Positions 1-64,000 of a DNA stretch of 64,000 bases are shown here, one piece after another. Position numbers and translations under genes: made by a program. The stretch spans positions 1 through 64,000 of the forward strand of contig PDIP01000047.1 of the NCBI GenBank assembly GCA_002811645.1. Reading direction: 5' to 3'. Under the pieces are notes generated by a model. The model was not told the DNA's origin and did not search any database. It saw nothing but the letters and a program-made list of their open reading frames with translations. The number at the start of each line of letters is the position of its first letter. Position 1 is the stretch's first letter. This stretch comes from Corallochytrium limacisporum Hawaii. Lineage: Eukaryota; Protista; Pluriformea.

Positions 1-80
1 GGGGGGGGAGGGACGGCAGTGTTTGAGGGAAGAGGGAAGCGGAAGGGGGGACGGACTTCGGAAGGAAGGGTTTCTTAAGT

Positions 81-83
<3 letters not shown>

Positions 84-115
<32 letters not shown>
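84..115. repeat. (CT)n microsatellite
   Basis: uninterrupted ctctct run. Confidence 0.9.
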
Positions 116-125
<10 letters not shown>

Positions 126-825
126 GCCAGGACCTTCGCATAAAGTACACACTCCCTTTTTTTTTTCTTTTTACTACGTCCTTTCTTTTCTTGTACTTCT
201 GCTTCTCTTGCCTTTTCGGTTCTCCTCTTTCTTTCGCGAACAACACAGCACAAGAGTCAACCCCCCTTGGAAATTGGCTTCGTTGGGGAAGGAGAGACCC
301 AAGGCGGCGGGGGAGGGGGCCTCCCCCGGAACGCGGGGCCAGGTCGGGGCCTATTTTGATCCCCACGCAGAACAATACCACCATTTTGGAAAACTTTGGG
401 CGGCGGAGAGCCTGGGCAGTCTCTGGCTCGGGGGGCCCTTTTGGCCTTCGTTTTCCCCTTTTCCCGCCCCGGTTTTTTTTGGTCGTTTGTTTAGGACCCG
501 GCGCAGGGGGGGTGTATGTGTGTGCATTTTGGAAACACTGCCTGCCCTTTCTCTCCAGCGCAATTGATGAGGGGCCGCGACAACGCGTTCGGACACTAAC
601 AGTGAGGGTTTTAATTATTGTTTGCTCTAGCGGATTGGTACGTTAGAAGTATACCGGCACGGATCACGTTTCTGTAAGGGATGCGCAGGATATGTTTGTT
701 CCACTGACAACGTACATCTCATCTAGTCAAGCTCAGCTACGAAAAGTTCCATCCGTCTGTCTGGGGTCAACGCCTGTGGATCGCTTGTGGACAGATCGGT
801 ACAGCACAATAGTTTTAAAGAAACC

Positions 826-1929
826 ATGCATTCCATCAGGCTGGTACAGGGCCTGGCCCGTATAAATGGCCCGAAAAGCAGCTGTGCGTTTGCAAGGTCG
901 CCATGTGTCAGAGTGGCTGGCATCTCTATGGGGAGCGTGGTCCTTCGCAAGGGTAAGATTGACCGCGTGTACCGCGGTTCAGGGTTCGAGCTCTCGGACG
1001 CCAGGCTATTCCCACAGATCCTCCCAGAATTTCTACACGCTGAGAATATTGTTAACAAAGCACCGGCCCCAATTCAGAGGTTTTTGGAAGTTAGTAGAAT
1101 GGACAAGCCGATCGGCACATGGTTACTCTACTTGCCGTGTGTATGGAGCATTGCGGCGGCGACTCCAGTTTATTCCATTCCCGACTTTGGGCTAATGGCA
1201 CTGTTTGGAGCAGGTGCTTTCATCATGCGTGGAGCAGGATGTACCATCAATGATCTCTGGGATCAAGATCTCGACAAAAAAGTCGCACGAACAGCAGATC
1301 GGCCTTTGGCTAGCGGGAAAATCGGCACTCTGGCAGGCGTGGGATGGCTGGCCGCTCAGCTCTCTGCCGGCCTCGGTGTGCTTACCCAGCTCAACTGGGC
1401 ATCCATCAAGCTCGGTGCCTCATCACTTGGTTTGGTTGGCATATACCCCTTGGCCAAGCGCTTCACCAACATGCCCCAGCTGGTCCTTGGCCTGACCTTC
1501 AACTGGGGTGCATTGCTCGGTTACACAGCTGCCACCGGCATGGTGGACCTTGCTGTCACGGGACCTTTGTACCTAGCCGGTGTGGCCTGGACCATGCACT
1601 ATGATACCATCTACGCCCACCAAGACAAGGAGGACGATGCCAAGATCGGCGTCAAGTCGACTGCACTGTTCTTCGGCGAGTACACGAAACCGTACCTGGC
1701 CGCGTTCTCCGGGATCACAACGGCCGGCCTGCTGGCCAGTGGCGCCGCAGCCGGCGTGGGATTGCCATACTACCTCGGTGTGACCGCGGGTGCCGGTCAT
1801 CTGGCTTGGCAGATCCTCACAGTTGACCTGAACAGCCAGAGTGACTGCCTCTCCAAGTTCAAGAGCAACCGCGACTACGGGCTCCTCATTGGCCTTAGCT
1901 GGATGGTGGGTCGTTTCTTTGGTATGTAA
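826..1929 (+). CDS. COQ2: 4-hydroxybenzoate polyprenyltransferase (ubiquinone biosynthesis), mitochondrial
   Basis: UbiA-family motifs RMDKPIGTWLLYLPC, GAGCTINDLWDQDLDKKVARTADRPLASG and YDTIYAHQDKEDDAKIGVKSTAL; first ATG at 826 gives an Arg-rich presequence-like N-terminus. Confidence 0.95.
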   Translation: MHSIRLVQGLARINGPKSSCAFARSPCVRVAGISMGSVVLRKGKIDRVYRGSGFELSDARLFPQILPEFLHAENIVNKAPAPIQRFLEVSRMDKPIGTWLLYLPCVWSIAAATPVYSIPDFGLMALFGAGAFIMRGAGCTINDLWDQDLDKKVARTADRPLASGKIGTLAGVGWLAAQLSAGLGVLTQLNWASIKLGASSLGLVGIYPLAKRFTNMPQLVLGLTFNWGALLGYTAATGMVDLAVTGPLYLAGVAWTMHYDTIYAHQDKEDDAKIGVKSTALFFGEYTKPYLAAFSGITTAGLLASGAAAGVGLPYYLGVTAGAGHLAWQILTVDLNSQSDCLSKFKSNRDYGLLIGLSWMVGRFFGM

Positions 1930-4000
1930 ACACGCACCAGACCAATAATCATATACTGAATAGAGTAGAATACTCCTTCCCATTCATACTTAATGCCCTA
2001 ATCGGCGCGATATTTAATATCCGGAATTTTGATATCATACGTTCCATAGCCAAACAACCTCACCGCCTGGGAGTCTGTTTTTTATCTCTCTGTCTCTCTC
2101 TCTCTCCCTACGAACTGAAACAAAAAAGAAAAAGAAAAGAAAACAAGAGAAACAAAAATTGCCACACACACACACCTCTCTCTCCTCCTTCCTCGCCCAA
2201 CCCCCCCCCTGGCGGGCCGTTGATTCTGTAATGCCTGCGCTTCAGAGAGAGAAGGAAAGAAAGGACCAGAGAGACAGAGAGAAGCGAGGAAAAAATTGAT
2301 CAAGCGACAATTCAACCCCTCCCTCCCCCAAGTCTTGTCGGTGGGTGATTTTCTTTTTGGTTTTCATTGTTGACTTGACAATAAAAACAGAAGCGAAAGG
2401 AAACAAGAAAAAAAAATCAAGAAAAAAAAAACAGGAAAGGAAGAAGAAACCCCGACCCATCTCTCGCTCTCTCCGCCACAACCTTCTCCTTGGAGATCAC
2501 AAAGGAGGGGGAAACCCCTTCTCTCTCTCTCTCTCTTTAGGACTTCTCTTTTGTTTTATTTTTGTGCAATGAAAAAGTTAAACAATTTTTTCTCTTTTTC
2601 TTTCTTGCTTGCGTCGTCGGAAGGGGAGGGTGGTGTTCCATTACTCCTCTCTTCCATTTCCTATGCAAAAATTATGGCAAATAGTGCGAGAGTGAGAGAG
2701 ATGCACACTCAGCCCCCCACCTCTCTTTCTCTCGACTTTTCCCAAAGGGCAAAGAAAAAGCCACCTTCCTTCCCCTCCCCCCTCCTCCACCTCCCAAGAA
2801 AACACACAGAGTAAGCCGAAAAGGTTCTGAAACTACCACTCTTTCTTCCTTAATTATGGCCCGGAAAAGAAATTAATTTGAGCCATAAACACGCCCCCCC
2901 CCTCTGGAGGGGGGCTTCAGAAACCGCTCGGTTCCCTATACCCAACAGGCCCCTTTCCACTCTACTAGAAATGACGGGAAAAACGAGGTTTTTTTTTGTT
3001 GGAGAAAAAATTTCACCGCGCCGCAACACCAACGGAAATCAGGTACTAAATGTACTACATAACTCAAAGCCACAGGTCTAAGCTAGGGCCAGGAGAAGGA
3101 GGGGAAGGGGGACACTTCAACGGAAGACCAGCTACCGTCATCCAAAAAAAATATCATACATTTGGTTGTACCTGGCCACCATCTCTGGCAATTTTCCATA
3201 GTCTAAGTACCAGACTAACCCACCAGCTCCTGTGCACTTCCGTGAGGGACTTTTAGTGAGAGGCACGTGTCCGGTATTTCCTGTCTTTTCTTTTGCTTTC
3301 TTTTCTCTGTTTTTTGGGTCGTGGCCCACTCACCACCCTCCCTGTTCTCCCGACTGGAGCCGGATCGATAAAAAAAAGGGGGGGCCCACTTCCCCAGTGC
3401 CCCCCCCCTGTACTATAATCAATGAATGGGTAAGATTTACGCCCCGTCTTGCGGACAGCCGAATCGCCCGGGGGTGGTGTCGGTTATCGCTCAGGGCGTT
3501 CGTACGCCATGCCGCGGGGTGCTGGAAGGCGGTGAGACCCTGTGGCCAATGCGAGCAAAGGGGAGGTTCCCGAATTCAGTACTGAATGTACTGAATTGCG
3601 CAGAGGTGAGACCGCGAAGTGGTGCAGTTGAAGCGCTGGTCGTTTGGAAATTGCAGAGACACGGGACGCCGGGGTTGAATTGTCGCTGACACTCTTTTCC
3701 TTTGTTGACACGACTCGGACCGTTTTTGCTCTTGTCCGCATTAAATTGTATCAGCAAACGTTCATGCAATGAATTGTTGAATCAACATGGTACAAGAATG
3801 AAGTAATAACAGTGGCTCTGAAAGGAATCAATGGGTTTGCACACTATAGTAGGAACCTGTCACCAGGGTTAATTGCGAAAGCAATCTTAGGCTTGATCAA
3901 GTAGCAGCATAGAATATCTTGAGGCAAGAATCTCCTTATTATTTTTATACAGTTTAGCTTGCATTATCGACAAAAAAATAGTAAAGAACCCCCAAGAACC

Positions 4001-4264
4001 ATGACCAAGCGTGCACGTGAAGACAACTGTGTACCCCAGGAGGTGCCGCAAACCACCACTCCATGCCGGCCACCTTTGCTGAAGCGACACTCGTCCCAGA
4101 CTCTGGCACGAGAGACCCTGCAGAAGATCCGTACTCAGGAACAGTCAGTTACGTTCAAAACGGATGTCTTCAAGGGCTCTTGGACTGATCAGGCACCTGT
4201 GCACATGCAGGAGGTGGGAGGCGTACCCGTCCACAAGTTCATCGGCAGCATGGGAGGGTATTGA
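4001..4264 (+). CDS. small hypothetical protein (87 aa)
   Basis: ATG in ACCATG context, coding-like composition, followed by an AT-rich 3' tract like other genes here; no recognisable family. Confidence 0.45.
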   Translation: MTKRAREDNCVPQEVPQTTTPCRPPLLKRHSSQTLARETLQKIRTQEQSVTFKTDVFKGSWTDQAPVHMQEVGGVPVHKFIGSMGGY

Positions 4265-5188
4265 GAACGTTAGTAAAAATAATATTATCAAACAATTTTA
4301 TCCTTAGAAAACATGAATTTGCCTGTATTCAAGAATATAGCTCTTTACCGAATCTTCGTTACACTGGATTCTCTGGACATGGAAGTCAAGTTCATGGTCG
4401 TACAGCATTTCCCCTTCCCTTGCTCCACAATATAGGTCCCTTTCCCCTCAGCGTGCCCATTGCTATATAAACATAACCAATATTCTGAGCTCAATCTTCT
4501 AATTGCAATTTGCTATGAATATCAATACTAGTCTCCATCTGCCTTCGCCAGTACATTTACTACCACCCCCCGCACACGAACTCATTTTCAACTTTTCGCG
4601 CAATAGCCAAACGGCCCGAAGTGTCCTCCTCCCTTCCGCCATACTTTCACTACTACGCAGCCCAGCCCTAACCGCTGGTGGTCGCCCCCCTGCCCCGACC
4701 GTGTCGTGTCAACCCCCCCTTACCCCGGTTTTTCTCTTTTTTTTTTCCTCTTTTCGGTTTTTCTTTTTCCGGCGTTTTTTTTTTGGCACCGTTTGTACTA
4801 AAAAATAAAAAGCACACAGCCCTTCGCTCTCTGCCCGGGCCTAGCTTTTCCTTGTGCCTTGCAGGCCCCCCCCCCATTCCAAATGCTAGGGAAACGGGAA
4901 AAAGGGGTCAGGGGAAAAGGAAGGAGTGGGAGAGGAGGGGGGGGGACCCCGGGGCGGGGAGGAAAAGAGTAGGCACGCACTATTGATTTATTTGGTCGGA
5001 TGCCCAATGGCGAGACAAGCGGTGGAGGTGGACAAGGGGGTTAGGGGTGTTTTTGAACCTTCGGGGGTCGGTCGACACCCGCCTCCGGTTCAAATGAAAA
5101 CCCCCCCCCCCCCCCGGGGGGAACCTCCCGGACTGGGGAGTCGGGGTCCATTTGTAGATCCTGCCCATGACTCGTGGAATGTGTGATC

Positions 5189-6004
5189 CTAGTCAGTGCC
5201 CAGGAACAGCGCTACACTGCGGAGCTGCCAGAGACCCTCGGCAGAGGTGGTTGTCGAGGCGACGTTGGGACTAACTGGCACACGAAGGGACGCCAGCTGG
5301 CCACCAGTGCGGGACAGGTCAGCATATAGTGGAACACTGAACGAGCTTGCAGTGGGTGGTAGCTGGCTCGAGGGCAGCCAGGCAACGCGTAGATTGGGGA
5401 CCACGGCAAGTGCAGGGTCCGAGGAGTCGAGATCCTGAAGTTTGACATTCCCTGCACTCATTCCCAGCTTCGCGCCTTCCAAGAAGCACGAACTGATGAT
5501 CAGGACGAAGCCATGCTGCATCTGCGCATCGATCGTGGCCGTGGCAGCCCAGTCAGACGTCAACTCGCGATCATTTACGGCGCAATCGAGAGCCATGGCG
5601 CAGTCCTGGCGCAGAGCGTTCAGGAAGGTAGCTGGACGGACCATGGGCGCCAGAGGCAGGGGCACATTCAGGAATGTACGCAAGTTGACAGACCCAGGTG
5701 CAAACCTAGCTGCATCATTGCCGCCAGTAAACAGCCGCCGGTTGAGATCGACAGCTGCACAGCAGCGGGAAATGGCATCCGTGACCAAGGATATGGGATC
5801 AGCAGGACCATGTTCGAAAGCTTTTTCCCATGCATGAGGGATGCGACGTTGCAAACTGATGGTAGCTAGGCGCTCCAGGTCCGGAGTAGGCGCCACAGCG
5901 CCCTTCAGCATCTCATCCAGTGAAGTCAGCGTCTTAGCAATCACAGATACCCTTCCCATCACGGTCTCCAACTGTTTTCACGAACCATGCCAAAGAGGAG
6001 AATC
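5189..6004 (-). pseudogene. isolated C-terminal fragment of cytoplasmic dynein-2 heavy chain (DYNC2H1-like); relic or stand-alone domain
   Basis: ORF 5971-5189 contains IPHAWEKAFEHGPADP, RPATFLNALRQ, SCFLEGA, SVPLY and WQLRSVALFL, matching the dynein-2 heavy chain C-terminal domain; an upstream SPLAWFVKT-like continuation is recoverable only with frameshifts around an in-frame TGA at 5978-5980; no other dynein sequence in the window. Confidence 0.7.
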
Positions 6005-6395
6005 CTACAGCAAGGTCATCCTCATGGGTCGCCGATCCACATTGTTACTAACTAAGGGGTCAGCTTAATACGAGGGGACAAAGAGGTAGAGATAAACCGA
6101 TTGGGGCGGGTCTTCCTGTGGGGGGGGGGTCCGTAGGCCTGGAATTTCGACATAAGTTGGGTGGCTTTTTGATCTTCGCTCCTTTGTCTCTTTCGCCGGG
6201 TCACATAGACTGCGTACGCATCTGAGACGTCTTTCAGTTCTGTGAAGAGAAACTTCTCTCCCCGTCTTGGTATCTATGATCTGCTTGCCGTTCAAGACCT
6301 GATCCTCGAACATAATAACCACCGCCTTAGGATTGAACCTGTCGCAACGGTTTGGTGGAAATAGAGGGCACTCCAGGGGACCAGGTCTTTAAGTC

Positions 6396-8087
6396 ATGAA
6401 TGGGTTGTTACACACCCGGCTTTCCAGCCGATTCGTTCGCCCGGGAGTGGCGGTCTCCATGGGTTGGTCTTCTTTAATTTGTGGAAGTCTCCGACGAAAC
6501 TACGCCACCGACGAGGCTGAAATTGCGGAACGAAAGAGATCAGTGGAAGGTAGCCTGGACGCCTTTGTAGGCAAAGTATGGTCACGGGTTGTCGAAGCTG
6601 GCGGAGGCACTGCAAGTATGCGTCAGCCAGTGGTATCATTTGACAGTCCGCGTGAATTTTTGTCGCATATATCAGACGACATGCAAACCATTTTGAATGG
6701 CCGAAGAATTAGGTACTCTAGTCACGAATTGAGGGAAAGCGAAATCGAGAAGGAGGGTCTTCGGTCAACATTGGCATCGTTCGCAAAATACGATTCACAA
6801 GCCAATATAGTGCGTTTGATGAGTACCAACATCAGTGACCTTGCGGCACGCCTGAAGAAACAAAGTGTTCCGTATGTTCAGATGATCCTGATCCACGAAC
6901 TTGCGCACGCAGTACAACACCAAAGCTCCACACAGAGTGCCAACTTTTCTTCGGGACCAGCAGATCGCTTCATTGCTAGGGAATGTCTGTGTGAAGGACA
7001 TGCTCTCATTGTGCAGGATGCAGTTGCGAAGGAGATTGGTATTGACGAAGACATACTGGCAAACTTTGAGATGGACATGGGTTTCACGTCTCCGCTAGGA
7101 CATGACAGGGCGTCTCACGATGAGGTCGAACGAGAACTTTTAGAAGTGACTCAGCTGAGCCATCTGAGGAGGAGCATTTACTATTATGGAAAAGCTTATG
7201 CCCTTGCTGTAGGTGCCAAGGCGACTTTGGAAGCCATCAAGAACCCACAGTTGGCTACGTGGGAGATTGTGAAGCGGGGCACCGATAACAACATCATCGA
7301 AGCCCCGATTATGGCCCCACGGGGGCCCGTGTTCTCTCAAGAGTTCCAGTCGGCGTTGGACCTGGTCACTGATGCAGACCTTCTCGACCTTGCAAAGCTG
7401 AGCACCGGGACACTGATGCCTCTTATTCCAGCAGCAGCTGTCCCTGGTGGAAACGGCTCGGGTCTCGTAGCCATTCGTCAGAATGTAGACCATGGTTATA
7501 TCTGCGGATCAGCGGCGCTTGAACGCTATGACAGCATGACAAGGGCGGTATTCTTGGAGAGCATACAAAACTACCAGAAGACCATTGCACAAATCAGTGA
7601 TATACCAATTCCACAACAGCTTAGTATTTCTCTGATTCGCTTGTGGAACAAGGATGAGAACAACGTGGAGTCCTTCATAGGCCTAAAAGAACGGGCTGTG
7701 ACCAAACTAACAGATGAGCTCAGCCACAACGCAGCGTTTGTGACACAGGATCTGTCACTGCCCATCTCTGATGGAATGGCCAGGATTCAACTGAGCATTG
7801 AGAGTAGCGGCCATGAATCTCCGTACGAATTCCCGAGATCGATGATTGTGGATGCGACCTACGTTGTGCCTTTGAAGAGACTAGGCGTAGCTATTGAAAT
7901 TTCACACCAGTACCGCTTTAATTCGAAGGTTGATTCGGATGCAGACTATTCGTATCTGCGGGACAATCAGGAGTCTGTGGTAGATGCCTTCGCCAGGGAA
8001 TACTTGCTGCACGAAGTGCGAAACAGTTCCAACCGCGCTGAACAGCTCATGCCCATTATTCAGAAGATAGGTGGCGTAATTAGCTAG
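6396..8087 (+). CDS. putative zincin-like metallopeptidase (HExxH plus downstream E) with mitochondrial-like presequence
   Basis: 563-aa ORF; ILIHELAHAVQHQ followed by ARECLCEGHA; acid-free Arg/Ser-rich N-terminus ending RRNYA. Confidence 0.75.
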   Translation: MNGLLHTRLSSRFVRPGVAVSMGWSSLICGSLRRNYATDEAEIAERKRSVEGSLDAFVGKVWSRVVEAGGGTASMRQPVVSFDSPREFLSHISDDMQTILNGRRIRYSSHELRESEIEKEGLRSTLASFAKYDSQANIVRLMSTNISDLAARLKKQSVPYVQMILIHELAHAVQHQSSTQSANFSSGPADRFIARECLCEGHALIVQDAVAKEIGIDEDILANFEMDMGFTSPLGHDRASHDEVERELLEVTQLSHLRRSIYYYGKAYALAVGAKATLEAIKNPQLATWEIVKRGTDNNIIEAPIMAPRGPVFSQEFQSALDLVTDADLLDLAKLSTGTLMPLIPAAAVPGGNGSGLVAIRQNVDHGYICGSAALERYDSMTRAVFLESIQNYQKTIAQISDIPIPQQLSISLIRLWNKDENNVESFIGLKERAVTKLTDELSHNAAFVTQDLSLPISDGMARIQLSIESSGHESPYEFPRSMIVDATYVVPLKRLGVAIEISHQYRFNSKVDSDADYSYLRDNQESVVDAFAREYLLHEVRNSSNRAEQLMPIIQKIGGVIS

Positions 8088-8124
8088 TGGATCACTAGCT
8101 GAAGTTAGTACATTATTTATGTTC

Positions 8125-9222
8125 TCATAACTTTCCTGCCGGCAGATGCGTAGGCTTCTGCCGGATGGTATCCACAATGTGTTCTGAGACCGCGTCGACA
8201 TTTTCAAGAGGGAAGAAATGGCTTCCCTCTACTGAGAAATGCTTGACCAATCGAATTCTCGTCGCGATCGCGTCCACAATGTTATGGGGATGGGTATTGG
8301 AGTGGGTACCGCTGAGGAATACCACTGGCGCACCTACTTCGTCCAATTTCTTGTACGTCTCATGACCATTGCCCCCCAGGTAGAAGCTGGCTTCCGTCTC
8401 CGGCAGACACTTTAATGTCACTCCTTTGTTGCCCTCAAGAGGCTTCAAGCCACCTGCTGCATATGCAAGCATCACTTCCGGATGAATGCGTCGAAAGAGC
8501 TTCTTTTGGCTCATCAATTCGGCAAACTTTTCCTTACTTTCAAAGTTAGCACGCCGTGCACGTGCAGTGTTTGCATGTTCCACACCGCTATCATCCACGG
8601 GAAATGTAATGGGATCTGCAGCAACGATAGCACGGAACGTGCCTGGTCTATAAATCTCTGTCTGGAGTGCAAGACATCCGCCCATGCTGTGTCCGTAAGC
8701 AAAGAAAGACTTACCCACCGTACCATGCATTCGGCCTTGCAGAAAGTCTCCAACATAAGTAAGATCCTTTGCGCATATGGCCCAGCCAGATGAGTTATCG
8801 AATCCCATGCTGGGGCTATCCCCGTGACCTCTGATGTCCACCGTCACTGCATCGAGCTCTGGCATCTTCTGCTGCAGAGATCGAATGATGGGGTCGTTGA
8901 TCTTACGGCAAAAGCCCGTGGGATGTATCATGAGCAATGTGGGTCCTTCACTCCGCTTCCCATTCTGTGGCGCATGGTAATCAACTGTAACATATCGGCC
9001 CGTATGATCATCGACGTTGACCTCTTGTGTCCAAGTGGGTTTCAGCAATGAGTCATCAGCAGATTTGAACCCAGTCACTTCCAGCAGGGACATTGACTGA
9101 CGCATCTCTTCTGAATTGTGCATGGTCGCATATGCTCGCGACACCTGGGTGTATGCTCCGAGGTTATTTTTCCAAGAATGCGCTGCACGCAGTAAAGACC
9201 TAATAATCATCGGACAATTCAT
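8125..9222 (-). CDS. alpha/beta hydrolase fold protein
   Basis: HPTGF oxyanion region, DIRGHGDS, nucleophile elbow GHSMGG, catalytic His in GSHFFPLE; start ATG at 9222 or 9210. Confidence 0.9.
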   Translation of the reverse strand: MNCPMIIRSLLRAAHSWKNNLGAYTQVSRAYATMHNSEEMRQSMSLLEVTGFKSADDSLLKPTWTQEVNVDDHTGRYVTVDYHAPQNGKRSEGPTLLMIHPTGFCRKINDPIIRSLQQKMPELDAVTVDIRGHGDSPSMGFDNSSGWAICAKDLTYVGDFLQGRMHGTVGKSFFAYGHSMGGCLALQTEIYRPGTFRAIVAADPITFPVDDSGVEHANTARARRANFESKEKFAELMSQKKLFRRIHPEVMLAYAAGGLKPLEGNKGVTLKCLPETEASFYLGGNGHETYKKLDEVGAPVVFLSGTHSNTHPHNIVDAIATRIRLVKHFSVEGSHFFPLENVDAVSEHIVDTIRQKPTHLPAGKL

Positions 9223-9970
9223 GAACGTAACGACTTTGCTAGGTGCCGAATGATGAACTTCCACCGGCCTGCAACTACAGCTGCTTCGTACGAATACACT
9301 ATGACTACAGCGATCAGTTACACTACATACCTGCTTTTCATTATCGTCTTGAATTCAAGACTAACGCAAGACGTACTACACCATGCCGGAATACAGCACC
9401 ATTTGTGCCCGCTCAAGCCTCATCACGCACCCTCCAAATGACGTGTCGTGACCAGCTCAACCCCTTCATCGCCCGTGGTCAGCTGAGGCGGGAAAAACCC
9501 TCAGCCAACACATACGACATTGGATGATAGTGTGCGATTTATAGAGAGAGCGAACCGGGTGAATTGATAGAATTCTGGAGGGGCTGGGGTTGGCAGGAAG
9601 GGCGTCCCGTGGAAAGGGGGGGGGGTGGGTTTTGGCTGGAGAGGGGAAAATTAGCCTAAAATTAGCTATTGACCTCCGCCACGGCAAGCGTACTCCGGCA
9701 CCGCAGTTTTGATCGAGATGTCATTCTGTGGGTTTTCTCGATATCCTGATAGCACGGGATACCCGAAGTCACCTTTTCTTTGGGTGGGGTTCGGACAGGT
9801 AAGGACGGGCCATACTGTCTGGACGCGGGGAACACCGGTTGGTACGCAGCGGGGAGGAAAGCGAGATCCGAAAAGCAGCCGAAGGGGTGATCAATAGTAT
9901 ACATAGATGATGTCTATTTTCTTAGAGGTCACTACGTGTGCACTGCGAGCATTGACTGTGCCTATTGTAC

Positions 9971-11236
9971 TCATGATATGGTGGCTACGGGTTCACTGCT
10001 AGGTGTTCGTCCCGTGGCCTTCTCGAGGTCCGCCAGGACCTGATCAATGTCAATGTCTTCTGGTCCACTGGGTTCCTTCTGATCGATGTGGGTAATATCT
10101 TTGATGCCACGCAGGGGCGCTACCACGACGGCACCTTGCTTGGGCAACCAATCAGCGATCAGGCCGGCCTCAGCCGCGTTCCCGTACGCTTTTTTGGATT
10201 CGGCCTGCAGCCTCATGCTCTCAGCTTCTGCAAAACCTTGGGCCTGCAGTATCTTGGCGTCTGCGTCACCTTCAATACGGGTCACTTCGGCGTTCGACTT
10301 TGCGTATGTAATATCTTTCGTACGCTGACCTTCACTGATGATCTCAGACTTGTATCGATTGGCCTCGGCAGGCTTCTTGACGTTGGCTTCAAGTTCACGA
10401 TCTTTTCTTGCCAATTCGTGCTCTTGAATCTCTACCCTCTTCCTTCCTTCAACAACCTGTACCTCTGTCTCTTCTTGTTTGATGACCTGATTGAGCTGCG
10501 CTGAACGCAGCTGATACGCAAGCTCGCTGTTCGCATTTGCTGTGTTGACCTCCTGGTCATAAGAACTTTGCTTTACCTGGTAGTTCCTCTCGTTTTCAGC
10601 AATCGAGTTGTCGACTCTGTACCTTACATCGCTGAGTGCCTGCTTAGCGTTCTCTTCTCTGATGCTCGCAGCGGCATCCTCGTCGGCCACGGCAATGCGG
10701 GCGTCACGCCTGACGCTCTCAGTGCGACTAACACCCAGAGAATCCAGGAAATCAACGTCATCTGATACATCCGTCAGAGTAAAACTGACAATTTCAATCG
10801 CCATCTTGCCAATGTCCGGCGCTGCTACCTCCCTAACCTGCATATTGAGCTTCTCTCGATCGACCAAGACCTCCTCTACGGACATACTTGCAATGATTGC
10901 TCGCAAATGACCTTGCATACTTTCCATACACGCATCTCTAATATCATTGATTGTCATACCCAAAAACTGTTCGGCAGCAATCTCCATCAATTGTGGGTCA
11001 TTATTGAATTTACATTGTGCTACAGCCTTGACAGAAATTTGCACACCTTGAGCAGTTTCCACACCTGTCAGATCAGGGTAGACTGTGAATGTTTCAAGGC
11101 TTATACGCTGGATATCGGTCACTGCCGCGCATGCCCAGCCCCAGCCGCCAATGATAATCCGGCGACCTTTATGGCCCATGCAGCCACCGGTAAGCACCAG
11201 AGCCTCATTGGGGCCAACTGTGTGAACCTGTCCCAT
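9971..11236 (-). CDS. flotillin (SPFH plus flotillin coiled-coil), divergent flotillin-2-like paralogue
   Basis: MGQVHTVGPNEALV N-terminus, VETAQGV, AAEQFLG, GHLRAI, VAAPDIGKM, EA-rich coiled coil. Confidence 0.93.
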   Translation of the reverse strand: MGQVHTVGPNEALVLTGGCMGHKGRRIIIGGWGWACAAVTDIQRISLETFTVYPDLTGVETAQGVQISVKAVAQCKFNNDPQLMEIAAEQFLGMTINDIRDACMESMQGHLRAIIASMSVEEVLVDREKLNMQVREVAAPDIGKMAIEIVSFTLTDVSDDVDFLDSLGVSRTESVRRDARIAVADEDAAASIREENAKQALSDVRYRVDNSIAENERNYQVKQSSYDQEVNTANANSELAYQLRSAQLNQVIKQEETEVQVVEGRKRVEIQEHELARKDRELEANVKKPAEANRYKSEIISEGQRTKDITYAKSNAEVTRIEGDADAKILQAQGFAEAESMRLQAESKKAYGNAAEAGLIADWLPKQGAVVVAPLRGIKDITHIDQKEPSGPEDIDIDQVLADLEKATGRTPSSEPVATIS

Positions 11237-13459
11237 GGTTCTACGATTGTCGAACACTTGCTTGATCCCCAGTGTCTGTTCACATTTCGGGAGGTTTGGG
11301 TCTTCGAACAGCTACACGCCTGCCACGGTGTCCAATGACAACTTCCAGAATCTACACATTTGAAATAGATGATCATGAATGGCTTGCCCTCACATGAAAC
11401 TGTGCTCGCCGGGGCAGGCACAAGACACACACTGCTGCGAGCCGCGTTCGGACGCACAATCAGTATGAACCGGCCGGTTCATGTAAGTGCCAGTGACAAG
11501 TCCCCCCCCACGGTGCGAATAAACGCCCAATCCTCCCCTGGGATCAACACTGCGAGCATCGTGGCCCGGAGCATCCGCGACCCGTAAGCTGGCAGCTTCA
11601 CAGTAGTCGAGTCTAATGGATACAGAGGGGAGCTTAGAGTACATGCCGTACACCAGAAAGTCTCGCGTAAAGAGTAAGCCAGCAGTGCCTGAAGTGGCTA
11701 TGGACAGTTCCACTTTGACACGGTTGTCTTTGGACGGACAAACCAATCGCTCGCAATGCCTCCCGAACTGTCCCGGGGATACTCTCATGTCTGTCTGCTG
11801 CAGTACGTAACTTTCTTCCCCGCCTTAGCGACAGGAATACTTGTTTTCTCAAAATTACTTTCACTGTTACACTATACCTGCCGGGACGCGGACACTTTTT
11901 CTGTTAATATTTCCATTTGGATGGGGATCGGTGGCCGATACGAACACCACCAAAACCAACTCCTCCTTTCGACCCAAAGCTACCAGCCGCGCGCTCTCTC
12001 ACTGGGCGCCCTCAGCCTCATCGGACCCGGGCCGGACTCCACCGCTTATCTCCCTGGCTGCAAAATAAACGCTGCCAGAGCCCGGGTTACTTTGCCGCCT
12101 GCATTCCAGGCAGAAATTTCCCATAGTCTTACTATGCAATTTTCTTCTCTCCAGACCTCGGCCCACGAGCACTGTTTTAGGAATTGGGAATCCATAAAAA
12201 AAAAAGAGGTGGTTGAGAAAATAAACGGTGAGGGAGGAAAAGGGGGATGGCACTGGATTGGCCCGGCGATGTTCGCGACGCAAGAGTAAGGTAGTAGTAG
12301 TAGTAGTACTTGCAACCGTTCCTCGGCCAGGCAGCGCCTGTACAGAACAAACGCATTGCATGCGCGGCCGCCGTGTTTTGTCTTTGTCCCCTCTGCCTCA
12401 TGCAGGTTGTATGTTGTCGTATCGATTTGCATATCGAGCCGACATGGTGCTGGGGGCAAGGATTCCGGGCCGGAGATATCATTTGACTCACGGACTGTGT
12501 GTGTGCGCTCCTCTTTGTGTTTTTCGTTGATCGTCCACGGTCTTGGCTGTTCTGGTTCAGGGCCTGTTGAGATGGAGAGGTCCCGAGGATAGCCATCGCA
12601 AGTCTGTCCTCATTTCCGGCAGCTAATTGCTGATCACGCAAGGCGAGACACACACTGGCGCAGTGTGTTGTTGCGACAACACTGCGGCGAGTTTTTCTGC
12701 TTCGAATGGCCTGCTCGTATGTGGGGGGACGCTTTCGGTATTTCCTGACTGGCTTTTGGCGTTGGCTTTTTTGGCAGTTGTACCTCCCCTTCCCCGCCAC
12801 GCGCTTGTTCCCGCCGAATTCAGTACTGCCAGAACCGCGCCAACAATCGCACAGAAAAATCCCACAACGAAAGCGGCTTCGTACCCGTGGTTTCCAGGAT
12901 TTGCTGCTTGCTTAGACTTCTGCTCCCTTTCACTGCAAGGAAACAAGTTTGGTGTTTGTGGTCATGCTAGAGTCCCGGGCGGAGCGGATCCGCGCGATGC
13001 TCAAAATTATCTAATATAGAATATCTACCACGTCTTGCACCCGGAAATTATCAGGACCCTTACCCCCGCCCTGCCGTGTACCGGGTCCTCCCGAAAACAT
13101 CCCCCCGCCCAAAGGGGGGCCAGGGGGGGGGTTTGCGCCGTGAGTGGGTACGGACGGAACTATGCAACACCGCGCGTTGACATCACAGACACAAATCGAC
13201 CGAAACTGATTTCGAAACGGGAAGGGTGTGAAGAGTCGAATACGAACTTTCGTTTCAGCTCGAAACGAGCACCAGACATATAGCAGATGGGGTGTGACTT
13301 TCTCTTCGATGACGCAGTAGTGTGCTTCAAATTTGGACAGGTCATATGCAGGTACTTCCAAAAGCGACCTTGCACGAAAACGAAATCAAAAAATTAGCGT
13401 TACGGTTTCGGTTCGGAATCTAATCGGTTCGTGTTTAGAGTCTCGTGAAGAAGAGAACC

Positions 13460-14746
13460 ATGGGTCAGATTCACACTGTGGGACCAAATGAGTCTCTGGT
13501 CGTTTCTGGTGGATGCTGCACTGGACGTACGACTCGCTTCGTAAGCGGCGGTTGGGCGTTTGCAGCATGGTGTGTTACCAATGTAGAGCGTTTAAGTCTA
13601 GAGGTCATGACCCTACATCCCCGCTGCGAGGAAGTTGAAACTGCACAGGGTGTTGCTCTGACAGTCACTGCAGTAGCTCAGGTCAAGTTCCTTACCGATC
13701 CTAAGCTTTTGCAGAGCGCCGCAGAACAGTTTCTTGGGAAGACTGTAACTGAGATTGAAGACGTCGCCAACCAGACCCTAGAGGGCCATTTGCGTGCCAT
13801 TCTGGGTACGATGGGGGTGGAAGAAGTGTATCAGGACCGAGAAAAATTTGGTAGCCTTGTTATGGAAGTGGCTGCTCCTGATGTGGGCAAGATGGGACTT
13901 GAAATTCTTAGCTTCAACATCTCTGACATTTTCGACAACCTGAACTACCTCGACAGCCTGGGTGTCAAGCGCATCCAGGAAGTTAAGAGAGACGCTGACA
14001 TTGGCGTGGCCGAAAGCGACCGTGATGCCGCCATAAAGGAACAGGAAGCCCTTCGTGAGCGTGAGTTTGTGCAGTACGACACGTCGACAAACGTTGCGGA
14101 GGCTAACAGAAACTACCAGCTCAAGCAGAGCGCATACGACGAAGAAGTCAACACAAAGAAGGCAGATGCCGACATGGCATATGACCTCCAAGCTGCTCGT
14201 ATGAACCAACGGATTCGTGACGAGGAAATTGAGGTCGAGGTCGTGCAGCGCCGTAAGGCCATTGAGGTCGAAGTCCAGGAAATTCTGCGCAAGGAGCGTG
14301 AGCTGGAGGCCAACATCCGAAAGCCTGCCGATGCCGAGACAGTACGGATCGAGTCCCTGGCTGAGGGTAACCGAAACAAGGAGGTCACTGAGGCCACTGC
14401 TGCCGCGGAGGCCATTCGCCTTCAGGGCGCTGCCCGGGGTGAGGCCCTCAAGGTCGTTGGTGAAGCTGAAGCTGAGCGCATGCGGGCTACGGCCGAATCC
14501 TACAGCCGCTATGGTGACGCTGCCCTCACCGATATGATGTTGACAGTTATGCCCAAGCTGGCAGCCGAAATTGCTGCTCCTCTAGGCCGTGTCGATGACG
14601 TCGTGGTCATTGGCAGCGGAGATGGCCAGAGCTCAAAGATGGCCCGCGAAGTTACCAACCTGGTGGGTACCATCCCACCTGCCGTGCAGGCTCTAACCGG
14701 TGTTGACATTTTGAAGGCCCTCACCACTGTTAATGGTCGCCCATAG
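13460..14746 (+). CDS. FLOT2: flotillin-2-like protein
   Basis: MGQIHTVGPNESLVVSGGCC, TLEGHLRAILGT, VAAPDVGKMGLEILSF, PKLAAEIAAPL, PPAVQALTGVD. Confidence 0.93.
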   Translation: MGQIHTVGPNESLVVSGGCCTGRTTRFVSGGWAFAAWCVTNVERLSLEVMTLHPRCEEVETAQGVALTVTAVAQVKFLTDPKLLQSAAEQFLGKTVTEIEDVANQTLEGHLRAILGTMGVEEVYQDREKFGSLVMEVAAPDVGKMGLEILSFNISDIFDNLNYLDSLGVKRIQEVKRDADIGVAESDRDAAIKEQEALREREFVQYDTSTNVAEANRNYQLKQSAYDEEVNTKKADADMAYDLQAARMNQRIRDEEIEVEVVQRRKAIEVEVQEILRKERELEANIRKPADAETVRIESLAEGNRNKEVTEATAAAEAIRLQGAARGEALKVVGEAEAERMRATAESYSRYGDAALTDMMLTVMPKLAAEIAAPLGRVDDVVVIGSGDGQSSKMAREVTNLVGTIPPAVQALTGVDILKALTTVNGRP

Positions 14747-14895
14747 AAAATCTACTAAAACAACCGTATGTTTCCTTCCATGTCCAAAGTTCATGCTCGT
14801 GTGCGTCCAAGGTATGAAGATAGTGTACAGAATGTATATTCTAATCATATGCTATTACAATTACAACAGCCTTGAAAAAGGTATGCAGAAGAGAT

Positions 14896-15423
14896 CTAGA
14901 CGTAGATTCCTTCATCATTTTCTGTTCCTTCGTTTCCTGATCCTTCCTGTGCTGCTGCTGACTCCGGCTCAGTGCGCGAGGTAGGCACATCTGTGTCCAT
15001 CGCTGAGGATGCACTAGGCCCAGCCGCCGGTGCAGTGTGTTCCGACGGAGGCTGGGACACTGATGAGGTACGTCCGAGAATGTCAGATACCATCTTCTTT
15101 CTGATCTCCATGTCCTTCATAATCTTTGCATTTTCTGCCACTGCTTCTTTAAATTCTGGGTCATTCGGATCAGCTTCCATAAGCTCTCTGTTGCTCCGCT
15201 CCAGATGCTGCAGTTGGTTCTTCAAGTGTGCGAATTCCTGCAGCAGCCATTCCCGTGACTGATGTGCAAGTTGTTCATTTGGAACATGATGTGGTTGAGC
15301 CTGCGATCCACATGTTGGCCGTGCATTCTTGAACGAAGTAAAAAAGATACCTGGGCCCAGCTGCACTTCCTGGCCGGGATGGGCGACAGCCTCGTCGACC
15401 TTTTCCTGCAGATTGTTGCTCAT
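14896..15423 (-). CDS. hypothetical coiled-coil protein
   Basis: 175-aa ATG ORF; LKNQLQHLERSNRELM...AVAEN core and EGIYV C-terminus resemble an uncharacterised family I recall from fungi. Confidence 0.75.
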   Translation of the reverse strand: MSNNLQEKVDEAVAHPGQEVQLGPGIFFTSFKNARPTCGSQAQPHHVPNEQLAHQSREWLLQEFAHLKNQLQHLERSNRELMEADPNDPEFKEAVAENAKIMKDMEIRKKMVSDILGRTSSVSQPPSEHTAPAAGPSASSAMDTDVPTSRTEPESAAAQEGSGNEGTENDEGIYV

Positions 15424-16045
15424 TCTGTCGAAGGTTTCTTCGCCTTTCTTCGGGATATGTTTTTGTTGTCAAATTGTTCATCGCAAAAGGGTTCTTTGTC
15501 ATACATACGTGCTTCCTCCCGTAAATCGTTCATCAACGTGAACACGCTATCAGCAGTGCCGAGGACACAACAAAAACCGAGTCGTGACCGCTGGAGACAT
15601 TCCCCAAGAATTTCAACCGCCCGCAGCCTCCGGGAGGTGTCTGAATGATCGGGACCAAAGAGGGTCTTCTCAGCGGTGGGGGGAACCTTGGGTATTGCGA
15701 GTAGTGAGCAGGGAGTCTGATAAAGTGACGGTGGCGATCTAAATCGTACACTGACCGACTGCAGTAGTAGAGTGCGTATCTCAGAACAAGACACCGCTTG
15801 ATCTCCTCGGGCTACAGCAGTCAGTGCAAAGGACTGCACAAAGCGGTATTGCTATTTAATACTTAGGTAATGTAATGCGGTTGACTGCAGGCTGAAAGTT
15901 ACGAGACAATCTTGGAGAGAGAAGCACTGGTTGGCATTCATGGTTAAGTGAGAAAGAAGAATTCTTGCAAGGGTCCTAGAGCTTCCGGATCCCTTACCAT
16001 ACACATTCAAGCAGCTCAAGAACATAGCAGAGGGTGCTGCACGAG

Positions 16046-16648
16046 ATGGGAAACCTTGAACTCGACGCTGGTAAGCCCCTGCCTAGCCACCATAGAGAGC
16101 TCTTCAAATGTGCCATCATTGAGGCATGCCATGCTGAGCCCTCGGATTCAGCCTACTGTGTAGGTTGTGTTATTACCAGCCCAGATGGTACCATCTTGGC
16201 AACAGGGTTCTCGCGGGAATTGCCTGGAAACACACATGCAGAAGAGGTCGCACTCTCAAGATGTAACCCCAAGGATCTAGAAGGTTGCACAATTATCACT
16301 ACCATGGAGCCCTGCTCCCTTCGCCTTAGCGGAAAGACGCCTTGTGTGGAGCGCATTCTTGCCACTAGTGCACGACAGGTTATTGTCGGCGTTCGTGAAC
16401 CGAGCCACTTTGTTGAAGACTGTGATGGCTGCGAACAATTGCGTAACGCGGGTATTGACGTCTACGAGATGAACCGCGAACTGGACGGCGACTTGTACAA
16501 GATGTGCCAACGTCTAAACAACCATCTCACCGACTCCCCGGTGTCACCAACCCCAGAAGAGAATTCCTTCGAGGGAACGTCCTCCAGAGAACGTATCATG
16601 AATATGTTACGGAATTCTTCAGCCCTCTGCGGTAAGAAGAGCAACTGA
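16046..16648 (+). CDS. CMP/dCMP-type Zn deaminase, RIB2/RibD-like (riboflavin pathway pyrimidine deaminase)
   Basis: GFSRELPGNTHAEE and TMEPCSLRLSGKTPC (HAE...PC..C Zn motif with the fungal Rib2-type spacing). Confidence 0.85.
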   Translation: MGNLELDAGKPLPSHHRELFKCAIIEACHAEPSDSAYCVGCVITSPDGTILATGFSRELPGNTHAEEVALSRCNPKDLEGCTIITTMEPCSLRLSGKTPCVERILATSARQVIVGVREPSHFVEDCDGCEQLRNAGIDVYEMNRELDGDLYKMCQRLNNHLTDSPVSPTPEENSFEGTSSRERIMNMLRNSSALCGKKSN

Positions 16649-16753
16649 AAGCAGGCCTCAAGTCCTTGAAGGAAATCCTATCAAATGCTTTGCACAATTA
16701 CCTTGACAACTCTTATAGTGTTACAATATATTCACCATGATTATTTGGCTTGA

Positions 16754-19700
16754 CTAGTAGTTTGTTCCATTCGCATTCTCCTTCAAAGGTGCTTTGCCCT
16801 TGCCCTTGTTCTTGGACGCCGGCATCTTGGCCTTGTCGGGCTGTTTGCCCTTGCCATGGTGCCCGTGGCCATTGCCATTGGGATGCTCTGATCCATTTGC
16901 GGGGACATGATGGTAGTTCCCATTGGTGCTGCCATTGACTGGCCCAGGACCGTTTCCAGTGGATGCTGGTGGGTGAACACCCTTTGGCACAGTGTCCAGG
17001 GGTGGTTTCTTGTGCTCGCCCTTGCCTTTCTTGTCTTCCTCAACAATTTTGGGCAGTGCGGTCTCGTTCTGCTTCTTCGGCTTACTTGACTGTTGCTGCT
17101 GCTGGTCCGTGCGCAAGAACTGCTTCTGCAAGTCACGGTAGCGCTGCATGTCCGCCTCGCTCACACTCGGTTTGATGTTAGCAACGGCGTACTCCAAGTC
17201 CTCTTGGCGTAAGATTATCTTTGGTTGCTTCGGTGCCTTGTCCTCCGGACCACCACTTTCGGCATACTTTGCCTTTGCGGCTTCAAACTCAGTGATCGTA
17301 CGACGCAGGGCCTGCATCATGGCACTGCTGCAGAGGGCATAGTAGTCGGCGCCAGTGAGACCCTTGGGACACCGGCGTACAATGGACAGAAGGTCGACGT
17401 CCACATCAACGTTCAGCTTCCGGGTTTGAGCCTCGACAATCTTTAGTGCGGCACGTTCATCCTCGCTGACGCCCAAGTACAGCAGACGATCAAAACGGCC
17501 TGGACGAAGCAGAGCGGGATCGATCAGATCTGGTCGATTGGTAGCACCAATTACAAACACTTTTTCGCCGGAGTCCATACCGTCGATTTCCGCCAGCAGC
17601 TGGGACACGATACGATCCATTACACCGCCAGAATCGCCGCTCTTGCCACGGGCCGGAGCCAGTGAGTCCAACTCATCGAAGAAAATGACACAAGGGGCAG
17701 CGTTCCTACCACGCTCAAAGATTTGTCGAATGTTCTTCTCAGACTGTCCAATGTACATGTTGATCAGCTCAGGACCCTTGACACTTAGGAAGTTTAGATT
17801 GCATTCCGTAGCCACAGCCTTTGCCACCAGTGTCTTACCAGTACCGGGGGGTCCGTAGAGCAAGACACCACTGCGACTAAGACCACCGGCAAAGAGCTCG
17901 GGCCTCTGCAATGGCAACTCAACCAAGTCCAGAATTTCTTCCTTGACCTTTTCCATGCCGCCAATGTCTTCCCAGAACACGTTCGGCTTCTTGAGCACAC
18001 CAATGCTCTCCTTCTTGGAACCCTTCCATCGGTCTACACCATAGTCGACATCTTCGGAGGTCAGGCAAAGACCTGGTCCTGTGAGGAAATGACCAAACTG
18101 CCGGCCAATCGCTGCGGAAGCAATCTCATCGTCACTACTGTACTCGGCCATGAGCGCGTCCGCAGCGTGGCGGAAGGCATGCTCCACTACCATGGTCAGC
18201 TCCAGGGGCAAAATGCCCACGGTCAGCTCGGCAAGTTTCCGGATGGTAAGCTCTTGGCTGAGCTGGAGATTCACAGGATGACGGTCAAGCAGCTTGCGGA
18301 GCATAACTTCCCGTTCTTCAAGCTTTGGTGGTTTCAATTCAATCTCATGACTGAAAAGAGCCCGGCAGTCGATTGAAAGATCTTCCACATCACGAACTGT
18401 GGCAATTACAGTCATGGGGTGTTCGCTCTTGTGATCCATCAGGCGACGAAGCGTGGAGGCAACATGAACAGCTGCACGGTCCCCACTACCAGACGGATCA
18501 TCTCCAGCAGGTGCCAACACATCAACGTTGCGCATGAAGAAGACTACAGGAGCACAGCGACGAGCAGCTGCGAACTGGCTCTCCAAAACCTCGTCCAATC
18601 CGGCCCCACTCAGACCCGAAAAGGCGGAGCAATTGATCTCTAAGAAATCCACGCCGTTGGCAGCAGCTGCAGCACTCGCAATTGCTCGTTTCCCTGAGCT
18701 CATTGGTCCGATGAGAATAGCCGAGACCGAATTTGCACGACTACCTGAAAAAGAGTGAGCGTGGAAGTTCATACCAATGACCTTCTCTAGCTGAATCATG
18801 TTGTGGAAGGGAATGCTTTCCGAATGGTCATGCATATCCAAGGGGCCAGAAGATTTCTCGCCATCACGTTGCGCAAGCACTTCTGAAATCAGCTTGAGAT
18901 GAGCATCTTTGGCAACCTTTCTGTACACCGAGTGAAGCGGTAGTAGGAAGTCACCCAACGGCTCATAAAGCTCCAATGGGAGCCGTTTTGGCTGTGAGAT
19001 GCCCTCCTGCACAATTCGTGTAGTGTCAGCCCTGACCAACAAAAACCCGTCAGTGGCATCTGAAGAACCACTGATTTCATTCACAGTGAACCAGACCAAA
19101 TCTGGTGTCACAGTTGCAGTCCGTGGATCCTTCGTGAAATCAATCATCGTTTGTCCGTCCCCAGATGATCCCACTAGTGGAATGGCAATCACATCTCCTT
19201 TCTTTAGCAATCTTGTTGCAGATGCAAAGTACTGCCGCAAGGCAGTCGAAATTCCACTGGCCCGAAGGTATGTTGAAGTAACCACTTGACGAAGCACAAG
19301 TCTGTCAGCCACTGCAACGGGAGATCCCCCGTTTCGGGATGCATTCAAAGCATGGAGTTTCCCGGTCCAGCTCAGTGGCTCGCTTGGTCTAGAAATCTGC
19401 TGTAAGACATCCCGAGACACAACGGCGGACGTGTCATTCATTGGCGCATCCCAAACACGAACTTGGACAAGCCGTTTAACATGACGCTTCTCATCCATCG
19501 GCGCTCCTAGATGAAGGTAGGCGTAGCCTCCTGTTACCAAATCGTTGGCAGCCATGGCACGCCATCCAAGCCAGATTGTTCCCGTAGTAATAGTGGAAAT
19601 TGTGGCGTACCCTTCCTCATATAGTGGGGCTGGCATAATATGGTACTCCGCGTGTGCACCTCCCGGCTCGTCACATGCGGATCCACTCTTCGATGAACTG

Positions 19701-20554
19701 TTGGAATTTGGAGAGATCTGGTCGTTGCCAGAGCTCCCTTTTCTCTTCAGATACCGTGACCCTTGTCCACGAAGACTAGGTGGACGCAAATTCTGCAACA
19801 AAAAGGTAGACTCTCCGTGATCCCCGTAGTAGTGGTCTTCGAGCGAGTTGGATTTGGCAAGGGTTCCCGCTTCGGACATTGGTTTCATATTCAGCTTTCG
19901 AAATGCTCCCAGTAACAGCGGTTGTGTAGGCAGCTCAACAGTCCGCTCTACCGGTGCATTTGTCGCCTTGTGACCATCAGTGTTTTGGTTGGAGGGCTTT
20001 ACCGACGGCAGTACAACAAACTCTGTACCATCTGAGTCCACCACTGCTTGCGTGCAAGGATGCGTTTCCAATACTTTCACTTTCCCCGGCATACTTGGGG
20101 CCTGTAGAATTTCTCCAGTGCGAGCTATGGAATCTCCAGCACTGAAAAGATCATACAAGTCTTGCGACTGCTCTGAGAGAGCCTTGTACGAGTCGTGGTC
20201 TTGGGCCTCCAAAACAACGACGGTAGCTACTGGCAGAGTGTGCAACGCTGCCATGCTTAGCACATCGCCCCGCTGGAAACCATGGCGCTCCGCAAAATTT
20301 GCAGATAAACTGCAGATTCCCTTTGTACAACTAGAACTATTTGACTTTGCAGTGACCACTAATCTATGTTGAGGTCCCTTTAACGGCCGCAAGAGCACTG
20401 GCCCGACATGAGGCCGCCAACAGGTCAGACTGACATATGCCGGCTCAGTCCCCGCTAACTTACCAAAGACCGCTTTGTAGTCGGTCTCTGATAAGTGTAA
20501 AACGGTTCGATCTGGGTCATCGTTGTCGATGACCAAGGAGAACGAACCTGGCAT
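16754..20554 (-). CDS. PEX6: peroxisomal AAA+ ATPase peroxin 6
   Basis: degenerate D1 (GPMSSGK) and canonical D2 GPPGTGKT, SVKGPELINMYIGQSE, RGKSGDSGGVMDRIVSQLLAEIDG. Confidence 0.95.
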   Translation of the reverse strand: MPGSFSLVIDNDDPDRTVLHLSETDYKAVFGKLAGTEPAYVSLTCWRPHVGPVLLRPLKGPQHRLVVTAKSNSSSCTKGICSLSANFAERHGFQRGDVLSMAALHTLPVATVVVLEAQDHDSYKALSEQSQDLYDLFSAGDSIARTGEILQAPSMPGKVKVLETHPCTQAVVDSDGTEFVVLPSVKPSNQNTDGHKATNAPVERTVELPTQPLLLGAFRKLNMKPMSEAGTLAKSNSLEDHYYGDHGESTFLLQNLRPPSLRGQGSRYLKRKGSSGNDQISPNSNSSSKSGSACDEPGGAHAEYHIMPAPLYEEGYATISTITTGTIWLGWRAMAANDLVTGGYAYLHLGAPMDEKRHVKRLVQVRVWDAPMNDTSAVVSRDVLQQISRPSEPLSWTGKLHALNASRNGGSPVAVADRLVLRQVVTSTYLRASGISTALRQYFASATRLLKKGDVIAIPLVGSSGDGQTMIDFTKDPRTATVTPDLVWFTVNEISGSSDATDGFLLVRADTTRIVQEGISQPKRLPLELYEPLGDFLLPLHSVYRKVAKDAHLKLISEVLAQRDGEKSSGPLDMHDHSESIPFHNMIQLEKVIGMNFHAHSFSGSRANSVSAILIGPMSSGKRAIASAAAAANGVDFLEINCSAFSGLSGAGLDEVLESQFAAARRCAPVVFFMRNVDVLAPAGDDPSGSGDRAAVHVASTLRRLMDHKSEHPMTVIATVRDVEDLSIDCRALFSHEIELKPPKLEEREVMLRKLLDRHPVNLQLSQELTIRKLAELTVGILPLELTMVVEHAFRHAADALMAEYSSDDEIASAAIGRQFGHFLTGPGLCLTSEDVDYGVDRWKGSKKESIGVLKKPNVFWEDIGGMEKVKEEILDLVELPLQRPELFAGGLSRSGVLLYGPPGTGKTLVAKAVATECNLNFLSVKGPELINMYIGQSEKNIRQIFERGRNAAPCVIFFDELDSLAPARGKSGDSGGVMDRIVSQLLAEIDGMDSGEKVFVIGATNRPDLIDPALLRPGRFDRLLYLGVSEDERAALKIVEAQTRKLNVDVDVDLLSIVRRCPKGLTGADYYALCSSAMMQALRRTITEFEAAKAKYAESGGPEDKAPKQPKIILRQEDLEYAVANIKPSVSEADMQRYRDLQKQFLRTDQQQQQSSKPKKQNETALPKIVEEDKKGKGEHKKPPLDTVPKGVHPPASTGNGPGPVNGSTNGNYHHVPANGSEHPNGNGHGHHGKGKQPDKAKMPASKNKGKGKAPLKENANGTNY

Positions 20555-22039
20555 GGCCACGTCTAAGTGCCACCAATTTAGCTTCTATCTATTCTTCCTT
20601 TCTCAAAGAGAACATGGTTTATTTCTATGTCACGCAAATAAAATACCGTGTGTTTTGTCTCTGGTCATACCTCGAAAAACAATACGCACCGATCCAGTAG
20701 CCATGCAAGGCTCCGCTGAAATACCTCAAGTCGGTGGAAGGATCCTACGCGTCTGCACTCACGTAGCGGAGGAAAATGGAGTGGGCGGCGAGAACCCCCA
20801 CCCCCCGGGGGCTCCCTCACTCCGTTGTTCGGGCGCTCCCTGCCACTCTTCTACTTCTCCCTTGCAGTCCCAACTGGGGCCTCCACAAAGGCTTATTATT
20901 GCCCACACCACCCTTCTTCCGCAGGCTCATTTTCGGGATAGCATACTGCGGCTGGGCCCCTTTGCGACGAGGAGGAGGAAGGAAGAAGGCGAGGGGTTGT
21001 TGCGCATGGAGACACGCCCCAGACCTACCCAAAAAATTGATATTATGATGCGGACAAAACTTTGTCCACTATTTTAGTATATATTTTGCGTTATTATGAT
21101 TTGAATGAGGAGTCATTCTACCAGACCTTTTCCAACCGGTGTCGACTCCCCGTCGATCTGCGCAACCGATGCAACTGGGAGTCTCCCCCGGGGGGGGGGC
21201 AGGCAGGGCAGCGAGCCGTCAGTAGCGAATTAGAACTGGGACCGCTGTTGCTAAAAATATCTTCCCCTCCTTCGCCCCGGTTTCCTCTCTTCCCCCCCCC
21301 CCCGGGGGGGTCCCCGGGGCCTCGGGCCGTACTTCTTTTTTTTCTTTTCTTTTCAGCTTCCCACTCCAGCTCGGCTCGGACCCTTGAGAAGGGGGCGGGG
21401 TATATAATTTGGGTCCTGGTAGGCATCATTCCCTTCCCCTCTCCCCTCTCCACCTCTCGCCGAGAGGAATTTGATATACCTACTCCAAGGCGCCCAAAAT
21501 ATACGTTACCCAGGACGAGGTTTGAAAGCGAGAATGAGCCAATATAAATGTAAGGAACCGTGATATACTGAGTGGCCTACATTTACTATGCGCAACGGTG
21601 ACGGTAAGGCCGGACGAGCGCGACAGTTTCTGCGTAATTCGTCGGACTAGTTTCACCCCACCCTTCCTTCCACACACACTCTCTCTCACTGGTCGATGTG
21701 TTCGCTGTGATTTGTTCAACCAGAACCGTCAGCACCTGTGCAAAGTAGGAACCATGCAATAAATCACTTAGGTAGGAGGGCCGGAAGAGCGGTGGTCCGT
21801 GCACCGATGCGTGGACGGGAAGTCACTCTGTTGCAATGGGACAACTGCAAGAGCTTGTATACACCGTCAAGGTAGATCAAAGGCCAGAGTCCGCACCTGG
21901 TGGTCTCAGTTTCTGCTGAAGTGGATTGAAACTTGATAAGTGTGAGTTGTTGAGCTAGAAAGCAGATACTTTACTTGCAAACAGTATGTATCCTTGATCG
22001 ACAGTTTCTTTGAGTAGATCGGATCAAGTAGAATCAATA

Positions 22040-23296
22040 ATGTCGGAGACTAATGGACATGTTGTGGAGGTTGATTTTGGCTCTTTGAACCCGCGGGTGG
22101 AGGCCATGAAGCCTTCTGCCACGGGAGCACTCTTCTCCGTGGTTGCGGACATGGAGCGTCAAGGAACTAAGGTCCTTCGTCTGAATGTCGGTGAACCAGA
22201 CTTTTCTGCGCCTCCAGAAGTGATTGCGGGAGGAATGAAGACCCTCACTGATGGGGATACGTTCTACACCGAGAATCAGGGATCAATGGCACTGCGTCAG
22301 AGTATCTGCAAGAAATTGGAGCGTGACAACGGACTGAAATACACTCCGCAACAGGTTGTTGTAAGCAACGGCGCGAAACAGAGCATCCAGCAGGTGATCA
22401 TGGCCCTTGTACGCCCTGGAGATGAGGTTATTGTACCTGCCCCTTTCTGGGTGTCGTATCCTGAGATGGTCCGGTACGCGGGTGGTATTCCCGTCATGGT
22501 TAATACCGAACCGGAGAATGGCTTCTGCCTGACTGCGGAACAACTCAAGCAGGCCCTTACGGAAAAGACTCGGATCCTTATTTTATGCAGTCCAAGCAAT
22601 CCAACAGGTGGCATTTACTCTGAGACTCTACTGAAGGAGCTTGCTAGCGTGCTACGGGAGTGCGCACCAGCTGACTGCGCCGTTTTGACGGATGAAATCT
22701 ATGAGTACATCAACTTCGGCGACGTGCCCCATTGTAGTATGGCTGCGCTGTCATCGGATATGTACGCAAGAACGTTTACGGTCAATGGCTTCAGCAAGGG
22801 ATACGCAATGACGGGATTTCGCCTCGGATATGTAGCTGCTCCAACTACAAAACTGGCTGGTATTCTGTCCCGTATCCAGGGCCAGACCACCGGCTGTCCT
22901 TCCTCTGTGTCCCAGCGAGCAGGCATCTCTGGCCTGGAAGAGCTGAAACCTGAGTACTTTGAGAAGATCGCAAACGTCTACAAGGAACGTCGCGACTGCT
23001 GCATGAAGATCCTGCGGAAGACCAACCTGAAGTTGCATGTACCACCGGGCGCATTCTACCTGTTCCCGCTGGTAGACCACCTCTACGGCAAGACATACTC
23101 TCACAACGGGGAGATTAAGACCATCAAGAACAGCTATGACATGGCCGGATACCTCCTCGCAGTGGGCAAGGTGGCACTTATGCCAGGTGCTCCATTCGGT
23201 GATGATCGCGGCATCCGTATTGCATACGCAAACAGCATCGAGAACCTCACGGAAGCAATGGAGGCCATTGTTTCGGCAATCAATGCCTTAGAATAG
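22040..23296 (+). CDS. PLP-dependent class I-beta aspartate (possibly prephenate) aminotransferase
   Basis: MKPSAT, GEPDF, NGAKQ, SPSNPTG, DEIY and PLP-lysine motif SKGYAMTGFRLGY. Confidence 0.92.
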   Translation: MSETNGHVVEVDFGSLNPRVEAMKPSATGALFSVVADMERQGTKVLRLNVGEPDFSAPPEVIAGGMKTLTDGDTFYTENQGSMALRQSICKKLERDNGLKYTPQQVVVSNGAKQSIQQVIMALVRPGDEVIVPAPFWVSYPEMVRYAGGIPVMVNTEPENGFCLTAEQLKQALTEKTRILILCSPSNPTGGIYSETLLKELASVLRECAPADCAVLTDEIYEYINFGDVPHCSMAALSSDMYARTFTVNGFSKGYAMTGFRLGYVAAPTTKLAGILSRIQGQTTGCPSSVSQRAGISGLEELKPEYFEKIANVYKERRDCCMKILRKTNLKLHVPPGAFYLFPLVDHLYGKTYSHNGEIKTIKNSYDMAGYLLAVGKVALMPGAPFGDDRGIRIAYANSIENLTEAMEAIVSAINALE

Positions 23297-23363
23297 GTTG
23301 GACATGTTTCGTGTTTCAATATATTTGTATTTTAGTGCACAATTTGTATGACAATTAGAACGT

Positions 23364-25247
23364 TTATGCGGCACGACTGAAGAGAACAATGCTCTCCGTC
23401 AAGTCACGCGATGCCTCCTTGTCGAACAGACTAAGCTTGAGGATGCCATCGGCAGTGACATCGACACCTACCGTGACATCACCTTTAACCTCGCCGAGAG
23501 ATGCAGTTAGCAGGTCAGTCTGTTTGCTCTGAGCGGCATCCTCGGCGACCAGTGCCACAGTGACGCCCTTACCGTTGCCGGCCTTGCACTCCAGAGTGGC
23601 GTGGCACGGAACGTTGGTATTTTCGCGGAAGACGGTCACATCACAACCGTCACCTTTCATCTTGATTGAGATGGGCAGGCCCTCTACCTCCCTTTGCGCC
23701 TCACGGGCCCAGACCTTACGGGCTGAGTGTCCGCGCAGGAAATAAGCCTGCAGAGCCGAGCCTAGGGCAGCCAAATCGTCCAAAGATGTGTACTGGTTGA
23801 TGGAGTCCTCAAGTTGTCCCTTGGGGAACATGCCAGCAATGGCATTGCGGAGCTTGGCAATATTTCCACACCCACCGCACACGATGACCTCATCAACCGC
23901 ATCGGCAGATACATTGGCCTCGGCCAAAGACTTTGTCACCGTGTCCTTCACGGCAGCAATGGCACCGTCCAGCAGCATTTCGAAGCGGCCCTTGTGCATC
24001 TTACCCTGAAAATCAACACCTTCGTGCAGGGAGTCCACGCTAACAGCCGCGTTTTCTGTTCCAGAACTGATGGTCTTCTTTACTTCCTCGCAGGCAGCCA
24101 CCAGCTTCTTTTGTGACCGTTTCGATTCCATTAGATCCATGCGGGTCTTGCGCTTGAATTCCTCAGCAAAGTGTTTCATCAGAGCTTGGTCGATGGTACC
24201 ACCTGACGCAGAATCACTGCGCTGTTCGCTGACCTTAGTATACAGGCCGTGACGAGCCATATAGATGGAGCTACTGTGGGCAGTGCCGCCGATATCGACA
24301 ACAGCAACAACATATCCCGCCGCTGGCTCGCTGTGTTCCTCGCTCTTCTCGCCCTTGCGATCGTGTTTCTCCCGCTCTCCGACACCCATAGCCATAATGG
24401 AGGCCATCGGGCTGTTAATGATTCGCAAGCAAGCCATGCCAGCCTCCTTGCACGCACTACGAACCAGGTTCAGAACCACTGGATGGCTCTCATGATCGAA
24501 TCCTGCAGGGATACTGACCACGCAGGACCTCACAGAAGAATGTGTGTAGCTTTCGGCAGTGACGCGAAGATTGTCAAAAAGAGAAGTGAGCAATTTGCGT
24601 GCAGGAATGGTTCCGTCACGCTCATCTTCACTCTCTGTGGCCAGATCAGGCAAAGCAACAAGAGGACCAATGGGGCTTTCATCAGCCTCCGTGTCGGCCT
24701 TAGCAGGTTCCATGACGGAGTAGGAAGCGAGTCCAAGTTTCCGCAGCGTAGTGAGCCTCTGTTCACGCTGCTCAGCTTCTGCAGCAGCAATCATGTCAAT
24801 GATACCCATCGCGACACTTCCCGGGAATCGAATGAGACGGCTCTTGGCGCTAGCACCCACATCGAAGTGCTGAGTACCATCCTCATCGTTTACGACGGAA
24901 ACAGCAGCGCTTGTGGCTCGGTGACCGTCCGCATTCGCAACCACAGAGGCAGCTGTGTTTAGGACAGTCTTTGCGTTGGTCCAGCCACCTTGCAGACCCG
25001 AAGAGTCAGCGTCGATGACTGCAACTCGGCAAGACGACGAACCAATGTCAATGCCGATGCACCAGCGAGAGTCAGCAGTGTCATCGTACAGGTCCAGAGA
25101 GGCCTTGACAGGGGTTTCCTCCTTCTTTTGTGGAGTTTCCTTGACCGGAGTACTGGGTGCGGATTCACCGCGGCCAGCAGCTGCTGCAGCTGCAGCTGCC
25201 TGAGCCTTGGCCTTCTTGCCGCCCTTCCTATTTCCCTTAGGAGCCAT
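23364..25247 (-). CDS. HSPA14: atypical Hsp70, HSPA14/Ssz1-like (ribosome-associated complex)
   Basis: GIDIGSS, VANADGHR, VVDIGG, HFAEEFKRK, VDSLHEGVDF; truncated substrate-binding domain, no EEVD. Confidence 0.75.
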   Translation of the reverse strand: MAPKGNRKGGKKAKAQAAAAAAAAGRGESAPSTPVKETPQKKEETPVKASLDLYDDTADSRWCIGIDIGSSSCRVAVIDADSSGLQGGWTNAKTVLNTAASVVANADGHRATSAAVSVVNDEDGTQHFDVGASAKSRLIRFPGSVAMGIIDMIAAAEAEQREQRLTTLRKLGLASYSVMEPAKADTEADESPIGPLVALPDLATESEDERDGTIPARKLLTSLFDNLRVTAESYTHSSVRSCVVSIPAGFDHESHPVVLNLVRSACKEAGMACLRIINSPMASIMAMGVGEREKHDRKGEKSEEHSEPAAGYVVAVVDIGGTAHSSSIYMARHGLYTKVSEQRSDSASGGTIDQALMKHFAEEFKRKTRMDLMESKRSQKKLVAACEEVKKTISSGTENAAVSVDSLHEGVDFQGKMHKGRFEMLLDGAIAAVKDTVTKSLAEANVSADAVDEVIVCGGCGNIAKLRNAIAGMFPKGQLEDSINQYTSLDDLAALGSALQAYFLRGHSARKVWAREAQREVEGLPISIKMKGDGCDVTVFRENTNVPCHATLECKAGNGKGVTVALVAEDAAQSKQTDLLTASLGEVKGDVTVGVDVTADGILKLSLFDKEASRDLTESIVLFSRAA

Positions 25248-25896
25248 AGCGATTCAGTATACGATCTGGAACACTATGTTTAAGTTCCAATATATTAACA
25301 ATAAAATTTAATATTTCAGAGCACGATCCACTTATACGTTACGCACACAACTTGCCGACTTTAGAACAGTCTTGTTAAACACCGCACGCTGGCCTGCCAG
25401 AGAGTGTACGTGAGACTCGCCCCCTCCCAATCTCGTTCGCGTGGGGGGGGGGGGGGGGGGGGGAGGGGTGGTTGGGGGAAACCAGGGTCGAGCATTTTCG
25501 CGGTTCCAACAGAGAGTCCTCGGTAGAGTGGCTTCCGGATTTTCGGGTCCACGGTCCCCCCACCCTCTTCTTTCGCGCCCAAGATCTCACCGAACTCCCA
25601 AGCGCTGTTACATCCTTCGGCGCTCGCCCAAGTTTTCTTCCTACAGGCGTCGGTTTTGTGGCTGCACTGGGACGCGAAACGGAAAACAAGGAAGTATGGA
25701 AGGCCGGAGTTTCCCCATATATTGAGTACGGACAAAGTCGCCCAGAGCCAGGGCCCGTCTCCCCACCGTGTCCCACCATGCGGGTCAATGGCCTTGATTC
25801 GACACAGTATTTTAATATTTTCACACACACAAAATTTTAAACACACAATTGAACAAGTTTGATTTTCGTTTTCGCCAATAAAGGGGTCAGCAATTT

Positions 25897-26283
25897 GTGA
25901 GATATTTTCTTACCCGGTTGGGTCCGAGCTTATATACATTGTGTATGAACACCGCTGCCATAGGTACCTGCATAGTAAACATACCAAAGGCCTACCCATT
26001 TGTCTTTGCTGCATACATTGTGCACCACAGGCATGTGCCGTGGCAGAGACTCTGCGGACCCCAGCGCTTGACTATACTTATGTGACAGATAGTGGAACGG
26101 CTGGTATACCTTTGGTTAGGTGGCTAGCAGGGACACGCAGTGGCCAATGACAGTTTGGGAACACGTCTTATACAGAAAATTGTATTGCACTATGCACGTA
26201 GGTTATTGATAGGTATAAGTAAGTTATGATCTAGTCAACCTCTAATGTGATTACTAAATCTTTACTCCGGGAATAATAACTAG
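25897..26283 (+). other. candidate 5'UTR intron of RPS25 containing a long fold-back
   Basis: GTGAGA at 25897, nested stems 25916-26236, CTAAT/TACTAAA at 26242-26258, TAG at 26281-26283, ATG at 26293. Confidence 0.5.
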
Positions 26284-26292
26284 GTAGTCAAT

Positions 26293-26634
26293 ATGCCGCC
26301 TAAGGTTCAGAAGTCCAAGGAAGCCAAGGCCAAGGCCGCCGCGGCCGGTGGTAAGGCCAAGAAGAAGAAGTGGAATAAGGGTAAGGTCCGCGATAAGCTG
26401 GAGAACGCCGTTATGTTTGACAAGGCCACTTACGCTAAGTTCGAGAAGGAGGTGCCCTCTTACAAGCTGATCACCCCCGCCATCGTTTCCGAGCGCATGA
26501 AGGTTCGCGGTTCTCTTGCTCGCGCTGCTCTGAAGGAGCTCGAAGAGAAGGGTGTTATCAAGCCTGTTGTCAAGAGCCACGCTCAGCTCATTTACACCCG
26601 CGCTGTCGGTGGTGATGAGGAGGCCGAGGCCTAA
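26293..26634 (+). CDS. RPS25: 40S ribosomal protein eS25
   Basis: MPPK...[17 protein letters not shown]...[10 protein letters not shown]...GSLARAAL...HAQLIYTRA; strong codon bias. Confidence 0.98.
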
Positions 26635-27009
26635 ATCGGGTTTTCTATTCACATTATGCTCCGGCATCTACATTTTTCAATTAGCTTTTTCATTTCCGTA
26701 CATGTATCAAAAATCAGTGCATAGAATCTTAAGAATTATTTAATTCGAAAACCATGGGCCTGCTGTGTTTATTTTTTTGTCCGTATGCCACAAATGCGAC
26801 ATGACATAGGGACAGAGTAGCTATTGTCGTTCAATCATGTCTGTGTAGATGCTGCTTGCCATTGCCTCCGACTCTACTTGTGAGTGTGCTAATCCTTCTT
26901 CAGGTACAAGCTGCGGAATCTTCATCTTTACATTACTATCTGTGTACGAGAATATTCTACATGTGGCGATATTGAGAATTCCTACAAAGTTTTATATCTT
27001 GCTCATGCT

Positions 27010-27438
27010 CTAGGTCGGATTCGGTTTGGGTGGCTTCGCCTTAACCTTGTCGAACCTTTCTTCCAATTGGTTCACAATATTCTCTACTTCTTGAACAGCG
27101 ATCTCAAGGTTCGTTACACTCTCCTGGAGTTCGTGGTAGGGCTTCAAGCGCGTAAAGACCTTGTCCAATTCCTTTTCACAGGTGATGGCTCTGCGCGCGA
27201 TTGTGTCCGTTTGTACTCGCATCTCTCTGAAGTCTTTGGCAAGATTGACATTGACGGCTTTAAGAAGTTCATAGTCAATGAGGGCTCCCTGGACCTCTGC
27301 CCGCAGATAGTCCTCGATCGCAGCAAACATCTCTTCTCCAGCTACCTGTACATCTCCCGTGGGCCCTTCACTGCCGGATGCCTGCGATTCCGTGGGCTCA
27401 CTGCCTGCTCCTTCGGTCTTTGCTTGGTCGTCTGTCAT
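27010..27438 (-). CDS. BLOC1S2: BLOC-1 complex subunit 2
   Basis: MFAAIEDYLRAEV...DYELLKAVN...ELQESVTNLEIAV coiled coil matches the BLOC1S2 pattern; ATG at 27438. Confidence 0.8.
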   Translation of the reverse strand: MTDDQAKTEGAGSEPTESQASGSEGPTGDVQVAGEEMFAAIEDYLRAEVQGALIDYELLKAVNVNLAKDFREMRVQTDTIARRAITCEKELDKVFTRLKPYHELQESVTNLEIAVQEVENIVNQLEERFDKVKAKPPKPNPT

Positions 27439-27905
27439 GACTATACAATTCCAACAAGACTTACTATCAGGCTGCGTCAAACTCAGGGCGTGATCATACA
27501 CTGTAACGAAGTTTCCAAACAGTTGATCACCTGTGGCTGACCTATATCGGCAAGCAAACTCGATATTTCCAACCAATAGAAACTGTGGCAGAGTTAACGA
27601 TTACAAGTGTAATTGCAATACTACACCGTAAATATATCTGAATAACTACATCAGTATCATGCACTACGCTGTTGGTCCCTTTGAAACTTAAATAGCTCAC
27701 TGCCTCGCGTTGCGCCAAAGGGGTACTTTTACTATGCACCGCGGGCAGCCCGTACGGGCGAGGTTCGGAAGGGGAAAGGCCCGATGTGGGGAGGGCAAAG
27801 ACAAAACATAGGAAAGACGGCAGGGTTCGGCTGATGACTGATAATACTAGTTTCTTTAACAAAGGTAGTAGATTCTGAAGTATGATGATGACCCAAGCAG
27901 CCATG

Positions 27906-28703
27906 TCATCCAACAATGGTACCAGGTGGGAAGTAGGATACACCGAACTCCGTACTCTTGAAGTGGAGATGGCGCGGCCCCAGCAAACTGTCCACAGTGC
28001 TGCTTTGAATGTCCCTCGAGCTAGGTCGCTGAGCTGTGATCGCTTCCATGGCTTTGCCAACTCCAAAGCGAACAATGAGCTCGCCATGTATAGCTTTTGA
28101 AATGCCAGACTTCAGTGGTCGCTCATCAACGGTGAGGTCGGCCATGGAGTGCAGCTCGTCTGCTAAGGCAGAGTCCTTGATGAGAACCACAGTATATCCA
28201 TTCCGCTGTTCTGCACACGCCTGCGCGTGCAAAACCAAGTGTTGAATAGCTCCTTGGTCAGGTGTAAGATATTGCAGCACTGTGAGATCATCGATGAAGA
28301 CACAAAGTCGTTCGCACACCCCTTCATCACTCGCTTCATCCAATTGGGAAATGCACCTTTGCAGGTCTGCTAAGCAGTCATCAATTGTCCAAGGTTTGGG
28401 TGTGAGATCTCCGGACGAGGTGCACACGTCACGATACGGGGACACAACTCGAAAGCGTCCTTTTCCTTCCAGATCCCGAAGGTTCAAACCATATTTGGCA
28501 GCGATTACTCGATAGTGAGCGTCACTGTTTAGCAGCGATATCAATACCACGTTACATTTGTCCTTCAATGCTTGACAGAGCGAGCTGGCAATCATGAAGC
28601 TAGCTTCTCCGCCATTTAATTCACGGACAAGCATTAACTCTCCACCCTTTAGCAAAGGTGAGTTGCCTGCTAACCCGAGGGCCTCGTCTAGTCTGCTGAA
28701 CAT
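27906..28703 (-). CDS. ELP6: Elongator complex protein 6
   Basis: ASFMI, HYRVIAAKYGLNL, VFIDDL, PLKSGISKAIHGEL, HFK...GVSYFPPG. Confidence 0.88.
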   Translation of the reverse strand: MFSRLDEALGLAGNSPLLKGGELMLVRELNGGEASFMIASSLCQALKDKCNVVLISLLNSDAHYRVIAAKYGLNLRDLEGKGRFRVVSPYRDVCTSSGDLTPKPWTIDDCLADLQRCISQLDEASDEGVCERLCVFIDDLTVLQYLTPDQGAIQHLVLHAQACAEQRNGYTVVLIKDSALADELHSMADLTVDERPLKSGISKAIHGELIVRFGVGKAMEAITAQRPSSRDIQSSTVDSLLGPRHLHFKSTEFGVSYFPPGTIVG

Positions 28704-30582
28704 CAGCCTATATATCTATGTCAACCCGGCCAGTTTGAAGAGCACAGCCTCTTCGGTGTTGGTACACAATCTACACATAGTCTTGATTGTCCTATTAAAC
28801 TACCATCTCTACCTCTGAATTCCACCTAAAGACAAGAATCTCCGACACCCATGTCATCAAATGCGAGTGCAAGCCACCGGCCACGAGTCTCTCAGGGCGG
28901 GGTGCATTGCTGCTGGTCCTCTTTTCACATCCGGAGCCTGCGCTAAAGTCCACTCCAAGGTTTCATGCCTTTGTGTTTTGGCCACCGCTCCATCCTTTGG
29001 CCGGTTTGCTGATGATGACGAATCTCTTGAACCGGTGGGTCTATAGACAATGTACTGTCACCTGGGCTCGAGAGAAAATTGTGAGCGGCCGGTACGGTCC
29101 TTTCGAAACACCTCCGTTTTCAAAATTGCTGCTTGCGGCAAGCCTGGAAGGACAAGCCAACCTACCCGCACAAGAGGTCATTGACCCAAACGAAAAGTCT
29201 CTAAACAAAAGAAGGAAAACTTCGCAGCACATTCAGTAGTGCAGCGACTTGACCTTCCTTTTCGGTTCCGTTCAGCACCATCTCCGTATTCTGCAGCCCC
29301 CCCCCCTTCTCCTCGGCGTCTCATCAGAAAGAGTGCGCAACGCGCCGCCGCGGACCCTCCTCACCCACCGCACCAGGCAAAAGGGGGATATAGGGGGGGG
29401 GAGACACCAAGCCCCGAACGAACGCGACAGTGCCGTGCCCAAAATGAAGAAAGAAAAGGTGGCAAAGGAAAATCGAGGGGTGCAGAATTGGCTTCGTACA
29501 ATTTTCAAACTCTCGCTCCTCCTTCCCCCCTTCTCTTTCCCCGCGCCCCCTCCTGCGGAAGAAGACAGGGGGCCCCCCTTTTTCTCCCCCTCCCCAGCCC
29601 CAGGTCGATCCTCTCGTTTCCTGACTTTTCCCAATACCTTTTCCGCCCCCCATTTCGGTCGCCTTATCTTCAGTATGGAAAATGACGTTCAAACCCTTAC
29701 CCGCCCCGTCCCCCTTCCCGGGTGCGGTATTTAATTCCGGTCGATTCCATACTTTGCTTCCAACACATATGTTTTGTACGCGTCGGTGGGGCATGGCGCA
29801 CTCACCCTATCTCCCTGTCGCTCCTCGGTTTTTATTTCCTGTGCGTGGCGTTCGGAAACACTGAATTGGCAGAAGGAAAAACCCAGCAGCGGCGGTGGTT
29901 TGTGGTAGAGTCTTAAAACCGGGTTTCCCCGTTCGCTCTCCATCAACGCCGACCGTGGAGGAGCGGGCCCCCGGGGGGAGGGATGTGGGGGGAGGGCAGC
30001 GTACGTGAAGAAAAAAGGGTAAGTGATGGAACGTCCGACCACTGTTGGCAGTTAATAATAGGGATAGATAGGGAGTTGGAGTTGAGTCCTTTAATATCAT
30101 CGAAGAGAGGGGGGGGACCTAGGGGCGGGTGGATTCCGAGGGGGTTGCAACTGCTACCCGACGGTCACAACACAGTTGGCGAATTCCACTGGCTTTCGAT
30201 CATTGCACTGAATCGTGGCACAGCTCGAGGGAGTGATCAATGTACGGCCGAGACTACACCTGATCGAGACCGAACGGTTAATAGAGTGAGATTGCTTCCA
30301 GCTCTTACAAAGGAAAGAAATGAACTACGAACAATGCCCCGCCAACCGTTTGAAGGTTCTTCAGAGGATCGAATGGTTTGCATTGTAATAACGCCTCAAT
30401 GTGCTGACATCAGCAATTTATTAGCAACGAACGTGTCCTCACTATCGGGACGCGTGAGCATGGGCAAGTGACTGTAGTATTTGCGCATCAGAATACACTT
30501 CAAGATGTAATGGGTTCCAAGTCAGTCGAAACAGAGATACTCGTCGCAGATCTATATCTCGAGAAAGCAAGAGTTGAGCACA

Positions 30583-33354
30583 ATGAGCGCGAGTCAACTC
30601 ATCTTACCGGTAGAAACCCGGGCGAACACAGGACACATTTGTGGATTTTGCCGAGACGTTGTGGCTGAGCTACAAGGTATGGGTACCAGCCCCGTGGAGC
30701 ACCCTCCTCCGCCGAATCCGGCTGCGTCAGATCACATGCCGGTGTCTGCACACGGCCTTAGCGATAGTGTCAGTCAGTCGACCCGCAGCAGAGAATCCAG
30801 CATGTCCTCTGCACGGAAACGCACTCTGAGTATGAATAGTGAAGCGTCTACTGTAGAGGAGCAGGGCCCTGCGAAATTACAGGAAGCTTGCCTATATCAC
30901 CTGGCACGGATCGTTGGCGAATCGGCGATGCCTATGGAGGCTATGGACTACATGGAAACAGAAGACCGCGAAGAGATGGACTCTCTGGTGCAAAGGAGCT
31001 TGGGTGGAAAGCTTCGGGAGATTTTCGTCAACGCGGAAATTGCGCAGGCCATCTTTGATCATTTGAGTGAGTCGGGTATGCTTAATGCATCAATTATTAC
31101 GCACGCATTTATTCCAGAGAACTGCTCACTGCATCGTGTGCAGATGATGGCCACGGGACTGAATCATGCAGCTCTGCGCACCATCTGTTCCCATCCACTG
31201 ACGACTCTCTGTTTGCCATTGCCGTCTCCTGGTTTCCCCAAGTTCGATGGTGCGTTCGCTTTGCAGGCCATGGTCGAGACGCGCGTGACTCTCCGCCACT
31301 TGTGCCTTGCCGGCTGCAGGCATATTCCTACCGACGCATTCGAATCCATTCAAGGGTTGAGCAATTTAGTTTACCTAGACCTCAGTGGAACTCAGGTGGA
31401 TGTTCGACAAATCCACAATCTGCCACATTTGCAGCACCTAAATCTGAATGCTGTTACAATTAATGAGAGCAGCCACCTCTTTGGCCTTGCACATAGGTGG
31501 ACCAGACCACAGCTGAAAACCCTCAGTCTGGCAAATACCTGGATCCACACCCAGATGTGGAAGTCTATTGAAGAATTCACCGGTTTAGAAATGCTCGATG
31601 TGACGGGGTCCGATGTGACCGTCTCCTTGATGTCCACCGTGATTTCTCGCGCGTTGCCAAACCTCAGATGGCTGGCCCTCAATGGCATCGGCATCGAAGA
31701 TGAGCATTTCCAGGCCATTGCCAACGGATGCCCCAAACTGCAGTTCGCGGGCTTGTGTCTAACGAGCATGAAGAGACCTTTTGTACGTGATGGTCTTGTT
31801 GTTGCTGGCCACAATTCCCTGCAGGAAATAAGAGCGGCCTTGGAAGTCTATCCCGCCGCTGCAGATTTCTGCTTTAATGCTCTGCGGCATCTGTTCTTCA
31901 TGTACCGGAGCCAGCCTCCAGAGACGGATCAAGGTGATGCGATGCGTGTTCTTCAGGCCATGCGCATTCACTTCCACAACACCACAGTAATGGTGGCTGC
32001 TAGTGCAAGCATGTTCCACTTGACGCGTCAAGGTATGGATGGCCAGGATCCGGAGGTTCGGAGGGCTGTGCTGGAGCTGCTCGTGGAAGGAATGCAGTAT
32101 CATGCAGGAAACCTGCAGTTCCAGAAGAATGCATGCCTCACATTGTACAACTTTATGATTTCTGGAGAGCTTGAATACTGCTACGAGCAACTTGCAAAGT
32201 TACTTATGGTAGCGGCTTTCAAGTTTAGTGATGTGGCAATCATTCGCATCAGCTTGAACTTGGTAAACTCTCTGGTGTGTCTCGGAGGACATCACAAACT
32301 AGTCATTGGACGAAGTGGCGTGATAGTTGATGTTCTGTGGTTGATCAATGACCGTATGCGCACGCCTGGTCTAGCTAGCGTCCTGGAGACCGCATGGAGT
32401 ATGTTGTGGAACATCACCGATGAAACACCAGAGAATTGTCATCTCTTCTTCAATGCCAATGGTATGGATAGCTTAATGGCTTGTATCCAGTCCTATCCCA
32501 GCGCAGAAACCATGATCCGCAATATGCTTGGCCTCTTAGGAAACATTGCCGAGGTCCCTGAACTGCGCCTGCGCCTCCTCACGAGTCCAGTCATGCCCAA
32601 TCTTCGTGAGTATCTGGAATCTGCATTCGATGGAATCGAAGTGTCCTACAATGCGTGCGGCATTCTGGCCAATCTCATGATGTTAAGTGATGATGAATGG
32701 CGCGACAATGGCTACTCCAAATCCGATGTGGCTGTTGATATGTACAAAGCCATTCGCCGCTGGCCCATTCTGCAGCACCGCAGTATCAACTACCGCTCCC
32801 TACTACCCATTCTGACCTTATGCCGCAGCGAGCAGCTGGCGGTGGCAACTTGGGCGCACTGGGCCATTGCCAACCTGTGCAGTGTGTACCCTTTCAAGTA
32901 TTGTGAGATCTTTTTGCGTGAGGCTGGGCGCGGTGATGGCACCATTGAGGGTGCATTTGCAGAATGGGTTGACCCATCTAGTCCTGGCAATCACGCCATG
33001 AACATGGCTGCAATGTCAGTGTCAGATACATTGGCTGCTGTGCAGAACGCGCGGGAGATAGAGAGTAGTACAACCTCGTCGAACGGATCAGGCTCGAATC
33101 GCCGGTCTTCGCAGCGGAGTACCTATCCGTTCGCAGGGCCTGAACAACTTGAAGGCAACGAGCAGTCGAATAACATGGCCAAGAAGATCCTCGAGGAGGA
33201 CATGGGCAGCAGTATGCCGGACGAGACACAGCAAGATCGGATGAAGCATATGGCGAGACTGTGCTTAGCGCTGCGCAAGATTGTGGCTCATATGTGTTCA
33301 TCTTATTTAAATGGAGAGCTTCAATGGCAAGAGGATCCCATGCCTTTGCTTTAA
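30583..33354 (+). CDS. ZER1: ZER1/ZYG11-family CRL2 substrate receptor (BC-box, LRRs, ARM repeats)
   Basis: PAKLQEACL BC-box-like, LRRs, ETAWSMLWNITDETPENC, RNMLGLLGNIAEV, DGIEVSYNACGIL, INYRS, WAHWAIANL..VYP.KYC. Confidence 0.9.
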   Translation: MSASQLILPVETRANTGHICGFCRDVVAELQGMGTSPVEHPPPPNPAASDHMPVSAHGLSDSVSQSTRSRESSMSSARKRTLSMNSEASTVEEQGPAKLQEACLYHLARIVGESAMPMEAMDYMETEDREEMDSLVQRSLGGKLREIFVNAEIAQAIFDHLSESGMLNASIITHAFIPENCSLHRVQMMATGLNHAALRTICSHPLTTLCLPLPSPGFPKFDGAFALQAMVETRVTLRHLCLAGCRHIPTDAFESIQGLSNLVYLDLSGTQVDVRQIHNLPHLQHLNLNAVTINESSHLFGLAHRWTRPQLKTLSLANTWIHTQMWKSIEEFTGLEMLDVTGSDVTVSLMSTVISRALPNLRWLALNGIGIEDEHFQAIANGCPKLQFAGLCLTSMKRPFVRDGLVVAGHNSLQEIRAALEVYPAAADFCFNALRHLFFMYRSQPPETDQGDAMRVLQAMRIHFHNTTVMVAASASMFHLTRQGMDGQDPEVRRAVLELLVEGMQYHAGNLQFQKNACLTLYNFMISGELEYCYEQLAKLLMVAAFKFSDVAIIRISLNLVNSLVCLGGHHKLVIGRSGVIVDVLWLINDRMRTPGLASVLETAWSMLWNITDETPENCHLFFNANGMDSLMACIQSYPSAETMIRNMLGLLGNIAEVPELRLRLLTSPVMPNLREYLESAFDGIEVSYNACGILANLMMLSDDEWRDNGYSKSDVAVDMYKAIRRWPILQHRSINYRSLLPILTLCRSEQLAVATWAHWAIANLCSVYPFKYCEIFLREAGRGDGTIEGAFAEWVDPSSPGNHAMNMAAMSVSDTLAAVQNAREIESSTTSSNGSGSNRRSSQRSTYPFAGPEQLEGNEQSNNMAKKILEEDMGSSMPDETQQDRMKHMARLCLALRKIVAHMCSSYLNGELQWQEDPMPLL

Positions 33355-33406
33355 ATGTTTTAGATATTGAACAAATCCTCTCTATTGTGCCTTGTTTCGG
33401 GCGGCT

Positions 33407-35960
33407 TTACTCGTTGTCGTTGGATTTCAGGATTGAGCTGCGGAAGATTTCGGACATAATCTTGGGTAGGTCTTGAGTGTTCATGCACACAAAGGCGCGG
33501 CCAGTGGGCAACGAACGGCGCAGTTTCTCAGCCTGGTCACCAATAGTACCAATGAAGATGACTACAGCGTTCACCTTAGATTCCGAGTCCATGATTTTGG
33601 TAAGCTGTTGAGGGTGGATGCCGTAGCGGTCTAGGTTGGCATCTGAGATAAGGCACACAAAGGATTCATCTGCCTCTTTCTGTGCCATCTCGTTGATGGA
33701 TTGTTTTAGAGCCTCAACTGTATGATCACCGCTCATGCAGAACTGGGAATGTGCCTGCATCTCTAAGAGGACGTCCATCCTATCTTTCTTGTTCTTGGGC
33801 TCCTTTCCTTCAGGCACGAGGGGGATACTCGGGCTGTCGCCGCTGTGCCCAACAATCTCGTATTTGAATCGGTCACCAGTATCTTGTAGAGACTCCATGA
33901 CCATCAAAGCCGTTTCCATTGCACGGGACAATCGGTTATCCATACCGTTGAAGCGGTACATGGAGCCAGAGCAGTCCATGACCAGGCGCATACGCTTCGG
34001 ATGTTTCATGGTTACGCCGAACTCGGGCTGCTCATACCCACGCCGCTTGTAGATGCTGGACTCTCCGGTCAGACCTTCGATCAAGCGGTTATCATCAAGG
34101 TCACCATCACTCTGGTTCTTGAGCCACACGCGATCCTGACCCTTGGCTTGCAGGGCCTGTACGATGGCACGCAGCTCCTTAGTTTGCTTCTTGATGCCTT
34201 CAGCAAATTGTTCGTACTGGCGATTGTCAAAATCGCTCATCTTGATCTCCTTAAGCCGATCGGCCAAGGCCTTTTCGCCCATGGCGCGGGCTGCGCGGGC
34301 CACCTCTTCAGGCACCTGCGCCTTCTCTTCATCAGAGAGCTGGTATACATCGTGACCAAGATCCAGACGATAAGGACCACCCTTGCCACCGAGACCGGCA
34401 GTGTCACGACCTCCCGTGCCACCCGCCCATTGGTTGCCCCCAACGTGCGGCTTATTCTCCTTATCGACCTTGCCGTGTTTCGGGTCTTTCACATCCAGGC
34501 CAGAGTTACGATCGTGCTCTATGCGCAGCTTGCCATTCTCCTGCATCATCTTTTCCGGGTTGCCCATCATTTGCTGCCACTGCTCCAGGCTTAGCTGGAG
34601 GTTGGGCACGTAAGTTTGCCAGCAGCGGATATGACCATCGATATCAACAGTGGCAAGGTTGCCGCTGGCTAATCCAAGCATGTGGATCACAGGCACCTCA
34701 CGGGCGAGTGCACGGGCGTAATAAGGCCGGTCTACAGGGGGACCACGCGGGACGGCAATGGTCTTGGTAGTAATGCGCACTAGATCGTTGACTTCCATGG
34801 CGCAGACATACGCATGTTTCTGGGACACCACATCTTCGACTTCAGCGCTGACGCGATGGACAACCTGGTTCGTCTTGGACATGAACAGGGAGGAGTGCGG
34901 GTCCATCTCGATGCGGCCTGAACGGGGAATGGAGTGCAGTTCCACTTTCTCATTACTGAAGAGACGCTGCGGCATGCCCTGTGCAATGTAGGCGTAGGAA
35001 TCCGCAGTGGCAAAGGTTTGCACATCAGGGACATTGACTGTGGCTTGCATATCGATCTCACCATTCGGAAGACGGGAAAGTTGCAGAGCCGTGGTGCTCA
35101 TCTGTCCAGAGCTCAGGGCGGAGTACATCTCCTCGTTGGGGAAACCTTCCAAGAGCTGCAAAACCTCAGGAACACTTGTCAGGCTTTCGTCATCACGGCG
35201 GCGATGGAACAACCAGTGTTGATTCTCAGTGTCCCGAATCACCATGTGACCCTGATCAAGGCAGTCAATGCGTTCAGCAGCAAACGGGAGGGTCATGGAG
35301 TATGTGGCACCCTCGGTGAGGTCGACTACTGCCAATTCCTTACTGAACTGGCTATAGATCATGAGGGATCCAGATCCGGGGACAGGTTTGGCTGTGAACA
35401 CCGGTTCGTCCGAATTGTGGCGACCAAAGGCAGCGTTAAAGTGGGAAGCAGCCTCATTGAAGACCCCCTGGCTCACCGAACAACGGCGCATTGTGCCGGC
35501 ACTGGTGTCCAGGAGAAGAAGGGAGTTTTCTTCCGCGTCGTGGATGCAAATGTGGTTGCTCATAATCCCGTCCGGGGCCACCAACCTGAGTGACGGAATG
35601 AAGAACGGCGAAGAATGAGGGAAGAAGTCTTGTAGAGAGTAGGTGGTGAGTTCGCGATGCTTGTCATTTATCTGCCACAAGGTGACAGGCTGGCCGCCGA
35701 GCACATAGAAGGCATCTGTAGCCGACGATGACGCCGCGCTGAGTGGCAGATTGGTGTTGTCGAAGGGTAGGGACCAGCGGTACATTTCTTCAGCAAAACC
35801 GACACCACGGCAGTCTTGGCGGTCAATCTCAGAGGAGGTTTGGCTGACCAAGACCGGCTGGCTCATCTCCAAAGGCTTCTTGATGGCCGGTACCTTAAAG
35901 CTACGGGCCATGGGGCTCAGAGAGACAGTGCCCACTCGAATAGTTGCGGGAAGGTTACGC
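33407..35960 (-). CDS. VWA8: VWA8 exon 2 (C-terminal region and vWA domain)
   Basis: PKHGKVD..N.PHVGGNQWAGGTGGRDTAGLGGKGGPYRLD, MIDAS DCSGSM, HSQFCMSGDHT, SDANLDRYGI. Confidence 0.95.
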
Positions 35961-36496
35961 CTGTGATGAGGAAAAACAATCGGCACAAAGCGAGCAGAGT
36001 CGAGTTAGTAAAATCTACCGCGAAAGACCAGAGTGGCTTGATCGCCAATTACATCGACTACACTTAAACTTGACTATATCACAGAGGTGAACAATCATGT
36101 ACACAACTGGAAGACAATACCATGACAAAGATGACAGTGATGGAGGTCTCGAGAGAACTGATGCCATAAGTGATCGGGAATGCTTGCTTTGCGTCAATGA
36201 GGGATTGTCAGTCTGCGGATGTGCTCGATGATAAGTGAACATGTCCCTGTTCCCGATAACTGTGGCAACCCCGTTCTCATCTTTACACCCACCTGTCAAT
36301 GAATCCTTGTCATCGGCTGTCCTCCTGCTGCAGTCCTTACGACGTTCACATCCTGTGACCTTCGCTCTATTCATGAAATTCATATGATAAGCAGCACCGC
36401 AAACTTTTTCCGTCCCGTGCATCCCCGAAGGCATCAGAGGTCTCCGTCCAGTTGAATGCTGTGTAGCGATTTTGCAAAGGAACAATAAATACTTAC
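35961..36496 (-). other. 536-nt phase-2 spliceosomal intron of VWA8
   Basis: donor GA|GTAAGT at 36496, branch TACTAAC at 36010-36004, polypyrimidine and CAG acceptor at 35961; splicing joins the two ORFs in frame (5817 nt, 1938 aa). Confidence 0.93.
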
Positions 36497-39400
36497 TCAG
36501 GTGCCAGACTAATGTCGTTGGCAGTGGCAACCAAAGGAATGCCATGTTTTACCAGTGTCGAAATGAATACTTCACGGACGTCCTTGTCGTATGCATCAAA
36601 GTCAAATACATTGCGCATGACGACGCCGACGTTCTCGTCGGGAAACTCTTGCAAATGCCGGACGACATTCACCAGCTCACGAGTACTGTAAGGATACTGT
36701 AGGCTTCCCTCGTCCACCATCTTGCGAAGGTCGTCGAATGCCAGGCTGAGTTTCTCTAGGATGTGAGTAGGCACGTTGGGACCATACTTCTTCAGCATGC
36801 TTATCTCAGACGCCAGATCTGGGTTGTCAACAGCGTGGCAACTAAAGATGTCACCCATGGCCGCAAAGAAATCGTTACCCAGGAAGGGGAAACCAGGGCG
36901 GTTTGCCAAAATGAACATGCGGAACTCAGGATGAATGCGAATAACGCCGTGCTCTGGCTCGGTTTGATCTGTGTTGTGGAATGCATGACTTGCATAGATC
37001 TTGCGACCATCACTCAGCAGCATTTCTCCAGACTCGACCAGAGTCTTCAAAATGCAGGTCACGTTCGTGGGGGCTTTATCAGCTTCGTCCACGACCAGAA
37101 TGTGTCCATACGTCACAGCGCGGACCAGTGCACTGTCCTCATATGTCAGAACACCATCCTTGACGCTGGGTTGAAGAGTCAGAGTTTGCACTGTGGTGTC
37201 ACGATGAAGCTGAAGGTACTCACGGGGCTGGTTGAGAACCTGAAGGAAACGATCAACCAGCTTGTTCTTACCGACTCCCTGGTTTCCAATCAGCAGCAGG
37301 TGATCGCCAAGGTTGAAGTCCTGAAGCATTTCCTCGAGGACACGCATATGCTGGTCATTTTCGTAAAACAGGATATCTGGGACAAGGGCAGGGGCAGTAT
37401 TCTGCCGGATCTCCCCAACAGTGCGACCAATCTTAGCATACTTCTTGCCATCCCGGTCCACGTATTCAATGCTTGAAGAATGTCCTGCGTTGCCGCCCAC
37501 AAATGCAGCTGCTTTCTCAGATCCTTTCTTAGTCGGAGCTGGAGTGATGTGCTGTTCCTCCAGAAGCTTCTCCAAAGACTCGCGGGCCATAGAGGGTAGG
37601 AAACGGCTCAAGCAAGCACGATGAATCGACGTGTACAACAGGCCCGCACCCTGGTCCTGGTATGACGCCAGGGCCTTGGATATGCGGATCAGCTGGCGAG
37701 TGGACAGAGACTGGCTGATGGAAGACAATGAAGGGTCCTGTGTCTGACGGATTTCCTGGACAAAGTTCAAAAGCTTGTCGAGTTGCTTTTGAGGCACGTT
37801 CGGCACAGCTCCTTGTAGCACGACCTGTTCCTCAGAGATACTCAATGTGCGCATCTGGTGGTACATGAACATACTTAGAATCTCGCTACTCAACCAGCTT
37901 GTGCCACTACTCGATGGCGGCTCACTCAAAGCGACAATGCGGAACGACGGGTGAATCCTCATAATTCCACGCTCGTTCATTCCCATATCATTCAGACCAT
38001 ATCGGTCTTTGATAGCTTCGTAGCGGTCCGGTCCCATCAGACGCTTACCCTCGAACAGAACAAGTTCCCGATCTTGTACCAGTCGCTGCAAAACGGTGAA
38101 GGTACCGTGGTTGATACGGTGAATCCCGTCTAGAACACACAGAGAACCTTCCAGTGCAGACATGACCAAGGGACTGTATCGCCAATAGGTGTCTCCATTG
38201 GGCTTTGTCGCACGCTGTTGTAGCAAATCACGAGCAGTCATGTCATTGTAGAGCATGACTGGTTCCACATTGTATCCCAAAGTTCCGGCGAAATGGTTGA
38301 CCATTGCACTCTTACCACAACCGCGAGGCCCGATCACAGCAAAGTCGCCAACGGCATGGGTCATGATCATGTCTGCCATCATGCGCTGGTGGAAAGCGGT
38401 CTCAATGAATGGTTCTGCTGCAGGAGGGAAAGTAGAGTTAGGTCCACCTGGAACAGTGATCCCAATGTCTTCGCCGCCCTTTTTGTTCTTGAAGACAACC
38501 TTAGCAGCGCGTTCCTCATTGCCAAGGCGCTGTACATCACCAATAAGATAAGATCCTTCGTTACGAGTGCTCAGACCCAGGGACTGGGCTGCACCCTCTA
38601 CAATATCCCGGTCCTGCTGTCCAACAGTAGATTCAATGGGATACGAGAACCGTGCCAGTTGCAACGGGTCAACGGCCGGGAACTTCTTGGCAACTGTCGC
38701 CAGCAGGTCCATATTGTCCATCGGGAATTCGCTCATGCGTACCATTTGGCTCGTATCAGCAGCCTGGATGGCGCTGGCGAACTTCAGAGCACTCTCAACT
38801 GCCTCTGCACTCTTTGTACCCTGACCTCCAGCGACATTGTGGCACATCTCCAAAAGTTCACCATAAGGTGGGGTCGTAATGTCGCGTGCCTGGAAGCGTG
38901 AGCGAAGTGGAGGATCAAGGGGGTTGCCACGGAAGCGGGGTACGGGCAGGCCCAAAGCAATGACACGGAAACGCTCACTCACACGAACCAGCTTCATGGC
39001 TTCGAGTTCCTTGGGATCGTGATCTTCCAAAAGTTTGTCGAAACGTTCTGGAGCCACTAGGAAGCGACCGTCTTCGAGTCGCATCTCGCGGTTCTCCAGC
39101 AGGTTGTTGAGAATGGGCAGCACATTGCGCTCAGCCTTTTCAATGCCTTCAAGGATGAGTACACGACCTTCCAGAGCAGCCTTCACTGCTGCCTGGTCCA
39201 TATAGTAGGCAGTTGAGGAAATAATCTCACGGCGCTGCTTAATATCAGCCTCTGTGGTATCTCTGCATAAGCTGATATACTCGACTTCACGTTGCGTCAG
39301 CTCACAGAATTTCAGAGCCAAACGTCGTCGGCGAGGGCCCGGAGGACCCACAAGGAAAATATCCTGGCCCAGTAGATCTTTCTGCATCATCCATCGGAGG

Positions 39401-39759
39401 TGCATCAAATCGGTCTGCTTTTCAGAGCCGCTGGCAGCCTCATTTTCAAGGTAACTAATAGGCGCCAGTTCAGGGTATTTTGGTTCACGAATCTCCAGGG
39501 TTACATCACCAATGGACACAGTGCGGGGTGGCTGTCCGTTGCCACCTGAACCACCGTTGGAACCACCGTTGGAACCACCGCCAGCTGCGGACATGCCGCC
39601 TGATGACGATGACAGCATTGCTGATCCCCCAATGACTCCACTACCTGCACCGACACCCGAAGACACATAGGCACGAGTAAGGTTCCCAGTGCTCATCAGC
39701 GGTCGCACCATTGCATTTTGGAGGCGTCGAACCACCCCAGCTGATGCTTGAGCTAGCAT
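36497..39759 (-). CDS. VWA8: VWA8 exon 1 (three MoxR/dynein-related AAA modules, mitochondrial-like presequence)
   Basis: HLRWMMQKDLLGQDIFL, AERNVLPILNNLLENREM, GPRGCGKS, GNQGVGKN, YPYSTRELV. Confidence 0.95.
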
Positions 39760-39868
39760 ATCTGGATTGTCAGTCGTGGCCTGAACCGGCTCGTCGAGAG
39801 CGGTTTGCAGGCTTTGATCTGGCTGTACAGAAATTTTTGAAGGTTTGCTACCGCGTCCTAATCACTAT

Positions 39869-40245
39869 CTGTTCAGATTAGTGCATTGAGTTGGGTTCGA
39901 GATCTATACCCGGTGGCCTCTTCTAAATTAGGAACACCAATCGCACGGTGCTGAACCATTGCTATAAATAGTGTTGCTGAGATTAAGTACCTCAAGTAGG
40001 ACCCATTTGAGTAGCGGTGGTAATGTCCTACTTCGTGCACACTCCTGTGCTCGCTTTAGGACTGAGCAAGCCGGCAAGAATCTATTTCTGCTACGCTCTG
40101 GATCAGTGGAGATGTCCAGTTTCTTCTTGACCACGACACACTTTCGGACTCAACTGATAGTCAGGTGATATGGTCTGCGAAGATCTCAAACCGGCAAGAC
40201 TGCGTCCGCAGAACAGTTCGACAGCCCCCGGCGAGCACCACCCAC
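39869..40245 (-). other. candidate 5'UTR intron of VWA8 containing a long fold-back
   Basis: GTGGGT at 40245, 12-bp closing stem 40192-40181/39905-39894, CACTAAT at 39883-39877, AACAG ending 39869. Confidence 0.5.
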
Positions 40246-40518
40246 CGGCAGGTCCACACCCCCCCCCCAAGGCAGGGTCATGAGTCGTCCTAATTTCCTT
40301 CCCTCCCTTGGTGACTCTTCGGTCACCAGCCGCTCGGTACTCTCAGTACTGAGCCGGTGGGGAAGTAGCTATTTTTAGCTGGAACCTACGGTGAGATTGG
40401 TACCACGGTACTAAATGTATGGAAACCTATCCAGTCCCAAACTGATATAGAAAGACTACTGGCCATGTGACAAACAAAATCAATAATTAGTTTTTAAAAT
40501 CAAGTCATTACTTATTTT

Positions 40519-41283
40519 TTATATCTCAGCGGCGCTACTGCTCCCTGGGTCATCGTCCTGAGTGCTGTGGTCACTGGCATTGTCCTCGCTCATCCTGGAA
40601 GATTTCTCTGCCTCGGTCTCGTTTGCGGGTGATGAAAGTTCTTCTCTGTTTTCCTTATCGGCCATTTTGTCATCGTCACCTTCTGAATCTGTTATCTCAA
40701 CGGGCTCCAGAGCTAGTTCTTCATCGTCAGAATCGTCGCCGACGGGTTCGTCTCCTGCGACTGGAGCGCCCATTGTCCGAGAGATTGGTTTGAGAAGATC
40801 ACGCATGTGGCCACGAGTAAGTAGAGCTACAGCCACCAAAGAATGGCCGCACAGAAGGCCGCCTACGGCATCTTGTTCAGTGTCATTCATAATCTTGAAC
40901 GCGTGGTCGTTGATTTTCTGCATCAATTCTCTGTCAGGAGGATCATCCACTGCCACAGAGATCGGTAGACTACCTTCCATGCCCCCAAGCTTCTTTGCGT
41001 CCCCGTTCCAGTCGCGTAGTGCCCGGACATACTTGCCGACCTCACGACGTCGGAAATTCGTGGACACAGAGGTCACAAACTCGCTCGCTTCGCGCGCGTT
41101 GCTTTTTCCTGTGGGGACGTCCTTACGGGGTGTTTGTGCTGGAGTAACGATCTGTACTTCTCCATCTTCGTCTTCGATGATCTGTGTATCCAATTGGGAT
41201 CTGCGCTGTCGTTGTTTCTTTGAAGGGTCACTAGTGGCACTGTATGTGCCGCCAACCGCTTGAATCTTTCGCTTTCGCGGCAT
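40519..41283 (-). CDS. hypothetical protein with basic N-terminus (NLS-like PRKRK) and acidic tail
   Basis: 254-aa ATG ORF with an AT-rich 3' flank; no family recognised. Confidence 0.7.
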   Translation of the reverse strand: MPRKRKIQAVGGTYSATSDPSKKQRQRRSQLDTQIIEDEDGEVQIVTPAQTPRKDVPTGKSNAREASEFVTSVSTNFRRREVGKYVRALRDWNGDAKKLGGMEGSLPISVAVDDPPDRELMQKINDHAFKIMNDTEQDAVGGLLCGHSLVAVALLTRGHMRDLLKPISRTMGAPVAGDEPVGDDSDDEELALEPVEITDSEGDDDKMADKENREELSSPANETEAEKSSRMSEDNASDHSTQDDDPGSSSAAEI

Positions 41284-41866
41284 GTGTATTCGGTTTTCTC
41301 ATGTCATGCTTGATCCAGATCAATAGTATTTCATGACATTGCGTTTCATCTTAAACCACCTTGATGTCAGCTAAGCCTGGCACTGCGCCATAAGAAATAC
41401 ATCTTCGTCGGAATAGCCATGGTTCGGCTGTTCGCTGTCCCCGTTTTCTTCGCGGGCCCTCCACACACCCCCGCACCCTTCCCCGGGTGGGGGGGTCCTT
41501 CAACAGGGAAAGCTGTGCGAAGGGCGATGGCTGGGTACGGAGAACTCGGAGTCGAAATTGGTCTTTACGCAGGTTTGGAGAACTCCCCCCGTCCCTCTTC
41601 CCGGCCTGGTTTGCGCGCGAGAACTCGGGCCAGTGGGCATGGACCGGGAGAGTGGCTCGGGGAGCGCTTTGCGGCCCAGGGATACGGAAACATAGGCCGG
41701 GTTCCGAGTGGGCCTGACGACGAGGGAGGTGAGAACAGGCCAAAGCCGCGCAGAAGACATTCAAAAAGGTACTTGAAACTTGATAAATTTCGTCTTAGAC
41801 ATCCTCCTAAACTGTCAATGCAAAAAAGTTGAGAGACAGGTGACAAACTGAAGATGCCATAAGGAG

Positions 41867-42439
41867 ATGCCTCACTCCACTGGAATCGAGGAGATTATGT
41901 CTCTTGGAAGTACTGGTGAAATTTCTGGGAGCATGAAGCGGTCTGCACCCAACTCCACTACGAAATCGTCAACGAACGGTGAGCCTAGTGCGAAGAGTTC
42001 GGAGTCAACGGTTAAGCGACGGAGAACGAAACTTCCGAAACCCATTACACCCTCCATGGAGAGTAGCATTGCTCTGCATCTGAAGGCAAAGACACCCGGT
42101 GCGACAGAGAAGAGTCTAGAGATTGGAGACCTTTGGCTGCAGGCAGCTGTGGGAGCTCAGAAAGTTTGGGGTGATGCTGAACAGACTATGTGCTACCTCA
42201 GGTCACTGGAGGAGCTCATAATGAGGTACGCCGTGTGGGCCGACAATAATCCGAAGACCACCGAGGTGTTGGAGCAGCTCACTGTAGCACACCCACCCCG
42301 AGGAACCGGCCAAGGGGAATCGTCGGCGGATGCAGAGGGCTCCACCTTGAACAATCAGAACGGTTCCACCCCAACCAGAGAGCCTGCATCGCCGAAGGAT
42401 AAAGAAAGAACGGGAACGTTGACGGAGAAGAATTCATAA
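41867..42439 (+). CDS. hypothetical protein (NLS-like KRRRTK)
   Basis: 190-aa ATG ORF convergent with ATG3; no family recognised. Confidence 0.65.
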   Translation: MPHSTGIEEIMSLGSTGEISGSMKRSAPNSTTKSSTNGEPSAKSSESTVKRRRTKLPKPITPSMESSIALHLKAKTPGATEKSLEIGDLWLQAAVGAQKVWGDAEQTMCYLRSLEELIMRYAVWADNNPKTTEVLEQLTVAHPPRGTGQGESSADAEGSTLNNQNGSTPTREPASPKDKERTGTLTEKNS

Positions 42440-42474
42440 TAGTACACTATTACACAATTTATTTTCAGACACGC

Positions 42475-43398
42475 TCAGACGTACATCTCCCGTGAGTAAT
42501 CGTAGCTAATCGTGGGTACAATAGCCTGCATGAACTTGAGAAAGATCATGAGGTATTGATACACTTCGACTTTATGACCGTTGCTTTCCGCCATCGCAAC
42601 AATCTTTTGCATGACCTCCGCATGTTTGCAGGGATGGATGCTCACCATGGGAGTCTGATAGAAAGGATGGGTTTCCAGGGTCACCGTCTTATCCATGTGG
42701 TCTGGGCTGATGTCCTCGTACATTTCCTCTGGCTTTAGAGGCCGACCATCCTCCGCATAACCGGCTAGCCAAAATCTGGGCACGCGATAGTAATTGTCGT
42801 AGGTAACACTGAGGTCATACCTCCGCGTTGCCAGCACGCTGTCCGGTGCCTGGCTCTGTGTACCCTGTGCCGCAGGTAGTTCGTCAGGGTCGTCTTCTAC
42901 AAGCACCTGCCCGGCAACGTCGTCCAAGTCGGGCACGTCACTGTCATCCTCATCTTCATCCTCGTCCGCCGCGGCAGAATCCTGCAAAGTTGCTTTCATC
43001 GTAAGGTCCTCCGTCAGGTCTGTCACCTGTCGGTCAGCGGTATTGTCACGCTGTGGTTCCAGCCAGCCACCCTCACCATCGTCATCCTCAACAAAGTGAT
43101 CCGCGTGTTCCATGGCACTCTGCATGTCCTTACACCTCTGTGCGCACGGCACACCCTTCATGGTTATGTGCTGCTTTTCGTTGGGCATGTAGTCCTTGGG
43201 TGCATTGCCACCGTTCTCCCACTGCCACGTTGGATATTGGAAGTTGAGGAAATCTCCAGCCAAGACAAATTCTTCTGGCGTGATCATTCCCGTTTTTGCG
43301 AAAGTGCTCTCCTTCATTACTGGCATCATCCGTTCACCGATTCCCAGCAGGAACCGTTGAACGGAATTCTTCGCGTCCAGGTACGCTTTCTCTGTCAT
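42475..43398 (-). CDS. ATG3: autophagy E2-like conjugating enzyme Atg3
   Basis: TGMITPEEFVLAGDFL, TRRYDLSVTYDNYYRVPR, catalytic HPCKHA, YLMIFLKF; likely ATG at 43398. Confidence 0.96.
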   Translation of the reverse strand: MTEKAYLDAKNSVQRFLLGIGERMMPVMKESTFAKTGMITPEEFVLAGDFLNFQYPTWQWENGGNAPKDYMPNEKQHITMKGVPCAQRCKDMQSAMEHADHFVEDDDGEGGWLEPQRDNTADRQVTDLTEDLTMKATLQDSAAADEDEDEDDSDVPDLDDVAGQVLVEDDPDELPAAQGTQSQAPDSVLATRRYDLSVTYDNYYRVPRFWLAGYAEDGRPLKPEEMYEDISPDHMDKTVTLETHPFYQTPMVSIHPCKHAEVMQKIVAMAESNGHKVEVYQYLMIFLKFMQAIVPTISYDYSREMYV

Positions 43399-45017
43399 TC
43401 TGTTAGTTAATGTGCGAGGAATAACTCTGTACGATATCTTTCCCCGTGGTTCTAGCCCAGTTCCTTCATCCCGGGGTCGTTCATTGACGTGCGAAGTGTT
43501 TCTCGCAGATCCGCTTCCACACGAATAGTACGGTCCACCACTTGGATACATTCACATTCTGCATTATATATACCATTCTGGCTCAGGATATCGCGTGCGC
43601 AGCTCATGTAGCCGAAGCCATATTGTCGTGCACGGGCAAGCATCCCAGGAACAGTCTCTGTCTCTCTCTCGCTCTCTCTCTCTGTGTATCTGTCTGTCTG
43701 TCTCTCTCTCTTCCTCTCTGTGGCGCACTCTCCTCTCTACGTCACTTGGACTGGCGGCGGGCACAGTACCAGTATCGTCAGCCTCCGGAGTCTGCACCAG
43801 GTCCACGGGCCAAGACCCAGAGGAGCGCAGTCAATTTACTCTTCAATACGATGACATCCCCCACGTATCAATGACGGGAAGTCGTGGCGAGAGCGCAAAG
43901 CAAGCGCCAAAACCCCAAAGCCAACAATCTCTCCCCTCCCAAAGCGCGGGGCCCGAGGAAACTGCCAACAAACGCACGCACCAACAAAAACACACACACA
44001 CACACCCCGAACCCGCTCCGTTTTCACCGCCGTTCGCAACAGAAAGACTGCGGTACCACCCCCCCCCGGGGGGGGGGCCGTCGCAGAGACGGACACCGGC
44101 CAGGGCAGCACGCAGGGCGTCAGGACACTCAGTGAAAACGCCGTCGTTATCAGCCCGACGGGTGAAAAACCCAATCGGTCAGCCCTCCCCCAGTCTCGAT
44201 CTGTTCGATACCTCGAGGCCGGGAGCGAAGTTTCATTTCCCTTACTTTTGATATTGATATTCCGCTGACCAAAATGATACTCTCACCAATCTTATCGTGA
44301 TATAACATGGTGCTCAGCTCAGGTCGGCAAAAAGTTTGGGAACAGTGGCACGGGAAGTCAATACTTTCAGTACTGCGGCGGCATTTCCAAAGGAGGGAGC
44401 GGGATCGGGGAGTGACGTTCTCCGCCGCTCGCTCTCTGGGGTCTGGCCCTTGCTCCCAGCCCCGAGTCCCCCGCTCTGCGCCCCCCCCCCCCCCGGGGAG
44501 CCTTCTCTGGCGGTGGCCCGTTGCCGTCGGCTTCTGTTGTTGTTTCTTGCAGTTCATTCAGTACGAGAGGAAGGACAACGAACCCATCCGGCCGGCCCCG
44601 GGGGGGGGGGGGGGGGGGGGAGGAGGCGGAGGAATTACGACCGCTCTCCGCGCAGATTAAGAGAAGAAGAGAGAGAAGGAACGGCGCTCTCCCCGAAAGG
44701 GCCGTGCGTCCGTTCCCTGCCCGCTGAGGAACTTCCAGAAGCAAAAAAAACAAAACACCAAAGTAGGCCAAAGCTGGGACACAAACTCTCATATTTTCAG
44801 TATAGCAGGGGAGTACGGTTGCCAAGAATTCGAGCACGTCAGCATGGCAGGCACGGTTGAACATCCGGCAGGCCATTTGCGGGGCAGGCAGCGCCCGGAG
44901 AGGGCTGAGGGTTCGGTCAGCACTCCTGTTGGAAGTTCTCGATCCCATACATTTTTCATGGAAATCCTCGTCGCTGGGCCGCCCGGTCCGGGTCCGTACT
45001 CGTACAGCGGTGGAGCG

Positions 45018-45018
<1 letters not shown>

Positions 45019-45050
<32 letters not shown>
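45019..45050. repeat. (AC)n microsatellite
   Basis: acacac run. Confidence 0.9.
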
Positions 45051-45052
<2 letters not shown>

Positions 45053-45756
45053 ACAGAGCCCGCTGCTCCTCGTCCTCCTCGCCTCCGCAGGGACGCCGCC
45101 GCGTTTCTTTAGGCTCTTGGCTTCCCCCTTTGTCGGGAACCCCCTCCCTCCCTCCCTCCTTCCCTCCCTCCGGGGGGTGGGACGGGCTTTGCATTTTTGC
45201 TTTCTGCGGATGGCCCCGATTTAGGCGTGTGTACGGTCAGGGAGCAGAGAGGAAGGAAGGGAAACCTCGGGCACAGGAGGATCTCGGGTACATGTGTCTG
45301 ATCAGCAAGTTTGTGCCAAGGGGGAGGCAAACTGCCAAGGCCATGGTTGTTTGAGACGTGTTCTGGATTTCCGTGCAAAGACCTCAGTCAACCCAGTAGC
45401 ACGGCCTTGGAGCGACAGTGGTTCTGGCTTTTTCTTTGAGAAACCGGCTATCAAGTGGTATTTGGAGAGCGGTAACAATCCGAGGTAGTAGTTATGCGGA
45501 GATCCCATTACTCTGTAGTATATACATACATGGCTTCAAGGAAGCCTCTTGAAAGATTGAAAAGACCAAGGTCACCGGGATAGACCATTGGACAGAATTT
45601 TGAACGGAACACGGCGCCTCCAGGGATTGCAACGGAACGTTCAGATTGTTTAGGCGTGGAACCCTCTAAAGAACTGGCTGTCATAGCCAACAGCCGTCCA
45701 TTAATTATTCGTGGGATATCATTCCTTGTTCCACTTACAGTATAGATCCGGCCGAC

Positions 45757-48102
45757 ATGGTACCAGCACAGCCCATGGCCCATGAAGCCATGTCACTTTT
45801 CGACAATGGGCAAAACAAATATATTTATGCGAAGACAAGCTCACGGGAGGGCAATGCGACTTGGCTTAAGGAGATTGAGCCTGATCTGCGGTCATTGTTC
45901 GAAGACAACAAGACGGGAATGAGTCGTGCCACTTACATGAATGTGTACACAATTATTTACTCCCTCTGTACAAATAACGCCAGTCAGAAGCAACCGCAGG
46001 ATAGCAATCAGGGTGCCATTTTTGGTGGTGAGGAAGTTTATCGTAGTTTGAGTGAATTCTTGAAGGAACACTTGCAAGGAATTGAAAAGCAAGCCGCGAG
46101 TTTGCAGGATGAAGGACTCCTACGTTATTTTAATACGGAATGGAACCGGTATTTGAGTGCGGCCAAGTGTGCCAACCACTTGTTTAACTACCTCAATCGA
46201 CACTGGATCAAGCGTAAGAAGGATGAGCTGGAGCCTGTGTACTTCATTAATACTCTCTGTCTGGTGTTGTGGCGTGAAGAGGTGTTTCGACCATTAGCTG
46301 ATCGCATTTCCCGGGCACTGCGCATGTTAATCAAGAACGAACGGGATGGTGAGACCATCGACACTAGTCTTGTGTCCCAGGCCGTGCAGTGCCTGGTTAT
46401 GATTGGAGCCAACGACGACGGTGGCTCCGCCTCTCGCAATGACGAGCGTCCGTTGAGCATTTACAGAGTTATTTTCGAACAGGAACTACTTGAGGAAACA
46501 CGAAAGTATTATGAAGCTGAACGGGACGACTTTATCGACAGCAATCCGGTCACAGAGTACATGAAGAAGGTGGAGGCTCGCCTGGAAGAGGAACAGCGTA
46601 GGGTACAGATTCTTCTCCATCCCTCGACAGAAGAGAAGCTGTTGAAGGCATGCAAGGACGTGCTTATCAGCGAGCGCATTGAAAAGTTCTACGATGAATT
46701 TAAGGTCCTTTTGGAGAATGACATGAACACAGATTTGGCCCGCATGTACAGTTTGCTCTTCCGGGTACCCAATGGTCTGAATAAGTGCCAGGAATCATTC
46801 CAGGAACACATTATTCGTCAGGGCAACTTGGCCATCAATGCCAATCTGGAGAATGCGTCTACGGATGAGAAGAAGTACATCAACATTTTGTTGACCACGC
46901 ACCGGAAATACAGCGAACTGGTGCAAAGTGCATTCAACGGCGATTCTTCGTTTGTGGCATCCTTGGACAAGGCATGCAGGGATTTCTTCAACCGCAATGA
47001 AGTCACAAAGAAGGATGCCACGGGCTATAACACACACAAGTCACCAGAAATGCTGGCCAAGTACTGCGACGGATTGTTGCGCAAGTCAAGCAAGACAAAC
47101 GAGGAAGGTGATCTTGAAGATGCACTTAACGACCTCATGGTGATTTTCCAGTACATGGTTGACAAAGATGTCTTCAACAAATTCTACTCGAAGCATTTGT
47201 CTGCCCGCTTGATCAACAAGATGAGCGCTAGCGATGATGCTGAGGAGTCTATGATTTCCAAACTCAAGGTGGCCTGTGGTTACGAGTATGTAAAAAAGCT
47301 GCAGCGTATGTTCCAGGACGTCGGTACGTCGCGTGATCTGAATACTGAATTCAATGGTCATCTCCAACGCCTCGAAGTGAAGCTGGACTCCGCGTTCGAG
47401 GTACAGGTGCTGGCAGCCGGTTCATGGCCCATTGGCAAGCAGCACACAGAATTTATCCCCCCTCCTGATCTTCGCCGGGCCCTGGAACGGTTTGAAGCCT
47501 TCTACAACAAGAAGCACAGTGGTCGCAAATTGGAATGGCAATATCACCGCAGCAAGGCTGACATTGTGGCCCGTTTCAACGGCATGAAGTACACCATTAC
47601 CGGGTGGTCTTATCAGACGGCCATCCTGCTCATGTTCAACGAGCGGGACGAAATCACCTTTGACGAGATCCACCAGGCCACCAAGATTCAGAAGCCTTAC
47701 CTGGAGAAAGTGATCGAAATGCTTTTCAGGACCAAGCTCCTGAAGGGTCCTGAGAAACTGCAGGATGACTCCAAGATTATTCTCAACAAGGACTTTAAGA
47801 GCAAGCGCATTCGCATCAATATTGCCATGGCCCTGCGTCACGAGAGCAAGGCAGAGAGTGAAGAGACTCACAGGACCATTGACCAGGATCGCATGCACAC
47901 CGTGCAGGCCGCCATTGTACGTGTAATGAAGACCCGCAAGACCATGAAGCATCAGCAACTGATTCAGGAGGTGATTGCCCAGGTGAGCCATCACTTTAAG
48001 CCCAACATTTCGGTCATCAAGAAACAGATTGATGCCCTACTGGAGAAAGAGTATATTTGTCGTGATGAGGACTCTCCCGGTGTTTACAACTACGTGGCGT
48101 GA
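45757..48102 (+). CDS. CUL1: cullin-1
   Basis: FNYLNRHWIKR, NPVTEYMKKVEARLEEE, KSPEMLAKYCD, SASDDAEESMISKLK.ACG.EY, neddylation site AAIVRVMK. Confidence 0.95.
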   Translation: MVPAQPMAHEAMSLFDNGQNKYIYAKTSSREGNATWLKEIEPDLRSLFEDNKTGMSRATYMNVYTIIYSLCTNNASQKQPQDSNQGAIFGGEEVYRSLSEFLKEHLQGIEKQAASLQDEGLLRYFNTEWNRYLSAAKCANHLFNYLNRHWIKRKKDELEPVYFINTLCLVLWREEVFRPLADRISRALRMLIKNERDGETIDTSLVSQAVQCLVMIGANDDGGSASRNDERPLSIYRVIFEQELLEETRKYYEAERDDFIDSNPVTEYMKKVEARLEEEQRRVQILLHPSTEEKLLKACKDVLISERIEKFYDEFKVLLENDMNTDLARMYSLLFRVPNGLNKCQESFQEHIIRQGNLAINANLENASTDEKKYINILLTTHRKYSELVQSAFNGDSSFVASLDKACRDFFNRNEVTKKDATGYNTHKSPEMLAKYCDGLLRKSSKTNEEGDLEDALNDLMVIFQYMVDKDVFNKFYSKHLSARLINKMSASDDAEESMISKLKVACGYEYVKKLQRMFQDVGTSRDLNTEFNGHLQRLEVKLDSAFEVQVLAAGSWPIGKQHTEFIPPPDLRRALERFEAFYNKKHSGRKLEWQYHRSKADIVARFNGMKYTITGWSYQTAILLMFNERDEITFDEIHQATKIQKPYLEKVIEMLFRTKLLKGPEKLQDDSKIILNKDFKSKRIRINIAMALRHESKAESEETHRTIDQDRMHTVQAAIVRVMKTRKTMKHQQLIQEVIAQVSHHFKPNISVIKKQIDALLEKEYICRDEDSPGVYNYVA

Positions 48103-48309
48103 ACGTCACGCCCGCGTTCAGTGCAAAGTAGATTCGAAATAGAGAACCCAAATAGAGACACTGCCACAATGGTCACATTTTCTGGATCAAACGTATTTTA
48201 TGTCTTCGAGTTTTGTAAAGGAATAGTAGATTTGGACTCTAATGATGCACAAACAGTTCACCAAGTGTTTCAAAGACGGGACACAATTTACGGATTCTGT
48301 TTTTCTTCT

Positions 48310-50826
48310 TTACGATGCCTCTTCGGTCTTGACTTCTCCACCATTCGCGTTGGCGTTAGGGGCTGACGATTCCGAAGTGGCCATCGCGTTGGCAAACGGA
48401 TGATTGTTGTTGTTGATCTGGTTCAGAATGTCATCCAGGTCAAGGTGTGTGTAGTCATTTTCCTCAACATTGCGGGGCGCCGACTTTTCATTCTCCCCGG
48501 GGGCGACTGAAGCGGGAGTACCAAAGGTCATGTCCCCAAGGTCCGCAGTGATTTGGTTGACAGCATTGGGGATGACCGTCGTGATACCCGTCCGCACGTA
48601 GGAGTTCTTCTCCTGCTCCTTGTTGTCCCCGTCTGTGCTGTAGTAGGGTCCGAAAGCCTCGTCCTTGTCCCGGTTGGGATACAGAGTCCGGAGCTGGGGC
48701 AAATCGTGAACGCGGTCAGCGAGACCACGGATCGCAAGATCCTTGGAGAACCATGGCTGCAAGTGCCAAACCTGCTTCTGACCGTCCTCGTTCTGGCTCA
48801 CCCAGGCCACACTCATGCCACCAATTTCAGAGTCACTGAAACGCAAAATGAACGTACCAGGTTGGCACTGCAAGAGCAGGTCTTGTGCGTGCTGCTTGCC
48901 GATGAAGCCCACAATGAGTCCAGCCTTCCATGTTGCAACCAGATGGCGCTTAACGACCTCTTCAATGCCGTAGAACCATTCCCAGAAGGTGAAGTTGCGG
49001 TTCTGCAGAGGCTCCTTGTTGAACTTATGCCACGTGCAAATGTAATCGGACCCCACTCCAACCTTTTGACCCAAGTAATTCAGACCGTCAGGTTCAATTT
49101 CTCCGCCATTTATGCGCGCAAAATGTTTCGACAAGGCGGCGGCCAAATCGTTCCATGCGACGCTGTCGGGAACCTTCCAGGGCACCCGGGGATCGACGCT
49201 GAAGTGGTTGTCCCAAAGAACGGTGGCCTCAGCATTCGGCAGCTGATTACCGTGCACAATCACAACGATGGGCAGGGACAGCGCGTAGAGCGTCAGCGTG
49301 ATGTCGTTGGGGATGGAGATCGACATGCAGAAACACATGGCGAACTTTTCTTCCGTCACAGTCTCGTCGCTCTTCAAATCACCACGTCGAATCTTTCGGA
49401 GACTCATGTTCTTGAAGTACGCGCGCAGAATCTGGTCGCTCTCGCTGTAGTCCATGACCGATGTGTTGTTGAGAATGTCACCACAGTTGGGCAGGTTCTC
49501 GCCATAGTGGCCCGTACCGGCACCAGTGGCAATGCGGTCTCCTGCCCGACTCCGCTTGCTGCGGGGACCGTTGGCGGCAACGGCAGCGGCAATGTTCCTG
49601 GTGGATGCGCTGGCCAGATCACTGGTCCGCAGTGAAGCAGGAAGCTGCACATCCAGGTTGCTGCCGTCAAAGCCCTCGGGCATGTGTCCGATTTCGGAAA
49701 AGATGGCGGCGGCCTGATATTCATTGACCACCGTAGCGGTGACCTCTGGAGGGTTGACGGGAACGTTCAGTACCTGACTGATGAGGAATCGACAGGACGA
49801 CTGGAACTTGGTCTGCGTCTTCAGTACCTGAGGAGGCTGCTGATCGATCAGGAAAGCCCGCTGAATCAGCTCAATGAGAACGTCCAGAATAAGCTTGCGC
49901 ATGACCAGGATGCGATCCTCGCTCTGGGACATGGGCAGTTGCTGCATCAGCATCTGCACGTGCCGGGTCTGGTTCTTCGTGCTGAACACAATCTCTGCGA
50001 GCTTTTCGAACCAGGTCTGGTATGTGGCAAGCACCTCGTTGCTCTGTTCCTGAGTCAGAGTACCCAGGCGCACCTTTTCACGGAACTGAATGGTCTTGTT
50101 CACCACAACGTGGCGCTGCAGACGCGTAATCAGCTGAATGTTCTCCTCCAGTTTGCCGAGCAGAGTGTGACGGAACTGCAGACAGTTCTTGGCCTTCTGG
50201 CTCACACTCTTCTCAAGCTGCTGGTAGTTCTGCTGCAACTGCTTGTAGTTGGCCTCCTTTTCGGACATTTGCTGCAGAATCTGCTGGTACTTGGCAGCCT
50301 CCTGGTATTGGAAGATAACATCTTCCTGCAATTGGCGGAGCTGCTTAATGTCATTGTCTGCATCCCGAGCTCTGCCCTTTGTGGCCTCAATCTCGTACAT
50401 AATCTTCTCGTGGTCTGCGGTCAAGACGTGCTGTGCGCTAGTCACGGTTGGAGCACCCTTCTCGAGAATCTCCTTCTCGCGCTTCAGGGCATTCGACACG
50501 ACCTGGACAAAGCCCATGGGGTCATTTTCGCACATCTGACGGTAGCTGGTCGCAATTTCTTCCAGCCGCAGACGCAGCAGAAAGCTATCTCCCGGCTGGC
50601 TGGAAATTTGCTGCAGGTACTTGTGCACCTCCTCGAAGAGCTCGCGAACCTTGGTTGCGGCCTGTTGCTGGCCGTCGTCACTGCCGGCCTTGATGGACTC
50701 CCAGTTCTGTTTCTCAAACCATTCCGCAAAGTAGTGCCTCAACTCGATGGGGAATGAGTAACCGTACAGTTCACGCACTGCCGGCATCTGGTGCACCTTC
50801 GACCAGGTTTCTCCCTGGGTCGCCAT
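48310..50826 (-). CDS. STAT: STAT transcription factor (STAT5/6-like)
   Basis: N-domain FPIELRHYFAEW, coiled coil, DNA-binding QPPQVLKTQTKF and SLPIVVIVHGNQ, linker FTFWEWF, SH2 GTFILRFSDSEIGG, candidate phospho-Tyr NSYV. Confidence 0.96.
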   Translation of the reverse strand: MATQGETWSKVHQMPAVRELYGYSFPIELRHYFAEWFEKQNWESIKAGSDDGQQQAATKVRELFEEVHKYLQQISSQPGDSFLLRLRLEEIATSYRQMCENDPMGFVQVVSNALKREKEILEKGAPTVTSAQHVLTADHEKIMYEIEATKGRARDADNDIKQLRQLQEDVIFQYQEAAKYQQILQQMSEKEANYKQLQQNYQQLEKSVSQKAKNCLQFRHTLLGKLEENIQLITRLQRHVVVNKTIQFREKVRLGTLTQEQSNEVLATYQTWFEKLAEIVFSTKNQTRHVQMLMQQLPMSQSEDRILVMRKLILDVLIELIQRAFLIDQQPPQVLKTQTKFQSSCRFLISQVLNVPVNPPEVTATVVNEYQAAAIFSEIGHMPEGFDGSNLDVQLPASLRTSDLASASTRNIAAAVAANGPRSKRSRAGDRIATGAGTGHYGENLPNCGDILNNTSVMDYSESDQILRAYFKNMSLRKIRRGDLKSDETVTEEKFAMCFCMSISIPNDITLTLYALSLPIVVIVHGNQLPNAEATVLWDNHFSVDPRVPWKVPDSVAWNDLAAALSKHFARINGGEIEPDGLNYLGQKVGVGSDYICTWHKFNKEPLQNRNFTFWEWFYGIEEVVKRHLVATWKAGLIVGFIGKQHAQDLLLQCQPGTFILRFSDSEIGGMSVAWVSQNEDGQKQVWHLQPWFSKDLAIRGLADRVHDLPQLRTLYPNRDKDEAFGPYYSTDGDNKEQEKNSYVRTGITTVIPNAVNQITADLGDMTFGTPASVAPGENEKSAPRNVEENDYTHLDLDDILNQINNNNHPFANAMATSESSAPNANANGGEVKTEEAS

Positions 50827-52576
50827 TGTGTCGGTTGAGATTGGCAACTCGACTATTTATTCCTGACTTAAAGTTTCTTTCTTGGTTTATGCGTAGCGCG
50901 CTTCCGATATTCCAATGATTCGATTTGATGTGGTTCAACCTCAGACTGTCCCGTACATATTTTAACCAATGGTGATCGCCCTGAGGAAACCTTTCTGGCT
51001 GGTTGTGAGCCGGTTGTATATCGTAGAGCGAAACTTTGTGGACTATAGTACTTGATTACTGACCAAGTTCACATACCTTTCCCAATTTAGAAACACGATT
51101 CTGGCAGTCTCCGAAAAACTGCCAGGTATGTGTTTACTTTTGGAAAAAACTTTTCCTGTGTCCCTGTACCAGAAGCCCACATTGCTACCAACGGCTGCTT
51201 TGTCGTCGCTGTTTCCAAAGGTTTCCAAAGGTTTCTCTTTCCGGAAAACTCCCGTGCGTGCGTCTGTTGTGTGTGTGTGTGTGCAGTGGTGTGTGTGTGT
51301 GCGTCCACCGCCGAGCGAGAGTGCCTTCAAGTCACAAGGTCCGCTCGTACTGCCTGTGTCTGAGGCCTGTGCCTGGAGGGAGTGGCTCCCGCTTACCTAC
51401 ACAAACACACCGCCGTCCAAAAATAATGTAAAAAAAAATATCTGTTTCTGAGTGCGGCGGCAGCAGCAGCAGTTCCTTCACGGAGCGCGGACGGGCGGCC
51501 GCGCCGCTGGTCGGAGCGGGGCAGGGGGGGACCCACACACACACACTCACACAGAGCGGAGGGGACCGAGAAGGGAAACGAAAATAGAAAGTATACGAAA
51601 AAGAAGAGAGTGGCCCCGCCTCCCCGGGGGGGGATTCCGATGGCCCTGAACCGCAAGACGGAGAGAGAGAGAGTGAGCGCAGAGGAGAGAGGGAGGGTGG
51701 GGTGGGGTGGGTGGGCGCCAGGCGCCAACCTCGGGGATAGTGCCTGACTGCGAGTCTGCGCTTGAGAAGAGTTTTTTTTCTTTTTTGAAAACCGGGGATC
51801 AAAAAAAAACAAACGAGGAACAAAAGAAAAGAAAGGAAGAAGGAGTGCGAGGGTGAGAGACAGTGAGAACAAAATACGAGCAGCCAAACCACCCGCACTC
51901 CGTCCCACCTTCACCTTTCGCTCCCCTCTCCCCTCCGGGAAAAAGGGAGGGGCGGCGGCAGAGGGCAGCGTAGGGAAGGACGCATTGCGAAATAAAAATA
52001 AAAAGAAATAAAGAAAGGAAAGGAAGAAACAATGGACAACCCAGGCAGAGCGAGTGGAGCGGCGGGGAAGGAAGTGAGCACCAAGGAAAAGAGAAAGGGC
52101 ACTAATAAAAAAACACAGAGCGTGCGAGGGAGCGCGAGTGGAGTGAGAGAAACGGGACACAATGAGAGCGAACGAAATGCCACCACCACCACCACCAAAA
52201 AAAAAAAATTGAAAATTGATAGAAATGGGGTCGGCGAAGGAGGGGTTTAAGCTGGCCTGTGGTTGGCGGTTGACCTGTCCCTGATAAGCTAGGCAGAAGA
52301 ACTTGAAAAAAAAAACACCCGAGAGAAAGAGGCAAGACAAGACACAGAGAGAGAGAGAACGAGAGAGAGAGGTACGGAGAGGGTGTAGAGCGTGGAAGCG
52401 TGGCGCAAGCGGGAGACTGGGACTTAACCGCTACCTTCCAACCGCATCAATGGACATACCACCGCGCCGATAGCAAGCCACCCGACTTGAATTGTGAGAA
52501 GAGATTGCGCGCGAGATGACTCCGGGTTCGCCGTTGCAGCCCCTTTCTTCCCGGGGGAACAGCAGCGAATACTTGG

Positions 52577-52604
52577 AGAGAGAGACACACACAGAGACAC
52601 AGAC

Positions 52605-52645
<41 letters not shown>
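52577..52645. repeat. (AG)n/(AC)n compound microsatellite
   Basis: agagag run with acacac interruptions. Confidence 0.85.
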
Positions 52646-52650
<5 letters not shown>

Positions 52651-55600
52651 AGGAAGGAGAAGGAGAGGGGGGGTGCGGGGTGGGGGACTTCGCCTGTTGT
52701 TGTTTGCCGCCTGGGAGGAACTACAGAAAAGCCGCAAAAAGATACTCTCACCACACCCAAGCACCTGATTCACATATTTCTATACTTAAACAACGTACAG
52801 TTTATTGTACCGTTGGGCTCCTCTCTGCGATAATTTTTTCGTCTTCGGTTCTTCCCAGTGTTTTCACAAAAGGAAGGAAAACAACCGAAAGGCAAAGAAA
52901 AGAAACACTTTCAGGACATACACAATAATAGGTCCCGCCAACGGGGACGAGGGTTTCCTTGACTCAGCATAGAGAATCTATGGTGTCAAATGGTAGTCAA
53001 ACAGCTACCAACTCTCTCGCACACGAACAATGCAACACTTCGCCCTCTCGCGGGGCCGGAGACGACGGGAAGAAGGGGGTGGGAGACAAGGATGTCAACT
53101 TCATTAGGACCCCAACGACACGTTCCCCCCTAGCTTGCCGCTACTGCGACTACTGCGTACGTGCGTGTGCGTGTGTATGTTATTCTTTTGCTTCCTTTGA
53201 TATGCTTGGAGCAAGAGTTGGTCGTGACGGCCACCACCAGCCCCTCCCCCCCCCTCTCTTCCCCAATCCCCTCCCTCGGTCCCCCCCCTGCGCGTAGACC
53301 CAACCATCCCTGGCCCCCTCCTCCCCGCCATCCCCTCCCGTGAAAAAAAAAAGGGAAAAATTATTGGGTTTGAGTTGCACCTTAAAAACTCCCCGTTCAC
53401 GACATGGACTGCTGCTAGGTGGAACCGGAAGTTAAAGAATGGGACAAAAAGTCCATGGGAGCACGCCCATGCGTGGAGTTTATTGATGCATGCTGGTGGC
53501 GATGTGGTCGAGTGTGTGAGTAATAGGAGCTCTATTATACACGTATTTCGGTGATGGTAGAAACCATGACCTAACCGGTTGCGTTACTGTCACCCATGCA
53601 TCATCGTGCTATAACAGTAATATTATGGACACGGGTAGGCTTAGGGAGTTTCTACTTATCTACTCTCCGTGGGCTATGTGTGTGACGATTTGTTTGACGA
53701 TCCAAACCTCTTTCACCATGGTTGTCCATTTATCCCTTGCTGTGCGTGCTGCCAATACTGCCAATGAATGCCATGCTAATCTGCTCCATCTCATCAATCA
53801 TTCATCCACGAGCAACTCAAAACAATCCACCACTTACTTCGCAGGGTTAGAAGTCATGTGGAAACATTCACAGCATTGGGATGACTGTTAATCGACCGTG
53901 CCCCGGACCCGAATTCTAGTTCCAGCTTGGTCAAGCTCGGGTCCTGCTCCGCGCACATTGGAGCAATTCTCCTCCTTCGTCGTTGCGTTTCCATTTACTT
54001 TGTTGAGTGTATTCACTATTATACAAAAATTTGTGCAGCGCCGAACCATTCTGGGTGTGTCAACCTCCGAGCTGATGACAGATCAAATTTCGTAATCTTC
54101 AACTTGCTTATATTGTGTATGGATTTCGCATTAGCGAGGGACAGGAATGGAAGTTTCGTCTAAGAAATTTCCTTCTATATCTAGAATGCTACAGGTATAT
54201 ATCTAATGTGACAATACCGCAACAGGTACGCTCGGGTCCTAGCACATAAAGTACTAGAACTACCATTGTTATTGCTGTGTTGTTCTAACGTAGCTGAGCG
54301 GTTTCAGGTCCCGCCCCAGAGATTGGAATGAGGTACAGGGAAGAAAAAGTTTTTTCATCATCAACCACGGTTCCTATTCTCTATGTATTTTGACCACAAC
54401 TGGGCGCCCAGAAAAAATGGAAACAAGACGGTGGCGTGAAAAGGGAAGAATCGAAAAGAGTCAGAGGTTGAAGCAGAGTCAGGACGGACATTAATGACAG
54501 TGCTGAGTTCGCGCATGCCGATGACCAATCATGAATGTATTGAAGGTTGTTGTCCGTCCTGGTGAACTTCGATGCCGCCTGTGCTTGCCAGGGCCTGTCC
54601 GCGGACGCAGAGTGGGTCATAAAAGCCATTAGTGGGTCCATAGCTTGTGGCGGGCAAAAGACGAACATTCACCATACCAATAGCGGATTCGTGATCTATC
54701 CCGGGGTAAACCGGACAGAGATTCCTTATCCGGCTGTTCCGTTTTATCAAGACTGTTCGATTGACTTTCACATGTGCTGCACTTTGAAGAAAGAGGTCCG
54801 AAAACTTCCGAAAGCTTACTATTTATCACGTCCACAATCACATCACATCGCAAACAGACAGACCTGCACTCGTATCGGTACCTCACTTCCGTCGCTTGAA
54901 ACAGACGCATCAGTTGGTATTAGATCTGTTTCTGTTCACCGGCAGCAAAACCCAAACTAGTACATTACCTATGCCGAAAGATTTGCTTGCGCAGCAAAAT
55001 TTGCATCCCAGGTCCCCCTTTAACACCCCTCCCACCAAGGGGGCCTCCCCACCGGGCCAGATGAGAAAGTCACCGTTGAACCACGATTGGGACCGAGGTG
55101 GGCTATTTTCTTTTTCCTATGGGGAGGGGGTACTGGGCACACCCGCGGCCCGCGTGGGTGTTCTCGTCTGATACAAATAGAGCGGAGAAATAAGACCCAA
55201 ACCAGGAAAAATCAAAAATCCTATGTACACGCATTTGCAGTGCGGGATAAGATTGGGTAAAGGGACGAGAGGCGGGGGGAAAAGAGCCCAAAGGGACCAT
55301 GAAAAGACACACGGAGGAATGGCCACTGCCGCAGGGAGAGCAGGGCGAAAAAAAAACACGTCTCTCACAGGGTGCACCCCTTGTGATACTCGAGACTGCC
55401 ACTGGCCAGTGAATTGCAAGAGGACGGAAGGGGGGGGGACTTCGGAGTCTACGAACGGGTGATCCGTCAGAGCGGGCAGTCCCAAAAAAGCGTACAGACG
55501 GGAGAGTAATTCAAAGGCCGACGACAAAAGAGAAAAACTGCAACTCTTGGTCTAGTGTGGCTGGGTACTTTGACTATACACTCCGATGCTTCTTTCCCAC

Positions 55601-56609
55601 TGCCGGTCAAGGGGGTTGAGGGGGTGTCCCAGGTGCGAAACTTTACCATCCACGCGTCAACATAACAATGGGAGGCAATAAACAGCAAGATCGCTAGCAT
55701 CAACAGTGTATTCTCCAGAATTCCCGATGATGATAAACCAGTGAGCAAACTGAACCGAGTACAGAAAGAAATAAGGGCAATACTGACACACAAGAGAAAT
55801 ACCATGGTCCAAACCCACAGCTGGGCCCCACTCGGACCCCACATAGGAGGTCCGCGACACATCCACAGGCAGAAAGGCTGTTGGCTTGGTGCACCAGATC
55901 GGTCCCAGTTGTCCAAGCGTCGCGCTGTCGTGGAGAGAACACACCCATGTAACTGAGGACAGCTCGCGTTATGGTATGCATTATGTATTAATATATCAAA
56001 ATGGTGTATCGCTCACACCTATCTATAAGAGACTTGGATATTATCTGCCGCAGACAGTGCCCAGGCGCTTCGGCCACCCTCCTGTGTAAAGCTGTCGCCA
56101 GGAGGGAGGCCATAGCCCAGCCTTTTCTATAATATATGTACTTCCATTTTTAAACTGTACTGATCATAATCGACCAATTCGGTGCGCCCTCTTCCACCTA
56201 CATATGCCTGCCTTTCCGTCGGTCTGAAGCTTGTGGCGCTCGCCGGGACCAAACCCTTGGGAAAGAGAGGGCAACGGGCCCGGGGGGACTTATAATAGAC
56301 TCCCGATATAAATTCATTTAAATTACGAATTATGGGCTGGGTTGGGTTTTCAGTTTTAAAGGGTCGTGGCTGTTTTTGTTTAAACCGCCGAGCAAAGTGC
56401 TTCGTGGTTTGGACGCTCGGGAAAACCTTGGCTTCGAGTGATTAGCACTACACCTTAGTGATTTCTGGGCGGCAGAGATGTGTTAAGCTATTTCTTGGCG
56501 TCTTTACTTGTCGAAATTTATATTACAGATGACAATGATATGACAATGACGAAGGCCATCGGATTGGTTCGACTGCAAAAAGGGGACGTGTGTTTTCATA
56601 GCGACAAAG

Positions 56610-57131
56610 ATGACGGATCAACCGGAGGCCCCGTTCAACAAATGGGACAATGCAGCTCTTCGCAACAACATTGGTGATAAAATTAGTCAGTTGATGAAAG
56701 GTATGGGATACACCGAGAATACCACAGCAGAAGACATCCGCTTGACCCTCCACGCTGTGGCCACAGTAATTGCCGTTATCAGCGGCGTATACGGGCTCTA
56801 CGTGCCTCTCAATGAGAGCTACTTTCAACAGTTAGCACTTTTTCTACTTTACGGTGCCCTCTTCCTGGGTGGCTACGCCACAACCTATCGTTTGCCGGAT
56901 GGATGCACCTTTGTGGGACGAAACAAGCAGGGTGAGGATGTTTACGTTGTCTCCAAGCTGCCCGCCATGACTGGGCGCTTGACACTGGGCATGCGGATAG
57001 GTACCACAAAGAAACAGATTAATCTGGATGAGTTTAGTGTTGGTGAGATCGTCCACGTCGATGGATTTGTTTCTGATGATGCCTTAAAGAAGAAACTGCA
57101 GAAGCTCGAATCAAACTGCAAGAAGGCTTAG
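56610..57131 (+). CDS. SPCS2: signal peptidase complex subunit 2
   Basis: NKWDNAALRN..GY.EN..DIRL, two TM helices, SVGEIVHVDG C-terminal motif. Confidence 0.85.
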   Translation: MTDQPEAPFNKWDNAALRNNIGDKISQLMKGMGYTENTTAEDIRLTLHAVATVIAVISGVYGLYVPLNESYFQQLALFLLYGALFLGGYATTYRLPDGCTFVGRNKQGEDVYVVSKLPAMTGRLTLGMRIGTTKKQINLDEFSVGEIVHVDGFVSDDALKKKLQKLESNCKKA

Positions 57132-57182
57132 ATATAATTGCATGAGTTATAAGAATACGGAATCTTTAGTATTGTGTTAGTT

Positions 57183-59150
57183 TTACATGGCGTCGAAGTG
57201 CAACAAGTGTGCGCGTTCCTTCCTCTCCCTTTCATCTTCTTGTTTCTCTCGCACGTGCAATATGACAATGACTATACCAACCAGCAGACAAATGACCAGC
57301 AGGGCAAGAATAATGAAGGGCAAAAAGTCGGCAGGAGTGATGAAGAGCTCAATTCTCCAGGCATCTGAGTTGCTAGCCGGGCGTGGATCCACCACCACGT
57401 GACTGTTCGGAATAATTGAGCGCAGGAGGACCGTGTTGGACTTATAGTCACCGCCAGCATCTGTCGGACTGGTCAGCATACCAATTCCGACGTAGAACTC
57501 TTCAACGTAGTTCGGGTTGAACCCTAGACCTGCTAGATGGTTCGCCGCCGCCATTGGGGTGGCATCAAAGGAAGCACCAATGGCCAGGGCGTGACCCCTC
57601 TTCTTTCCTTTGTAGTCAGCAATGGTAAATCGCACTGTGGCACCGTAAGAAGGGTTCAGTGCAGTCCGGACGACAACCAGTTGGCTGTCCTCTTGATAGG
57701 CCTGCAGGACGTTGACATCCAGGAAGTACGCATCTCCCCTCACCGCGTTTTTCAACAGCATCATCTGGCCAGAACCATTGGCATCCTCTGCGCCCACCAG
57801 GAGGTCGATCTGGCCGTCAGTATCTAAGTCTATGGGTGCAACTAAGGTCAGTGTACCGGTCACACTCTTAGAATCTATGACCTTCTCATTGGCCTGCAGC
57901 ACGAAGGTACGGACGTCCACAGAATAATCAGTCTGTGCTGAGACATCAACCATGGTGCAGGTGTCAGTGGTAACGCCATCGCATCCTGAATTCGCAAAGT
58001 ATGACACTTTGTTGTTCTCTGTGTCGATCACCAGCAGATCGCCGTATCCATCTAGGTCGATATCCGTCAGCCGTATCCGTTGAGCATCCAATAGCCCAAG
58101 ACTTGGTTGTAATGTTAGAGCATACGGGCCGACCAGCTCATAGTCTGGGTCCCTGTTGCAAAACGACTCTGGATTTCGACATCCTCTGCTGGTGATGGTG
58201 GAACATAATTCGATCTGGGCGTTCAAATACCAAACCATTCTGTCAAAGCTGGTGCACCCATCCTCATCACTTGCATCTGCTGTGCACGCCAAGCCGACGA
58301 TGTCCAAATTACCATCCCGATTCATATCGATCGCAGTTAATGGACCGAAGAATTTCATGTTGTCAGCAGTATACTCTAGCTTCTTATCAAGGGTGTACCC
58401 GCCCGCAGTTGCCCCGGAGAGCTGTCGCAACCAGACCTCTATCTGCCCCAAACTATTACTTATGACGATGTCGCTGAGACAATCACCATCGACATCGGCG
58501 TACAGGATGCTGATCATGTTACCAAGCTCGTCGCTCCCGGGGAATGGACTTACCGAGAATTCCTTCGTGTCCGAGTTGTAGATTGCCAGCATCCGCTCCG
58601 GGCCACCATTTTGTACCGTGTTCGTGGCATTCATCCCCGTACCGTAGTAGAGCAGTCCCTGACCGCCTTCGTAGTCAATGGATGCCACAAAATCACTGGC
58701 CACTGGAATGCTCAATCCGACGCTTTCAAATGCTTCACCGCTTTTGCCTTCGTAAATATTCCACACCCGGTCAGAGTCTGGATTCTCTCCAGTCGCGGCA
58801 ATTATCAGGATGTCCTCCAGACCGTCGCTGTTGTAGTCGAGGACGTGCACTCCGTAAATATAATCATACCCATCAGGAAGATCTTCATCTGCGAGAATTT
58901 GTGTACCTGTCCGACAGAAATTTCCATCCTTGTCACCTGGACAAGTGTACAGTGCGCTGTGGGCATTGTTTGTGTAAAGAATTTCAAGGGTCCTTGTGTT
59001 TCCCGTATCCGAAAAGGCTACCGGTACTCCAGTCAATGCGTCCATCGCGCCACCGAAGGCGCCATTTTGTAGTTCAAACAGTTGTGCAGAAACAGCAGTG
59101 ACTGTCACCGCTGTCTGTAGCAACGATAGTTTCAGTATCTCAGATGCCAT
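57183..59150 (-). CDS. ITFG1: FG-GAP repeat single-pass membrane protein (ITFG1/LINKIN/TIP)
   Basis: signal peptide from ATG 59150, FG-GAP repeats (DYNSDGLEDI, DVDGDCLSDI, DIDLDGYGDL), IIPNS, TM helix, tail LHVREKQEDERERKERAHLLHFDAM. Confidence 0.92.
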   Translation of the reverse strand: MASEILKLSLLQTAVTVTAVSAQLFELQNGAFGGAMDALTGVPVAFSDTGNTRTLEILYTNNAHSALYTCPGDKDGNFCRTGTQILADEDLPDGYDYIYGVHVLDYNSDGLEDILIIAATGENPDSDRVWNIYEGKSGEAFESVGLSIPVASDFVASIDYEGGQGLLYYGTGMNATNTVQNGGPERMLAIYNSDTKEFSVSPFPGSDELGNMISILYADVDGDCLSDIVISNSLGQIEVWLRQLSGATAGGYTLDKKLEYTADNMKFFGPLTAIDMNRDGNLDIVGLACTADASDEDGCTSFDRMVWYLNAQIELCSTITSRGCRNPESFCNRDPDYELVGPYALTLQPSLGLLDAQRIRLTDIDLDGYGDLLVIDTENNKVSYFANSGCDGVTTDTCTMVDVSAQTDYSVDVRTFVLQANEKVIDSKSVTGTLTLVAPIDLDTDGQIDLLVGAEDANGSGQMMLLKNAVRGDAYFLDVNVLQAYQEDSQLVVVRTALNPSYGATVRFTIADYKGKKRGHALAIGASFDATPMAAANHLAGLGFNPNYVEEFYVGIGMLTSPTDAGGDYKSNTVLLRSIIPNSHVVVDPRPASNSDAWRIELFITPADFLPFIILALLVICLLVGIVIVILHVREKQEDERERKERAHLLHFDAM

Positions 59151-59566
59151 TGTTATGTATTCAGAACTATTGTTCACACCTCGCCACCGGGCGCTGTTCC
59201 TGGATGAATCATTCTCCTTGAGATTCTTAACTCTTTTCACATTTACACGCACACAGTATCTCAAATTGTTCCTGTGGCAGGTGTCGATCCTGAAGAAGCT
59301 AACCAAAAACATACAATTCTGGTATGTTGTTAACGTCCTCCCGTGAACACAGAGGAACTCTTGTAGGAGCCCCCTCCGCTTAAGGGGGAGTTCAGTACAA
59401 ATAGTACTGGAATGATTTTACCTGATTGTGATCCTCCGTAACGATGTAATCAAGGATTTCTTGGGGAACCCGTCCGGTTGGTTTGAGACCAGCCCTTGTA
59501 TTTCTACTGTGCTAGGGAATTCTATTGTGGCATTGAAATTGGTGCTGCTTTGTCTTGCAGCATTCG

Positions 59567-61093
59567 CTACTGTCTAGCGGTTGGCGTCAAATGGAACGAG
59601 TCAATCAGTTCGCGAACGCAGGGAGTGGAATCGTTAGCCAGAAACTTGGCGATCGTGTATCCCTTCAGATTGGAGAGGTACGGATCCGCGCCCGCGCGTA
59701 AGAACGCGGACATGATGGTGGCAAACTCCTTACCATTGGATGCGCAGCCTTCGCGATAGCTACACAGAAGATCCATGGCTGTCTCGTCATCGTTGTTTGG
59801 AAGGTTGCAGTCACTGCCAGCAGTGAGGAGAACCTTAATGACCTGAGATGCGCGGACAGAAGCAATTGTAAGCGAGAACGCATTGTTCGCTGTGTGGTGG
59901 ACAATGGATGCCTGTGTGATTGGCTCACTCGAGTTGGACGGGCTACGATTAACAACGGCCTGGCACATCCAGCTCTCTATTAGCTGTTCGGTGGCAATGT
60001 GCAGCGGTGTACGACCTACGGAGTCCAATACGTTGGGATCAGCACCCTCATTGATCACGTTCTCAATGAGGAGGGGATCCACAGGGCTGATTGTCAAGAA
60101 GTGGAGCAGGTATCCACTGTACAGCTCGCGTGAAATCGGTTTGCGCACACTGTACAGGCGGTTCAGATCACTGGTGTGTGACACCAAAACCATGACAGTT
60201 TCGGGAATCAAGTTGTGCTCAGTGGAATCCGTGCTTTCTTTCTCACCAGCAAGAACTGCAAGGGCCTGAATGAGCGGAGTCTCTCCATGTCTGTTCACCG
60301 CATTGACATTGCATTCAAAGTTCTCGAGGACAAGGGCAAGATGCTCAGGCCTTCCCATAGTGGCTAGTACATGCAGTAGATTGTTCATGCTATCGTCGAC
60401 AGCATGGACAGCAGCACCACGTTCCAATAGGGCAAACAAAACCGACATATCGTTGTGAGCTGTTGCAATCTGGACAGGGGGTCCATCCGTCGACGGCTCA
60501 TTGATGTCAAATCCTGCATCCAGAAGCATATCTATGATGTCTACTTTCCCTGAGGCAACCGCAAAGTGCAGAGCAGTCGGAGGTGCACTGCGTTTTTCCG
60601 GCTGACTGTTCTGCCTGGCCACCTGCGCCTGCGGCCGTAACTGTTGTTGAGTTCTGGAGGAGCCCTCGTTCGCGTGCGGGTTCGGCCCCGCCGCACCCGC
60701 TGCTATCAAGGTTTCTACGATACCCTCTGATCCTAGTTTTGCTGCCATGCACAAAGCCGCGTTGCCCGAGCACAAGCCATCTAACTGTGTGTATTGTTGA
60801 CCTCGGCTATTGTTGGCCCACAAGGCATGGGCCTGGCCTTGGGCTAATTCCTGAACTAATCGCAGGCCATCCCCTGCGCACACTGCATCCTGAACTTTGC
60901 TAAGCGAGTACGATCCTGCAAACAGTTCCTGTAATTCCGGCAGCAGGGCCTCCTGTACATCTTCCAATAGCTTTGAACCTACTGAGCTACTACTGTTCGC
61001 TGGGCTAACGGACGGTATTAACGACCCATACGTGCTGGACTCAGACGCAGTCTGGCTCGCTAAGTGCTTTTCCGTATCTGTTAGAGTTGTCAT
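59567..61093 (-). CDS. ankyrin repeat protein
   Basis: multiple ANK repeats (TALHFAVASG, GETPLIQA, GRTPLHIA, GADP). Confidence 0.88.
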   Translation of the reverse strand: MTTLTDTEKHLASQTASESSTYGSLIPSVSPANSSSSVGSKLLEDVQEALLPELQELFAGSYSLSKVQDAVCAGDGLRLVQELAQGQAHALWANNSRGQQYTQLDGLCSGNAALCMAAKLGSEGIVETLIAAGAAGPNPHANEGSSRTQQQLRPQAQVARQNSQPEKRSAPPTALHFAVASGKVDIIDMLLDAGFDINEPSTDGPPVQIATAHNDMSVLFALLERGAAVHAVDDSMNNLLHVLATMGRPEHLALVLENFECNVNAVNRHGETPLIQALAVLAGEKESTDSTEHNLIPETVMVLVSHTSDLNRLYSVRKPISRELYSGYLLHFLTISPVDPLLIENVINEGADPNVLDSVGRTPLHIATEQLIESWMCQAVVNRSPSNSSEPITQASIVHHTANNAFSLTIASVRASQVIKVLLTAGSDCNLPNNDDETAMDLLCSYREGCASNGKEFATIMSAFLRAGADPYLSNLKGYTIAKFLANDSTPCVRELIDSFHLTPTARQ

Positions 61094-61633
61094 TGTGTTC
61101 GATATTTACGTATTTCTTTACATTGTACGAGTCCCAAAAATGCCTATAGCCCGAGGGCTTCGTGATGAGTGTGTTATCCAATCTCTGAGAATCACTTTCA
61201 CGGAAGGAAGTTACAAGAACACGTGTCGCTCTACAACCTCTGATCGTGTAAGTAGCTGGACTCTCTCCCAATCTCATAGCACTACCCAGGGGGCGTCACA
61301 TGGCTTCGGCAAACCTACTGGGATGCCACTAATCGACCCTAGCCAAAGATGATCCGACTCCTCGGTCGAACTGTCCGTCTCGACAGTGTCCTACGGCAAC
61401 AAATGACACACACCCCCACACAGACGTCCTGCAGTGTACGTGTACGTGTACGTGTGTACAATCTCTTCCCCTGCACGGGGACTGATTTTCACCGCTCACC
61501 GACAACAGCCTTGCGCTTGTAGGTAGTGCCCTCCTGATATCGTGAAGCCTTTGCAGCAGCACACACAGGAGCGAGAGAGCAAGCAGCAGCGGGAGCAGCA
61601 CTGGGGAATAAAGAGAGTGGGTGGGACGGTGGG

Positions 61634-61917
61634 NNNNNNNNNNNNNNNNNNNNNNNNNNNNNNNNNNNNNNNNNNNNNNNNNNNNNNNNNNNNNNNNNNN
61701 NNNNNNNNNNNNNNNNNNNNNNNNNNNNNNNNNNNNNNNNNNNNNNNNNNNNNNNNNNNNNNNNNNNNNNNNNNNNNNNNNNNNNNNNNNNNNNNNNNNN
61801 NNNNNNNNNNNNNNNNNNNNNNNNNNNNNNNNNNNNNNNNNNNNNNNNNNNNNNNNNNNNNNNNNNNNNNNNNNNNNNNNNNNNNNNNNNNNNNNNNNNN
61901 NNNNNNNNNNNNNNNNN
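61634..61917. other. assembly gap (284 N)
   Basis: run of n. Confidence 1.
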
Positions 61918-64000
61918 GGAGGGAGGAGGGCACACAGCGCAAAACGAAAGTGTACCTTTCCGCATATCACAGTGAGACAAATGGAGAGGGGGAAAGGCAG
62001 TGGACGGGCAGGCTCATGGTTATTGGCCCGCATGGAATGAGCCAGCTTGAAAAAAAAAAAAAAGAAAGGGAACGAAAGCAACGAAGAACAAAAAAAAAGG
62101 GAGAAAAATATGGGACCTCAACCCAGAAGTGGGCGGGCGGATATGGTGCCTTTGAGTGGAATTGACGAAACACAGTGGGTACCCACTATTTTTTTGTTGC
62201 AAAATTGAATATGTGTTCGTCCCTTCCCTCTCCTCCTCCTCCCTACCCCCCCCATTGCTCACTCTTTCCAAAGGCGGCGACCTTGTCACCTCCGTTGGAA
62301 ATCACATGTCTGGCAAAGGAAAAGCCAAAAGCAGAGTTACCTTTCGTTGTGTTGATCCAGGAATGCAGAGGGGGGGAGGGGACGTAAAAAAGAGGTGGGG
62401 GGGAGGGGGGAAGCGTGAGCGACAGGAGACTCGTCTTTGAGAAATCCCCCCCCTCCCCCCAGGAGGAGCACTGCCGGGCACATGCGATACGCAGTCTAGG
62501 ACGACGCGGAGCAAATTATACACATTGACGAGGTTTTGCAGTAGTTGATGAATGGACACGGTGCAAGCCCAGACGCAGGAAGCGAGAATTATTGGTTGCA
62601 TTCCTTTCTTTCCACTCTTTCGCTGTCCTGTTCTTTTTTTTTTTGCGCAGTGTGTAGAAAGAACACAGCAAAGAGTTGCCTCAGCAATTTCAAAGCGCCA
62701 TCGCTACATCGCCATACAGGGGAGGGTTCACGGCGCGACTTACGGCGCTCCAAAGGCTGTGTGGGGTGTGGGCCTCTAACCCGTCCCCCTTCCCCACACC
62801 CGCACCAGCCAACAGAGCACACTAAATTCCGACCGCAAGATGCAGTCCATGTGGGCACATACACGTCTGAAAATATTCAGGGCCTGGAAATTTCCCTTGA
62901 TATCATCGAACGCCTGAAAAAAATTACAAAGATTTCTAACGGAGACTTGGGGGGGGGGGGGAGGGGTTGTTCCTGGTGCTCGGTTGGGTGCGGAGGGGCT
63001 TGGGTTCGTGGGTTCGTTCTCCCGACCCCTGCGCTTTTCTCTTTTTCCTTTGGCAGAAGCCAATTTTTTTTCTTGTTCTTGAACTGTGCCGCAAACACGG
63101 GTGACTGACTGCTTCGCTTGACCGCAGGCGCTCGCTGCAAAACCTGGTAGTAGAGTTTCAGCCTTCCTCCCCCCCCGGGGGGGGGGGGGGACCGCCATTA
63201 CGCACTTTGGGAAAAGGAACAGAAAGAAGAGCAATCAACCCAACCCACTCTTCCGTCTGAGTTTGTTTTAAGTTGTACCACCTGCGCACAATTATTTATT
63301 TATGCGTAGTTGCCCCAGTACTGCCTCCCAAGGGGGGCACCCAGGCACGAAACGCAGGGGATTGCAATGCGGACACTTGTCAACAGCACCACAACAGCAA
63401 GCCGCGAGAGGTGTCCCGCAAAAAAAAGGGGAAGGTTAAGAACCAGAAAAGAACACCAGAGTTTTTGAGAGAGGGACTGGCCAAGGGCGTCAAACTAAAG
63501 CAATAAAAAAAAAGGAGAAGAAAAAGCCGAATGGCCAAAAAGAAAAGAAATAAACCAAGGGGGGAGTGGGGGGCCGAAAGGAGCGAAGGGGGGGGGAGGG
63601 CAACGGAACCTCCGCACTACTAGGGGTATCCTGCTGCTCATTATAGCTGGCTGCGCTTGTGTTGGTTGCTCCAAAAACGGTTGGCACGCGCTGGTTTTTC
63701 CTGCAAAACAGCAAGTCCACTTTCTTAAAAAGCGCAAAAATGGACCAAAAAACAGTAAGGTACAGGAAGAACGACTCGCAGGGCTTGTTAGATTACGGTG
63801 ACCGGCGATGTCGAATGTTTCCCATGCGAGACCCCCCCTGACTGCGAAGATTGTATGTTGCTAGTGCGATTAGACATTGAACATGCTGGTGATATTGCAT
63901 GCTGTATTATAGTATTATTAGAGTCTCCTTCAGCCCTGGTTGGATGTGTGTGTCACGGTCAAATGCACTACAGAAAATGATGAGCCAAAGATACACCCCC

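Follow-up and report, generated by a model that had tools for sequence, protein, structure and literature searches.

Corallochytrium limacisporum has a genome of 24.1 Mb with 0.0 introns per kb of CDS (PMC5560861). The question raised by this locus is whether long fold-back RNAs in 5' leaders and introns form a common class in such a genome. The window, i.e. the whole stretch of DNA that was analysed, comprises 64,000 nucleotides of contig PDIP01000047.1. It belongs to an incomplete assembly of 24.11 Mb in 286 contigs (83% BUSCO) and encodes a full animal-type STAT. All coding sequences in the window are intronless except that of VWA8, as the preliminary description had noted. Its single GTAAGT..TACTAAC..YAG intron occupies positions 35961–36496 of the minus strand. 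Two sequencing runs from 2015, X3 and X4, are guessed to be RNA, consistent with the two transcriptomes on record for this species. Their contigs show intergenic gaps in coverage, as expected of RNA. X4 represents a second strain because its contigs carry SNPs.

Folded leaders had been proposed upstream of at least six genes. The leaders were compared with shuffles of 40-nt blocks, a control that preserves local composition. For 24 leaders of the window the mean z is +0.13 (CDS windows −0.24), and only VWA8 and STAT reach z ≤ −2 (2 of 24, near chance). In the z-score comparison that had been suggested as a check, the leaders are thus not distinct from shuffled controls. The nine leaders named in the preliminary description have block-shuffle z-scores of +0.4, +0.2, +0.4, +2.1, +0.3, −2.8 (VWA8), +0.6, +0.6 and −2.3 (STAT), and seven of them are null in every test. 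The fold-backs claimed for RPS25 (25897–26283, plus strand, z −0.44), FLOT2 (13140–13438, plus strand, z −0.01) and CUL1 (45357–45756, plus strand, z −0.40) are not above chance. That of STAT (50827–51076, minus strand, z −0.42) becomes borderline in wider windows (−2.3 to −2.8), and that of VWA8 (39869–40245, minus strand, z −1.33) is borderline as well (p about 0.04 for both leaders, uncorrected). A best-subwindow test concurs with the block shuffles. When both strands were scanned in 300-nt windows against a regression null, the named leaders mostly had |z| < 2 and the strongest windows lay outside them. Rod-specific statistics on the sense strand of the leaders are null, except for one duplex score of −3.0 (VWA8).

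The claim of selection on RNA structure was based on an excess of G-U pairs on the sense strand of each gene. With strand-neutral scoring of leaders and introns, G-U accounts for 55% of the G-U plus A-C pairs in the leaders and for 54% in shuffles (p 0.37); the claimed asymmetry disappears. Any search for pairing in which G-U pairs score positively will yield an excess of them, and it does so for the null leaders as well, mostly whichever strand is searched. The argument is circular and the G-U excess was rejected as evidence. In the long introns described below the G-U share is 0.64 versus 0.60, which is marginal (p 0.06).

The VWA8 leader was inspected for an intron. In both strains, RNA contigs extend without interruption from position 39931 or 39938 to the VWA8 start codon and thereby span the predicted branch point and AG. 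The proposed 3' splice site, an AG near 39869, lies inside these continuous contigs, and the 5'UTR covered by them (39760–39938, minus strand) contains no splice joint. The contigs start about 175 nt before the ATG, downstream of most of the fold-back, with their ends 25–32 nt downstream of TATTTATA (39970–39963), although contig ends cannot fix a transcription start. Coverage of the VWA8 contigs therefore points to a start downstream of the fold-back, which the preliminary description had itself named as evidence against its proposal. Additionally, the antisense strand of the VWA8 leader folds more stably (−3.4) than its sense strand (−2.1). Lacking a joint and a sense-strand preference, and with its fold mostly outside the RNA coverage, the VWA8 leader intron was rejected.

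The combination of a strict TACTAAC branch point and a pyrimidine tract, typical of the called introns, is absent from the leaders. The RPS25 leader contains a GTAAGT 74 nt before the ATG, with a branch-like but imperfect motif and an AG downstream of it. This arrangement and the two borderline leaders are what favours a general layer of structured 5'UTR introns or leaders that would control the many genes downstream of them. Such a layer is very unlikely, given the null results for most leaders, the missing G-U asymmetry and a VWA8 leader that is unspliced and mostly without RNA coverage. The leaders are no more structured than shuffles. The class of folded leaders is not real, and a genome-wide control layer at leaders is to be dropped.

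The intron of VWA8 is different. The coding part of exon 1 (36497–39759, minus strand) encodes three AAA_5 modules and ends with ...CCT GA, so that the intron is in phase 2. Exon 2 (33407–35960, minus strand) encodes the C-terminal half with the vWA domain. The 536-nt intron between them has the 5' splice site GTAAGTAT (36489–36496, minus strand), a branch point recognized by its TACTAAC pattern (36004–36010, minus strand) and a pyrimidine tract with a 3' CAG (35961–36003, minus strand). The 3' end is defined by sequence and by an RNA joint, as one RNA-type run (X4) contains a GT..AG joint that skips exactly these 536 nt. GTAAGT, TACTAAC, CAG and the joint together identify a spliceosomal intron of the major (U2) type, and U2 snRNA is present in the genome.

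A fold-back had been claimed in this intron, and by prediction it is a real rod. The irregular rod of about 280 nt (36078–36359, minus strand) consists of a 5' arm (36359–36251), a 3' arm (36179–36078) and a small branched head. About 85 pairs are predicted with a probability above 0.7 between 36359 and 36078. The fold of 36068–36362 has a z of −4.85 on the sense strand versus −2.56 on the antisense strand, and the duplex statistic of the intron gives −6.2; z-scores based on 12–14 shuffles are noisy (−3.6 and −7.7 in two runs for VWA8). Against block shuffles the rod has p 0.005. A purine-rich segment (36394–36411, minus strand) upstream of the rod is the predicted partner of the pyrimidine tract at 35970–35986 before the 3' AG, with 13 base pairs and p 0.93–0.95. 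The second strain has no differences over the first 228 nt of the intron, which are covered. Rfam covariance models match neither the rod nor the leaders. No VWA8 locus of a relative suitable for covariation was found: the JGI metagenomes were negative, two metagenome runs (X5 and X6) yielded only scraps, and no close homologue is present among the proteins searched.

Introns of the same kind occur elsewhere in the genome. Branch-point pattern searches and inspection of 80 loci gave, besides VWA8, about 50 introns with GTA[A/G]GT or GTATGT donors and the yeast-like pattern GTA[A/G]GT..TACTAAC..YAG, some of these calls being uncertain. Their lengths are bimodal, with about 27 introns of 80–131 nt, a few near 200 nt and a long class of about 290–760 nt. 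From their translations we take the hosts of long introns to be beta-tubulin, calmodulin, EF2, RPL3, RPL5, RPL7A, RPL12, RPL18A, RPL27A, RPLP0, RPS12 and RPS15A.

Compared with 40-nt block shuffles, 12 of 15 long introns have z ≤ −2 (median −2.6; each z is based on few shuffles, and one intron, L073, was retained after its score was seen). There is no excess of stability in the introns of EF2, RPS15A and one Rab-like gene. The excess stability of the long introns is larger on the sense strand (−3.3 kcal/mol per 100 nt) than on the antisense strand (−1.7), with p 0.025. A strand-neutral rod score has a mean z of +2.65 in long introns and −0.10 in leaders. The two halves of an intron pair with each other at a score of 76 and halves of different introns at 50 ± 9; optimisation of the centre gives the diagonal a slight advantage in this comparison. 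Excess pairing over composition-matched controls thus holds for the long introns and not for CDS windows. The strongest case (z −5.3) is the RPL7A intron, which was added in a later batch; two internal GTAAGT donors are predicted to be paired in its rod. The 16 long introns that were compared share merely short matches at chance level, in agreement with the earlier observation that the fold-backs have no common primary sequence. By prediction, the real class is that of long spliceosomal introns which survived intron loss, and not that of 5' leaders.

Long introns of Saccharomyces cerevisiae contain zipper stems and long stems, e.g. in RPS17B (PMC12350175); RPL7B is a further case of a long-intron stem (PMC12311795). 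The zipper-stem geometry of PMC12350175 is predicted in 6 of 14 long introns of Corallochytrium versus 1.6 expected, namely in RPS12 intron 1 and in the introns of calmodulin, RPL3, RPLP0, RPL27A and RPL12. Stems often begin 23–34 nt past the donor and end 37–58 nt before the branch A. The predicted VWA8 rod fails the strict zipper geometry. It begins 137 nt past the donor, its base corresponds to intron positions 138 and 419 and the linker is about 210 nt long. It groups with the long stems and not with the zippers. The effective donor-to-branch distance is at least as short in shuffles as in the long introns and was discarded as an argument.

The analogy to yeast introns, which the preliminary description had extended to the leaders, holds for true introns, including long introns outside the window, and fails for the leaders. 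In both organisms the genome is intron-poor, intron lengths are bimodal, ribosomal-protein genes carry long introns, the TACTAAC branch point is strict and, here by prediction, stems that share no primary sequence lie between donor and branch point. In contrast to S. cerevisiae, Corallochytrium is a holozoan that lost its introns independently, which makes the similarity convergent, and several of its predicted stems are near-continuous rods of 250–400 nt. The best reading of the long introns is a predicted convergence on the structured design known from yeast. No report of structured introns in Corallochytrium was found in the open-access literature.

The losses reported for this species comprise SR factors, the greater part of the exon-junction complex and a portion of NMD (PMC5560861). 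The long introns that survived belong mostly to ribosomal-protein and other housekeeping genes and have a strict TACTAAC and, by prediction, long irregular stems as in S. cerevisiae. The stems would form on the pre-mRNA, shorten the span from donor to branch point and bury cryptic donors. This would make a long intron easier to define for a spliceosome that has few SR or exon-junction factors. By analogy to yeast, we consider it fairly probable that the stems act in this way, compacting long introns and masking their cryptic sites where helper proteins are few.

The stems could instead be processing scaffolds for intron-encoded non-coding RNAs, in snoRNA hosts cleaved by a Rnt1-like RNase III, or the lariats could be stable RNAs, in neither case serving as splicing aids. 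C/D snoRNAs are indeed present in RPS12 intron 1 and in the RPL5 intron as well as near other intron calls, and the genome contains one weak RNase III ORF. The two long introns with SNORD51-like and snR60/Z15-like RNAs resemble known C/D snoRNA hosts in ribosomal-protein genes. However, most rod-bearing introns, including that of VWA8, have no snoRNA. The strongest rods (VWA8, RPL7A, RPLP0, RPL27A and calmodulin) contain neither an Rfam match nor a C/D box pair, and in some tests the folds of both snoRNA hosts are among the weaker ones. A role as scaffolds is accordingly unlikely. Processing of the hairpins to miRNAs or siRNAs is still less probable and can be regarded as highly improbable. 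Long imperfect hairpins would suit it and miRNAs exist in ichthyosporean relatives (PMC6206976), yet neither a Piwi nor an Argonaute domain was found in the incomplete assembly, with one weak RNase III match. The proposal of small-RNA precursors made in the preliminary description is weak for this reason.

The rods may also be neutral relics of old inverted duplications or of decayed MITE-like insertions that lengthened the introns. Fold-back insertions would account for both length and self-complementarity, and it fits with this origin that part of the signal also occurs on the antisense strand and that the G-U excess is marginal. The preference for the sense strand argues against it, as does the position of the stems relative to donor and branch A. 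Intergenic leaders should also have taken up insertions, yet they show no excess. Furthermore, neither shared sequence nor a second copy was found, both searches being of limited reach; for the VWA8 intron the search of the assembly could miss copies. Like the scaffolds, relics are an improbable explanation, and predicted splicing aids of the yeast type are preferred.

The VWA8 intron may have an additional role. If it is not spliced, GAG TAA is read across the donor and the protein ends in ISLAPE, beyond the AAA modules. A database protein for the Corallochytrium VWA8 locus (P0009) likewise terminates at ISLAPE. VWA8 is described as having a long and a short isoform both in mammals and in C. 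elegans (PMC8517341, PMC7297598), with 1804 and 974 amino acids in the latter (PMC7297598). Homologues were searched exon by exon. The genomes of sea urchin and leech have a phase-2 intron at exactly the same VWA8 codon, and read-through again gives GAG TAA, i.e. codon and phase are homologous and the stop is in frame. Fifteen animal database proteins of 924–1039 amino acids terminate at the aligned LAKE and two more diverge there, while the long forms run on. The read-through stop coincides with the ends of many short forms in vertebrates and invertebrates. Two contigs, one of fish-like RNA and one from a metatranscriptome, read into the intron at this codon and stop. No intron at this position or nearby is found in four fungal, one apusozoan and one nematode VWA8 gene (Mortierella, Synchytrium, Obelidium, Thecamonas and Bursaphelenchus); the nematode gene that was checked has its introns at other positions. 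A Glu codon followed by a stop results from any GA|GTAA junction.

In Corallochytrium, one X3 contig passes straight through the intron. A branch contig of the second strain (36269–36525, minus strand; X4) enters it with a depth of 98, compared with 72 for the spliced form, and ends within the 5' arm of the rod (36269), at a putative intronic 3' end. These contigs fit abundant unspliced or intron-terminated RNA; contigs show neither RNA ends nor levels, and pre-mRNA or DNA could also yield intron-containing contigs. Intronic polyadenylation of VWA8 was not found to be reported in the open-access literature.

The VWA8 intron is taken to be an old holozoan intron, and unspliced RNA would give a protein that ends after the AAA modules, like VWA8b. 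The output of two isoforms would be the reason why this intron was kept, with the rod setting the ratio of spliced to unspliced RNA. Splicing would be impeded by the predicted pairing of 36411–36394 with the pyrimidine tract, and RNA terminated near 36269 would lack the 3' arm of the rod. Tentatively, the intron can be described as an isoform switch that predates animals and was retained since unspliced or intron-terminated RNA gives an AAA-only protein; the rod, which would also enable the pairing of purine segment and 3' pyrimidine tract, would set the ratio of short to long form. That the rod itself tunes this ratio is possible but doubtful. Intron position, phase and the Glu codon followed by a stop are common to Corallochytrium and the animal VWA8a/VWA8b system. 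The differences are the unicellular host, the intron of 536 nt with a rod versus introns of 1.6–3.6 kb, and the putative nature of the short protein.

If the stems are confirmed, the intron design of budding yeast has been reached a second time and independently, in an intron-poor lineage close to animals. This would argue that a strict branch point, two length classes and structured long introns in ribosomal-protein genes follow from the loss of introns and SR proteins. The VWA8 intron, if the proposed switch is real, is a rare alternative isoform common to a unicellular holozoan and animals. It would suggest a function of the little-studied short VWA8b form, and the isoform can be tested in a nearly intron-free genome.

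Trans-splicing was considered for an orphan ORF of a dynein C-terminus and for sites with a branch point but no nearby donor, and nothing speaks in its favour. Broken dynein fragments elsewhere in the genome point to decaying genes.

The strongest rod among the predicted folds (z of -5.3 relative to shuffled sequence) is found in the RPL7A intron, which lies directly 3' of the ATG (locus L095, 666–1249, with the donor that we infer). Two further GTAAGT donors are located within this intron, and both are paired in the predicted rod. By analogy with yeast RPL7B, which provides a precedent for autoregulation, the RPL7A intron of Corallochytrium limacisporum is a candidate for autoregulation.

Other introns harbor snoRNAs. 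A SNORD51-like C/D snoRNA is present inside the long intron 1 of RPS12 (locus L008, 555–638, minus strand, E-value 2e-7) and an snR60/Z15-like C/D snoRNA inside the long intron of RPL5 (locus L036, 625–723, minus strand, E-value 2e-5). Two loci with intron signals lack a long ORF, one with two weak C/D snoRNA matches (L078, contig C239) and the other with three introns in tandem and one weak match (L018, contig C52); both are probably non-coding snoRNA host genes.

Within the window, sequence signals suggest two further possible introns on the plus strand. The 117-nt segment 514–630 upstream of COQ2 comprises GTATGT, CACTAAC, a pyrimidine-rich tract and TAG. A possible 5'UTR intron of RPS25 (26219–26283) comprises GTAAGT, the imperfect branch TACTAAA and TAG; its 65 nt are below the 80-nt minimum of the called introns and it falls outside the rod claimed for the RPS25 leader in the preliminary description. 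Genome-wide, branch-point patterns are rare: they occur 46 times, fewer than the 197 matches to the reversed patterns used as controls.

In the scan, the segments with the strongest predicted folding (8001–8400 and 20101–20800, both with a z of about -4) are not in the named leaders but where the zincin/hydrolase genes end (3') and where PEX6 begins. The antisense of the VWA8 leader (39765–40162, plus strand) has a z of -3.4, one among many tests. No Piwi/Argonaute domain was found in the whole genome assembly, and a single ORF matches RNase III weakly (C176:159124).

The palindromic TCAGTACTG(A) is present at four intergenic sites (3576, 12820, 40343 and 44367), with 6 strand matches in the window vs 0.41 expected, and is a candidate promoter element. 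An orphan dynein heavy-chain C-terminal ORF (256 aa) occupies 5189–5959 on the minus strand. Together with further broken Dynein_C pieces on contigs C180 and C285 and an intact ORF of 4907 aa on C184, it forms the pattern expected of decaying flagellar dyneins. The second strain differs from the window by 11 SNPs over 5.9 kb and lacks 12 nt at 39548, within the region encoding the N-terminal part of VWA8.
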